A DNA stretch of 50,446 nucleotides from Candidatus Sericytochromatia bacterium (GTDB taxonomy: Bacteria > Cyanobacteriota > Sericytochromatia > S15B-MN24 > JAQBPE01), in the NCBI GenBank assembly GCA_040400605.1, contig JBBAPZ010000013.1:50289-100734 (forward strand). The letters are read 5' to 3'. Positions 1 to 50,446 of this stretch are shown here, piece after piece. The translations under genes and the position numbers were made by a program. The first letter of the stretch is position 1. The number at the start of each line of letters is the position of its first letter. The notes beneath the pieces were generated by a model. That model had not been told where the DNA came from. It made no database searches and saw only the letters and a program-made list of their open reading frames with translations.

Positions 1-1091
1 TCCATCTGTTGCAGAATGACCCTGATGTCTTCCACAAAGGTTGCGGGTTTATCAATCGCAGTGATCTCAAAGTAATCGTGTATGGTTGGGATCATCAGCA
101 TCAGCCGGTTGTCGTAAAAACTGCAGCGCAGCGTACCGCTCTCGTACGCACTTCGCAATTCCAGCAAACGGACCATAAAGCTTGGCGTCAGCAAGTAGCG
201 TGCCTCAACCTGGTCACTCGAGTAAACCTCGAATTCCCGCTCGAAAGTGGGATCCTCAAGCCGCACCGTTTCAAGCCGAAATGAGGCACCCAGGCGTTTC
301 AGCGAGTTGCCGATCACGCCGTGATCCTTCACGATGATCGTGTGTCCCTCAAAGCGCTTGTGGATGTCAAGCAAGACAATCATGCCTTTGAAGACCGTGA
401 TGGTTTTGCGTTTCTTTCCTTCTTTTTTTGTTTGGGTGAGGTACGCCTCCATCAACTCGAGACCAACACCCTTGTACGTCCCTGTGATGTGATCCTCGGT
501 GCGAGCGTTGTCATGGGCCGGAATGATGCCAGACGGCTTCAGGGAACGAATCGAGAGCGGGCTGCGCGCACTGAAGCGGAAATCGTCACCGAAAAATTTG
601 AGCACCTCCGGCACGAGGGTGTCTTTTGCGGTGGCGCGGTAGGCGCGCACAGGACCGCTGGCCCACCAGTACATCCCCCCCACAAGGAGTACCCACAGCC
701 CGAAGATTCCTTCGCCGCTTTCCTGTGCATTCCGGCGCCTCCGTGCTTGACGGTGATCGTTTCGCACTTCACGTGTATGGGTTTGCAGGCCGGTTTGACG
801 GTGGGTGTTTCGACTTTCATACGAAACGGTCTGCCTGTTCGCCTGATGATGGTTGTTCTGGCTGCATTGTCCCAGTGCCAGGCACAAGATGCTGATGCCA
901 ATCGCTGGCAAGATGAGCTGGCGGGTGCGCTTTTGCGCCTCGCGCATCGCGGCGACGCGCTTTTCTTCGAGGCGCTCCAGGTGTGGGCGAATGAACCGCC
1001 GGTAATGCGCCTTGAACGACCTTCGCGCATCGGGGGGATCCTCAAATTCGGCATCGATGTCTGATTGGACGATTTTTTTTAAGAAAAACAT
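1..1091 (-). CDS. DUF3137-like membrane protein (3' end runs off window)
   Basis: Not in the ORF track; translated by hand from ATG at 1091 (MFFLKKIVQSDIDAEFEDPP...). Has two hydrophobic segments and the motif VRLEDPTFEREFEVYSSDQVEARYLLTPSFMVRL, matching the two neighbouring paralogues. No stop before position 1. Confidence 0.85.
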   Translation of the reverse strand, partial: MFFLKKIVQSDIDAEFEDPPDARRSFKAHYRRFIRPHLERLEEKRVAAMREAQKRTRQLILPAIGISILCLALGQCSQNNHHQANRQTVSYESRNTHRQTGLQTHTREVRNDHRQARRRRNAQESGEGIFGLWVLLVGGMYWWASGPVRAYRATAKDTLVPEVLKFFGDDFRFSARSPLSIRSLKPSGIIPAHDNARTEDHITGTYKGVGLELMEAYLTQTKKEGKKRKTITVFKGMIVLLDIHKRFEGHTIIVKDHGVIGNSLKRLGASFRLETVRLEDPTFEREFEVYSSDQVEARYLLTPSFMVRLLELRSAYESGTLRCSFYDNRLMLMIPTIHDYFEITAIDKPATFVEDIRVILQQM

Positions 1092-1290
1092 CAGCAAAAC
1101 AACTTTCCGGGTGGCTTCACCAACGGGCGATGCTGGTTGGTTGACGTGTTACGCCGTGGATCACCGACAGGATGACCCCGAGCCGGCTGAAGGGCTTCCC
1201 GCCACTTAACCGTGATTGGCCGCGTTTGATCGCCTCGCAGGTGCGGGATGCGTTTGAAAGTGGTCTCGGACTGGCCGGTTGGCATCGCCT

Positions 1291-2805
1291 TCAGAGTCCT
1301 GTCTGCTCATGGAGTTTCAGGGTGTCAATGATCGCAAAAATCTCTTCCATCTGCTGCAGAATTTCCTTGCATTCGTTCACCAGGGTGGTGGGATGATAAA
1401 TCGTGGCAGAAGTGGGTTCCAGGCGATCGCGGGTCGAGGGAATCATCAGCAACAAGGTGTTGTCATAAAAACTGCAACGCAAACCGGTGCCCCTGAAACG
1501 CTGACCAAGTTCCAGCAACCGTTCCATAAAAGCCGGGGTCACCACGGCGCGTGCGGCCACCTGATTGGATGAATACACCTCGAATTGCCTGGCGAAAATG
1601 GGATCTTCAAGCCGCACCGGTTTTAGACGACGGAATTGGCTGAGCTGTATTCGCAACGGATCAGCGACAGCAATCGATTGGTCTGCGAACACAATGGTAT
1701 TGGCTTTAAAGCGTCGCGCCAGCTCAAAGCGAAGAACAACGCCTTTAAATACGTCGCGGGTGAAGCCTTTGGTGAGCGTGGCTTCTTGAAAGTCAAAGCG
1801 GACACCTGCGTGGGTGCCTTGCACGCCATCCTCCGTTTTTTCCCTGTCATAGTCGGGAATGATCGGCGACGGGGTCAGCGAGCGGATCGTCAGGCGATCG
1901 CCCCGTGGATGATACGCGACATCATCGCCAAAAAACGCAAACACCTTTGGAAAAACGCTTTCCTTGACAGCCGATCGGTAACGCCACAAGGGCCACTGCG
2001 ACCACGCATACAACGCGAACAGCACCCAAAACCACACAATGCCGGCAAGTGACCAATAAACAACGATGCCGGTGACCGGTATCATCGCGATCGCACCTTC
2101 AACCAGTCGTTTCTTTCCCAGCCGGAGCGTCGCCACCCGCTTCAGTTCCGCTTCTTGGACAAGCGGGATCACCACTTGCCGGTAATAGGGGCCAAAGGGT
2201 TTCGCAAGACCGGGTGGATCCTCAAACGCCTGACCCGTATCCAGTTGAAAGATGCGCCTGAAAGGCAAAATGAACAAACGCATGTGACCGATGCCAACCC
2301 CTAAGTGCACCAGAAGCGCGATGACGCCGACGACCTCCAGAACAAGCGTCAGCCAAGCCGCCAAATTCCCCACGGCGTTGCCCACGACGAGGGGGAAGGT
2401 AACCAGGAACACAGCGATGATAAAAATCCCGCCAAGCAATCCAACACCCGTGCCGACACTGGACATAACCAGGTTGAAGGCGGCCCCAACGGTCTTGATT
2501 GATGATTGCTCAACGGCCTGGGGGCGATGGGTGTCTAACGTGTTGCGAGCGGGGGCGGGCCAGCGCAAAAGGGTCCGCGGTCGGATCAGCGATTGGTAGG
2601 TGCCCGGAAACGTATTTTTGAGGACCGCCATCGCTCCCCCGACCACGTAAACAAAGATGACAGCAACAGCAAGATTTTTGAAAACTTCATCGTCGAACTG
2701 GCCGCGCAGTGACGAATCGGGGTACCAAATAAAAATGCAGAGGATCCCAAAGAAATAAATGGCCCAGCCGGCGCGCGTGATGCCCTTGTAGAATCTGGCG
2801 AACAC
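1291..2805 (-). CDS. DUF3137-like membrane protein with extra N-terminal TM helices
   Basis: 504-aa ORF with GTG start and GAGGGG RBS. Motif VRLEDPIFARQFEVYSSNQVAARAVVTPAFMERL; several N-terminal hydrophobic segments. Confidence 0.85.
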   Translation of the reverse strand: MFARFYKGITRAGWAIYFFGILCIFIWYPDSSLRGQFDDEVFKNLAVAVIFVYVVGGAMAVLKNTFPGTYQSLIRPRTLLRWPAPARNTLDTHRPQAVEQSSIKTVGAAFNLVMSSVGTGVGLLGGIFIIAVFLVTFPLVVGNAVGNLAAWLTLVLEVVGVIALLVHLGVGIGHMRLFILPFRRIFQLDTGQAFEDPPGLAKPFGPYYRQVVIPLVQEAELKRVATLRLGKKRLVEGAIAMIPVTGIVVYWSLAGIVWFWVLFALYAWSQWPLWRYRSAVKESVFPKVFAFFGDDVAYHPRGDRLTIRSLTPSPIIPDYDREKTEDGVQGTHAGVRFDFQEATLTKGFTRDVFKGVVLRFELARRFKANTIVFADQSIAVADPLRIQLSQFRRLKPVRLEDPIFARQFEVYSSNQVAARAVVTPAFMERLLELGQRFRGTGLRCSFYDNTLLLMIPSTRDRLEPTSATIYHPTTLVNECKEILQQMEEIFAIIDTLKLHEQTGL

Positions 2806-2952
2806 CTTATCCCCTCAAGCGCAAGCGTTTGTGGCAAGCGACGCGCCGAGCACAGTGGCTCGCAGACCGCGTTGCGCACATACTCCCAAGGAGTGCTTGC
2901 TGCGTGCGCTGCGCCCTCTAATGCCGGTTCGTCGTGCCTCACGCGGGTTCAT

Positions 2953-3552
2953 TCAGTTCCACGCCGAACGGCTGGTGCGCTTTTGGGGCGTGTTGAGCAA
3001 CTGGTCGGCATCGATCGGGGCACGCACCCCTTCCTCCGCCCGGAAAAAGGGCATGGCAGCAACGCCTGCCATCGCACCGATGATGGTGCCTGGGAAAATC
3101 TCCACCGCATTGTTGAGCCGCCCCACCGCGGAATTGTAGAAACGTCGCGCTGCCGCGATGTTGGCCTCCGCTTCGCTGTAGGTTTGCATGGCCTGGATCA
3201 TGACCTGATCGGACTTGAGGTCGGGATAATCCTCCACCGTGACCATCAACTGCTCCAGCTTGCCCGACAGCGCCTCCGCGGCAGCTAGATGCTCACGAAC
3301 CGCTTGGGGATCCTTGCGGTTGTAGGATTGCTTGACGCTGCTGCGCAACATCGTGATGTCCTTGAGCAAGTTTTGTTCGTGGTCCATGACTTTCTTGGCC
3401 ATTTTTAGCAGGTTGGGGATTAGATCGAACCGGAGGTTGAGCTGCACATCAATGCTTGAAAGCGCTTGGAGTGCCTCGTTCCGGCGCTTGATCACACTGA
3501 TGTACCACAGGTACAGCCCAACCAGGATCAACCCGATGATGTACATGTTCAC
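2953..3552 (-). CDS. lemA: LemA family protein
   Basis: N-terminal TM followed by SSIDVQLNLRFDLIPNL, EDYPDLKS and IAAARRFYNSAV...EIFPG, which are LemA signatures. GTG start at 3552 (or ATG at 3546) follows a GAAGGA RBS. Confidence 0.93.
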   Translation of the reverse strand: MNMYIIGLILVGLYLWYISVIKRRNEALQALSSIDVQLNLRFDLIPNLLKMAKKVMDHEQNLLKDITMLRSSVKQSYNRKDPQAVREHLAAAEALSGKLEQLMVTVEDYPDLKSDQVMIQAMQTYSEAEANIAAARRFYNSAVGRLNNAVEIFPGTIIGAMAGVAAMPFFRAEEGVRAPIDADQLLNTPQKRTSRSAWN

Positions 3553-3930
3553 GTGTGGATTTCCTTCTTGATCAGTGTCAGGTGAACCACGATCACGCCT
3601 GGTTTGACCCGCCACGCCGCGCTGTCGGCAAGTTTTTGTCGGCGGGCACGGAACCAAGGATTACCCAGTGTGGCAATCAATCGTTCACGCAAGTTATATA
3701 CCCCAATGGAAGCAAAACTTCGTTTGATGCGTCTCGACACGTCGTAAAATTTGAGAATGCGCAAAACGCCGCTGAGACCTTTGTTTGATTGTCATTCGAT
3801 TTTGAATGGAAACGGTTCGTTTTTTGGATCGACTCGTTTTTGGTGACAAGTCGATCACTTGATTTTCAGGACTTTGTGCAGTCACCCGTCGAATGCCCCC
3901 AGGAGGAAGCCGTGGAGCGCGTTGGATGTG

Positions 3931-5385
3931 TTACCTGCTTGGGTTGGGGCTTGGTTTCAGGGCGTCGATGATTCGGAAAATGTCATCCATCTGTTGCAGT
4001 ATTTCCCGCGTTTCCGGGACGAAGTCGATGGGTCGCTTGATTGAGGTCAGTTCAAAACGGTTGCGCGTTGAAGGAAGTAACAGTAACACCGTGTTGCCAA
4101 AGAAGGAACACTGCACGCGCGAGTCGTTGAACGTGTGTTTCACCTTGAGCAGCCTGTCCATCATCGTGGGTGTCAGGACGCTGCGCGCAAACACCTGGTT
4201 GCTGGCATAAACCTCAAAATTCTCTTCAAAATCGGCGCTCTCCAGTCTGACGGGTGTCATGCTGGAAAACTGGTCGCGGCGTTCCAAGGCATTGCCGATG
4301 ATCCCTTTATCAGCCGCCACGACCGTCGTTCCCGTGAAGTGCCGTTCCGTTCGGAGCACAATGAACAGGCCATGGAATACGCGCATGTCATGGTTGTCGT
4401 GTTTTTTCGATAGCGTCACTTCCACCATTTCAAGGGCCGTGCCAGCGTAGGTGCCCGCGATACAGTCCTGCTCCGCCACCGCCTCGAACTCCGGGATGAT
4501 TCCCGATGCGTCGAGGGTACGGACCCCGAAGGAACTGAACTGCCGGAAGCTGAAGTCCTCACCGAAAAATCTGCAAATCTTCGGATACATGCGGGATTTG
4601 ACGTTGTTCTGGAAAGCCCTTTCGTGTGCCCGCCGTGTCAGCCACATTTCAAGGAGGACCACCGCGAGCACGAACCAGGTGAAAGCAAAGCCGATCGCCA
4701 GCAAGCCTGATCGACTCGCCACACCGGCAACGAATCCTCCGCAACAGATAGCAGAGCTGGTCACACCATAGATGATGCAGTTGAGGGTCTTGGTTTGTGT
4801 GGCCGTCACGGCTTCCTGGCGTTGCATTTCGAGTTCCTGGATGTGTGGATGGATATGTTGTTGATAATGCGCGGCAAAGGGATTGTTGCCATCACGTGGG
4901 TCCTGACGGACCTGTGTGGGTCTGTTGTTAACTGATTGGGTTTCGGGTGCCATCGGCGGTGTGTCCGTGACGATGAATTGCCCAAGCAGGATGAGCACGG
5001 CTATGGCAGGGGTTGACAGCAAGGACAAAGGCAGATGCGTGAAGAACCATGGAGCGAACGAAAAAAATTTCCACAGGAGCACGAGAAGCACGAGGCCAGC
5101 GAAGGGAACGCCCAGCATCAAGTCATTGATCACGTGCGGGATTTTTTTGGTCCAGCCTTTTTTAAAATTGATACCTGAAGCCCAGGCCAACAAGATACCG
5201 ATCACGCCCCAAAACAGGCCGAATAACAATAAGTTTCGGGGTCGATAATGGGCCATGTCCAAAATCCAAATCAAGACTGGCTCCACAATCCAGAGTCCCA
5301 ACAACCCCAGGGCGGCAATACCCACCCAGGTTCTTGTGACCTGCCGGGTAAACCGTCTTAAACGCTGCTGCAACGAGGGGGCCAT
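3931..5385 (-). CDS. DUF3137-like membrane protein with extra N-terminal TM helices
   Basis: 484-aa ORF with AAGGAG RBS. Motif VRLESADFEENFEVYASNQVFARSVLTPTMMDRL; paralogous C-terminus to 1291-2805. Confidence 0.85.
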   Translation of the reverse strand: MAPSLQQRLRRFTRQVTRTWVGIAALGLLGLWIVEPVLIWILDMAHYRPRNLLLFGLFWGVIGILLAWASGINFKKGWTKKIPHVINDLMLGVPFAGLVLLVLLWKFFSFAPWFFTHLPLSLLSTPAIAVLILLGQFIVTDTPPMAPETQSVNNRPTQVRQDPRDGNNPFAAHYQQHIHPHIQELEMQRQEAVTATQTKTLNCIIYGVTSSAICCGGFVAGVASRSGLLAIGFAFTWFVLAVVLLEMWLTRRAHERAFQNNVKSRMYPKICRFFGEDFSFRQFSSFGVRTLDASGIIPEFEAVAEQDCIAGTYAGTALEMVEVTLSKKHDNHDMRVFHGLFIVLRTERHFTGTTVVAADKGIIGNALERRDQFSSMTPVRLESADFEENFEVYASNQVFARSVLTPTMMDRLLKVKHTFNDSRVQCSFFGNTVLLLLPSTRNRFELTSIKRPIDFVPETREILQQMDDIFRIIDALKPSPNPSR

Positions 5386-5752
5386 CCGTCACGCTCCTTG
5401 GTGTTTTAATGACGCGATGCAAGGCTCCCGATCTGTCGACAGGTTGGCGGGGATGTGAAAATCCACCCGGATCGAAGCAAGCCTGGTTGTTCTGGGGACC
5501 GCAGGTTTTTTATTCCCCGGTGTCGCGGGTGTTAACGACAGGTGGCTACCCTGAAGCGGTTCGTCAACGACACGGCACGACGTATTCGCTGATGGCTCGT
5601 TAAACCCTTTTTGTGACGCGCCCTCAGCCGTAACCCAACCTGTCCGCGGTTGTGCCGATGTCCTCCGGCTGCGGTCTTAAGGCCGTCTGAACGGTGAAAC
5701 GGGGGGCGGTCTGTTTGCATCGTTGAATACCGGAGAATAACAGGACTACGCA

Positions 5753-5904
5753 GTGTCTACTTTGGCGGGTTCTGCCACGTGGGGGTACAAGGATGGCCTG
5801 GGCGCAGCTGCCCGATTTGACGATCCTTGTGGAATGACGATCGTCGCGATGGCAACCTTGATGTGGCAGACAGCACCAATCATTGCATTCGCATGCTTCA
5901 GTGA
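5753..5904 (+). pseudogene. Frameshifted remnant of an NHL-repeat gene
   Basis: VSTLAGSATWGYKDGLGAAARFDDPCGMTI, then a frame change to RDGNLDVADSTNHCIRMLQ*. Joined, these give one textbook NHL repeat. Confidence 0.7.
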
Positions 5905-5929
5905 CATATTTTCTGAGAGACCGGGTGTT

Positions 5930-6079
5930 GAAATTTCCCGTTTGCGTTTTCAGGCTTCAGCCGTTTGAGGCGATTCCTCCCCTGCTCAGGATGTTTCACC
6001 CCGGATCGTCCGGTCCCTTGAAACAGGCGAGCGATCCTGAGCCGCCAACCAGAATGGCTGACCGAACCCGAAGGGTTTC
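5930..6079. ncRNA. Candidate structured RNA (long nested hairpin)
   Basis: Nested complementary pairs: 5957-5965/6053-6061, 5969-5972/6043-6046, 5984-5992/6034-6042, 5993-5998/6019-6024, 6001-6005/6009-6013. Family not recognised. Confidence 0.4.
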
Positions 6080-6137
6080 TTTATTTTCCACCGATGGTTG
6101 GGCATAATGGGCGCATCCTCCCGCGAAAGGCGTTGTC

Positions 6138-6791
6138 ATGGCTCACGATATGTCCACACTCCCGCAACTGCATCTCATCGACCACCCCTTGGCGCGCCAT
6201 GCCCTGACGGGTCTGCGCCGTAGCGACACCACCAGTGCAGTCTTTCGCACGCGCTTGCGCGAACTCGCCCGCTTTGTGGCGATCGCCGCCACCAGCGATC
6301 TCGCACTCACCCCCACCCGCATCACCACGCCGGTCACGACCATCGACACCGGCGAAACACTGGCTCATTCACTCATTATCGCCCCCGTGCTTCGCGCCGG
6401 CCTCGCCATGGCCGATGGGGTGCTGGATGTCTGCCCGGACGCGGAAGTCAGACATATTGGCCTGCACAGGGATGAAAAGACCCTGCTGCCAGCCACTTAC
6501 TACACTAACTTGCCAGAAGTCATCAATCCCACTGCCACCGTGCTCATCGTTGACCCGATGCTCGCAACCGGCGGTTCGGCCTGCGCAGCCGTGGCCTGTT
6601 TCAAACAACGCGGGGCGAAACATATTCGCTTCCTGAGCGTCATCTCAGCCCCTGAAGGTGTGTCAACACTGTCCCAGGCGCACCCGGATGTGCCCATTTA
6701 CACCATCAACGTTGACCAGTGTCTGAACGAACACGGCTTCATCGTGCCCGGACTTGGTGACGCGGGCGATCGCGCCTTCGGAACCCTCTAA
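6138..6791 (+). CDS. upp: Uracil phosphoribosyltransferase
   Basis: PVLRAGL, PRPP-binding motif VDPMLATGGS, and C-terminal GFIVPGLGDAGDRAFGT. Confidence 0.97.
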   Translation: MAHDMSTLPQLHLIDHPLARHALTGLRRSDTTSAVFRTRLRELARFVAIAATSDLALTPTRITTPVTTIDTGETLAHSLIIAPVLRAGLAMADGVLDVCPDAEVRHIGLHRDEKTLLPATYYTNLPEVINPTATVLIVDPMLATGGSACAAVACFKQRGAKHIRFLSVISAPEGVSTLSQAHPDVPIYTINVDQCLNEHGFIVPGLGDAGDRAFGTL

Positions 6792-8029
6792 TGACCCAAC
6801 CCCTGCGTGTTGAAATCCTCTGTATCGGCTCTGAACTGCTCAAGGGCCGCATCACCAACACCAACGCCACCACCCTCGCGCAAGCCCTCCTGCGTTCAGG
6901 CGCCGACCTGCAATGGGTCACGACCGTGGGCGATGACCTTGACTTGATGGTTTTAGCCATCACCCACGCCCTCACCCGCGTGGACTTACTTATCCTCACA
7001 GGCGGCCTCGGCCCCACTCCGGATGACTTGACCGTCGAAGCGCTGGCACGTGTCTGGGGAGAACCCCTCATTGAGTACCCCGAAGCCCTTGCCCATTTGC
7101 AGCTCTGGTTCGCTTCCCGCAACCGCGCCATGTCCCCCTCCAACCTCAAACAAACCCTGTTCCCCGCCTCCGCCACCTTGATTCCCAACCCCTCTGGCAC
7201 CGCCTGCGGTGTGGCCTTGGAACGTGACGGCAAGCAAGTCTGGGCTTTCCCGGGCGTCCCTTCCGAACTGCGCCTCATGTGGGACACCTGGGCCCTGGCG
7301 CAAATGCGAAGCCTCACAGACACCATCATCCAATCCGTGCTTTTGCGCTACGCGGGCATCGGGGAGTCGGTGCTCGCTGAGCGCTTCGCTGAATTTCTCA
7401 GAGGCGAGAATCCCACCGTGGCCCCTTATGCCGGCAATGGCGAGGTGAGCTTGCTCGTCACCGCCCAGGGTCAGGACGCGCAGGTGGTGGATGCTTTGCT
7501 CGCCGATGCGATCGCCCCCCTCACAGCCATTCCTGAATTCTTTGGCCGAGACGAACAAACCCTACCCGCAATTGTCGCGCAGGGCTTGCGTTCTCGCTCC
7601 CTGACTCTGGCCGTCGCGGAATCGTGTACCGGTGGCCTACTCGCGAGCCGCCTCACCGACGTTCCAGGCGCCAGCCAGTGGCTGATGGGCGGCATCGTCG
7701 CCTATACCGAGGGGCAAAAAAGACAGTTACTGGGTGTTGACGATGTGGCACTCGCTGAGGGTGTGGTTAGCGAGGCCGTCGCCATCGCCATGGCCCGCGG
7801 TGTCAGGACCCTGATGGGCACCACCTATGGCATCGGGATCACCGGTTATGCGTCCGCTGGGTCAGGCGTCCCCTCTGACGATGTGGGGCTCGTCTGGATG
7901 GCCATCGATGGCCCGGCAGGCCCTGTGACCTTTTCGTCGCGCTTCGGATCTGGCGTGCAGCGAGAAGTCCTCAAGTATCGCGCCACCCAGGTCGTACTGG
8001 ATCGCTTGCGGCACTTGCTAACCCGCTAG
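6791..8029 (+). CDS. cinA: Competence/damage-inducible protein CinA (MoCF-like domain + PncC NMN deamidase domain)
   Basis: IGSELLKGRITNTNA, TGGLGPTPDDLT, PGVPSE and AVAESCTGG motifs. Translationally coupled to upp via TAATG. Confidence 0.95.
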   Translation: MTQPLRVEILCIGSELLKGRITNTNATTLAQALLRSGADLQWVTTVGDDLDLMVLAITHALTRVDLLILTGGLGPTPDDLTVEALARVWGEPLIEYPEALAHLQLWFASRNRAMSPSNLKQTLFPASATLIPNPSGTACGVALERDGKQVWAFPGVPSELRLMWDTWALAQMRSLTDTIIQSVLLRYAGIGESVLAERFAEFLRGENPTVAPYAGNGEVSLLVTAQGQDAQVVDALLADAIAPLTAIPEFFGRDEQTLPAIVAQGLRSRSLTLAVAESCTGGLLASRLTDVPGASQWLMGGIVAYTEGQKRQLLGVDDVALAEGVVSEAVAIAMARGVRTLMGTTYGIGITGYASAGSGVPSDDVGLVWMAIDGPAGPVTFSSRFGSGVQREVLKYRATQVVLDRLRHLLTR

Positions 8030-8255
8030 CGGTCACCGGCGTTGGACCCCCATTCTGCGCCCTCCGGACTGTTGAGTTGGCCTGTGTTCATGGTAAATTT
8101 CATGGTGAATGAACGGTGAGACAGCGGGCCGCAGGCGGTGAGACATGGGATGCTGCGCCACCCGAAAAGGGCAAGGTAGCGTGCAAGGGCTTGCTTTCTG
8201 CGACTGGGTCGTTGTCAGGAAGCGTGTGCCGGTATCGCGTTGAAAGGGAAGTGAC

Positions 8256-10328
8256 GTGTCTGTGGGAACTTTTGCACTCGTCTTGCACTCGCATTTGCCG
8301 TATTACCGCAAGGCGGGGATGTGGCCGTTTGGTGAGGAGAATCTCTACGAGGCGATCGCAGAGACTTACCTGCCGTTACTCAATGCGATTGACGAACTGC
8401 GCGAGGAAGGCATCGCGGCCAAGTTGACCGTCGGCATCACGCCCGTGCTGGCTGAGCAGTTGGCTGACGAGCACTTGAAGCAGGGCTATGAGGCGTATGT
8501 TGAGGCCATTTTGGCGCGTGTGGATGCGGATCGGCATCGCTACAGCGAGGCGGGTGAGCGCGAGCGCTGGCAGTGGGAGGCCGCTGAGCGTCGCACGCAA
8601 CGTCTGAAGGAACTCGAAGCCGCGTATGACGCGCTTCAAGCCGCTGCCGCGGAGGCTGTCGATGCGGAAGCTGCACCGGCTGAAGCGGCAACTGATGGGG
8701 CGGAAGCGATTCTTGGCGAGGACGCCGTGCGGGAAGCGGCGCAAACATCGACCCAGGTGGTTGCTGCGTCGCTTGGGGCGACCAGGGCCATCGCAGCCCA
8801 GGACGTGACGGATGTCGAGGCGCTGGCAGGGGCGACGGATGCGGATGCGCTCGGGTCTGAGGCGCCTGTGTCACAGCGACCGACGCTTGCGGATGTGCCG
8901 GAAGAGGAGCAGCCCAGTGAGTGGCCGCATGACCCCCGGCGTGAGCTGTCGCAGTTTTATTATGATTGGTATGCGGCGCGTTTGGCGGATTTTCGGGTGC
9001 GTTACGGGCGGGATATTTTGGGTGCGTTTCGGCGGTTGCAAGATGCCGGTTGTCTTGAGATCATCACCTGTGCGGCCACGCACGGGTTCTCGCCGTTGTT
9101 GTCGCGCGATTCGTCGCTGAATGCGCAGTTCAAAGTGGGCGCGGATACGTATGAGCGGCATTTTGGTCGCCGGGCGCGTGGGGTGTGGTTGCCTGAGTGC
9201 GCCTACCGTCCGGGGGTCAATCAGGACACCTTGGAGGGTTACATTGCCCGGCCGGCGGTTGATCAGTTTCTTTATGAGAACCAGTTGCAGTATTTCTTCA
9301 CGGACGCCCATGCGGTCGTGGGGGGCAAGACCTCCGGTATGCGGCGTCACATCGGGGTGTATGGCAAGATCGAGTACATCCCGATGCCCGAAAAACCGTT
9401 GTCGGGTCTGACCACCTATCACGGGTACTGGTTGCCGGAGAATCCGGTGGCTGTGTATGCGCGCAACGAGCGTGCCGGGTATCAGGTGTGGTCGGCGGAT
9501 CAAGGGTACCCCGGTGATTTCTGGTATCGCGAGTTTCACAAAAAAGACGGCAACAGCGGCATGCCCTATTGGCGCATCACAGGCGATCGCTGCGACTTGG
9601 TCGACAAGGACTTTTATAACCCGGCGATGGCTGCGCAGCGGGTGGAAGAAAACAGTGACCACTACGTGCGCCTGATTGCGGAGCTTTTGAGCGAGTATGA
9701 AAAGGCACAGGGTGAGCCCGGTTTGGTGGTGGTGCCGTTTGATACCGAGTTGTTCGGGCATTGGTGGTTCGAAGGGGTGAGTTGGATCAAGCAGGTGATC
9801 AAGAAGATGGCCCAACAAGGACTGGTGGACCGTTTGACCGTTGGTGAAATCCACGAGCAAATGCCACCTGCGCACGCGTATGCGCTGCCTGAGAGCACCT
9901 GGGGCGCTGGCGGACATTACCACGTGTGGCTCAATCCGGACGTGGAGTTTATGTGGCCGATCATCCACCGGTGTGAAGCCCGGATGGAAGCCTTGGTTGA
10001 GCATCGGCCGACCCCAGCTTCCCCACTTGAACGGCGGGCCTTGCAACAGGCCGCGCGGGAGCTGCTGTTGCTTGAGGGCAGCGATTGGCCATTTTTGGTG
10101 ACGACCGGCCAGGCGAAGGTGTATGCGATCGACCGCTTCAACGAACACGTCGCACGCTTTGATGAATTGGCGGACGCCATCTTGTCTGACAGCGTGAGCG
10201 AGGAATTGGTGGCAGGCATCGAGGCGATCGACAACCTGTTCCCGGATATCGATCCTTATGTCTTCAAAGCCCGCCAAGGACGCTTCATTGCAAGCACCCA
10301 CCCAGCCGAAAGCACCAACCCTGCCTGA
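8256..10328 (+). CDS. GH57 1,4-alpha-glucan branching enzyme (DUF1957 type) with ~130-aa insertion
   Basis: LVLHSHLPY, ETYLPLL, WLPECAY (nucleophile Glu), PFDTELFGHWWFEG (acid/base Asp), WYREFHK and GSDWPF motifs. Confidence 0.92.
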   Translation: MSVGTFALVLHSHLPYYRKAGMWPFGEENLYEAIAETYLPLLNAIDELREEGIAAKLTVGITPVLAEQLADEHLKQGYEAYVEAILARVDADRHRYSEAGERERWQWEAAERRTQRLKELEAAYDALQAAAAEAVDAEAAPAEAATDGAEAILGEDAVREAAQTSTQVVAASLGATRAIAAQDVTDVEALAGATDADALGSEAPVSQRPTLADVPEEEQPSEWPHDPRRELSQFYYDWYAARLADFRVRYGRDILGAFRRLQDAGCLEIITCAATHGFSPLLSRDSSLNAQFKVGADTYERHFGRRARGVWLPECAYRPGVNQDTLEGYIARPAVDQFLYENQLQYFFTDAHAVVGGKTSGMRRHIGVYGKIEYIPMPEKPLSGLTTYHGYWLPENPVAVYARNERAGYQVWSADQGYPGDFWYREFHKKDGNSGMPYWRITGDRCDLVDKDFYNPAMAAQRVEENSDHYVRLIAELLSEYEKAQGEPGLVVVPFDTELFGHWWFEGVSWIKQVIKKMAQQGLVDRLTVGEIHEQMPPAHAYALPESTWGAGGHYHVWLNPDVEFMWPIIHRCEARMEALVEHRPTPASPLERRALQQAARELLLLEGSDWPFLVTTGQAKVYAIDRFNEHVARFDELADAILSDSVSEELVAGIEAIDNLFPDIDPYVFKARQGRFIASTHPAESTNPA

Positions 10329-10433
10329 CACCTTGCTGTTTGTCGCTGAAACGCCTTCACGCAGCGTGTCGGTGCTTAAATGAATGAATCCGTTGTGAGC
10401 CTTGCCACTCGGCAGCGGTTAGGTTGTTCAGTG

Positions 10434-10540
10434 ACGCATCGGCTGTTGTTCAAGCCTTGTGTAGCAAACTCAAAACATCAGGCACTGACTCGCTATTTTT
10501 GAACAGCAGCCAAAATTTAATCACCAGTCAACGCGTTTCT
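10434..10540 (+). repeat. Dispersed repeat, copy A (segments X then Y)
   Basis: X (10434-10475) matches the reverse complement of 42374-42415 at 36/42 nt. Y (10474-10511) matches the reverse complement of 42470-42507 at 33/38 nt, with weaker similarity continuing to ~10540. Confidence 0.85.
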
Positions 10541-10697
10541 CGATCGCCTTGCGTCTCGGTCCGGTACTTGTTGTCTGAGCAGTGAACGTGATGCTCACTT
10601 TTGCGACTGCCTGGGTGGGTGCCCCGGCTTGATGGGGGATGCGCTCAATTGGTATAGTGTGGGCGTCTTTGACCTCGCACCGAGGTGGAATTATTAA

Positions 10698-12860
10698 ATG
10701 CTTCTGGCTGACCACGATCGCATACAACTGGCACTGGGTTTTCATCATCACCAGCCCATCGGTAATTGGGACTGGGTGATTGAAGATGGCTACCAACACA
10801 CGTGCCTGCCGTTTTTGGATGTTCTGGAGCGTCATCCGACGGTGCGGATCACCATGCACTTCGACGGGCACCTGCTCGAATGGTTGCAGCGCTGTCACCC
10901 GGAGTTTATTGAGCGCCTGCGACACCTGGTGCTGCGGCAGCAAGTGGAACTGCTCGGCGGCGGTTTTTATGAACCGATTTTATCAATCATTCCGGATGGC
11001 GATAAGGTCGGCCAGATCCAACGCCTCTCCGATGCGATCGCACACCATTTTGGTGAGCGCCCGACGGGCATGTGGCTGCCCGGGCGCGTGTGGGAACCGC
11101 ATTTGCCCCGCCCCATCGCACAGGCCGGCTTGCGCTACACGGTGTTGGATGATGTGCACTTTGCGGCGGTCGGATTGAGTCAGGGCGATCGCTTTGGCTA
11201 CTTCCAAACCGAAGAACAGGGTTATGCGTTGAGCGTGTTCCCCATTTCATCCGAATTGCGGGCTCAGATGCCCTTTGGCAGCCCGGAACGCGTCATTGAG
11301 ATTTTGCGTTCCCATGCCACGCCCGATGGCAGCCGGTTGATTGTCGCGTTTGATGACGGCGAGAAGTTCGGCGGTTGGCCTGACACGTATCAGACGGTGT
11401 ATGTCGATGGTTGGCTGGAGCGTTTTTTCAGCCTGCTTGAGCAAAACCAGGATTGGATTGTGACAACCACACCCGCACGCTATCAAGCGGCGCACAAGCC
11501 TTGGGGGCGGGTCTACCTGCCTTCTGGCGCTTGCCAGGAGATTCAGGAATGGGCGCTACCCGGGGACTTGACGCAAGTGTTTCAGGGGGCCTTGGCCGAG
11601 CTGCCCCAGCCACTGCGGGAGCTGATGCGTGGTGGTGATTGGCGGCATTTTTTGGTGAAGTACCCCGAGGCCAATCATCTGCATAAAAAAATGTTGCGGG
11701 TTTCGCGACAACTGGAAGACCTCAGGCCGGACACGGTACCGCCGGGTGCCGAGTGGTTGGCTGCGCAAGATGCGCTTTGGCGCGGACAAAGCAATGATCC
11801 CTACTGGCACGGGGTGTTTGGGGGAATTTACCTCAATCATTTACGCAGTGCGAATTATCAGGCGTTGTTGCAGGCCGAGGCGATCGCTGACGGATTGCGC
11901 CACGGCGATACCCCTTTTTGTGAGCTTGAGCAGGTTGATTTTGACCAGGATGGCGCCACAGAGGCCCTGGTTTCCACGCGTGCGCAAAACGTGTATGTCA
12001 AAGCGACTTGTGGCGGTGCCATTTTGGAGCAGGACCTCAAGGCGGTGGGCGTCAATTTGCTTGATACGCTCGCGCGCCGACCGGAACCTTATCACCAGCA
12101 GATTGCAACGGCGACACCAATCCGTGCTGCTCAACCCACGGCGCTGGGCGCGCGGCCTGTCGTGAAAGAAACCGGACTTGAGCGCTTCTTGAACTATGAT
12201 TGGTATCGGCGCCTGTCCTTGATTGACCATTTCTTTCATCCCGATACGCGTTTGGAAACCCTACAGAACATGACCTATGGCGAACAAGGCGACTTTGTTA
12301 ACCAGTCTTACAGTGTCGAACACGAGGCCCTGGCGGATGGTGTCGTTCTGAATTTGACGCGGGATGGGCATGTGTGGGTGGGGTCGGATTTCTGGCCGAT
12401 TCGCATTGCGAAACGCCTGTTTGTGCCGCGTGACGGCGCTGGCTATACGGTTGACTATACCTTGACTCAGGGTTGGGAGCGCCCGGTATCGCTTTGGTTT
12501 GGTGTTGAGTTTAATGTGAACATGCGTGCCGGGACGGGGCCTGAACGATATTATTACAGTCGAAACGGTCGCTTCGTCGAGCCGTCGGATCCAGGCGGCA
12601 GCGGGAAGGAACAGCACGTGTCCGAGCTTGGTTTGCGGGATGACCAGCACGGAATTGATCTGCACTGGCGCTGGGATCAGCCAGGCGACCTCTACCGCTT
12701 TCCGGTTGAGACCGTGTCGCGCTCCGAGTCGGGTTTTGAGCGGGTTTACCAAAGTTCGGTCATCCTGCCCAACTGGCGCCTGCAACTTTTACCGGACACC
12801 CGGTGGCGCTGTCGAATCGTGAACGACGTCAGCATCGGGGGTAGCCATGTCAGTCTTTAA
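10698..12860 (+). CDS. GH57 4-alpha-glucanotransferase/alpha-amylase-like protein (catalytic Glu replaced by Gly)
   Basis: HHHQPIGN, GGGFYEPIL, GMWLPGRVWEP, DDGEKFGGWP, QSNDPYWHGVFGGIY, and C-terminal PVETVSRSESGFERVYQ (DUF1926-type). Confidence 0.9.
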   Translation: MLLADHDRIQLALGFHHHQPIGNWDWVIEDGYQHTCLPFLDVLERHPTVRITMHFDGHLLEWLQRCHPEFIERLRHLVLRQQVELLGGGFYEPILSIIPDGDKVGQIQRLSDAIAHHFGERPTGMWLPGRVWEPHLPRPIAQAGLRYTVLDDVHFAAVGLSQGDRFGYFQTEEQGYALSVFPISSELRAQMPFGSPERVIEILRSHATPDGSRLIVAFDDGEKFGGWPDTYQTVYVDGWLERFFSLLEQNQDWIVTTTPARYQAAHKPWGRVYLPSGACQEIQEWALPGDLTQVFQGALAELPQPLRELMRGGDWRHFLVKYPEANHLHKKMLRVSRQLEDLRPDTVPPGAEWLAAQDALWRGQSNDPYWHGVFGGIYLNHLRSANYQALLQAEAIADGLRHGDTPFCELEQVDFDQDGATEALVSTRAQNVYVKATCGGAILEQDLKAVGVNLLDTLARRPEPYHQQIATATPIRAAQPTALGARPVVKETGLERFLNYDWYRRLSLIDHFFHPDTRLETLQNMTYGEQGDFVNQSYSVEHEALADGVVLNLTRDGHVWVGSDFWPIRIAKRLFVPRDGAGYTVDYTLTQGWERPVSLWFGVEFNVNMRAGTGPERYYYSRNGRFVEPSDPGGSGKEQHVSELGLRDDQHGIDLHWRWDQPGDLYRFPVETVSRSESGFERVYQSSVILPNWRLQLLPDTRWRCRIVNDVSIGGSHVSL

Positions 12861-13758
12861 ACGCGTAAGTCGATTACCTTCACGCACGCGGGTTTTATCA
12901 AGGGTTCTGGCGACTGTCGGATTGCTGTGCTTGAGCGCGTTGACCACGCTTGACGGTCGCCCCGCTTTGGGGGCCGAGCCTGACGCGGCTGTCTCAGTGA
13001 CGCCAGCCAAGGTGGGCTTGCGCGAACAGTTGCTGGCTGGCGTCAAGGCTTTCAATCGTGGGGATTTTCAGGCTTATTTGCGCGATTTGGCACCGACTGT
13101 CGGTTACAACAACCTGCGCGTCTCGCGTGAACGCCTTGACGAACTGAATCGTGATCTGAAACGTTCGTTTCCCAATTTGCGCATGCGCATGTCGCACTTG
13201 AGCCTGGAAGTGCTGGATGAGCGGGAAGTGGCGGCCAACGTGGTGGCTGAGTTCAAGGGTGGAGTCAAAAATTACGAGGGCTCCGGCTTGGGGGCCACCT
13301 ATCTGGAACGCGCTCAAACCACTGCCATTTATCGCAAGAACGGGACCCATTGGCAAACCGATGAATTGCAGGTGGATTGGAACGAAAGTTTTATAGAGGT
13401 TGGCGCACCGTTTGGCTTGATGGGCTTTGGTAATCTGCCGGTCGAGTTGGCGGTTGCTGAGCCTTATCGGGCGCGCTTCTGGGCCGACACCGTCTCGAAG
13501 CGCGGGGTCACCGTGTCTTATGCCTACGCCTTGGTGCCTTTATCAGCCGTGATGGAAGCCGCGGGTGCAGAGGCGGCGTTTGCTGGCCTCGAATTCAGAA
13601 CGATGCCTGAAACCGGGGTTGATTTGGCGCTCACGGGTCCGGGCGAGATCGGGTCTTTTGCCCATCTCCTGGTGGTGAACAAAACCTGGAATGCCGGCGG
13701 GCAGATCGTACCGCTCGGACAAAAAATTTACACGCGGCTTGTGCGCGTGAATGCTTGA
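12847..13758 (+). CDS. Exported hypothetical protein with probable NTF2/SnoaL-like domain
   Basis: Signal-peptide-like N-terminus; AFNRGDFQAYLRDLAP...LKRSFPNLRM pattern; overlaps the upstream gene by 14 nt. Confidence 0.6.
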   Translation: MSVFKRVSRLPSRTRVLSRVLATVGLLCLSALTTLDGRPALGAEPDAAVSVTPAKVGLREQLLAGVKAFNRGDFQAYLRDLAPTVGYNNLRVSRERLDELNRDLKRSFPNLRMRMSHLSLEVLDEREVAANVVAEFKGGVKNYEGSGLGATYLERAQTTAIYRKNGTHWQTDELQVDWNESFIEVGAPFGLMGFGNLPVELAVAEPYRARFWADTVSKRGVTVSYAYALVPLSAVMEAAGAEAAFAGLEFRTMPETGVDLALTGPGEIGSFAHLLVVNKTWNAGGQIVPLGQKIYTRLVRVNA

Positions 13759-13779
13759 GGCCGGGATGCGAGGCGGGCG

Positions 13780-14163
13780 ATGAATCAGCAAGCCGTGAAC
13801 CAGGCGTTTGACGCGCAGTGGGTGTCAACGGAGGATCCGCGGTTGCCGGTGCTGGTGCTTTCCGGTTATGTGAATGGGGCAGTGGGTGCGACGCTGGAAA
13901 CGCTGCTGCAAGAGGCACTCAGGGCCCATCGGCTTTATTGGGTGGTGGACCTTGGCCGTGTGCCGGTGGTTAATGCAGCGGGTTTTGCCGCCTTGGATGC
14001 GGTCAGGCGATCGCTTTTGGCGCAAGGCGGTGCGTTCGCCCTGATTCACATTCAACCCATCGTGCGCCGCGCGCTGTTGATTAACGGAGACACGCTCGGC
14101 CGCTGCTGCTTCGAACGCTACGCGGATGTCCAGTCCGCCTGGCAAGGCCACCTGCAGCGATGA
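13780..14163 (+). CDS. STAS domain protein (anti-sigma-factor antagonist-like)
   Basis: 127 aa with VLVLSGYVN, VVDLGRVPVVNAAGFAAL and QPIVRRALLING. Confidence 0.75.
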   Translation: MNQQAVNQAFDAQWVSTEDPRLPVLVLSGYVNGAVGATLETLLQEALRAHRLYWVVDLGRVPVVNAAGFAALDAVRRSLLAQGGAFALIHIQPIVRRALLINGDTLGRCCFERYADVQSAWQGHLQR

Positions 14164-14190
14164 ATCACCCCTTGTTCGAGAACAGCCGGC

Positions 14191-14898
14191 ATGCTGCTTG
14201 ACCTGGTTACCCTCATCGGTTATGCGTGCCTCATCACCGCCTGCCTTGGCATCATCTATTTCGTTTGGCCGGGCCGCCGCCTCACACCGGCGCAAGCGCC
14301 ACCAAGTCCCCCTTCGGAACCAACCAGCCTGGACTGGGCCCAACGCATTGATGCGCATTGCCAGCGATCGCCCCACTACAGCCGCCACGTGCAAACCATC
14401 GCCCTCGCCCTCGCCGATGCCTTGGGATTGCCCGCACAACAGCGTGACAATCTCGCGGAGGCCGCTTTGCTGCATGATCTCGGAAAACTGGAATTGCCAG
14501 CGGCCTGGTTTGACGGGCAAACCAAGCCCAATCCCGATATGACACGCCAACTGCAGTGGCACCCGGTGCGCGGCGCAACCCGCGCAAGCAAACTGGGACA
14601 CGGTGTGGGCGTTGTACAAGCCATCCGCTGGCACAAGGAACAATGGGACGGCATGGGCTTCCCGGACGGCCTGGGCGGCGAGTCGATCCCAACCACCGCA
14701 CGCATCCTCGCCCTCGCAGAAACAACTTGCGCCTTGTTCGAATCAAAACACCAGCCAACCATCAATCCCGTTGAACACATCGACCCCATTTTGCGCCAAC
14801 AAGCCGGCCTCGCCTTTGACCCCACCATGACCCGCATTCTGACCGATATTGTGTTGCCCCGCCTCGCCTTGGCCAAAGACTCGACGCCCACCGCGTGA
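14191..14898 (+). CDS. Membrane-anchored, degenerate HD-GYP domain protein
   Basis: N-terminal TM, then ALLHDLGK and WHKEQWDGMGFPDGLGGESIP...ARILALAE. Confidence 0.8.
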   Translation: MLLDLVTLIGYACLITACLGIIYFVWPGRRLTPAQAPPSPPSEPTSLDWAQRIDAHCQRSPHYSRHVQTIALALADALGLPAQQRDNLAEAALLHDLGKLELPAAWFDGQTKPNPDMTRQLQWHPVRGATRASKLGHGVGVVQAIRWHKEQWDGMGFPDGLGGESIPTTARILALAETTCALFESKHQPTINPVEHIDPILRQQAGLAFDPTMTRILTDIVLPRLALAKDSTPTA

Positions 14899-14946
14899 AA
14901 ATCGTGTGCCTGATACCGCAACGCCGCTTGGAAAGGTCCGTACTTG

Positions 14947-15948
14947 ATGACGCCAGATGCGCCTTACCGTCCGCCACTCACACTGTCTCCGGCACTGTTG
15001 GCGAGTGTCGCTGCAATCGCGGAGTTGTTGGGGCGTTGGAGTGCCCGCGAGGAACGTGTTGCATCGCCCTTGCTGCGGCGTTACAACCGGATCCAGACCA
15101 TCCATGCCTCCTTGGCAATTGAACAGAACAGTCTCAGCCTCGACCAGGTGAGCGCGATTCTTGACGGCAAGCCCGTGTTCGGTCCTGTGCGCGATATTCA
15201 GGAGGTGCGCAATGCAATTGCGGCTTACGAGACACTCACCCGATGGGAGCCTTTTAACGAGACGCACCTGCTTGAGGCGCATGGCGTGATGATGGCGGGT
15301 CTGATCGATCCCCCGGGCCGCTATCGCAACGGTGGCGTGGGAATCTATCGCGGTGAACAACTCGTTCACATGGCACCGCCGGCCGGCCGGGTGCCGGTGC
15401 TTGTTGCTGATTTACTCACGTGGCTGGCCCGCACCGATTGGCATCCGTTGATCACCAGTTGCGTCGTTCATTACGAACTGGAATTCATTCACCCCTTCAC
15501 CGATGGGAATGGTCGCCTGGGCCGTCTCTGGCAGACCTTGATCCTCAGTCGCTGGAATTCATTGCTCGCGTGGTTGCCCATCGAAGAGGTAATACGCGCC
15601 CGTCAACCGGGCTACTATGACACGCTTGGACAGTCGGATCAACAAGGCGAACTCGAACCCTTTGTGACCTTCATGCTCACAGCCATCCACGATGCCCTGC
15701 AAACCGCCATCCGTCATCAAGCCAGTGCCACAACGTTGAGTTCGGAGATGGGTTCGGTGATCGGTTCGGAGATGGGTTCGGCAATCATACAGCTACTGGC
15801 GGCAGCGCCGACTTTGTCAGCGCGTCGCTTGGGCGATCGCCTCGGCATCAGCCAACGGGCCGTGGAGAAACATCTGGCAGCCCTCCAGCGCGCAGGCCGC
15901 TTGATTCGCCGTGGTTCACCACGCACCGGCTATTGGGAAGTCCAATGA
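14947..15948 (+). CDS. Fic family protein with C-terminal wHTH
   Basis: Canonical HPFTDGNGRLGR motif, N-terminal ASLAIEQN inhibitory-helix-like motif, and C-terminal HTH (ISQRAVEKHLAAL...GYWEV). Confidence 0.93.
   Translation: MTPDAPYRPPLTLSPALLASVAAIAELLGRWSAREERVASPLLRRYNRIQTIHASLAIEQNSLSLDQVSAILDGKPVFGPVRDIQEVRNAIAAYETLTRWEPFNETHLLEAHGVMMAGLIDPPGRYRNGGVGIYRGEQLVHMAPPAGRVPVLVADLLTWLARTDWHPLITSCVVHYELEFIHPFTDGNGRLGRLWQTLILSRWNSLLAWLPIEEVIRARQPGYYDTLGQSDQQGELEPFVTFMLTAIHDALQTAIRHQASATTLSSEMGSVIGSEMGSAIIQLLAAAPTLSARRLGDRLGISQRAVEKHLAALQRAGRLIRRGSPRTGYWEVQ
15740..15781 (+). repeat. 12-bp in-frame tandem repeat (3.5 copies) in the Fic-HTH linker
   Basis: GTTCGGAGATGG GTTCGGTGATCG GTTCGGAGATGG GTTCGG, encoding SEMG-SVIG-SEMG-S. 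Confidence 0.85.
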
Positions 15949-16118
15949 GTGTCCATCCCGACGCGACCTACAACCCGCCATCTCGGTCCGATCGTCGTCA
16001 ATCAGATCCCTGCACACCCCAATCACGCCGGCTGCTCCATGCTTATATCCTAAAATTTAACTGGTTTTAGCGAAACATTAAACAATGCTTTACCGATTAA
16101 CGCGGATTTGACTGGGAT

Positions 16119-16850
16119 GTGGCGGGTGTGGGGTTTGGCAGTTCGTTGGGGGGGCAACCGGTGTACGCGAATCAGATGAATGCGGCGCAACGGCCAACGA
16201 TGGTGCCTGGCGGGGTGCAACAGCCCGCGATGGGTGGGATCGGGGTACCGGGAGCGCCGGGTCCTGTGCCGCTGGGGGGCGTCCCGAATCAGGGGGGTGC
16301 GATGGGCGCTGTGGGGGTGCCGGGGCCTGTGATGATGGGGTTGGATCGGTATGTGGCGGCTGATTTTGTTGAAACGGGCCGGACGGTTGCGCACCTGTGG
16401 AACGCTGCGAAATCCGGTATTGATGGCGGTGCCGCGGTTAAGGATGCGTTTGGCACGTTGTTTCGGGGTGTGTCACGTTTAAGTCCGCGGGGGGTTGTTG
16501 CAGGCGTCAAGGGTGTTGTTGGGGCGACGTGGCCGGTGATGAAGCGGTCGGCGTTGTTTGAGGGGGTTATCTCGTTGGTGGCGAATGGTTATCGTTTGGT
16601 GACCGGGCGTTTGGGGATTCGCGAGTTTGGTGCGAATGTGGCCTCGGATTTGGTGGGTGGTTTTTTTGGTGGTTTTGGGGCTGCGATGGCTGGTGCGATC
16701 GCCTCGGCGGTGGTGCCGGGCGGGGGCTTGTTTGCCACATTCGTCGTTGGTTTGGCCGGTATCTGGGGCTACAGCACAACAGCCGGGGCGTGGCGCGGCT
16801 TGGGTTTGCGTGACCGCTTGCGCTCACTGTTCGGTGTCGCGCCGTCCTAA
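16119..16850 (+). CDS. Gly-rich hypothetical protein with glycine-zipper-like hydrophobic C-terminus
   Basis: 243-aa ORF downstream of an AT-rich promoter-like region. Gly/Pro-rich N-terminus and GGFFGGFGAAMAGAIASAVVPGGG helix. Confidence 0.7.
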   Translation: MAGVGFGSSLGGQPVYANQMNAAQRPTMVPGGVQQPAMGGIGVPGAPGPVPLGGVPNQGGAMGAVGVPGPVMMGLDRYVAADFVETGRTVAHLWNAAKSGIDGGAAVKDAFGTLFRGVSRLSPRGVVAGVKGVVGATWPVMKRSALFEGVISLVANGYRLVTGRLGIREFGANVASDLVGGFFGGFGAAMAGAIASAVVPGGGLFATFVVGLAGIWGYSTTAGAWRGLGLRDRLRSLFGVAPS

Positions 16851-18272
16851 GCCCGCCTGGTTGCGCGTGAGGGTTGCTACACACTCGATGTGGGCGGTTT
16901 GCGGAAACATGTCCACGGGTTGCACGCTTTCGGTGGCATAACCCAATGCGTCGAGCACCCGGAGATCCCGTGCCAGCGTGACAGGGTTGCATGACACATA
17001 AATGATGCGTGGACTGGCCAGCGCGGCGAGGGCTTCAAGGGCGTGTGTTTCGCAGCCCTTGCGGGGTGGGTCCAGTACCAGGACATCCGGGGTTTCGCGC
17101 AGGTGTTGGTGCTGGGTGAGCAAGGTTGTGACGTCTCCGACTTCGAAATGGGCACGGTCCGCCAGTTGGTTGTCAACGGCGTTGCGACGCGCGTCATCGA
17201 TGGCTGCCGGGACGATTTCAAGCCCGGTGACGTGACGGGCACCACTTGCTGCCAGATACAGGGCGATCGAGCCCGTCCCGCAATAGGCATCCAGTACGGT
17301 GGGCGCCTGGTCGCACTGGGCCGCGTGCGCAACGGTTTGGTACAACAGCGCCGTCATCGTGCTGTTGACCTGAAAAAATGATTGGGCCGAAATTGCCAGC
17401 TCAATCGGCCCGATGCGTTCACGAATGACGCCGGAACCAAAGACGACACGGGTGTCATCACCCAGTAATTTGTTGCCGGGTGCGGGGTGAATGTTGATGA
17501 TCAGGGTCGTGACGGTTGGCAATTCCAACCGTACCCGCTCACCCAATCGTGCCACCAGCTTGGGGTCATCGTGCCTGACGACCAGGCCGAGCATCGTGTC
17601 GTGGGTAATCTGGCTCGTTTTGGCGAAAATTGAACGCAACCACCCAGACCCGGTGCGTTCGTTGTAGGGCGCGATGGGCAGGTCCGCGAGGATGCCTTTG
17701 ACGCGTTCGAGGATGGTGTTGTTGATCGGCGCCTGAATGGCACAGGTATCCGTATCAACCAGCGCGTGGGTCCTTGGCTCATACAACCCCACTTGCCAAC
17801 TCCCCTCTGGTTTTGCAACCGCCCAATGCACCTTGTTGCGATAATGCCACGGGTCACTGCTCCCCAAGGTGTCGCGCAAACGACTGGTATCCGCCCAACC
17901 ACCGTGCCTGAGCAGGGCTTCGGCAACCAGACGGGTCTTCCATTCGACTTGCTGCCCGTAGTCCAGCATCTGCCACTGGCACCCCCCGCACTGCCCAAAG
18001 ACGGGACAAGGCGCAACGATGCGTTGTTGTGACGGTTCCAGGATGCGCTGAATCGTCGCACGGGCATAACCCGGCTTGGTGGATACAATGCTCGCTTCGA
18101 TGCGATCGCCTGGCACACCCTGCGGCACGAACACCGGCAATCCCTCGTAACGCCCCAAGGCTTCCCCCCCATTGACCAACGCCTCGAGCACCAATTCAAT
18201 CCGTTGACCGGGTTTCACAGGCGCTTGACGCGCGCCTGCGCGTTTTTGCCTGGATTGTCTCACTTGCGCCAT
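16824..18272 (-). CDS. rlmD: 23S rRNA (uracil-C5)-methyltransferase RlmD/RlmCD
   Basis: TRAM domain, CPVFGQCGGCQWQ Fe-S motif, SFFQVN, DAYCGTG, LDPPRKG, YVSCNP and VDMFPQTAHIE. Start ATG at 18272 after GAAGGGG. Confidence 0.95.
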   Translation of the reverse strand: MAQVRQSRQKRAGARQAPVKPGQRIELVLEALVNGGEALGRYEGLPVFVPQGVPGDRIEASIVSTKPGYARATIQRILEPSQQRIVAPCPVFGQCGGCQWQMLDYGQQVEWKTRLVAEALLRHGGWADTSRLRDTLGSSDPWHYRNKVHWAVAKPEGSWQVGLYEPRTHALVDTDTCAIQAPINNTILERVKGILADLPIAPYNERTGSGWLRSIFAKTSQITHDTMLGLVVRHDDPKLVARLGERVRLELPTVTTLIINIHPAPGNKLLGDDTRVVFGSGVIRERIGPIELAISAQSFFQVNSTMTALLYQTVAHAAQCDQAPTVLDAYCGTGSIALYLAASGARHVTGLEIVPAAIDDARRNAVDNQLADRAHFEVGDVTTLLTQHQHLRETPDVLVLDPPRKGCETHALEALAALASPRIIYVSCNPVTLARDLRVLDALGYATESVQPVDMFPQTAHIECVATLTRNQAGLGRRDTEQ

Positions 18273-18841
18273 TGCCACCCCTTCAATGATCGACGACGGA
18301 TTATCCGACAAAACGCCCGCATGGCACAGCACCGCTTCGTCACACAAACGCTCGCGGCCCGGGAAACGTTCCGGATGGTTTGCGCGCCAGGGAAAAGCGA
18401 TGCATAACGACAACAACGTGTCACGTACCTTTGGGTTTTCAAGCCCTGCCGCACGCCTGCAACGTCTCCATCATAACACCGCGGCACCCAGGCGCTTGAA
18501 ACAAAACCCCGACTGGCCAAGGCTTGATTCGCGGAATTGATGGTTCCCGTCCCTGATCGACCATGTATCAGATTGACGGATTGTTCGTTAAATATTCGTT
18601 GTGACCATGCCGGACGTAACACCCGACATCGGTCTGCCAACCGTTGCGTAGTGTTCTGATGGTCACCGTCCGATCGGTGAAATTGGTGGTTGGCCTTATC
18701 GATGCACCGGTTGGGTTTTATGATCACTTGGGTATACTGCCAACAAGATTGCCTAACATGATTGCAATCTCGATTTGAGATTTTTAAAAGAGTTGATCGG
18801 GTGAGCGTGTGGCCGTTCGTTGTTGAGGAGAGATTGGATCG

Positions 18842-19555
18842 ATGTCAGCCAAAATTTTAGTCGTGGATGACGAACCGTCCATCGTGAAAAGCATTCAGTA
18901 CAGTTTTGAAAAAGAGGGTTATCAGGTTGTGACGGCGCACGATGGTTTGCAGGCTTTGGAAGTTGCCCGCCGCGAGAAACCCAATTTGGCGGTGTTGGAT
19001 GTGATGCTGCCATCGCTGGATGGTTACGAGGTGTGTCGGCAATTGCGTCAGGAGATGCCGATACCTGTGATTATGTTGACGGCCAAGGGCGAGGAGATCG
19101 ACAAGGTGGTGGGCCTTGAAATCGGTGCGGATGAGTATGTGACAAAGCCTTTCAGTCTGCGTGAGTTGCAGGCGCGCGTGAAGGCCCTGTTGCGTCTGGT
19201 GACGCGTTACAGTGAGCAGAAACAGCAGCAACCGGACAAGATTGAGGTGGGTGATCTCATCATCGACCTGACGCGTCATGAAGTGACGCTGTCGGGGCGG
19301 GTGTTGAGTTTGACGCTCAAGGAGTACGAGTTGCTGAAACTGTTGGCGCTCAATGCCAATAAGGTGCTGTCGCGTGAGTATCTGATCGAGCAGGTGTGGG
19401 GCTACGATTTCACCGGTGAGGGTCGTACGGTGGACGTTCACATTCACTGGCTGCGAGAGAAGATTGAACGCGACCCCAATCATCCGGTACGAATCCAGAC
19501 AGTGCGGGGCGTCGGTTATCGCTTCGAGCGCCGGACGCGCCCCGTGGAAGCGTGA
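18842..19555 (+). CDS. OmpR/PhoB-family response regulator (WalR/PhoP-like)
   Basis: ILVVDDE, LDVMLP, MLTAK, GADEYVTKPF, RTVDVHIHWLREKIE and TVRGVGYRF. Confidence 0.96.
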   Translation: MSAKILVVDDEPSIVKSIQYSFEKEGYQVVTAHDGLQALEVARREKPNLAVLDVMLPSLDGYEVCRQLRQEMPIPVIMLTAKGEEIDKVVGLEIGADEYVTKPFSLRELQARVKALLRLVTRYSEQKQQQPDKIEVGDLIIDLTRHEVTLSGRVLSLTLKEYELLKLLALNANKVLSREYLIEQVWGYDFTGEGRTVDVHIHWLREKIERDPNHPVRIQTVRGVGYRFERRTRPVEA

Positions 19556-19562
19556 GTGACAG

Positions 19563-20969
19563 GTGATGGTTCAGGTACTGTTCGGTCGCATTATTTATCT
19601 GATTGTGCTGGCATTGGCGTGCAGTGCCATCCTCGCTGATTTGGTCGCGGCTTGGATGACCTGGCCCATTGCGGTTGCGCAGGTATTGGCGTCGCTGTTG
19701 ACGGTGGCATTTTTGGTGCCGATCACCGGCTACGTGCTGGTGCCGTTTGAGCGTGTGCTGGATGGCTTGCACGCGGTGGTCAAGGGCGAGGCGTGGCAAG
19801 CGCCGTCAAGGATCCGGATGGAAGAGGAACGCCTGGCGCATGCGGCGCTTGTCGCGCTCAGGCAACGCCCGGCTGCTGCGGTCCGCGTGCCTGTCGGGGT
19901 GTCTTTGTCCGCGGTTCTGGATGGTTTGAGTGAGGGTGTCATGGTGCTTGACACTCACATGCGCTGCCTCTACGCCAACGCGGCATTGAGTGCGCTGGCC
20001 GGGTTGGGGTCCACTGATGGTGCACAGGCAGCGGCTGATTGGCAGCGTGTGCTGCACGCGCGCACTTTTGTGCCGGAACAATTGGGACTCGTTGAAGACG
20101 AAATGCGGGCAAGGCCGGACATCCCGCGCACGGATATCATTCAGCTTGAGCGTCCCCGACAGTTTCTCAAGCGCTACAGCGCGCCTTTGTATCATGCCGA
20201 AGGCGGCCTGGAAGGTTTTTTGGTCAGTTATCAAGACATTACCCGCGAAGTGGAACAGGATCGGTTGCGGCAAGATTTTATTGCCAACGCCTCCCACGAA
20301 CTGCGCACCCCCGTGACGTCCGTGAAAGTGCTGCTTGAGAACCTGCAAGACGGCGCCAAGGAGGATCCCGGTTTAAGGGACGAGTTTCTGGCGGATGCGT
20401 CGCGCGAAATTGACCGGATGCACGATCTTGTGAATGATTTGCTGGACCTTGCCAAACTGGAGGCTTCCCGTAACCGTCTTGAGTATGCTTGCTTGCGGGT
20501 GTCGCCATTCATTCAGGATGCGGCGGCGTCGGTCAAAGCCCAGGCACGCGCGCGACAGGTGAGTGTGACCGTGGCGGTGACACCGGAAGACTTGACCTTG
20601 TGGGGAGATGGTCCCCGCTTGCGACAGGTGTTGGTGAATCTGGTTGCGAACGCCGTAAAATTCACTCCCCAGGGTGGGGTGGTGTCGGTGGTGGTCTCGG
20701 AAGAGGCGAATGGGGTGGAAATCACGGTGTCCGATACTGGCATCGGTATTCCCTCTGCGGACCTCCCGCATATTTTTGACCGATTTTTTCGTGTGACCCG
20801 TGGCCGTTCCCGCTTGCAAGGCGGCAGTGGTTTGGGGTTGACTATCGTCAAGCAGGTTGTGGATGCGCATCAGGGTGTGATCGTCGTCGAAAGCACGGAA
20901 GGCGTCGGCACGACCTTTCGCCTGAGCTTGCCCAATGTGATACCCGAGGTCGTGCCAGAAAGCGGTTAG
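19563..20969 (+). CDS. Sensor histidine kinase (2 TM, PAS, HisKA, HATPase; PhoR/WalK-like)
   Basis: H box ANASHELRTP, N box NLVANAVKFT, G1 box DTGIGI, IFDRFFR and G2 box GSGLGL. Confidence 0.95.
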   Translation: MMVQVLFGRIIYLIVLALACSAILADLVAAWMTWPIAVAQVLASLLTVAFLVPITGYVLVPFERVLDGLHAVVKGEAWQAPSRIRMEEERLAHAALVALRQRPAAAVRVPVGVSLSAVLDGLSEGVMVLDTHMRCLYANAALSALAGLGSTDGAQAAADWQRVLHARTFVPEQLGLVEDEMRARPDIPRTDIIQLERPRQFLKRYSAPLYHAEGGLEGFLVSYQDITREVEQDRLRQDFIANASHELRTPVTSVKVLLENLQDGAKEDPGLRDEFLADASREIDRMHDLVNDLLDLAKLEASRNRLEYACLRVSPFIQDAAASVKAQARARQVSVTVAVTPEDLTLWGDGPRLRQVLVNLVANAVKFTPQGGVVSVVVSEEANGVEITVSDTGIGIPSADLPHIFDRFFRVTRGRSRLQGGSGLGLTIVKQVVDAHQGVIVVESTEGVGTTFRLSLPNVIPEVVPESG

Positions 20970-21012
20970 GTCATCGTGTACGAAGGGCCTGAGTGTTTAG
21001 AGGGGCGGGCGC

Positions 21013-21954
21013 GTGATTCGGCACTTTGATGGCGCGTTGATCCAAGCTGTGAACGCGGCGCGTGAGGAGGCCTTGCGTCTGTCCGACGCGTGGGTGACCC
21101 CCGAACACCTGTTGTTGGGGTTATTGCATGAAACGGAGGGCTTGGCGGCGCGAAGCGTGCGCGCCATGGGCCTCACACAGCGCCAGGTGCGTGACGCCGT
21201 TGGGGCAGCATCAGGCGATGCCTGTGATGTGGTGCGTCATGAATCGTTGATGCCAAGCGCCGCGACCTTGGATGTCTTGGGCGTTGCGGCGCACTTGAAG
21301 CCGCGGCGGGTGCGAGCGGATGAAGTCTTTGAGGTGTTGCTTGGCGCAGGTTTTGTGCACGCGGTGTTTCAACGCCTTGGCGTCAGGCCTGCTGAGGTGA
21401 TCGATCACTTGCGGCGCTTGCGTGCCAAAGCGGGTCTGGATTCGGCGGATAGTGACGTGACGCTTTCGCTTGTCTGCATGGCCTCCTCTGAAGGCATGGG
21501 GGTTGAGTGTGATGATGCATCGCAGCCGTTGGGGCTTTTGTTGACGCGTGCGGCAAGCTTGGCTGCGCGACGGGGTTTGGTGCTGGTGGATACGGGGTCC
21601 TTGCTGGTTGCTTGCCTGCAAATGGCGGATGACGGGGGTTTGGCCCGTCGGGCGCTTGCTGCCTGGGTGGGCGAAGATGGGCTTGCGGTCATGGAGGCCC
21701 TGTTGGGGCAAGGCTCGGGATTGATGTTGGGCGTGCCTGTGTGGGGTTCGGATGTCCTGACCGTTTTGCGTCTGGCGGATCAACTGGCGCATCAGCATGG
21801 GTATACGGCGCCTGGTTGTGATGAGGTTTTCGCTGCACTGATCCTTGGCGCGCCGCCGGCTGCGGGCCTGTTGTTATCCAGATTGGGCGTATCCCTGACA
21901 TCCTTGCGCAGCCACTTGCCGCTGGGCCTCACCGAGGAGGCGACATGGGCGTAG
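21013..21954 (+). CDS. Stand-alone Clp N-terminal (Clp repeat) domain protein without ATPase
   Basis: AREEALRLSDAWVTPEHLLLGLL...AARSVRAMGL, followed by further degenerate Clp repeats; no Walker motifs. Confidence 0.75.
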   Translation: MIRHFDGALIQAVNAAREEALRLSDAWVTPEHLLLGLLHETEGLAARSVRAMGLTQRQVRDAVGAASGDACDVVRHESLMPSAATLDVLGVAAHLKPRRVRADEVFEVLLGAGFVHAVFQRLGVRPAEVIDHLRRLRAKAGLDSADSDVTLSLVCMASSEGMGVECDDASQPLGLLLTRAASLAARRGLVLVDTGSLLVACLQMADDGGLARRALAAWVGEDGLAVMEALLGQGSGLMLGVPVWGSDVLTVLRLADQLAHQHGYTAPGCDEVFAALILGAPPAAGLLLSRLGVSLTSLRSHLPLGLTEEATWA

Positions 21955-22000
21955 GCGAGAGTCGCTGCGTGTGCGGGGGCCTGGAACGGGTTTTGATGTG

Positions 22001-23611
22001 ATGGTGCGTTGCGGGTTGCACGCCAGTTGGTGCAGGTTTGCCTGGATGGCGCTTGTGTCGGGTTTGGCGTTGGGTGCCGGGGCGGTGACGGCGGCGCCTG
22101 CCGCGGTGACGGTGCATTTCACGCAAGAGCCTGACAACCTTAATCCGTATGTATCGACGTTGAATGCGACCGGGGCGATTGCAGGCCTTTTTTGGAACGG
22201 GCTGTTGGTCGTGCGACCTGACGGGCGTTACGAGCCGGAGCTGTCGGTGAGGGTTCCAACGCTTGAGAATGGCGATATCGTGTTGGATGCCAAGGGTATG
22301 CATGTGACCTACCGTTTGCGGCGCGATGTGTTCTGGCACGATGGCCGGCCATTGTGCGCGCAAGATGTGGTGGCGACGTATCGGATGCTGATGGATCCCA
22401 AGTTTCCTGCTTTGTCACGGGCGGGTTATGAACGCATTGCGGGCATGACCTGTCTGGATGCGCGGACGGTGGTGGTTCATTTTAAAACTCCCTATGCGCC
22501 GTATCGGGAGTTGTTTCCCTATGTGTTGAGCGCGCGACACACGGATGCCTGGCAGGCGTGGCCGATTGGCACCGGCCCTTATTGTTTTCGGCGTCGGGTG
22601 AGTGGCGATCGCATCGTGGCCTCAGCCAACGCACGCCACTTTCGCGGGCGTCCCGGGATTGAACGGGTGGTGTTGCGTTTCGTGCCCCATGACGGTGCCG
22701 CGTTGATGATGTGGCAAAGTGGCGATCTCGATGTGCTTCAGGGCGCCAGTCCCGCCCAATGGGGCCATTTGAGGGGTATGAAGGCGGGCGCGGTGTCTTG
22801 TATCCCGACGCCGATCGTTGAGCAGTTGGTGTTTAATTTGACGCATCCCATTTTGGGGGACCGGCGGGTGCGGCAGGCGATCGCCTACCTGGTGGATCGC
22901 CACGAGTTGAGTCGTCGTGCCTACAGCGGTGTATGCGTGCCGGCCTATTCGGAATTGCCGCCGTCTCACTGGGCGCATACCCAATCGGGGTTTGTACGTT
23001 ATGAACGGAATGTGGCGTTGGCGGAGCAATTGTTGGATGAGGCCGGTTTTAAACGCTCGGTAGAGGGTGTGCGCAAGCGTGGGCGCACAGCGTTGTCCTT
23101 GACTTTGCTGACGACGTCGGATCGCCCGAGTCGGGCGCTGGCCGCGCAATTGTGGCGACGTCAGTGGCGCGAGAGCGGCATCGACCTGAAAATTGAACGC
23201 TTGACACCCGGCATGGTCTTTGGTTCGATGGCGTCGGGTGGGCGTTTGGCCACCGGGACGTATGATCTGGCGTTGATAGCCAGCGCGTCGCGGCCCGATC
23301 CTGACACCAGCGTGCGCTGGCGTTCGGACCAGATGCCGCCTTTTGGTCAAAATCGGACACGCTATCGGTCACAAGCGGTGGATGCTTGGCTTCAGGCAGG
23401 ACAAACCACGATTGGGGATGCGCGCAGAAAGCCGATTTATCATGCGATCGCCCGGCAACTGAATCTCGATCTTCCAGCCTTGCCTTTGCTATATTGGATG
23501 AGCATTGATGCGGTCAGCCCGCGAGTCAGCGGTTTTTCGGCGAACGCAAACTTAAGAGGCAACCTTTGGAACATCTGGCAATGGACGCTCAAGCAGCCCG
23601 GCGATCGCTGA
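22001..23611 (+). CDS. ABC transporter substrate-binding protein, family 5 (peptide/oligopeptide)
   Basis: EPDNLNPY, LRRDVFWHDGRPLCAQDV, PIGTGPY and DRRVRQAIAYLVDR motifs; signal peptide. Start uncertain (21971-22046). Confidence 0.9.
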   Translation: MVRCGLHASWCRFAWMALVSGLALGAGAVTAAPAAVTVHFTQEPDNLNPYVSTLNATGAIAGLFWNGLLVVRPDGRYEPELSVRVPTLENGDIVLDAKGMHVTYRLRRDVFWHDGRPLCAQDVVATYRMLMDPKFPALSRAGYERIAGMTCLDARTVVVHFKTPYAPYRELFPYVLSARHTDAWQAWPIGTGPYCFRRRVSGDRIVASANARHFRGRPGIERVVLRFVPHDGAALMMWQSGDLDVLQGASPAQWGHLRGMKAGAVSCIPTPIVEQLVFNLTHPILGDRRVRQAIAYLVDRHELSRRAYSGVCVPAYSELPPSHWAHTQSGFVRYERNVALAEQLLDEAGFKRSVEGVRKRGRTALSLTLLTTSDRPSRALAAQLWRRQWRESGIDLKIERLTPGMVFGSMASGGRLATGTYDLALIASASRPDPDTSVRWRSDQMPPFGQNRTRYRSQAVDAWLQAGQTTIGDARRKPIYHAIARQLNLDLPALPLLYWMSIDAVSPRVSGFSANANLRGNLWNIWQWTLKQPGDR

Positions 23612-25215
23612 GACCTCTCCTCGTCGCGATGGTTATCGCGTGGATGATGGCTGTCTCGTCGACGGCGAACGCCGCCAAGCCAGGCACACTGGTCGCCATT
23701 GGCGGCGGTCCGGAAGACCCGTCTTTGATAATGGATGTGCTGGCCGTGGCGAACGGCACCAATAGCCGCGTGGTCGTTTTGAACACGGCCTCGGGTGACC
23801 CGGCCCGTTCCGGTCCCGTCTATGCACGTTTTTTTAGAGGCCTCGGGGTCTCCGATGTGACCGTGTTGCCATTGCTTGACAAGGATGATGCCTATCGTGA
23901 TACCAACCTGAGCCGTTTATTGAAAGCGGATCTCATCTACGTGACGGGCGGCAATCAGATCAAGCTTGTGCGGGCGATCGCCAACACACCGGCCCATGGG
24001 GCCATTCTGGCCGCCTTCCAACGCGGCGCGGTGGTTGCCGGCACCAGTGCCGGTGCCATGGTGTGGGGCCCCCGGTTTTTGGCGGGAGGGTCAAGTGAAG
24101 CAGCCTGGCGCTCGGACGACACCGGCAAGACAGCCGCCGTCGCGTTACAGGACGGCTTGGAGCTTGTGCATGAGGTCCTGGTTGACACGCACTTTGCCAG
24201 AGAAGGCCGAATTGGCCGCTTGTTGGCTGCGTGTTCGTTTAAAGGGTCCGCAGTGAGTGCTGATCGCTTGATCGGCGTGGGCATTGATGAAGGCACCGCA
24301 GCAGTGCTGACCCACGACCAGTTGCGCGTGTTCGGTAAAGGGCGCGTCACGGTTCTGGACCCCAAAGATGCCCGGATTGTCGTGAGCGAAGCCCGTTTGC
24401 AGGCCGCTCGTGATGTCACGATGCACATCCTCGGGCGCGGCGAAAGCCTGCGCTGGCGTCGTGATGAACGCGAAAAACGGCCGTTGCTGAATCAATCCAA
24501 CTGGGAACGCCCCCGATTGCTTGGTACCTGGCTCCAAGGTGGCACTGAGGGGTTTGTGACGCAAAGTCGTTGTCAGGCTGAGATCTTGGCGCAGGCCCCT
24601 GATGATACCTTGATTGTGGCGCCAGACGCGCTCGCTGCGGCGGCCCGGCAATGGCAAGGCTTGTTGCAGGCCAGGCCCACCGCAACGGCACGAGTTTTGT
24701 TGGCATCCCAGTTGTCTTCACCGCTTTTGGGTCGTTACTTGCCGCGGGTGGATGGCTTGATTGTCCTGGCGGATCGTCAAGGCGGCCTCGTGCGTGCACT
24801 CAATGCCGAGTTTGCAACGCTTTTGAAACAGCACGCTTCCCATTTGCGTTTACTTGCCATTGGCCCTGCGGTGACGTTGGTTGGCGAGAGCAACATGCAA
24901 CAAGGCGGAGAAGGCGCTGCGCTGTTTTCTGGCCTGCGCCTCATCCCAGGCATCATTCCTTCGGCGAACTTGTGGGCGCCGGGGGCGTTTGACCGGCTGA
25001 CGCTCGATGCGCTGCTCGCTGGTGGTGCAACAGCTATCGGTCTCGTCCCGGATGGCGGGGTGGCGATCGATCCCCAAGGCATTCGTGCCGGCGGCATCAG
25101 CCCGACCCTTATCATCGACACGAGTCAGGTCTCCATGGCCAACCCGTCGCTACCGTCCGCCCGCGACCTTAAACTTCACGTGCTACCGCCCGGCGAACGC
25201 TTCAATTGGCGCTGA
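23581..25215 (+). CDS. Secreted cyanophycinase-like peptidase S51 with second degenerate domain
   Basis: Signal peptide ending ...STANA, then LVAIGGG, YVTGGNQ, AGTSAGA (Ser), VDTHFAREGRIGRL (His) and GVGIDEGTA (Glu). Confidence 0.85.
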   Translation: MDAQAARRSLRPLLVAMVIAWMMAVSSTANAAKPGTLVAIGGGPEDPSLIMDVLAVANGTNSRVVVLNTASGDPARSGPVYARFFRGLGVSDVTVLPLLDKDDAYRDTNLSRLLKADLIYVTGGNQIKLVRAIANTPAHGAILAAFQRGAVVAGTSAGAMVWGPRFLAGGSSEAAWRSDDTGKTAAVALQDGLELVHEVLVDTHFAREGRIGRLLAACSFKGSAVSADRLIGVGIDEGTAAVLTHDQLRVFGKGRVTVLDPKDARIVVSEARLQAARDVTMHILGRGESLRWRRDEREKRPLLNQSNWERPRLLGTWLQGGTEGFVTQSRCQAEILAQAPDDTLIVAPDALAAAARQWQGLLQARPTATARVLLASQLSSPLLGRYLPRVDGLIVLADRQGGLVRALNAEFATLLKQHASHLRLLAIGPAVTLVGESNMQQGGEGAALFSGLRLIPGIIPSANLWAPGAFDRLTLDALLAGGATAIGLVPDGGVAIDPQGIRAGGISPTLIIDTSQVSMANPSLPSARDLKLHVLPPGERFNWR

Positions 25216-25216
25216 T

Positions 25217-26077
25217 TCAGTCGGGCTTCGTTTGAGACTTTTTCCACGCCAAGGCCAACCCGTACAGAAGGTCTCGCTTCACACCGTGACTTTTCATCAC
25301 GCTTTTGACTGCATCCGCCACTTTGGCTCCGCCCAGAAGCTCGCGTTGCAGCACTTCCTCAAAACCAGCCTTCGGTTGTTCCGCTACCTCCTCTGCCCCT
25401 TCGAGGATCAAGACAATCTCACCCCGCGGCGCGCAACACTCAAAATGCGCATGCAATTCGCGAATCGTGCCACGCACGAATTCCTCATGCACCTTGGTCA
25501 ACTCCCGCGCCACAACACCCCGCCGCGTGGGGCCCCAGATCACCAGCAAATCGCCTAACGTTTCAAGCAAACGATGGGGCGCCTCATACAACACAACGGT
25601 TCGGCCCTCCGATTGCAATGCCTTCAGTGCCCGCCGACGCAAACGCCCCTCGCGCGGCAAAAATCCCTCAAACACGAAACGCCCGGTCGGCAACCCCGAT
25701 GCCACCAGTGCCGTGACCAAAGCGGTCGGGCCCGGCACCGGACTGACCGTGATGCCAGCAGCAATCGCTTGCTGCACCAAATGCTCGCCCGGATCACTCA
25801 CACCCGGCATACCTGCATCACTGATCACAGCCACCGCCTCGCCCCGCTGCAAACGCGCCAATAAAGCCGACTCCTTGGCACGCGCATTGTGCGCGTGATA
25901 ACTCACCAACGGCGTCTCAATCCCAAAATGATTGAACAGCTTGCGCGCTTCACGCGTATCCTCCGCCGCAACGACATCAACCGCACGCAACAGCTCGCAC
26001 GCACGCGCACTCCAGTCACCCAGATTCCCAATCGGCGTCCCAACCAGATATAACACCCCGCGTCGCTCAAGTGCCAT
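25217..26077 (-). CDS. rsmI: 16S rRNA (cytidine1402-2'-O)-methyltransferase
   Basis: LYLVGTPIGNLGD, AAEDTR, ISDAGMPGVSDPG, FEGFLP, YEAPHR and RELTKVHEE. Confidence 0.97.
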   Translation of the reverse strand: MALERRGVLYLVGTPIGNLGDWSARACELLRAVDVVAAEDTREARKLFNHFGIETPLVSYHAHNARAKESALLARLQRGEAVAVISDAGMPGVSDPGEHLVQQAIAAGITVSPVPGPTALVTALVASGLPTGRFVFEGFLPREGRLRRRALKALQSEGRTVVLYEAPHRLLETLGDLLVIWGPTRRGVVARELTKVHEEFVRGTIRELHAHFECCAPRGEIVLILEGAEEVAEQPKAGFEEVLQRELLGGAKVADAVKSVMKSHGVKRDLLYGLALAWKKSQTKPD

Positions 26078-26204
26078 CACAACCCCACCAGTCAACCCCA
26101 CTTCCCCCCAACCATACCACCCACCGCCACTCACAGACGAGCACCCTCACCCAGGCAGATTAACAACGATTCAATGTCTGATAAAATTCAGTCAGCAAAT
26201 TGGA

Positions 26205-26233
26205 TTGACAGTCGAGACGGGGTTTGTTATATT
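26205..26233 (+). promoter_or_regulatory. Sigma70-type promoter of tRNA-Gly
   Basis: TTGACA (26205-26210), 17-nt spacer, TATATT (26228-26233) preceded by TGn. Confidence 0.8.
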
Positions 26234-26270
26234 AGTTTCACATTGAGCGCAGTAGTCGGTGCTCAAAAAC

Positions 26271-26342
26271 GCGGGAATAGTTCAGTGGTAGAACACCACC
26301 TTGCCAAGGTGGGGGTCGAGGGTTCGAATCCCTTTTCCCGCT
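26271..26342 (+). tRNA. tRNA-Gly (GCC)
   Basis: Acceptor stem GCGGGAA/TTCCCGC, D arm GTTC-AGTGGTA-GAAC, anticodon arm CCACC-TTGCCAA-GGTGG, T loop GTTCGAATC. CCA is not directly encoded. Confidence 0.97.
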
Positions 26343-26354
26343 CTCCAAAATTTG

Positions 26355-26389
26355 AAGAGACGCTGCAGGTTTTGCGGCGTCTTTTTTTT
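26355..26389 (+). terminator. Rho-independent terminator after tRNA-Gly
   Basis: Hairpin AGACGCTGCA-GGTTT-TGCGGCGTCT followed by a T tract. Confidence 0.85.
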
Positions 26390-26555
26390 GTGGGGATTGC
26401 GTGATGGTTGGCAAATTGTGCCCATCGTTTGTTTAAAATTAAACTTTTCATAATGATTTAAACGCAACATTTGCCACTGTATGGCCGATATGACGATAGG
26501 GTTGGCAGTTGTTCCTGAAACAAGGTGGTTTGCAGTGAGGGAAGGAGTATCCACG

Positions 26556-27542
26556 ATGGCCAGATTACGGGTTGCGCCGCGGCTGTCTGGTGTGCTTTTG
26601 CTCGGGGTCATGGTGTTGCTGGCCGGGTGTACCCGTGCGGGATCGCGGGTAGGTGCGGGGGCGGGTGTCGATGAGGTGCGCACGGGTGTTTCCACCCGGA
26701 ATCCCGCTTTGATCAATGAAGTGATCAAGGAAGAGGCGCCTCCGGTGGGGCCTGTGGCGGATCCGGTGGAGGGGCCTGTGAATTTGCCGCCGGTGCCGCG
26801 TGCGCCGACGACGGTGGTTGATCCGGCGGGTATGCAGGTGCGGGCGCTGGCAACGACGAATACGAATATGCCGGTACCGGGTTTGGGGACGATCAAGACG
26901 ACGATCATTCGAGCGCGGGTGACGTGGACCCCGGTCAAGGGGGCGGCTGGTTACAAGGTTTATCAATTGGCGATGCGTGAAGGTGGCGCTGCTGATACCA
27001 AGGGCAAGCTGGCGTTGAGTACCCCGCATTGGCTGCCGATGGCTTTGGTTGGTGGCGGAATGGGGTTTTCTAACTTGAATGTTGGCCAGGAGTATTTGTA
27101 CACGGTTGAAGCCTTGGATCGCGCCGGCAACGTGATTGGGCGTGGGCAGGACAACTGTGCGCCGTTGGCACCGCTAGAGATTCCCTATTTGCAAGAGCCT
27201 GCGCAGCATGAGGCCAATGTGGGGGCGACACCGTATTTTCGGTGGAAGCCGTCGAACGGCGCGGATGGGTATTATGTGGAGGTCTTTGGGACGATGCGGG
27301 GCGTGGTGCCTGCGATGCCGATGTGGCGTGGGTTTCGTTCCAATCCGGAGTCGATGAATATGCTGTATGGGCAGCAGGTGGATGTGTTTGAGGGCACGCG
27401 TCCGTTGCAGTGGTCGCTGCCTTTAAATCTGGGTTCGCGTTACGCGTGGACGGTGTGTGCGATTCGGACGGATACGCACAATATGCACAATGCCAAGGCG
27501 ATCGCACGGGCCACGGCGTCGTTCAATTACTTTACGCCTTGA
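26556..27542 (+). CDS. Lipoprotein with fibronectin-III-like beta domains
   Basis: AAGGAG RBS; lipobox LLAGC; VTWTPVKGAAGYKVY...NLNVGQEYLYTVEALD and FRWKPSNGADGYYVEV patterns. Confidence 0.75.
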   Translation: MARLRVAPRLSGVLLLGVMVLLAGCTRAGSRVGAGAGVDEVRTGVSTRNPALINEVIKEEAPPVGPVADPVEGPVNLPPVPRAPTTVVDPAGMQVRALATTNTNMPVPGLGTIKTTIIRARVTWTPVKGAAGYKVYQLAMREGGAADTKGKLALSTPHWLPMALVGGGMGFSNLNVGQEYLYTVEALDRAGNVIGRGQDNCAPLAPLEIPYLQEPAQHEANVGATPYFRWKPSNGADGYYVEVFGTMRGVVPAMPMWRGFRSNPESMNMLYGQQVDVFEGTRPLQWSLPLNLGSRYAWTVCAIRTDTHNMHNAKAIARATASFNYFTP

Positions 27543-27552
27543 GGATCCGGTG

Positions 27553-28956
27553 ATGCGCGGCGTTTCGATTGGGATGACAGCTTTGGTGATACTGGGTGCC
27601 TGCTTGCTCACCGCGTGCGGGCGTCGTGAATACGCGAATTTGCCTGAGTCGACAGTGCCCAAGGCGTCTGGGGTGGGGACGGTCGTGGTGAGTGTGGTCG
27701 ACCCTTCGGCCAAGCCGTTGTCGGGGGCTAGGGTCGCGTTGCGCAAGGCGAACGGTGAAGCGGTCGGTGAGGCCTTGATGACCGATACCAAAGGGCTTGT
27801 CACGCTGAAAGCACCGCTTGGCGGGAGTTATGAGCTGTCCGTGCAGCATGGCGGTTTATCCGCATTTCGCTCCGGCATCGCGTTGGATTCCGAAGCACCG
27901 GCGCAGGTGTCGGTCACGTTGGTGCCACCTGAGACGCCGAAGGCGTCGATTGCCGGCACGGTGATGGACGGGGTGTCGGCCAAGCCCCTTGATGGTGCGA
28001 CAGTGTCGGTCTTGGGCACCCAAAACACGGTGAAGGCTGGCCCTGATGGGTCGTTTTTGCTCAAGGATGTGGCCGTGGGCAACCCGGTGCTGGTGTTTTC
28101 GTTCAAGGGCTTTTTAGAGACGCGACGCAGTTTGGTCGTACGGCCGGGACAGCTCGAACGACTGGATCTCAAACTCTACGCGAGCGGTAACGCCTCGCGC
28201 ATTGGCCACACCCTGGTGGCGTCTCAAGGTGGTGTGCATGAGGTTGATCGCGCAGGCCGTACCGTTTGGCACTTGCGAACCGGTGCCTTCCAGGCCCGCA
28301 TGCTGCCTGGTGGCAATGCACTGTTGTCTGGAACGCAAGGTGTCGTGGAAGTAAACACCGCACGCACGGTCGTGTGGAGTTACAAACCTCTGAGCCTCGG
28401 CGTGTTGAGTGATCCGCAGGCCATTTGGCGCACCAGCACGGGCAACACGTGGATCGCCGACACCGGCAACAACCGTGTCATCGAAGTCAGCACGACCCAA
28501 CGCCTGCAACGGGTCCTCAAAGCCAGCTTGTCTCGTCCCATGTCGGTTGAGCGGCTCGAAGCCACCGCCTCGACCTTGATCGCTGACACCGGCAATCACC
28601 GCGTGATTGAAGTGGCGGATGACGGCCGCATACTCTGGAGCCTGGGCGACGGAACCCCAACCCTGCTCAACCACCCCACCAGTGCGAGTCGCCTGCCCAA
28701 CGGCAACACCCTCATCGCGGATAGCGGGAACCACCGTGTCATGGAGGTCAACCGGACCCTCCAACTGGTGTGGATGTACGGCGGCGCTGGCGATCGCACC
28801 ACCTGCTACCTCCCGAACGCCGCCTCCCGTCTCCCCAACGGCAACACCCTCATCGCCGACACCGGCAACGACCGCGTCCTCGAAATCAGCCCCAAAGCCA
28901 CCGTCACCTGGCAATACGAGGGCGTCCCCCAACCCCTGTTCGTCGAACGCCTCTAG
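27553..28956 (+). CDS. Lipoprotein with carboxypeptidase-regulatory-like domains and NHL-like beta-propeller
   Basis: Lipobox LLTAC; two KPL(S/D)GA.V beta-sandwich units; repeated (LPN)GNTLIADTGNHRVIEV motif. Confidence 0.8.
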   Translation: MRGVSIGMTALVILGACLLTACGRREYANLPESTVPKASGVGTVVVSVVDPSAKPLSGARVALRKANGEAVGEALMTDTKGLVTLKAPLGGSYELSVQHGGLSAFRSGIALDSEAPAQVSVTLVPPETPKASIAGTVMDGVSAKPLDGATVSVLGTQNTVKAGPDGSFLLKDVAVGNPVLVFSFKGFLETRRSLVVRPGQLERLDLKLYASGNASRIGHTLVASQGGVHEVDRAGRTVWHLRTGAFQARMLPGGNALLSGTQGVVEVNTARTVVWSYKPLSLGVLSDPQAIWRTSTGNTWIADTGNNRVIEVSTTQRLQRVLKASLSRPMSVERLEATASTLIADTGNHRVIEVADDGRILWSLGDGTPTLLNHPTSASRLPNGNTLIADSGNHRVMEVNRTLQLVWMYGGAGDRTTCYLPNAASRLPNGNTLIADTGNDRVLEISPKATVTWQYEGVPQPLFVERL

Positions 28957-29045
28957 ACCAACGGTTGTACCGCGTTTCAAGCGGGAGCCAGGTCTATTGA
29001 GGGAGGCTGCATCGTTTTAAACAAAAAAAAATTTCACCGCAGCAC

Positions 29046-29074
29046 TTGAAATTAAGGTTAAGTAAAGGTAAATT
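29046..29074 (+). promoter_or_regulatory. Sigma70-type promoter upstream of the GH13 gene
   Basis: TTGAAA, 17-nt spacer, TAAATT in an AT-rich island. Confidence 0.5.
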
Positions 29075-29214
29075 TTAGAATATATTTCAGTATGCCTGCC
29101 GATGACGCTGGCTATCTGGTCGTCTTGATCCGGTGGCGATTGTTTGGGCGCGTGTCGCCTGGTTCCATTCACTGACTCAGGTGTTGCCGTTTGACGTTTA
29201 GGGAGGGTGTTTGG

Positions 29215-30783
29215 GTGTCAACTTTGGCCTGTCGTTTGGGGGGTTTGGGTGTATGCCTGGCGCTTTTGGCGGGATGTGCGCAGCTGGGTGCCGGGGCGTT
29301 CGGGGTGCGGCCGGGGGTGTCGTCTGTGTCTGCTCGGGCGGGGGGTGGAACGACTTTTACGCCGCGTTGGGTTAAAGATGCGGTGTTTTATCAGATTTTC
29401 CCGGAGCGTTTTGAGAATGGTGATCGTGGCAATGATCCGCCCAAGGCGTTGCCGTGGGGTGGCAAGCCTGAGAACTTCAATTATTTCGGTGGTGATTTGG
29501 CGGGTGTGATGCGGCGTTTGCCGTATTTGCGTTCGCTTGGGGTGAATGCGATTTATTTAAATCCGATTTTCAAGGCGTCTTCCAACCACAAGTATAATAC
29601 GGCGGATTACATGCAGATCGATCCAGCCTTCGGAACGAACCAGTTGTTCCGGGAGTTGTTGTCAAAGGCGCACGGGATGGGCATTCGGGTCATTTTGGAT
29701 GGGGTGTTCAATCATACGGGGGATGATCACCTGTTTTTCCAGGATGCGGTGCAAAAAGGTGACAAGAGTCCCTATTGGGATTTTTACACCATTTGGGGTT
29801 ATCCGGTGGTGACGGAGCCGCGTCCGAATTATAACGCCTGGTGGGGCTTTGGCACGTTGCCACAGTTGCGTGCCGCAAGCAACCGCAAGGTCCAGGAGTA
29901 TTTGTTTGATGTCACGGAGTACTGGACGCGTCAAGGAATTGATGGTTGGCGGCTGGATGTTCCGAATGAGATCGACAACCGGGATTTTTGGCGTGAGTGG
30001 CGCAAGCGGGTGCGTGCGATCAATCCCCAGGCTTATATTGTCGGTGAGATTTGGGACGATGGGTCATCCTGGTTGCAAGGCGACCAATTTGACGCGGTGA
30101 TGAACTACATTTATCGGGAGATTTTGTTGGACTTTTTCGCGAAGCAGTCGATCAGCGTCGATGACTTCGATGCCCGTTTGACGGCGCTACGTAACCGTTA
30201 CGGCCAGGAAGTGACCGAGGCGGGGTTCAACATCCTGGGCAGCCATGATGTCCCGCGTTTGCGGACCGAGGCCCGTGGCAGCGCTGAAAAGGCCCGCGAA
30301 GCCATGTTCTTCCAGTTCATTTCACCCGGCGCGCCACTCATTTACTACGGCGATGAGCTTGGCATGGAAGGGGCCAAAGACCCGGACAACCGGCGAACGA
30401 TGCCTTGGGAAGTGCTGGCGCGTGGTGGCGTGGCATCAGCTGAAGCACAACTGTCCTACGTGCAGCAGTTGATTGCTATTCGTCGGGCGCACCCGGCACT
30501 CCGTGCCTTTAACACCCGGACCTTGATGCGTCACAATCACCATCGGCTCTACGCCTCCATCCGGCAAGCCACGGATGAAAAACTCATTGTGGGCTTCAAC
30601 AGCGGCGATGAGGACCGCGACGTGACCTTCTCCGTCCTCAACGAATTCCCCGACAATACAAGCTTCATCGATGCCTTCTCCAAGCGGCGCGTCACGGTTC
30701 AAGGCGGCACGCTCACCTTGCCCAAACAAGCTGCTCACACAGGCTTCATCCTCATTCCCCAAAAAGCGGGTCGCAGCCGCTAA
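29215..30783 (+). CDS. GH13 alpha-amylase family (neopullulanase/cyclomaltodextrinase-like) lipoprotein
   Basis: FYQIFPERF, DGVFNH, GWRLDVPNE (Asp), IVGEIW (Glu), LGSHDVPR (Asp) and YYGDELG; lipobox LLAGC; GGGAGG RBS before GTG. Confidence 0.92.
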   Translation: MSTLACRLGGLGVCLALLAGCAQLGAGAFGVRPGVSSVSARAGGGTTFTPRWVKDAVFYQIFPERFENGDRGNDPPKALPWGGKPENFNYFGGDLAGVMRRLPYLRSLGVNAIYLNPIFKASSNHKYNTADYMQIDPAFGTNQLFRELLSKAHGMGIRVILDGVFNHTGDDHLFFQDAVQKGDKSPYWDFYTIWGYPVVTEPRPNYNAWWGFGTLPQLRAASNRKVQEYLFDVTEYWTRQGIDGWRLDVPNEIDNRDFWREWRKRVRAINPQAYIVGEIWDDGSSWLQGDQFDAVMNYIYREILLDFFAKQSISVDDFDARLTALRNRYGQEVTEAGFNILGSHDVPRLRTEARGSAEKAREAMFFQFISPGAPLIYYGDELGMEGAKDPDNRRTMPWEVLARGGVASAEAQLSYVQQLIAIRRAHPALRAFNTRTLMRHNHHRLYASIRQATDEKLIVGFNSGDEDRDVTFSVLNEFPDNTSFIDAFSKRRVTVQGGTLTLPKQAAHTGFILIPQKAGRSR

Positions 30784-30859
30784 CGCACCAATCACGCCCC
30801 GGGCGCCAGGCTACACGAGGCGTCATACCCCAAGGCCGAAAACCCAACGGTCCTGCCGT

Positions 30860-30900
30860 CACGCCCCGCCCCTCGCTGTTGATGCAAGGGGCGGGGCGTG
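30860..30900. terminator. Strong GC hairpin (terminator-like) after the GH13 gene
   Basis: Perfect 14-bp inverted repeat CACGCCCCGCCCCT/AGGGGCGGGGCGTG; no T tract. Confidence 0.5.
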
Positions 30901-31133
30901 CGATTGCAGCCCTGTGCGGGAACAAGCACCCGCCTGCACCATCACGCCGTCATCGCTTGACGCAACGCTTCGCGTTCAAAACGTGTGCGGCAAATTCAAA
31001 AACCTCAGGCGCGGTCGTGCTGTTGTTCAACAACAGCTGAACAGTGAACACGAATCAATCATGTTTTGTCACGCCGGTCGGCAGCCCTGCCGACTGATAT
31101 GCCAGCCCCTATGATCCGTTTATGATTAGAGTT

Positions 31134-31160
31134 TGTACAATTTGTATACAGAATTGTACA
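31134..31160. promoter_or_regulatory. Tripartite palindromic operator candidate
   Basis: TGTACAATT-TGTATACA-G-AATTGTACA, just upstream of a TATGAT -10-like hexamer. Confidence 0.65.
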
Positions 31161-31331
31161 GGTATGATACAGTAGCGCTCACGGTAAAGGTTGCCTGTTT
31201 GGTCGATGCTGGTAGGTCGTTTTGGGCACGACTTGCAGTTTTCTTCTTGGTCGCAGGACTCCTTGGAACGCAATGCAGCGGCGCAGTGACGTGCGCGGAA
31301 AGGACGGACCGAAGTGGCGGAGGGAGCAAGA

Positions 31332-32153
31332 ATGTCGATCGGTGTGATGGCACGGAGGGAGGAGGCGAGGTCTTTTTCCCGGAGTCCGTCGATTGATCTT
31401 TTGATGCAAAGTTTGAAGGCGGCGGAGGTGAGTCGTCGGGCTTTTGTGAATGAAACCGGGTTGAGTTACGAGTATGTATCGCGCATTTTCAACAACAAGG
31501 TGAAGTTTCCGGCGGTGCGTGAGACTTTGGAGAAGTTTGCCGAGGTGGCGCGTATTGATCCCATGCAATTTGTGGAGTACCGGCAATTGGTCAGTGTATT
31601 GCCGGCATCCACGCGGAAATTGTGGGCGCAGTTACAGCAGCTGGGGATGTCGCGTCAGGTTTTCAGTGCCAAGGTTGGCATCAGTCGCACGTATATGTAT
31701 GAAATTTTGCGCGGTGATGTACCGTTTCCGCGCAATCCGGAGGTGATTGAAAAGATTGCGCAGGCGGCGCAGTTGGATCCGGAAGTGTTTGGGGAATATC
31801 TGGCGCCGGTTCAGGACTGGGCTGAGCGCAACCCTGCGGCGATCGAGCAGGTGTTTATGGACCTGCTGGTGTCGAAGATGCTGTTGTCGCGCGGATATGG
31901 CGATTTCAAGTCGCCGGCGTCGGCCTTGTCGGATGACTTGTTGAGCATTTTCCCGCCGGATGAGCGATTTGACCCCACTGTGAGTGCGTTGATGCGCGTG
32001 ATGGGGCGTGAGCGCCTGTCGGTTCGGGATGTCTGTGACAAAGCGCAGGTAAATGATCGGGATGTGCGCCTCTTGTTGATGGGGCAGGTTCATCCTGAGG
32101 ACTTGAGCGATACCTTCGCCCGGTTGACGCAAGTCTTTCAATTGAAGCCGTGA
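31332..32153 (+). CDS. XRE-like transcriptional regulator with tandemly repeated HTH domains
   Basis: Internal repeat SRRAFVNETGLSYEYVSRI...FP...EKFAEVARIDP..F.EY / SRQVFSAKVGISRTYMYEI...FP...EKIAQAAQLDP..F.EY. GGAGGGAG RBS. Confidence 0.8.
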   Translation: MSIGVMARREEARSFSRSPSIDLLMQSLKAAEVSRRAFVNETGLSYEYVSRIFNNKVKFPAVRETLEKFAEVARIDPMQFVEYRQLVSVLPASTRKLWAQLQQLGMSRQVFSAKVGISRTYMYEILRGDVPFPRNPEVIEKIAQAAQLDPEVFGEYLAPVQDWAERNPAAIEQVFMDLLVSKMLLSRGYGDFKSPASALSDDLLSIFPPDERFDPTVSALMRVMGRERLSVRDVCDKAQVNDRDVRLLLMGQVHPEDLSDTFARLTQVFQLKP

Positions 32154-32270
32154 ACGTCAAGTCAGCCTCAGCTTATGTTCGCTGGGTGAGTGCGTGGGGT
32201 TTGAGCGGTGTTCAGTGAGAACGGTGTACAGGTTGCGGGTGTCGCGCTTCCGGTCCGGAGGACTTGAGGC

Positions 32271-32660
32271 GTGGCATCTGTTTTGTTGGCTGAGGATAAC
32301 CCGGATACCGTTGATTTTTTGTCAAGACGCTTGAGCGAGGCGGGTTTTGATGTGTTGGTGGCGCGCAACGGGGCGGATGCGTTCGCTTTGGCGTTGCGGG
32401 AAAAGCCGGATGCGATCGTTATCGATGTCAACCTGCCGCGGGTGGCGGGGGATGAGGTGATTCGCCGGTTGCGTGCCGAGGCTGCGCTGGGTGTCACGCC
32501 GGTCATTTTCGTGACGGCGGATTACACGACTCGCGTGGCCCAGAGTTTGGTGCCGGGGCAGGTGTTGTGCATGGAGAAAGCGATTCGCGCGCGCGCGTTA
32601 ATTGAAAACCTGCAGGGCTTGCTGGCGTCGCAAGGGCGTGGTGGCGCGCGTCCCGGCTGA
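32271..32660 (+). CDS. Single-domain response regulator (CheY-like receiver)
   Basis: VLLAEDN, IVIDVNLP (phospho-Asp), IFVTA and conserved Lys. Confidence 0.88.
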   Translation: MASVLLAEDNPDTVDFLSRRLSEAGFDVLVARNGADAFALALREKPDAIVIDVNLPRVAGDEVIRRLRAEAALGVTPVIFVTADYTTRVAQSLVPGQVLCMEKAIRARALIENLQGLLASQGRGGARPG

Positions 32661-32710
32661 GTGATTCATGATACGATGGACGCGCTGTGCTGGATTGGGA
32701 GCGGAGTCGC

Positions 32711-33835
32711 GTGACGATCATTTCTTCCTCGGATGGCTCGGAGGTACCGCGGCCGCCGGTGCGATCGCCCGTTGCGGTTCAGGCCTCCGAGCGCGTGGTC
32801 GCTCCCGAAGCGGCCGTGGAGGACCAAGTCGGAGAGCCTGGTCTGCGGCCGCGACGTTTGGCGGATTATATGGGCCAAACCGCTTTAAAGACGGTGATGC
32901 AGGTGGCGATTGATGCCGCTTTGCAACGCAATGAAGCGTTGGATCACGTGTTGTTGTATGGGCCACCCGGACTTGGCAAGACCACGATGGCCCAGGTCAT
33001 TGGTGCCGAGTTGGGTGTGACTGTGCGCATCACCTCGGCTCCCGCGCTTGAGCGGCCCCGTGACATTGCGGGTTTGCTTGCGAGTCTTGCGCCGTCGGAG
33101 GTGTTGTTCATTGATGAGATCCATCGGCTGAACCGCCTGGCGGAGGAGATATTATACCCGGCGATGGAGGATTTTTCGCTGGATATCACAATTGGAAAAG
33201 GGACGACGGCGCGGGTGCGACGGGTGCCGCTGCCCCGCTTTACGCTGATTGGGGCAACGACGCGGGCGGGGGCATTGTCGTCGCCGTTGCGTGACCGCTT
33301 CGGGTTGATTCAGCGTCTGAATTACTATGAGCCGGAGGTACTGCAAGCAATTGTTCTGCGCTCGGCGGAGTTGATGGGTATTGTGGTGGAGGCGGAGGGT
33401 GCTGCGGTGATCGCCCGGCGCGCCCGGGGGACGCCTCGTATTGCAAACCGTTTGTTGCGACGGGTTCGGGATTGGGCGCAGTTGCACCATGAGGGCCGTG
33501 TATCGGCTGAGGCTGCCAATGAGGCATTGGATGGGTTGGGGGTGGATCCGCTGGGTCTCGATGCCACCGACCGTGAACTGTTGCGCGTGATGATCACGCA
33601 GTACCATGGTGGCCCGGTCGGTATCGAAACACTGGCAGCCGCTATCAGTGAGGATGTCACGACCATCGAGGATCTGTACGAACCCTTTTTGCTGCAATCC
33701 GGGCTTTTGGCGCGGACGCCGCGTGGGCGGGTGGCGACGCCGCGCGCGGGCGTGCACTTGGGCTTGACGCTTGATTCCGGCCCTGGTGCGCATCAGTTGT
33801 CTTTGCCGGGGCAGTTTGGAAACCCGCCCACGTAA
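32711..33835 (+). CDS. ruvB: Holliday junction branch migration DNA helicase RuvB
   Basis: [63 protein letters not shown] and RTPRGR. Confidence 0.98.
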
Positions 33836-33958
33836 CGGAATTTACGTGATTTCGCTCACAAGATGCTAACAACGTGCTCGCTTGGGTATAACAGGCTGGT
33901 AACGTGCCGACATTACGAAGATGAATCCCGCTAGGGTTAGGATTGAAGATAGGTCACG

Positions 33959-36900
33959 ATGGCAGAAGCGTTAAGAGAAATCAGTAATCGCTATCGCACC
34001 CTGGCCACCCTGGGAGAGGGCGGAATGGGTGTTGTCTATCTCGTTGAGGATACGACTACGCAGCGTCAGGTTGCCTTGAAGGTTTTGTCGAGCCAGCTTG
34101 CGCGTGACGAGCGGGTGTTGCAGGGGTTCAAGCAAGAGTTTCGTATGATGTCGAAACTGAAGCATCCCAATAATTGCGAAGCATATGACTATGGCGCGAT
34201 GCCGGATGGCACCCCTTATTTCACGATGGAAGTGGTTCCGGGACAGGGTCTGGATGAAGCGTTGCCGCTCGGCACCGAGGTGATGAACAGTGTTTTGAGC
34301 CAGGTTTGTTTGACGCTGGCATTTATTCATCAGCAGGGCTTTGTGCACTGTGATCTCAAGCCCGAAAACATTCGCATCAAGCCGGATGGCACGGTCAAAT
34401 TGATGGATTTCGGGCTGATGGAGGTGAGCGGTCAGTCCGGTGGCGCGATCAAAGGCACCTTGGCGTATTTGGCGCCGGAAGTGGCCAAACGCGATCGCAT
34501 CGACCAACGCTCCGACATCTACTCGCTGGGCGCCGTGGCCTATCAGTTGTTGACCGGACAAACGCCGTTTCGCGGTTCGACGCCGGTTGAGGTGTTGCGC
34601 GCGCACCTGAATGAAACGCCGCGTCCTTTGCGTCAGATTGACAAGGCGATACCGGTTGCGATGGAGCAGGTTGTCCTGAAGATGCTGGCCAAGGAGCCAA
34701 TCGCCCGCTATCAGTCGTGCTATGACGTCTTGTCGTCCTTGGGCATTGAAGTCGATGATCGTGGCGCAGCCATGTTGTTGGCACCGGCCTTTGTGGGCCG
34801 GCATCCGGAAATGGCCCGGTTGGGTTCGGCGCTGGAACGGTTGAAAGACCCTTCGTCATCGGATTCACGCGGTGGTGCTTTGTGGATCGCTGGTCCCGGC
34901 GGCGTGGGCAAGACACGCTTGCTGGGTGAATTTCGTTTTGCGGCACAATTGGCGGAAGTTCCGTTTTATTTGGGGACCTGTTCGGCACAGCGGGCACCCT
35001 ATGAACCGTTCGTGGAGGTTTTGCGGCAGTTGTTGCCGGTGATGCGCGAGCGTTGTCAGACATTGTTGACGGAACATGCGGGGCTTTTGGGTAAACTGTT
35101 GCCCGAACTCGGTGATGGGTCGCTGGCGCCGTTGCTGGAACCGGATCAAGAAAAAGTGCTGTTACAGTCGTTGGTGACCAATCTGGTGATACGGGCCACG
35201 GAAGCGACGGGCGCGGTGCTGGTGTTGGAAGCGTGGGACCTGGCGGACAGCTTGAGTCAAGAGATGTTGACCTACCTGATGCGTAACGCCGAGAGTGCGC
35301 CGTTGTTGCTTGTTGTCAGTTCCCGCGATGCGTCGCTTGCGAAGGCGCCAGTTGTCTTGACTTTGTCCGCGTTGGACCAGGCGGAGACGTCTGCTGTGGT
35401 TGCCAGTATGTTGGGTCTGGAGCGTATTGATGATGCGCTGGCGCAGCAGGTGTTTGAGTTGAGTGCGGGCAACGGGCAGTTGATCGGGGATTTGCTGGAT
35501 CATTTGTTGCGGGTGGGGGCCTTTGAACGTGCGCAGGGGCGCTGGACGCTGCCCCGCGTGATTGATGCTGCTCATATACCAAAGGACTTGAAGGCGACTT
35601 GGGTTGAACGACTTTCGACGCTGCCGGAACGTGCGCAGCGGGTTGCCGAGTTTGCGGCGGTTTTCGGAGAGCCATTTGGGCTGGGCCTGGCAGCCGCTGT
35701 GCTGTCTTTGGGTGATGATGCCTTGTTTGATGCGTTGGAAGCGCTCATGCGGGCAAACGTGCTGGATGGTTCGGATGGTCTGTATGCGTTTGCCAATCAG
35801 GATCTTGGGGCGACGTTGTATGAAACGCTCGAAGAGGTGCTCAAGCGTTCGTTGCACGATGCCGTGACGGATTATCTGGCAGGTTTGACGCCGGATGACG
35901 AACGCACCGTGACAGAGTGGACGCGCTTGGCGCGGCAGGCTTTGCGGGGTTCTGATGCGGATCGCGCGATTCGGTTGGCGCTCAAGGCGGGAGAACTGAA
36001 CCGTAGCTTCGTGGCCACCGCCGCGGCGCAGATGCTGCTCAATGAGGGTTATGCCTTGTTGATGGCCAAGCAACGCGCGGGTGTGGATATGCGTCCATGG
36101 CTGCAAACGTGGTGTGAGTATACCAACCACCTGGCGGGCGTGGCGATTTATACGCACAACCTGGATGAGTGTGCGGAATACCTGGAAAAAGGCCTTGCGT
36201 TGGCGGGCGAGTTGGGAGATAAGAATCTTGAGGCGCAGTTGCTGGCGACGAAGGCGCGTTTGCGCGATTCGTCGTTTACCTCCGAAGGAATGGAAGAGGC
36301 GGCACTGATCAGCCAACGGGTCATTGAACTGGCGACCGAAACCGGCAATATCCGCTTGCAAACCCGTACCTTGGTCAATTTGGCACGACAGATGTTTTTC
36401 CGCGGGCTGAACACGCAGGCACAGGACTTGTTCCAACAGGCTGTCGATATTGCAAAAGCGCATGACGTCACATTCTATTATGCGCGGGCATTGTGCTTTT
36501 TGGGTTTCCTCAAGTTCTCGGCGGGCGGTGCAACCCGGGACGAGGGTTATCGAGATCTGTTTCAGGCAATTGATCTTCAATTGCGGATCGGCGACAAATA
36601 CGGCGAGGGCTATTCGTATATGTTGTTGAACAATGTGCAGCAACAGACCGGTCGTTTCACGGAGGCCGTTGAATCCACTAATCGTTATTACGAGATTGTG
36701 ACCGAGTTGGGTGTCAACGATGACCGGGCCGTAGCGTTACTCAACCGCTTGTTTGCATACTTTGAAATGGGTCAGTTCGAGCGTGTCATTGAATTGGCAC
36801 AGGGCTGTCACGACTTTGGTGTGGAAGTGTCGCATGGGCAAGTTGTGCCGGTGAGCTTGACGGTGTGGGCGTGTGCCGCCTACTACACCGGCCAGTCGAC

Positions 36901-39505
36901 GCTCGGCGATACGCTCCTGGCTCGCGGAGAGGAGTTGGCCAGGCAAAGCAGCAGCTACACCTTGTCGTATGTGGTGCCTTACCTCATTGAGGCGCGGCTT
37001 CACGCCGGGCGTTTGCAAGAGGCTTTGATAGCCGCCCAGGAAGCGCGCGATCTCGTGGCTTCTCAAGGCAACACGGAGATTGAGTCCAAACTGTGGGTGT
37101 ATCTCGGTGAAATTCACACACGGCAGGGTGAGTATCCGGCGGCGCGCAGTTACTTCCAGCGTAGCCGCGAGCACGCGCTACGGGCGGATGAGCCGCATCA
37201 CGAAGCGCGGGCCTCCAAAGGCCTTGGCGTGATTGATTTGCTTGATGGGCAATTTGACAGTGCCGAAGCGCATTTGAATCGGGCGCTGTCACTGAGTAAA
37301 CGTTTGTCGATGGCTTGTTTGACGGCGGATGTGCTGTATCAGTTGGGGCGATTGTCCTTGGCGCGTCAGGACAAACCGCAGGCGCGGGGCTATTTCGACG
37401 AGGCCTTGGACCAGGCCGTAGAACTGCGGGTCCCGGCGCTTGAAGCGGTGGTGCTGCATGGTTTGTCTCAGGCGGTATCCAAAAAAGAGGAACAAAAGCG
37501 CTTTGCCGAGTCGGCACGGGCCAGGTTGAATGCGCTTTTGACGGATATGACTGAAGAGCTAAAAACCGCCTTTTTGTCATTCACCGAACGGGCACAGATC
37601 ATGCGTGAGGATGTCGTTGAAGTGGCGACGTTTGGCACGACTTTGACCGCTGTTGTGCCGGAACAGCCCTCATTGTCGGAAGATGCGTCGGTTGACGAGC
37701 GCGTGGCGTGGTTGCGGCAGGAAATGGCGCTGACTGCGCAGGTCGCGGCGCAGGCCGCGGCGCGGGCGGCTGCGGTGACAAGGGAGTATGAGGCGCTGAC
37801 CGAGCGGGTTGCGATCGACCACCCCCGTGTGCGAGAACTTGAGCTGGCAAATCGGCGTATGGAACAATTGATCAAGTTTTCGACGGCGCTGAGCAAAATT
37901 CAGGATCTTGGACGCATTCTTGAAGATGCCGTGGATATGATTGTCGAGCTGACCGGTGCTGAGCGAGGTTTCTTGCTGTTCCTGGAAAATGGTCAGATCC
38001 GCTCGCAAGTGAGCCGTGTGAACGTGGATCGCCACAGCCCGATGGACTGGCAGTTTTCGAAGTCGATTGCCGATCAGGTTCTAAGCACCGGCGAAGTGGT
38101 CTGCGTCTTTGATGCACTGGCCGACCATCAGTTCAATCAGGCGCAATCCGTGGTTGACCTCAACTTGCGCACCGTGATTTGTGTGCCCATGAAAGTGAAC
38201 GGGCGCTTGGTTGGGGCAATCTACGTCGACCGTCAGTCAGTCACGGACAGTTTCACGCCAAACGACCTCGAAATGGTGTTGAGCCTGGCCGCTCAAGCCG
38301 CGGGCGCCATCGAAAACGCACGCCTGCATCAGGAGTGGGTGGACAAGAGCAAGCGCCTCGAAATGCTCAACAATTTGTCCAAGACGATTTCGGGCTCCCT
38401 TGAGATGGAAGAGGTGCTCGATCTCATCGTTAAAATGACCCTTGAAGTCTCGCGGGCGGAACGCGGCTTTTTGTTCCTGCTCGGTGACGATCAAAGCGGG
38501 TTGATCTGCCGGGCGGCTCGCGACACATCCGGCAGTTTGCCACTGGATGCTGATCACGAGATTGCGCAATCGATCTGCACCAAGGTCCTGACAACCGGCG
38601 AACCCGAAAACGTCGCCGACGCCCTGAATGATGAGGAGTTCCAGTTCCAGCAGTCGATCATGGCCCTGAACCTCAGAATGGTCATGTGCGTACCCATCAC
38701 CAACAAGGGGACCGTCATTGGCTTGCTTTACGTCGATTCACAGGCCGTCGTCAATGCCTTCGGTGACAAAGACCTCGAGTTGCTGCTATCTATCGCCGGT
38801 CACGCCGCCGTGGCGATCGACAACGCCAAATTGCACGCCAAAACAGCCCGCCTCGCTGACGACCTCCAAAAAATGTTCTACAGCTTCGTGCAGGCACTCG
38901 GCACCTCGATTGACGCCAAGCACCCGCTCACATCCGGTCACTCGTGGCGCGTCACCGAATACAGCGTGCGCCTCGCGCGACGAATCGGCCTGCCACCATC
39001 GGAGGTCGAGAATATCCGGATTGCCGGCCTGTTGCACGACGTCGGCAAGATTGGCACGCCTGACCACATCTTGATGAAGCCGGGCTCATTCACCAACGAG
39101 GAATACGAGACCATGAAACGACATGTGGTCCACACCAAGGAAATCCTCGACACCATTTACTTCCCTGAAAGCCAACGACACATCCCGGCCGTGGCTGGCG
39201 CCCACCACGAGAAGTGGGACGGCAAAGGCTATCCCAACCGACAGGCCGGCGAGGAAATTCCCTTGGGCGGTCGCATTTTGGCCCTCGGCGACGTTTTCGA
39301 TGCGATCACCTCGAAACGTGATTACCGCGAAGCCATGCCGCTGTCGCAAGCCCTGAACATCATCCGCCAAGGCATCGGCACCCATTTCGACCCGGCTTTG
39401 GGGCCCGTGTTCATTGAGATGATCGAAGAAGAAGGCATTGTCTATCACGAGAACGACCTTGAAACTGGCGCGCCAAAGCCCCAGTCCTCGGATGCGATCG
39501 CCTGA
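33959..39505 (+). CDS. Multidomain signalling protein: Ser/Thr kinase - STAND/AAA ATPase - TPR - GAF - GAF - HD-GYP
   Basis: Kinase motifs LGEGGMGVVY, HCDLKPEN, DFG and APE; Walker A GPGGVGKT; helical TPR-like region; two GAF units (AERGFL...CVP...G.IYVD); LLHDVGK and HHEKWDGKGYP. Confidence 0.92.
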   Translation: MAEALREISNRYRTLATLGEGGMGVVYLVEDTTTQRQVALKVLSSQLARDERVLQGFKQEFRMMSKLKHPNNCEAYDYGAMPDGTPYFTMEVVPGQGLDEALPLGTEVMNSVLSQVCLTLAFIHQQGFVHCDLKPENIRIKPDGTVKLMDFGLMEVSGQSGGAIKGTLAYLAPEVAKRDRIDQRSDIYSLGAVAYQLLTGQTPFRGSTPVEVLRAHLNETPRPLRQIDKAIPVAMEQVVLKMLAKEPIARYQSCYDVLSSLGIEVDDRGAAMLLAPAFVGRHPEMARLGSALERLKDPSSSDSRGGALWIAGPGGVGKTRLLGEFRFAAQLAEVPFYLGTCSAQRAPYEPFVEVLRQLLPVMRERCQTLLTEHAGLLGKLLPELGDGSLAPLLEPDQEKVLLQSLVTNLVIRATEATGAVLVLEAWDLADSLSQEMLTYLMRNAESAPLLLVVSSRDASLAKAPVVLTLSALDQAETSAVVASMLGLERIDDALAQQVFELSAGNGQLIGDLLDHLLRVGAFERAQGRWTLPRVIDAAHIPKDLKATWVERLSTLPERAQRVAEFAAVFGEPFGLGLAAAVLSLGDDALFDALEALMRANVLDGSDGLYAFANQDLGATLYETLEEVLKRSLHDAVTDYLAGLTPDDERTVTEWTRLARQALRGSDADRAIRLALKAGELNRSFVATAAAQMLLNEGYALLMAKQRAGVDMRPWLQTWCEYTNHLAGVAIYTHNLDECAEYLEKGLALAGELGDKNLEAQLLATKARLRDSSFTSEGMEEAALISQRVIELATETGNIRLQTRTLVNLARQMFFRGLNTQAQDLFQQAVDIAKAHDVTFYYARALCFLGFLKFSAGGATRDEGYRDLFQAIDLQLRIGDKYGEGYSYMLLNNVQQQTGRFTEAVESTNRYYEIVTELGVNDDRAVALLNRLFAYFEMGQFERVIELAQGCHDFGVEVSHGQVVPVSLTVWACAAYYTGQSTLGDTLLARGEELARQSSSYTLSYVVPYLIEARLHAGRLQEALIAAQEARDLVASQGNTEIESKLWVYLGEIHTRQGEYPAARSYFQRSREHALRADEPHHEARASKGLGVIDLLDGQFDSAEAHLNRALSLSKRLSMACLTADVLYQLGRLSLARQDKPQARGYFDEALDQAVELRVPALEAVVLHGLSQAVSKKEEQKRFAESARARLNALLTDMTEELKTAFLSFTERAQIMREDVVEVATFGTTLTAVVPEQPSLSEDASVDERVAWLRQEMALTAQVAAQAAARAAAVTREYEALTERVAIDHPRVRELELANRRMEQLIKFSTALSKIQDLGRILEDAVDMIVELTGAERGFLLFLENGQIRSQVSRVNVDRHSPMDWQFSKSIADQVLSTGEVVCVFDALADHQFNQAQSVVDLNLRTVICVPMKVNGRLVGAIYVDRQSVTDSFTPNDLEMVLSLAAQAAGAIENARLHQEWVDKSKRLEMLNNLSKTISGSLEMEEVLDLIVKMTLEVSRAERGFLFLLGDDQSGLICRAARDTSGSLPLDADHEIAQSICTKVLTTGEPENVADALNDEEFQFQQSIMALNLRMVMCVPITNKGTVIGLLYVDSQAVVNAFGDKDLELLLSIAGHAAVAIDNAKLHAKTARLADDLQKMFYSFVQALGTSIDAKHPLTSGHSWRVTEYSVRLARRIGLPPSEVENIRIAGLLHDVGKIGTPDHILMKPGSFTNEEYETMKRHVVHTKEILDTIYFPESQRHIPAVAGAHHEKWDGKGYPNRQAGEEIPLGGRILALGDVFDAITSKRDYREAMPLSQALNIIRQGIGTHFDPALGPVFIEMIEEEGIVYHENDLETGAPKPQSSDAIA

Positions 39506-39597
39506 CACGCCCTACCATCTGCGATAACCTGGCGCGCCCACAACGGCGCGCCATTTCCTTTGCCGGCGCAGCATGACCTGGTACAGCACTTGCCCGT

Positions 39598-39641
39598 GCG
39601 ATGATTAAAGCCCATAATCATCGCATGATTTGCGATGATTA
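39598..39641. promoter_or_regulatory. Triple 10-bp operator overlapping the Fic start codon
   Basis: GCGATGATTA (39598-39607), inverted copy TAATCATCGC (39615-39624) and GCGATGATTA (39632-39641), each separated by 7 nt. Confidence 0.75.
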
Positions 39642-40740
39642 CCGGTATATTTGGGAGGCTGATGACTGGCCGCACTGGCGTTATGATCTCGCAGGGTTGG
39701 CTGGTGCCTTGGCTGAGCTCAGCCGGATGCAAGGGGTGTTATCAGGGCGCCTCGCCGACGTGGGAATGGGCGTGCGCGACGCTGCCTGCCTCACTGCCTT
39801 GACCGAAGAGGTGTTGCAAACCAGCGCGATTGAAGGCGAAACCCTCAGTGTTACATCGGTCCGTTCAAGCATTGCCCGCCGTTTAGGCGTTGACATTGGC
39901 GCGCTGGCCCCGGTGGATCGCCACGTTGAAGGCGTCGTTGACATGGTGCTGGACGCGACAACAAACCTTGCAACGCCGCTGTCTGAGGCACGCCTTTTTG
40001 GGTGGCACGCGGCCTTGTTCCCGACAGGTTATTCCAGCTTCACAAAGCTTCGGGTCGGCGCATGGCGTGACGATGCCACTGGCCCGATGCAGGTGGTGTC
40101 AGGGCTCCTCGGTCGTCAGCGGGTGCATTATGAGGCACCGCCAGCCGAACGCCTGGTTGTTGAGGTGCGACGCTTTTTGGATTGGGTCAACCAGCCCGGA
40201 CCCGAGCCACCTTTGATCAAGGCTGCGTTGGGACATTTGTGGTTTGTCACCTTGCACCCTTTCGATGACGGCAACGGTCGCATTGCCCGGGCCATCGGCG
40301 ATTGGTTGCTTGCGCGGGCGGATGGCAGTTCTGAGCGATTTTACAGCGTTTCTGCCCAGATTCAGCGTGATCGCACCCGCTATTACACGATTCTGGAACG
40401 CACCCAACAAGGCACCTTGGATATCACAGCTTGGCTATCCTGGTTTATTGACACCATGCGACAAGCCGTTGAGTCCGCGCTGCGAACACACGACGCGGTG
40501 CTCACCAAGGCACGCCTGTGGCAGCAATGGCGCGCACTGCCGCTCAACTCCCGGCAGATCAAGGTGTTGAACAAACTGCTCGACGGATTTGAAGGAAAAC
40601 TGACTGCCAGAAAGTGGGCAGCGCTCGCTCGCTGCTCACACGATACCGCCTGGCGTGACCTCAGTGAATTGCTAAGCCTCGGTGTACTGCGCAAATCCGC
40701 ATCGGGCGGGCGCAGCACCCATTACGAATTGGGCTCGTGA
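39625..40740 (+). CDS. Fic family protein (DUF4172 N-terminal type) with C-terminal wHTH
   Basis: YIWEADDWPHWRYD, TSAIEG, HPFDDGNGRIAR and CSHDTAWRDL...GGRSTHY. Confidence 0.93.
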   Translation: MICDDYRYIWEADDWPHWRYDLAGLAGALAELSRMQGVLSGRLADVGMGVRDAACLTALTEEVLQTSAIEGETLSVTSVRSSIARRLGVDIGALAPVDRHVEGVVDMVLDATTNLATPLSEARLFGWHAALFPTGYSSFTKLRVGAWRDDATGPMQVVSGLLGRQRVHYEAPPAERLVVEVRRFLDWVNQPGPEPPLIKAALGHLWFVTLHPFDDGNGRIARAIGDWLLARADGSSERFYSVSAQIQRDRTRYYTILERTQQGTLDITAWLSWFIDTMRQAVESALRTHDAVLTKARLWQQWRALPLNSRQIKVLNKLLDGFEGKLTARKWAALARCSHDTAWRDLSELLSLGVLRKSASGGRSTHYELGS

Positions 40741-40756
40741 GCTGCACTTGCCTGCA

Positions 40757-40781
40757 CGCCCCGGCTGAACTCCGGGGCTAC
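40757..40781 (-). repeat. REP-like GTAG palindrome
   Basis: Minus strand reads GTAG-CCCCGG-AGTTCAG-CCGGGG; a related element lies at ~30796-30814. Confidence 0.45.
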
Positions 40782-40917
40782 GACACCGGTCTCTCGATAC
40801 AGCGGTTCAGCAAGCCGGGAAGCATGCAACTGTACAATGCCCAACGGTCTTCAATCGCCTGCTCCACGGTAGCATTATCGACGGCTTAAAACGCAGGAAG
40901 ACCATTGGTTCGGGCAT

Positions 40918-41487
40918 TCACTCCAGGAGCATGCCTTGGTTGAGCGCCTCGGTGAGATCCGCCAACTGCAGGTTCTGCGCGCCGAGTTCTGTGTGGATGG
41001 CGCCAAGATCGACCTCAATGCGACGAATGGCCTGCTCCATATGGCTGATGCGCTGCAACAAGCCCGGCCGCTGCAGTTCCGTGGCAGAACCCAGCATCGC
41101 CTTCAAGCGATTCAACAACACCCGTAACTGCTTCACTTGAATGTTCTTGCGCCACGCTTCGACTTCCAACAGCTTGATCGCCTTGCGCTTCGTCGCAATC
41201 TTGCGCTTAAGCTTGAGGATCTCATCCGTACTCAAGCGTGGCTTGCGCTGCCGCGGCCTCGGCTCGGTTTCAGGCACCACCGCACTGTTATACTCCGCCA
41301 TCAGCTCATTCAACGCATCCCACGACGCACCACCCGGCGCCTCCGCCGGCAACGTCAATGGCCTTGTCCCCACCGCCTCTTGCCGCGCACTGGGCAACGG
41401 CTGGCTCAAGGGCCGCGTGCCGCGACCATCTACCTTCAAAGGCAATGGGCCAGTCTGTTTTAAAGCTGTTTGCATTGTGTCAAGCAT
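40918..41487 (-). CDS. Hypothetical protein, low-complexity N-terminus + coiled coil
   Basis: 189-aa ORF with a repeated GTRPL motif and a heptad-rich C-terminal half. Confidence 0.7.
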   Translation of the reverse strand: MLDTMQTALKQTGPLPLKVDGRGTRPLSQPLPSARQEAVGTRPLTLPAEAPGGASWDALNELMAEYNSAVVPETEPRPRQRKPRLSTDEILKLKRKIATKRKAIKLLEVEAWRKNIQVKQLRVLLNRLKAMLGSATELQRPGLLQRISHMEQAIRRIEVDLGAIHTELGAQNLQLADLTEALNQGMLLE

Positions 41488-41668
41488 GTTGTTATTATCG
41501 CTGCCAAGTGCCTGAAACTTGTTTGGGATTTGATGCGAAATCGATTTTTATTGTGTTAAATGTTTGATAAAACCTTTTAAAACGGCACAAGCACGTGGGA
41601 ATTCCCGGGGATAGAGTGGCCGGGCGCGGTCGTTGGGAATGGCTGCCTTCAATTAGGAGGACCGGCTT

Positions 41669-42286
41669 GTGGAAACCGTGAACGCCAATCGTGCGGTGGT
41701 GTTGCCTGCGCAGTTGGGACCTGCCGTTGTCAAGCCGGGGCTTGAGGGGCAGCAGGTGGAGGTTGCGGTAGCGGGTAAGGCGTTGGTTTCGGATCAGAAT
41801 CAGGTGACGGCGCAAGACCCGTGGCCTGAGGTTATGCCATTCGATCCCGCACTGGTGGATGTCCCGGCGGAGGTGCCGGCAGCGCCTACCGCCCAGGCAG
41901 CGCCCATCGGTCAGGAAGGGCAAGCCGCTCAGGCGGCTGATGCCCAGGTGCGGCTGGCGGGTTCCAAGGCATCTTGGCGAGCGTTTCATTTGGCGTTCAA
42001 AAACAATGCCAAGGGTTGGGCGAAATTCAAGTTGGCGGGAACACGGGTTGAATTGCGACAACGCACGACGGTGCTTGAGCAGCGCATCAGCAAGTTCAAC
42101 CAGCGGATTAACGCTTTTCGTGGCGAGGCGGCACGCGCCCGCGCGGCGGGCAATGGCCAAGGGGCCGCAGCCCTTGAATCACTGGTGACGAGTGCGCAGG
42201 TGGAGGTTGGTGCGCTGGGGCGCGTGCGTGATCAATTCGGGGCCGAAATGTCTCAAATCATCGGGGATGAGCGCGCGATGGGTTGA
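41669..42286 (+). CDS. Hypothetical protein, Ala/Pro-rich N-terminus + coiled coil
   Basis: 205-aa ORF with a strong AGGAGG RBS before GTG. Confidence 0.75.
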   Translation: METVNANRAVVLPAQLGPAVVKPGLEGQQVEVAVAGKALVSDQNQVTAQDPWPEVMPFDPALVDVPAEVPAAPTAQAAPIGQEGQAAQAADAQVRLAGSKASWRAFHLAFKNNAKGWAKFKLAGTRVELRQRTTVLEQRISKFNQRINAFRGEAARARAAGNGQGAAALESLVTSAQVEVGALGRVRDQFGAEMSQIIGDERAMG

Positions 42287-42373
42287 CCGGGGATGCGTTG
42301 GTTGGCGCGCCTACCATTCGATTGTTTATCAAGTTTTGGGTTTTAGGGTATATCAGCACGTAACTAGTGGAAC

Positions 42374-42507
42374 TTTTGAATTCGCTACAAAAGATTTGAA
42401 CAACAACCGATGCGTTTGTCTATAACTGGGTTATACGTTACAGAATTCCATCGATTGGCAGTCTAATTTGACTGTTGTTCAAAAACAGTGAGTCAGTGCT
42501 TGATGTT
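42374..42507 (-). repeat. Dispersed repeat, copy B (segments Y, spacer, X) in AT-rich island
   Basis: Matches 10434-10540 in two blocks in swapped order; the spacer contains the palindrome TATAAC-TGG-GTTATA (42421-42435). Confidence 0.85.
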
Positions 42508-42640
42508 CTGCATTTCCTGTATCGCTTTTTGGAGAAGTATCGATGCCTCAATGGTGGGCTGTTGAATAGCGGCACGTGTCAATGGGATTTTGTGCTTGTA
42601 CAACCCTGTTTGCCAGCCTTCTGCGAACTCAATGCAGCGA

Positions 42641-43951
42641 TTAAAATCCCGAGATGCGCACACCGGTTTGAAAACCGACATTGAGCAAGACGTCTTTGCC
42701 ACCGCTTACTTGCACCGGGTCAACCATCACGTTGACACCGCTATGCCAGGCGAAATTGGGCGATGCCTGAAAGTCGAGTCCGAGATCCAAGCTCGTCAAC
42801 GGTCGCAGGCGAAAGGTGCGGGCAGGATCGGCCTGATAAACGCCCCCGATGCGCACGCCGGGGCTGAAGGCCAACTGCCGCAGGTAGAAGCGTTGGTTTA
42901 ACCCCATAAAGCCCATCAGGCCTGCGCCCTCGGGTGGGTTGTAAAGAGAGCTGACATCGCCGCTTAAATGAAGCTCCGGCAACGACAAGGCCGGTGCCAA
43001 GTCGATTTGGCCGGCGAAGGTTGCTGTCGAATACCATTGGGTCCGATCCGGATGCGCCAAGCCAATCACACCCAGCGCCAGGTCAAACCCCTTTGCACCC
43101 CCGAGGTGCTCCGCCAAGAAATCCCCTTGTGCCAACGGCTCATCCAACGCAATCACCTGCGCGGCGCTTCGTTCCTGCCCCAGTCCGTGTACCCTGGCAA
43201 AACCCAGGATCCGCTCCTGGCGCATAATCATAAAGGTGTCATCCATGCGCACTTGTGAACTGCGCCCAAGGTCAATGGTGAGCAAGTCACCCCAACGCTG
43301 ATGCGCGAGGATCGGCGCCCGCAACTGAAACGGCGGCGCCTTGCGCAATTCCCACACCATCTCGGCCGCCAGACGTGGGAAGGCGTTGCCAAACAGGTCC
43401 TGAACGGGTGTCCGGGCTTCGGCATCCGCCATCAGCATCAGGGTGCTAACCCGGTTTGACGCAGCGAATGAGGTATCCTTGCTGGTATCCTTGAAAGTGA
43501 TGGGTTTGGAGAGGCCGACGCTCACCGCGATGCGCCGGACAATTTGTCCCGTCACGGCGTCGATGACCTCGCAATTGCCGCGGAGCTCCGATTGCAAGGT
43601 CAGCGTCGACGTGGTGGTGATGACCCTGGTTTTCTTGTCCGTTGATTTGCTGTAGGTCGGGCCACTACGCCGCAAGGGCGCGAAGGAGTGAGACACGCTC
43701 AGTACATAACCCCTTGGGGCCGCGGTAACCTGTTTGGCCAGATCACGCACATAGCGCACCTGCTCTGCCAGGAGCCCACGCGGTGACTCAACGATTTCAA
43801 AACGCGTCAGCTTCGCCATTTCCCGACGCATCGCGTCTTCCAATTCGGTGGAGCTTGTCGCCACGACCGCAGTGGGTGTGCCAGTGGCTGCCCAAGCGAT
43901 AGGGGACTCGCTAATCCAGAGCAAGGCGGCTAGAATCAATGCGTGACGCAT
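42641..43951 (-). CDS. Exported protein, probable C-terminal outer-membrane beta-barrel
   Basis: Signal peptide (...PIAWA); central IDLGRSSQVRMDDTF motif (FlgT-C-like); alternating beta-strand pattern ending in Phe (TGVRISGF). Confidence 0.65.
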   Translation of the reverse strand: MRHALILAALLWISESPIAWAATGTPTAVVATSSTELEDAMRREMAKLTRFEIVESPRGLLAEQVRYVRDLAKQVTAAPRGYVLSVSHSFAPLRRSGPTYSKSTDKKTRVITTTSTLTLQSELRGNCEVIDAVTGQIVRRIAVSVGLSKPITFKDTSKDTSFAASNRVSTLMLMADAEARTPVQDLFGNAFPRLAAEMVWELRKAPPFQLRAPILAHQRWGDLLTIDLGRSSQVRMDDTFMIMRQERILGFARVHGLGQERSAAQVIALDEPLAQGDFLAEHLGGAKGFDLALGVIGLAHPDRTQWYSTATFAGQIDLAPALSLPELHLSGDVSSLYNPPEGAGLMGFMGLNQRFYLRQLAFSPGVRIGGVYQADPARTFRLRPLTSLDLGLDFQASPNFAWHSGVNVMVDPVQVSGGKDVLLNVGFQTGVRISGF

Positions 43952-44002
43952 GCGATCACCACTTTCTGTCCCATCACGGAAACCTTGGCGCGTTTACACG
44001 CG

Positions 44003-44266
44003 TTATTCCTGTTCCGTGTTTGGGCGAAACTGTCGAATCTTTGAAGCCTGGGGCTTGGCACTCACCGGCGGGGGCGTCGTGTCGCGCTCCGGCGACAACT
44101 TGCGCCGCGCATCCCCTACCATCTGCGCAAACTGCAAAAAGTCCTCTACACCAAAATACATGGCAGCCTGGTTGGCATTGACCACCACCTTGCCCTCACC
44201 CTCCACGAACCATACGGTACCGAAGTCGTTCTCGCCCAAGGTGCGGAATCCATTGCCGTCCATCAT
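44003..44266 (-). CDS. Small hypothetical protein
   Basis: 87-aa ORF co-oriented with both neighbours, with a globular-looking beta-beta-beta-alpha pattern. Confidence 0.65.
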   Translation of the reverse strand: MMDGNGFRTLGENDFGTVWFVEGEGKVVVNANQAAMYFGVEDFLQFAQMVGDARRKLSPERDTTPPPVSAKPQASKIRQFRPNTEQE

Positions 44267-44450
44267 GGTGACCCCATCTTTACAATTATCAATTGGCAGT
44301 GCGCTGTGATTTTATCACACCCAACACATACCCAATTTGGAGGGTATTCAAGACAATCACGCACCGGAATCTTAACAACGGGTCAGTGCCTGAGCCAACG
44401 GTGCCACAACGGCACGCACCAGCCAGATGATGGCGAGGCTGGCCCAAGGG

Positions 44451-46574
44451 TCAGGCGCGTTGAGCGGCCGGCGCGTTTTCGGTGAGGAGTTCCACGATGC
44501 TTTGTGGGGTGACTTCGGTGATCAAATCCGCATACTTGCCATCGACCGTGATGAGCACATCCTCGTCATCAAGGCCTGGATACACCAATTGCAATGACGG
44601 GAGCAGGCCGCCCACCGTCAAGGTTTGGCTGCGATCCACGCTCAGACGCGCCCCGTTGGTGACCGGGGTGCTCACCGGTACAACATCTGTACCCATAATC
44701 ACCCGCAAAGACGGGTTTTCAACCGTCAGCCACGTGTCATTGACGCGTACATTGAGTTCTAGACAACCGGGCGCCAACACGTCCTTGATACTGGGCGGCG
44801 GCAGGTGCCGGGTTTTGGCCTCGATGACCTCGCCCCCTTGCAACTCGGTTGCGAGTGTGGCCACGTCACCATTGATTGTGACATCCAGTTTTTGCAGCGG
44901 CCATTCATGGCTGTCCTGGTCCAGCGAGAACTGCAAAACGACGGGGCCTGCGCCTAAGAGGCCGGCTTGGAGCAGCAACCCGTGGACGGTGCGATCCACC
45001 GTGATCGCATCGCCGTCCTGCAAATGGCGATCGCCCATCATCGGCTCGTCGTTGATCCGAATCAACGGCGGACAATCCATTCCCAGACCATTCAAGGTCA
45101 CAGGAATCGGTCGCAAATCCACCACATCCGACAACCGCAACGGCACCTCAGCCGCCCCCTCCTGCGGCACCACCACGCTCACCTGCGCCCCATCGCCCAG
45201 CAAGGTGTCCACCGTCGCGATCTGGCCATTTACCATAATGTGCGTGTGTCCACCCCCCGCCGCCGGATAGGGCCGCGTCTCACCGTTCACCTGCAACGTG
45301 ATCATCCGTCCGGGCTTGGCCGCCAACTGCGAGGGCTGATACCCAGCCACAACCAACGCATCCAATACCCGTGTCGCTCCCCAATCCTCCAGATTAATCA
45401 CCCGATCATCCACATACACCGTCAAAAATCGGAAGCCCGGCGCCTCATGTGCCGCCAGCGCAATGCCCACCGGCGTCACCCCCATCGGGCCCTGCAACAG
45501 CTCAGGGATGCTCTCCATCCGCTTGATCATCTCCGTGCCCCGCACCGCCACCCGATTGTCCGGCAACCCCAACGCCTTGGCCAGCATCGGCCCCAACGCC
45601 GGGAACAGACTGCCACCCCCAATCATGATCGCAGCCGCCGGCGGCTTGCCATTCAAACTTAAAATGTGTTCCGAAATTTGCGTCACCAAAGTCTCCACCG
45701 CACCGCGTACCTGCTGACGCACCGCCTCCGACGCAAAACTGTGCTGCAACCCCAACACATCCGTAAAAGTCACCGCACCCTCTTGGCTCAAAGCATGCTT
45801 GACCCGCTCAGCCTCCAAAAAGTCCAGCAAATAAGCCTCGGCCAGCGCTTCGGTGATCGCATCCCCCGCCTGCGGCACCATCGCATACGCCGTCACCGCC
45901 CCACCGTGCGTCAACGCGATGTCCGACGTCCCCGCACCAATGTCAATCAACGCCAGATTCAACGCACGCATATTCGGCGGCACCGCGGCGTTGATCGCCG
46001 CAATCGGCTCAAGCGTCAGATTCTGCACCTCCAACCCACTCTGATGACACACCGCCACCAACGAATCTGTCACCACCCGCGGCAAAAAAGTGGCAATCAA
46101 CTCCACCTCCATCACCCGCCCGCGCTGACCCTCCAGATTCCCAATCGGCTGACCATCCAAATAATAATGAACAATCGAATAACCCACACAGTGGTTATCC
46201 TGCCCCTTCAAACTCCCCACCGCATCCTGGATGGCCCGCAGCTCCAAGACACGTAACCGCTCCTTGTCAATGGTGTGCTCAAGCCCCACTTCGGCTGACG
46301 CCCGCGCCCGATTGGTCTGCAACGCGCGCCCGGCCGCTGCGATCGCCACCCGCGACAACGACATCCCACAAGCACTTTCAAGCTCCCGCTTGATTTCACG
46401 CACCACCCGCACGACTTTGGGAATGTCATGTATCTGACCATCCCGCATCGCACGTTCATCATGCTCACGCACCGCCATCGCCAGTACGCGCCAGCGTTCA
46501 CCCTCCGGCCGCGCCACCAGCCCGATTACATTCCGCGTACCAATGTCCAGCGCAAAAATCGGCGCAACCGACAT
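44451..46574 (-). CDS. FtsA-like actin-fold ATPase with C-terminal ThiS/ubiquitin-like repeats
   Basis: FALDIGTR, GQIHDI, LEPIAA, LIDIGAGTSD, AERVK and IGGGS actin-fold motifs; tail with ~5 I.VNG..A...T.L.DG..(I/V) repeats. Start ATG at 46574 after GGAGG. Confidence 0.85.
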   Translation of the reverse strand: MSVAPIFALDIGTRNVIGLVARPEGERWRVLAMAVREHDERAMRDGQIHDIPKVVRVVREIKRELESACGMSLSRVAIAAAGRALQTNRARASAEVGLEHTIDKERLRVLELRAIQDAVGSLKGQDNHCVGYSIVHYYLDGQPIGNLEGQRGRVMEVELIATFLPRVVTDSLVAVCHQSGLEVQNLTLEPIAAINAAVPPNMRALNLALIDIGAGTSDIALTHGGAVTAYAMVPQAGDAITEALAEAYLLDFLEAERVKHALSQEGAVTFTDVLGLQHSFASEAVRQQVRGAVETLVTQISEHILSLNGKPPAAAIMIGGGSLFPALGPMLAKALGLPDNRVAVRGTEMIKRMESIPELLQGPMGVTPVGIALAAHEAPGFRFLTVYVDDRVINLEDWGATRVLDALVVAGYQPSQLAAKPGRMITLQVNGETRPYPAAGGGHTHIMVNGQIATVDTLLGDGAQVSVVVPQEGAAEVPLRLSDVVDLRPIPVTLNGLGMDCPPLIRINDEPMMGDRHLQDGDAITVDRTVHGLLLQAGLLGAGPVVLQFSLDQDSHEWPLQKLDVTINGDVATLATELQGGEVIEAKTRHLPPPSIKDVLAPGCLELNVRVNDTWLTVENPSLRVIMGTDVVPVSTPVTNGARLSVDRSQTLTVGGLLPSLQLVYPGLDDEDVLITVDGKYADLITEVTPQSIVELLTENAPAAQRA

Positions 46575-46932
46575 CAAAGCGTTTCCTCCCCCACCCAAGC
46601 GGCACAAATCCGCACCAATTGTACCCGAATCCACCAGTTTACACAGCCAGGCAGCGCACACCCCGCGCCGCAAGTACCTTGTGCCTGCAAATACCCCGAC
46701 ACGCTTGCGCATCAAGCAGCGCAGAAACCCCAGTCAATCTGTGATTGTTTAAGCGGGTTATAAGACGTGATCAAAGCCCAAGGTTAATGCCTTAAAACTG
46801 GGCTAAGCCCGTGTTTTGACCCTTAAAAATGCTTGCAAGCCTTCGTTTGACCCACTATTTTAGCTGTCACGGATTACCGCGTTTTTATGACGGGCTGGCT
46901 GTTTGGCCAGGGTACTGCGACTGTGGGGGCTC

Positions 46933-49437
46933 ATGCGGCAAGTTAAACGTCTGTGGGTATTGGGTGTCGGGGTGCCAGTGCTGCTTGCGGCGTGTGCGCC
47001 GGCTGGAATTGGGGTTGGTCCCGCGCAACGGGTGCCGCAGGCGTTGCGAGACGATGCACGCGTGGAGGCTTCGAAGGGCGTATCTGCCTCGATGCTGGAT
47101 GCTTTGGCGGCCGATGTACCAAATCAGCCGTCACTCGCGCTCAGTGGAACGGTGCGGATTCCTGTACGGTGGGCAGGTGGTGGCATTGTTGGCAACAATG
47201 GTGGGTCGTTGATTGGCCACGGTGGTGGCCATCTGATTGGCAACAACACGGCGTCGGTGGTGTCGCACAATGGTGGCACGGTGACGCAAGGCAGCTGGGG
47301 TACAGAAGTGCCTTTGGCCTTTGCGACGGTGTCGTTGCGGGATGCAACCGGTGCGGTTTTGCAAGATGCCGAGGGGCGGCCGATGGTGACACAGACGGAT
47401 GCGGCGGGGCGTTACGGCTTTGCGGTGTTACCGGCTGGGGCCCACGTGGTTGTGACGGTGCAGGTGCCCGAGCAGTCGCAGCCCTTGCAGGCGTTTGTGG
47501 CGCGCGATCGCACCGGGGTTGAACGCGGCGTTGACCTCATCAGCACCCTCGTCATGACCTATTTGCAAGCGCGGTTCATCAACGGTTCGCAAGCCGTGTT
47601 TGACAAGCTGGATCCGTTGTTGGTGGAGCAGGCCCAAGACTGGCTGGTGGCGGCGCTTGTGCGTGATGGCGGGGCGCTGCCCGATACCTTGAGCGAGGCG
47701 AGTCTGGTTGCGTGGGTTGACCGTTTGCGGGCGGGTGATTCCAATGCCCAGACAATCTATGAACAGGTGCGCGCGCGCCTGGTGGTTGTGGGCGGGGTTG
47801 CTGCGATGCAGGGACGCGACTGCCTCGATTGGCGCCTCGATGAGGCCACCGCCCTCGTACGCCTCCCCGATGGCGCCTACTATATCTTTGAACGCCCCAA
47901 GCATCTCTTGTGGCATATAACAGCCGCCGGGCAGGTGCGTTTGGCGTTGGCGGGTCCGCAGTGGGGCTATGCCGGGCAAACGGCACCGGCTGAGGTGGCG
48001 CATTATCCGTCTGGCATGGTGGTGGATGCCACAGGCAATGTGTACGTGGCGGATACATGGAACCATCGCGTGGTGCGTTACCATCCCGAGCGTGGTGTGC
48101 AGGTGGTTGCGGGGGATGGTGGCGTGGAGGGGGTGCGATCGCTGCACTACCCCACGGGTCTTGCGTTGGGCGCAACGGGTGGTTTGCTGGTTTCTGACAC
48201 GCGAAATGGGCGCGTCGTGAAGGTGTCGGCGGATGGGGCCATGGCTGCTTTGTCTCTGCAGGGGGTCTCTACACTGGCGGAGCCGATGGGTATGGTTGCG
48301 GCGGGCGCTGGGTCGTGGTTGGTGGTGGAGCACGGGCGGGATCGGGTGTTGCGGGTGAGTGCCGATGGTGTGGTGCGGGTGCTGGAAGGGGCAGCCGTTG
48401 CGCAGCCGACCGTGATTGCGCGGCGTGGTGCGGGTGATTATGGAATATTGTCGGGCCGATCGCATCGGGTGTGGCGCTATCAAGGGGGGCAGTTGACTCC
48501 TTGGTCGTTGCCGGGTGTGGGTCAGCCTGTGTCGCTGGCGGCGGATGGGGGTGAACTATATGTAGGGGCAGCGGGGGTGTGGCGTGTGGGGGTCGCGCCT
48601 GAGCGGGTATTGGGGGCGACGCCTGAGCGTTTGCGTGCGGCTGGGGCGTTGCTGGATGCGCGTTCGCTCACGGTAAATAATGATGGGCGCTTGTTGATCG
48701 CGGATGCAGGTGGGCATGCGGTATTGGCGTATCGCGAGGGACAGGTGAGCCTGTATGCGGGCACAGGGGCGCCGGGTGGGGTTGAGCAGGGCGATCGCCT
48801 GAATGTGGCGGTTGCGGCGCCACAGGGTGTGGGCGTGGATGGCTCTGGGCAGGTATGGGTGTTGACGGGTGGGGCGCGACCGGGGGTTTTGCGGATCACC
48901 ACGGCGGGGCAGGCGTCTCGTGTGGCTGATGGGGCGCCCGGCGCGTCGCGGGATTGGGTGGTGTGGCCGGGTGCGCTTGGGGCGTGGTTGGCGCCTGATG
49001 CGGCGGGCATTCGGGTGTTGGGTGAGGATGGGGTGCGTGTTGAAACGGTAGCTGTGCCGGGTGTGCGGAAGTTGGGGGAGTTGCCGGGGGGTGGTCACTG
49101 GGTGCAGACGGCTGGTGAGTTGCGGGAGTGGGGTGGGAGTCGGGTGTGGTTGCGCGCGGAGGCGATCGCCCCTTGGTTTGCGTGGGATCGGATCCGCACG
49201 ATTCGTTTTGTGACCAAGACGCGGTGTTTTGTTGCGAGCGCGAACAGCATCGTGCAGGTGGAGGACGGTCGCGTCACCGCGGTTGCGGGTCACCACACCC
49301 TTTTGTTGAACGGGCAAGAACCGGATAGCGGCTTGTTTGATATCCAGGATTTGGCGTGGGTGGGTGCGCAGGGCCTGTATGTGCTGGAGCGCACGCAACT
49401 CAAATTGATCCCCACGGCGATGCTGCCCGGAACGTGA
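46933..49437 (+). CDS. Large lipoprotein with Gly/Asn octapeptide repeats, beta-sandwich domain and NHL beta-propeller
   Basis: Lipobox LLAAC; GIVGNNGG-SLIGHGGG-HLIGNNTA-SVVSHNGG repeats; TQTDAAGRY; NHL repeats such as YPSGMVVDATGNVYVADTWNHRV. Confidence 0.8.
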   Translation: MRQVKRLWVLGVGVPVLLAACAPAGIGVGPAQRVPQALRDDARVEASKGVSASMLDALAADVPNQPSLALSGTVRIPVRWAGGGIVGNNGGSLIGHGGGHLIGNNTASVVSHNGGTVTQGSWGTEVPLAFATVSLRDATGAVLQDAEGRPMVTQTDAAGRYGFAVLPAGAHVVVTVQVPEQSQPLQAFVARDRTGVERGVDLISTLVMTYLQARFINGSQAVFDKLDPLLVEQAQDWLVAALVRDGGALPDTLSEASLVAWVDRLRAGDSNAQTIYEQVRARLVVVGGVAAMQGRDCLDWRLDEATALVRLPDGAYYIFERPKHLLWHITAAGQVRLALAGPQWGYAGQTAPAEVAHYPSGMVVDATGNVYVADTWNHRVVRYHPERGVQVVAGDGGVEGVRSLHYPTGLALGATGGLLVSDTRNGRVVKVSADGAMAALSLQGVSTLAEPMGMVAAGAGSWLVVEHGRDRVLRVSADGVVRVLEGAAVAQPTVIARRGAGDYGILSGRSHRVWRYQGGQLTPWSLPGVGQPVSLAADGGELYVGAAGVWRVGVAPERVLGATPERLRAAGALLDARSLTVNNDGRLLIADAGGHAVLAYREGQVSLYAGTGAPGGVEQGDRLNVAVAAPQGVGVDGSGQVWVLTGGARPGVLRITTAGQASRVADGAPGASRDWVVWPGALGAWLAPDAAGIRVLGEDGVRVETVAVPGVRKLGELPGGGHWVQTAGELREWGGSRVWLRAEAIAPWFAWDRIRTIRFVTKTRCFVASANSIVQVEDGRVTAVAGHHTLLLNGQEPDSGLFDIQDLAWVGAQGLYVLERTQLKLIPTAMLPGT

Positions 49438-49737
49438 GCGCGGCTGCGGCGTGTGCGAACTCTCACATGGTGGATGTGACGCCGCGCACACTGCACGGGA
49501 TGTGATGGGTGTTATAACTGCATCGTGACGCTTCTGGTTCAGGTGATCCGGAGCATCGGTGGTTCCCGGGGACGGCCCGCGCAGGGTTGACAGTTCTGAA
49601 TGAGCCAGCTTACCATTTAAATATTCGTGGCAATTTTCGTTAAAATTTGGTTTCCGTAACACTGACGACGAGGCCCGAGTCCTGGTCCGATGTGAAGCAG
49701 TCGTCCCACACACATTCGAAAAGAGGAAAGAACAGCA

Positions 49738-50446
49738 ATGGCATTCTCTCGCAATTCGATGGCTGCCGCCATCGCGGGCTCGCTGTCGTTGGCGGTGTTG
49801 ACAGGTTGTAACCCGCCCGCAGCAATCCAGGCTCCCTCGGCGTCGCCTTCGGCGGCCCCTTCCGCCGCCGCTTCGCCTGCAGCTTCGCCTGCCGCGTCGC
49901 CGTCGGCTGTCGCGTCGCCCAGTGCTTCGGCAACCCCAGCGCCGGCCGTCTCCGCGCCTGCCGCTTCGGGTAAGACCGTGACGGTTTCTGGCAAAGTTTA
50001 TGATGAAGAAGGTGCTTTGGTTGATGGCGCGACCGTCACCATCAAGTCCTTGAATGATGCCCAGGCCTACAATGCCAGCGCGACCAGCGTTAATGGCAAC
50101 TACGTCTTCAACAGCGTTCCGGAAGGTGTCCAGGTGGCCATCACCGCGACCAAGGACAAGTGGACCTCGCGCACCCGGACCGAAGCGTTCCAAGCGTCGG
50201 CCACCAGCAAGAATGAAGTGGATTTTAACGGCGGTTACTTCATCTCGAAGTATCCTGAAATTGTTTCCACAACACCCGCGGAAGATGCGACCGGTGTTGA
50301 CGCTTCTAAGTTGAGCTACAAGTTGACCTTGTCGGAAGCGTTGGATGAGACCAACCGCCGTCGTTTCGAAGATGCCATCCGTTTGGTGCCTGCCAATGCG
50401 GCAGCGCAGGCGAACGGCGCGGCGCCAACCGATCTGGAAGATTCGA
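49738..50446 (+). CDS. Lipoprotein with Ser/Pro/Ala linker, carboxypeptidase-regulatory-like and Ig-like domains (runs off window)
   Basis: Not in the ORF track; translated by hand: MAFSRNSMAAAIAGSLSLAVLTGC, (SPAA)n linker, VSGKVYDEEGALVDGATVTI, PEIVSTTPAEDATGVD. GAGG RBS; no stop before the window end. Confidence 0.85.
   Translation, partial: MAFSRNSMAAAIAGSLSLAVLTGCNPPAAIQAPSASPSAAPSAAASPAASPAASPSAVASPSASATPAPAVSAPAASGKTVTVSGKVYDEEGALVDGATVTIKSLNDAQAYNASATSVNGNYVFNSVPEGVQVAITATKDKWTSRTRTEAFQASATSKNEVDFNGGYFISKYPEIVSTTPAEDATGVDASKLSYKLTLSEALDETNRRRFEDAIRLVPANAAAQANGAAPTDLEDS

Follow-up and report, generated by a model that had tools for sequence, protein, structure and literature searches.

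Compositional strand skew in bacteria is generally read as a signal of replication, and its transcription-linked term is usually ascribed to selection. A comparison of fourfold-degenerate sites in 1,550 prokaryotes reports sense strands that lean to C, which is interpreted as selection (PMC4844684). In mismatch repair (MMR)-defective E. coli, the strand bias is described as replicative, with little added by transcription (10.1101/346874, PMC8510543). Bidirectional promoters are reported to be common (PMC12825309), and loss of Rho in other bacteria to promote antisense R-loops (PMC11551753). Promoter-local strand asymmetry has been described for mammalian CpG-island genes (PMC2927911), and DnaA-independent replication from multiple origins for Synechocystis and Nostoc (PMC7198777).

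The genome considered here, G000, is a Sericytochromatia-like MAG of an uncultured freshwater relative of cyanobacteria. It carries a sawtooth strand skew on the kilobase scale, which is spread genome-wide and, among the genomes sampled, is peculiar to G000. At fourfold-degenerate sites, the strand heading away from promoter-like gaps is poor in C and rich in G and T, and the polarity of the skew follows the direction of transcription units. Most likely, this pattern is a mutational scar of RNA polymerase rather than the mark of many replication origins.

The window, i.e. the whole stretch of 50,446 nucleotides that was analysed, contains the following sites and genes, with the strand given where one applies. 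The jump is the codon-family-corrected skew of G+T versus A+C at fourfold sites in the 700 bp to the right minus that to the left; over gaps genome-wide, its SD is 0.24.

5386..6137: divergent gap, a counter-example with an inverted jump of -0.60
6200-8000 and 28400-28950: examples of reversed-skew tracts
8030..8255: switch site between the co-oriented cinA and GH57 genes; jump 0.59; minimum 60-bp GC 0.47, not AT-rich
15949..16160: switch site between a co-oriented fic gene and an unassigned ORF; jump 0.60; AT-rich patch at ~16067
18417..18841: divergent gap between an RNA methyltransferase gene and a response regulator-kinase operon; jump 0.40
18567-18693: dispersed repeat of 127 bp, inside the preceding gap
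26135..26555: divergent gap; jump 0.84
~26205-26233: candidate near-consensus sigma70-type promoter, read by eye, in the gap 26135..26555
26271-26343, + strand: tRNA-Gly(GCC), within the same gap
27553..28956, + strand: gene covering a single tooth; first-quarter fourfold sites G32/C23, last-quarter G14/C54
28957..29214: switch site between the + strand NHL/carboxypeptidase-regulatory protein gene and GH13; jump 0.89; AT-rich patch at ~29068
29215..30783, + strand: GH13 gene, one tooth; fourfold sites G32/C5/T23/A4 in the first quarter, G16/C33 in the last
30784..31331: switch site between the co-oriented GH13 and HTH genes; jump 0.55
33959..39505, + strand: kinase-GAF-HD gene; G>C plateau along five sixths of the gene, giving way to G38/C87 in the final sixth
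39506..39624: weaker switch 3' of the kinase gene; jump 0.31; minimum GC 0.42, not AT-rich
41488..41668: divergent gap; jump 0.31; AT-rich patch at ~41557
46575..46902: divergent gap between an FtsA/PilM-like gene and an NHL protein gene; jump 0.76; minimum GC 0.38

The biggest jump in the window is the one at 28957..29214. At 8030..8255, the reversed skew extends back ~2 kb across upp-cinA. The tRNA was the sole Rfam match. An earlier sequence-only reading of this DNA had described strand skew that flips at eight AT-rich intergenic patches. Its four hand counts are exact (28801-28860, C32/G9; 29221-29280, C10/G26/T21/A3; 26101-26160, C31/G7; 26641-26700, C13/G29), and the jump is positive at all eight of its sites (0.59, 0.60, 0.40, 0.84, 0.89, 0.55, 0.31, and 0.76). 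Flipping at AT-rich gaps holds as an enrichment but not as a rule, given a GC of 0.47 in the 8.1-kb gap and 0.38 in the 46.8-kb gap. The drift of codon endings along single genes was confirmed for GH13 and the 27.5-kb gene but not for the kinase gene, whose G>C bias persists over five sixths of its length and reverses in the final sixth; this C-rich end is due to the weaker switch at 39506..39624.

Genome-wide, the fourfold-skew check bears out the sawtooth, with a jump SD of 0.203 compared to 0.139 after shuffling. Jumps above 0.6 number 115 up and 66 down, a value exceeded by no shuffled position, and the up-jumps are sharper than the down-jumps. Of the 115 up-jumps, 77% have a gap longer than 80 bp no more than 300 bp away and 43% are near an AT-rich gap, versus 30% and 7% of 1312 random sites. 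The window's contig, with ~10 jumps per 100 kb, is among the strongest of the genome; C1 and C4 have 1–2. Amino-acid content fails to explain the skew. Mis-assembly was rejected, since contigs from independent runs bridge the switch points: a single contig of run X4 crosses 18667-34398 at ~5% divergence, and contigs of run X3 cover 26104-28958 and 29465-32751. Strain differences amount to 1054 sites.

The geometry consists of two terms. The local term is ~0.3 on each side of a gap whatever the gene direction, decays over 0.5–1.1 kb, and is symmetric and additive on both background polarities. For genes reading away from isolated patches it is 0.32 with a decay of 0.52 kb, and for genes reading toward them 0.31 with a decay of 1.09 kb, i.e. 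the decay is longer in the untranslated direction. The proposal of a strand-asymmetric process that begins at numerous promoter-like sites and affects either side regardless of gene direction stands for the local term, but a direction-linked plateau lies underneath, with a coding-strand GC skew of +0.09. T/A shifts keep pace with G/C shifts, intergenic DNA has the same sign as fourfold sites, and the GC content of fourfold sites stays flat although C drops and G increases. A slight GC-only excess occurs at gene ends. In 180 co-oriented gaps, the sign of the skew reverses where the best sense -10 element lies. Among co-oriented and among divergent gaps, the jump grows with AT-richness; in 228 convergent gaps AT-richness has no effect (rho -0.02). 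Inspection by eye of the top 45 gaps showed no motif shared by the switch points. The 127-bp repeat was rejected as a switch mark (mean jump 0.14; 34 of 39 hits in gaps), as repeat-bearing gaps make up 23% of high-jump gaps and 21% of all.

The link to transcription direction is evident at gene junctions. At 237 convergent junctions more than 2.5 kb from any patch, coding-strand skew drops by 0.11 over the final 200 bp, with recovery by 1–1.5 kb. Where long (at least 6 kb) and short (at most 2.5 kb) gene runs meet (n=62), the zero crossing is still at the junction and not at the midpoint. At tRNA loci, of which 29 of 35 have two-sided data, skew is +0.181 [0.112, 0.242] downstream and -0.062 [-0.131, 0.010] upstream; the sum of both has a CI of 0.024–0.216, downstream being the stronger side. 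Genes that lie downstream of a tRNA but face it show +0.242 (10 loci). In a 1.32-Mb subset, tRNA loci look two-sided, with -0.141 upstream (9 loci). Skew is positive in 17 of the first 18 one-kb bins of the 17-kb ribosomal-protein operon, where ACG, GCG, TCG, and CCG are enriched. What we take, from motifs or by eye, to be a flagellar operon shows ~+0.2 to +0.5 across most of 15 kb. Expression poorly predicts the GC part, as judged from the presumed groEL (-0.09), atpA (-0.04), atpD (+0.01), and rpsB (-0.10). On C10, 50–72 kb, one polarity runs over genes in either orientation, five antisense genes in a row among them. A terminator-blocking comparison comprised only 7–12 cases with wide intervals. 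One RNA run, represented by contigs only, contains 0.07 of words.

The effect size is 0.085–0.153 in G000, 0.026 in one relative (G005), and -0.056 to +0.034 in 11 other relatives; 86 outgroup loci give 0.003. In G009 (60 kb, GC3 0.66), gene calls may be wrong. The GC-skew drop at 3' ends of convergent junctions is -0.123 in G000 and -0.042 in G005, compared to changes of +0.014 in Rho-less and +0.075 in Rho-bearing relatives with intact MutL. Rho was found in none of the eight genomes of the family. The MutL endonuclease domain (MutL_C) is present in 19 of 21 genomes and missing only in G000 and G005. The MutL of G000, encoded at the syntenic locus beside an HhH-GPD gene, is devoid of the DQHxSHER, ACH, and CPHGRP motifs carried by three relatives, and that of G005 is truncated. 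MutH was found in none of five genomes. Judging by gene content, G000 appears to have neither Rho nor working mismatch repair. Rho status alone was rejected as the cause, as Rho-less relatives with intact MutL show no effect. G005 has about a quarter of the effect of G000, and the MutL link is based on these two related genomes. Loss of RNase HI, Mfd, MutS, EndoV, RecG, DnaB, HU, or Y-family polymerase was rejected, all being present in G000. The same applies to uracil glycosylase loss: family 4 is patchy (4/21 genomes), and G000 has a protein that we assume from a motif to be SMUG1-like. Two RuvB locus scans recovered no close relatives.

We favour, with a probability of roughly 0.58, a neutral footprint of net RNA-polymerase traffic, in which the non-template strand would lose C and gain G and T, and the skew would cancel wherever both transcription directions balance. 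Strong AT-rich promoters are proposed to fire both ways. Without Rho, divergent and read-through untranslated RNAs would continue for ~0.5–1 kb and would tend to re-anneal as R-loops, thereby exposing the displaced strand. The outcome would be a promoter-centred term of ~0.3 on each side plus a smaller gene-body plateau; the skew would fade to zero where genes converge and be stronger on the downstream side of tRNA genes. Loss of the MutL endonuclease, which would leave lesions or errors in place, is proposed to be why the footprint shows in G000 and faintly in G005. Among nine toy models of the composition shift, C-to-T alone fits worst, and the best one also requires C-to-G. An effect of antisense promoter scores (t -2.75) was discarded as circular, since block-shuffled sequence gives t -2.37. 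The earlier interpretation as a whole is partly supported: of the mechanisms it lists, divergent transcription or R-loops agrees best with the data, bidirectional replication starting at dispersed sites is disfavoured, and an undescribed chromosome-maintenance mode, though possible, is not needed.

A possible, if clearly less probable, alternative is that promoter R-loops serve as primers for short stretches of DNA synthesis, most of them abortive, by Pol I or PriA-type restart as in ColE1 priming or stable DNA replication. Transcription would set place and direction, the new strand would act as a local leading strand, and polymerase errors would be fixed since mismatch repair is dead. This would explain the MutL link directly and accommodates the fixed tract length of ~1 kb, some single-polarity domains of 10–20 kb, and the flat fourfold GC content with less C and more G, i.e. 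a redistribution between strands. RNase HI and RecG suppress R-loop-type priming, and both are present in G000. Moreover, a replication-like transition model is not superior in fit to simpler models, and skews of 0.3–0.6 would probably demand very frequent events. The polarity nonetheless equals the leading-strand bias, reported to be strongest in MMR-defective E. coli (10.1101/346874), and sequence alone cannot separate primed synthesis from the transcription footprint. In a bolder and rather unlikely version, promoter R-loops would routinely prime both ways, and much of the chromosome would be copied or re-copied from hundreds of transcription-defined starts, leaving oriC as a weak residual polarity. 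If true, a free-living bacterium would naturally live by transcription-primed replication.

Bidirectional origins dispersed over the AT-rich gaps, whose forks would meet between the gaps, would reproduce mammalian skew domains or cyanobacterial multi-origin replication on a kilobase scale, and some cyanobacteria are reported to use multiple origins without DnaA (PMC7198777). The symmetric, additive local term that ignores gene strand, the sharper up-jumps, and the weak long-range skew (~zero on C1, C2, and C4) agree with this reading. Yet the decay is 0.68 kb where the next patch is 3–8 kb away and 0.87 kb beyond 8 kb, which is not proportional to spacing. The zero crossings at gene junctions, the mainly downstream action of tRNA promoters, and a single polarity along 68–200 kb on C5, C7, and C17 further make it very unlikely, and a 1-kb decay would presumably demand thousands of firings per round. 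A supposed loss of dnaA was rejected as evidence, since the block it belongs to, with dnaN, recF, and yidC, is missing as a whole from the assembly of G000; a full dnaA occurs in 15 of 20 relatives. Long-range skew of ~0.1–0.2 persists on several contigs, and the autocovariance has a long-range plateau of 0.003, versus 0.031 at 250 bp. Single-oriC replichore skew accounts only for the weak plateau.

Selection on synonymous sites near promoters, for C-rich RNA toward the promoter as insulation or for mRNA 5' structure, has little probability. Centring on promoters and the GC-only excess at gene ends fit it. Rho is the reader of C-rich RNA, and it was not found in the family; T/A moves in step with G/C, intergenic DNA has the same sign, and 11 relatives with similar genes lack the effect. 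Nicks in either strand at easily melted AT-rich patches, from which an error-prone polymerase would proceed 5' to 3' independently of transcription, would predict the polarity, symmetry, and fixed tract length and fit the larger jumps of AT-richer co-oriented and divergent gaps, but are scarcely probable given the null result in convergent gaps, the unexplained plateau, junction zero, and tRNA asymmetry, and the lack of a candidate nickase. UV damage with transcription-coupled repair and a deaminase context were rejected because C is depleted in every 5' and 3' context (-0.17 to -0.47 log2), and a one-sided fork block because the shift occurs on both sides irrespective of background level; resection of ends followed by deamination of the remaining strand would give the opposite polarity.

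With the transcription footprint as the preferred reading, a position-dependent, transcription-polarised mutational term dominates G000, mirroring mammalian CpG-island promoters. If true, promoter positions and antisense or read-through transcription would be readable from sequence in an uncultured organism, distance from the promoter would set codon usage, and skew-based origin prediction would fail in such genomes. The two-factor rule, no Rho and no MutL endonuclease, is testable and can be screened across genome collections.

Among known systems, mammalian CpG-island genes share the promoter-local asymmetry as reported there (PMC2927911), whereas G000 is a bacterium in which the skew starts from AT-rich sigma70-type gaps, lies within protein-coding genes, and is strong enough to dominate raw composition. 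Replichore skew likewise favours G over C and T over A on the strand that heads away, but switches at oriC, whereas G000 has more than 100 switch points, a 1-kb decay, and a tie to transcription units. Synechocystis and Nostoc resemble G000 in phylum-level group, weak global skew, and lack of Rho; the account of them describes irregular global skew and, as far as it goes, no promoter-centred kilobase teeth (PMC7198777), and the relatives of G000 keep dnaA. The prokaryote-wide fourfold skew also has a gene-direction-linked term with T>A on the sense strand, but is reported to lean to C with position no factor (PMC4844684), whereas in G000 the sense strand leans to G and the term changes with promoter distance and reverses upstream. 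In Rho-deficient bacteria, unchecked untranslated antisense RNA that exposes the non-template strand, as proposed for G000, is reported as acute toxicity under Rho inhibition (PMC11551753); in G000, it may instead have left an evolutionary footprint in a naturally Rho-less lineage.

The sawtooth skew of the window is real. Skew was scored at fourfold-degenerate sites as G/T versus A/C, minus the coding-strand mean per codon family, and a jump is the right-minus-left change in this score. All eight switch sites proposed in the sequence-only reading carry an upward jump (0.31 to 0.89), and its four hand counts of base composition were exact on recount. Genome-wide, the jump SD is 0.203 versus 0.139 after shuffling. 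Jumps above 0.6 (115 upward, 66 downward) are absent from the shuffle, and above 0.7 there are 59 upward versus 22 downward. Up-jumps lie near intergenic gaps in 77% of cases versus 30% of random sites; down-jumps show no enrichment (29% near gaps, 3% near AT-rich gaps). The original placement of switches at AT-rich intergenic sites holds as an enrichment (43% of up-jumps versus 7% at random), but such sites account for under half of the up-jumps. At co-oriented gaps with a minimum GC below 0.25 (n = 52), skew is -0.11 at the upstream gene end and +0.145 at the downstream start; permutation inside gap-length classes (125 gaps) gave p = 0.008 upstream and p < 0.0002 downstream. The switch points are spanned by sequence from independent runs.

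The source assembly, G000, comprises 3.71 Mb in 174 contigs (completeness 94.6%, contamination 4.9%); the window corresponds to C13:50289-100734. A self-trained script called 3285 genes (83% coding), and the window genes were named from Pfam (40 ORFs scanned). The closest named homologues of its RuvB belong to 'Cyanobacteria bacterium RYN_339' (72%) and 'Candidatus Sericytochromatia bacterium' (69%), with cyanobacteria next, near 60%, which suggests a Sericytochromatia-like organism, a non-photosynthetic sister to cyanobacteria. Three sequencing runs contained at least half of the words, all of them freshwater or subsurface metagenomes. In the 36-kb contig C27 the coding strands are rich in A, with TA residuals as low as -0.89; it differs in this from the other contigs and is likely a foreign island or contaminant.

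Several loci in the window deserve separate mention. The divergent gap at 5386-6137 has an inverted jump (-0.60), and the adjacent upp-cinA is C-rich already from its start. At 1291-5385 (minus strand), where lemA lies between two DUF3137 genes, the skew is small. The fic-HTH gene at 14942-16019 adjoins the switch at 16.07 kb on its left side; the strain of run X4 has 23 letters in its place, so the gene is a recent gain or loss. Run X3 is near-identical to the window elsewhere, and at 25140-25484, in rsmI and the end of a cyanophycinase-like gene, it has the 5%-diverged alleles of runs X4 and X5; this tract is a probable inter-lineage recombination patch. A 127-bp intergenic repeat (18567-18693) has 39 BLAST matches across the genome (69-100% identity), folds as a long hairpin, gave no match in an Rfam search and resembles small mobile or REP-like elements.

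The skew is the sum of a patch-local, a gene-direction and a weak long-range term, a patch being a promoter-like, often AT-rich intergenic gap. Where the next patch is more than 8 kb away, the patch-local term has an amplitude of 0.32 and a decay of 0.52 kb in genes reading away from the patch, and for genes that read toward it the values are 0.31 and 1.09 kb; where the next patch is 3-8 kb off, the decay is 0.68 kb. This term changes polarity at the position of the best-matching sense -10 element and is seen on both sides of the patch, whatever the background polarity level. The proposed independence from gene direction thus applies to the patch-local amplitude, but a separate gene-direction term exists (coding-strand GC +0.09, TA +0.22). 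It declines across the last kilobase ahead of convergent junctions to GC -0.04 and TA +0.145, resembling the value in the relative G005. The long-range term is about 0.1-0.2 on C5, C7, C13, C15 and C17, and C1, C2 and C4 have almost none. Single-polarity domains of 15-20 kb occur at C10:50000-72000 and C15:35900-50700; the former keeps one polarity across genes in both orientations and is not accounted for by the 1-kb patch-local term. On the strand leading away from a patch, C falls from 0.30 to 0.22, G rises from 0.37 to 0.42 and T from 0.20 to 0.24, with A slightly down, GC content flat and no dinucleotide context found for the shift. Among nine toy equilibrium models, whose ranking is indicative only, C-to-T alone fitted worst and C-to-T plus C-to-G, with the other strand reciprocally protected, fitted best.

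All 21 genomes encode the N-terminal domain of MutL and 19 of them its C-terminal endonuclease domain; G000 and G005 are the two exceptions:

G000:C12:53037-54704 (L329), MutL with a decayed endonuclease domain
G005:C12 (L325), MutL with a truncated endonuclease domain

In most cases, MutL models match the G000 protein across residues 1-340. Its identity to relatives is 50-55% over this part and 21-24% in the C-terminus, where two intact relatives share 52%. The three metal-binding motifs, which MutH-less mismatch repair needs, are missing from it; MutL of G005 ends early. MutH was found in none of five genomes. Rho was not found in any of the eight genomes of family f1 (G000-G007) and is present in seven of 13 outside it; by family, it was not found in five of six f4 genomes and is present in five of six f3 genomes, a patchy distribution inside one order. 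RNase HI, Mfd, MutS, RecG, EndoV, DnaB and HU are present in G000. The one uracil-glycosylase-family protein found there (L328:408-1208, on C3) looks SMUG1-like from a motif. A full dnaA was not found in G000. Its loss was rejected as evidence: the gene is missing because of an assembly gap, as dnaN, recF and yidC, which flank dnaA in G005, were likewise not found, and groES-groEL, which in G003 and G007 are neighbours of dnaA, sit close to the end of C17.

Related genomes, whose comparison had been proposed as a check, were sampled by DNA for 12 of 20 relatives (60-400 kb apiece). Three subsets of G000 give a patch-centred statistic of 0.085, 0.116 and 0.153; G005 has 0.026 [0.010, 0.045], and the 11 others range from -0.056 to +0.034. 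These 11 have a much higher GC (64-72%, versus 56% in G000 and G005), a difference that may blunt the statistic, and related genomes are not independent of one another. Outgroup loci have a mean of 0.003 (86 of 160 loci long enough), and 83% of 145 20-kb pieces of G000 are positive. In G005 the long-range gradient is of the ordinary kind, falling from +0.1 to -0.1 over 400 kb. At co-oriented gaps, the upstream reversal amounts to -0.060 in G000 (288 subset gaps), +0.001 in G005 (66) and -0.003 in the others (388). The 3'-end drop at convergent junctions is -0.123 in G000, -0.042 in G005, +0.014 in MutL-intact Rho-less and +0.075 in MutL-intact Rho-bearing genomes.

The simplest account, to which we give a probability of roughly 0.58, reads the skew as a footprint left by the net traffic of polymerase. 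Whichever strand is displaced would lose cytosine, most strongly close to promoters; divergent and untranslated RNA would be made there and, in the apparent absence of Rho, run on. With mismatch repair apparently dead, the footprint would accumulate. At 29 tRNA loci skew is +0.181 downstream and -0.062 upstream, the interval of the asymmetry excluding zero, and it is two-sided in a nine-locus subset and at the tRNA-Gly of the window. Over its 17 kb, the ribosomal-protein operon has positive skew, and ACG, GCG, TCG and CCG are enriched there. A simple expression rule fits poorly with what we take, from motifs or by eye, to be groEL, atpA, atpD and rpsB, without GC excess, and a flagellar operon, with a large one, as well as with the C10 domain. 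An antisense promoter score was rejected as circular, and blocking by intrinsic terminators could be scored in 7-12 cases, with wide intervals.

A close rival, a tentative second choice, is that short stretches of DNA synthesis are primed by R-loops and leave errors that become fixed. It has the same geometry, sequence cannot discriminate it from the polymerase-traffic account, and it accounts better for the MutL link. The dispersed replication initiation of the sequence-only reading is improbable. True dispersed origins fit more poorly: in 62 convergent pairs of long and short gene runs, long-run skew stays at +0.05 to +0.16 until 200 bp before the junction, and the sign changes there and not at the midpoint. 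Selection and transcription-independent nick repair, both poorer fits, are very unlikely.

No description of promoter-centred, kilobase-scale, two-sided bacterial skew was found in the literature searched, whose coverage excludes most subscription journals. Related work concerns cyanobacterial multi-origin replication (PMC7198777), mismatch-repair-defective E. coli (10.1101/346874, PMC8510543), bidirectional promoters (PMC12825309), Rho and R-loops (PMC11551753), prokaryotic fourfold-site skew (PMC4844684) and PMC10030826. Other genomes with G-leaning sense strands could appear in the per-genome tables of PMC4844684. The skew of mammalian CpG-island promoters (PMC2927911) is the closest match.
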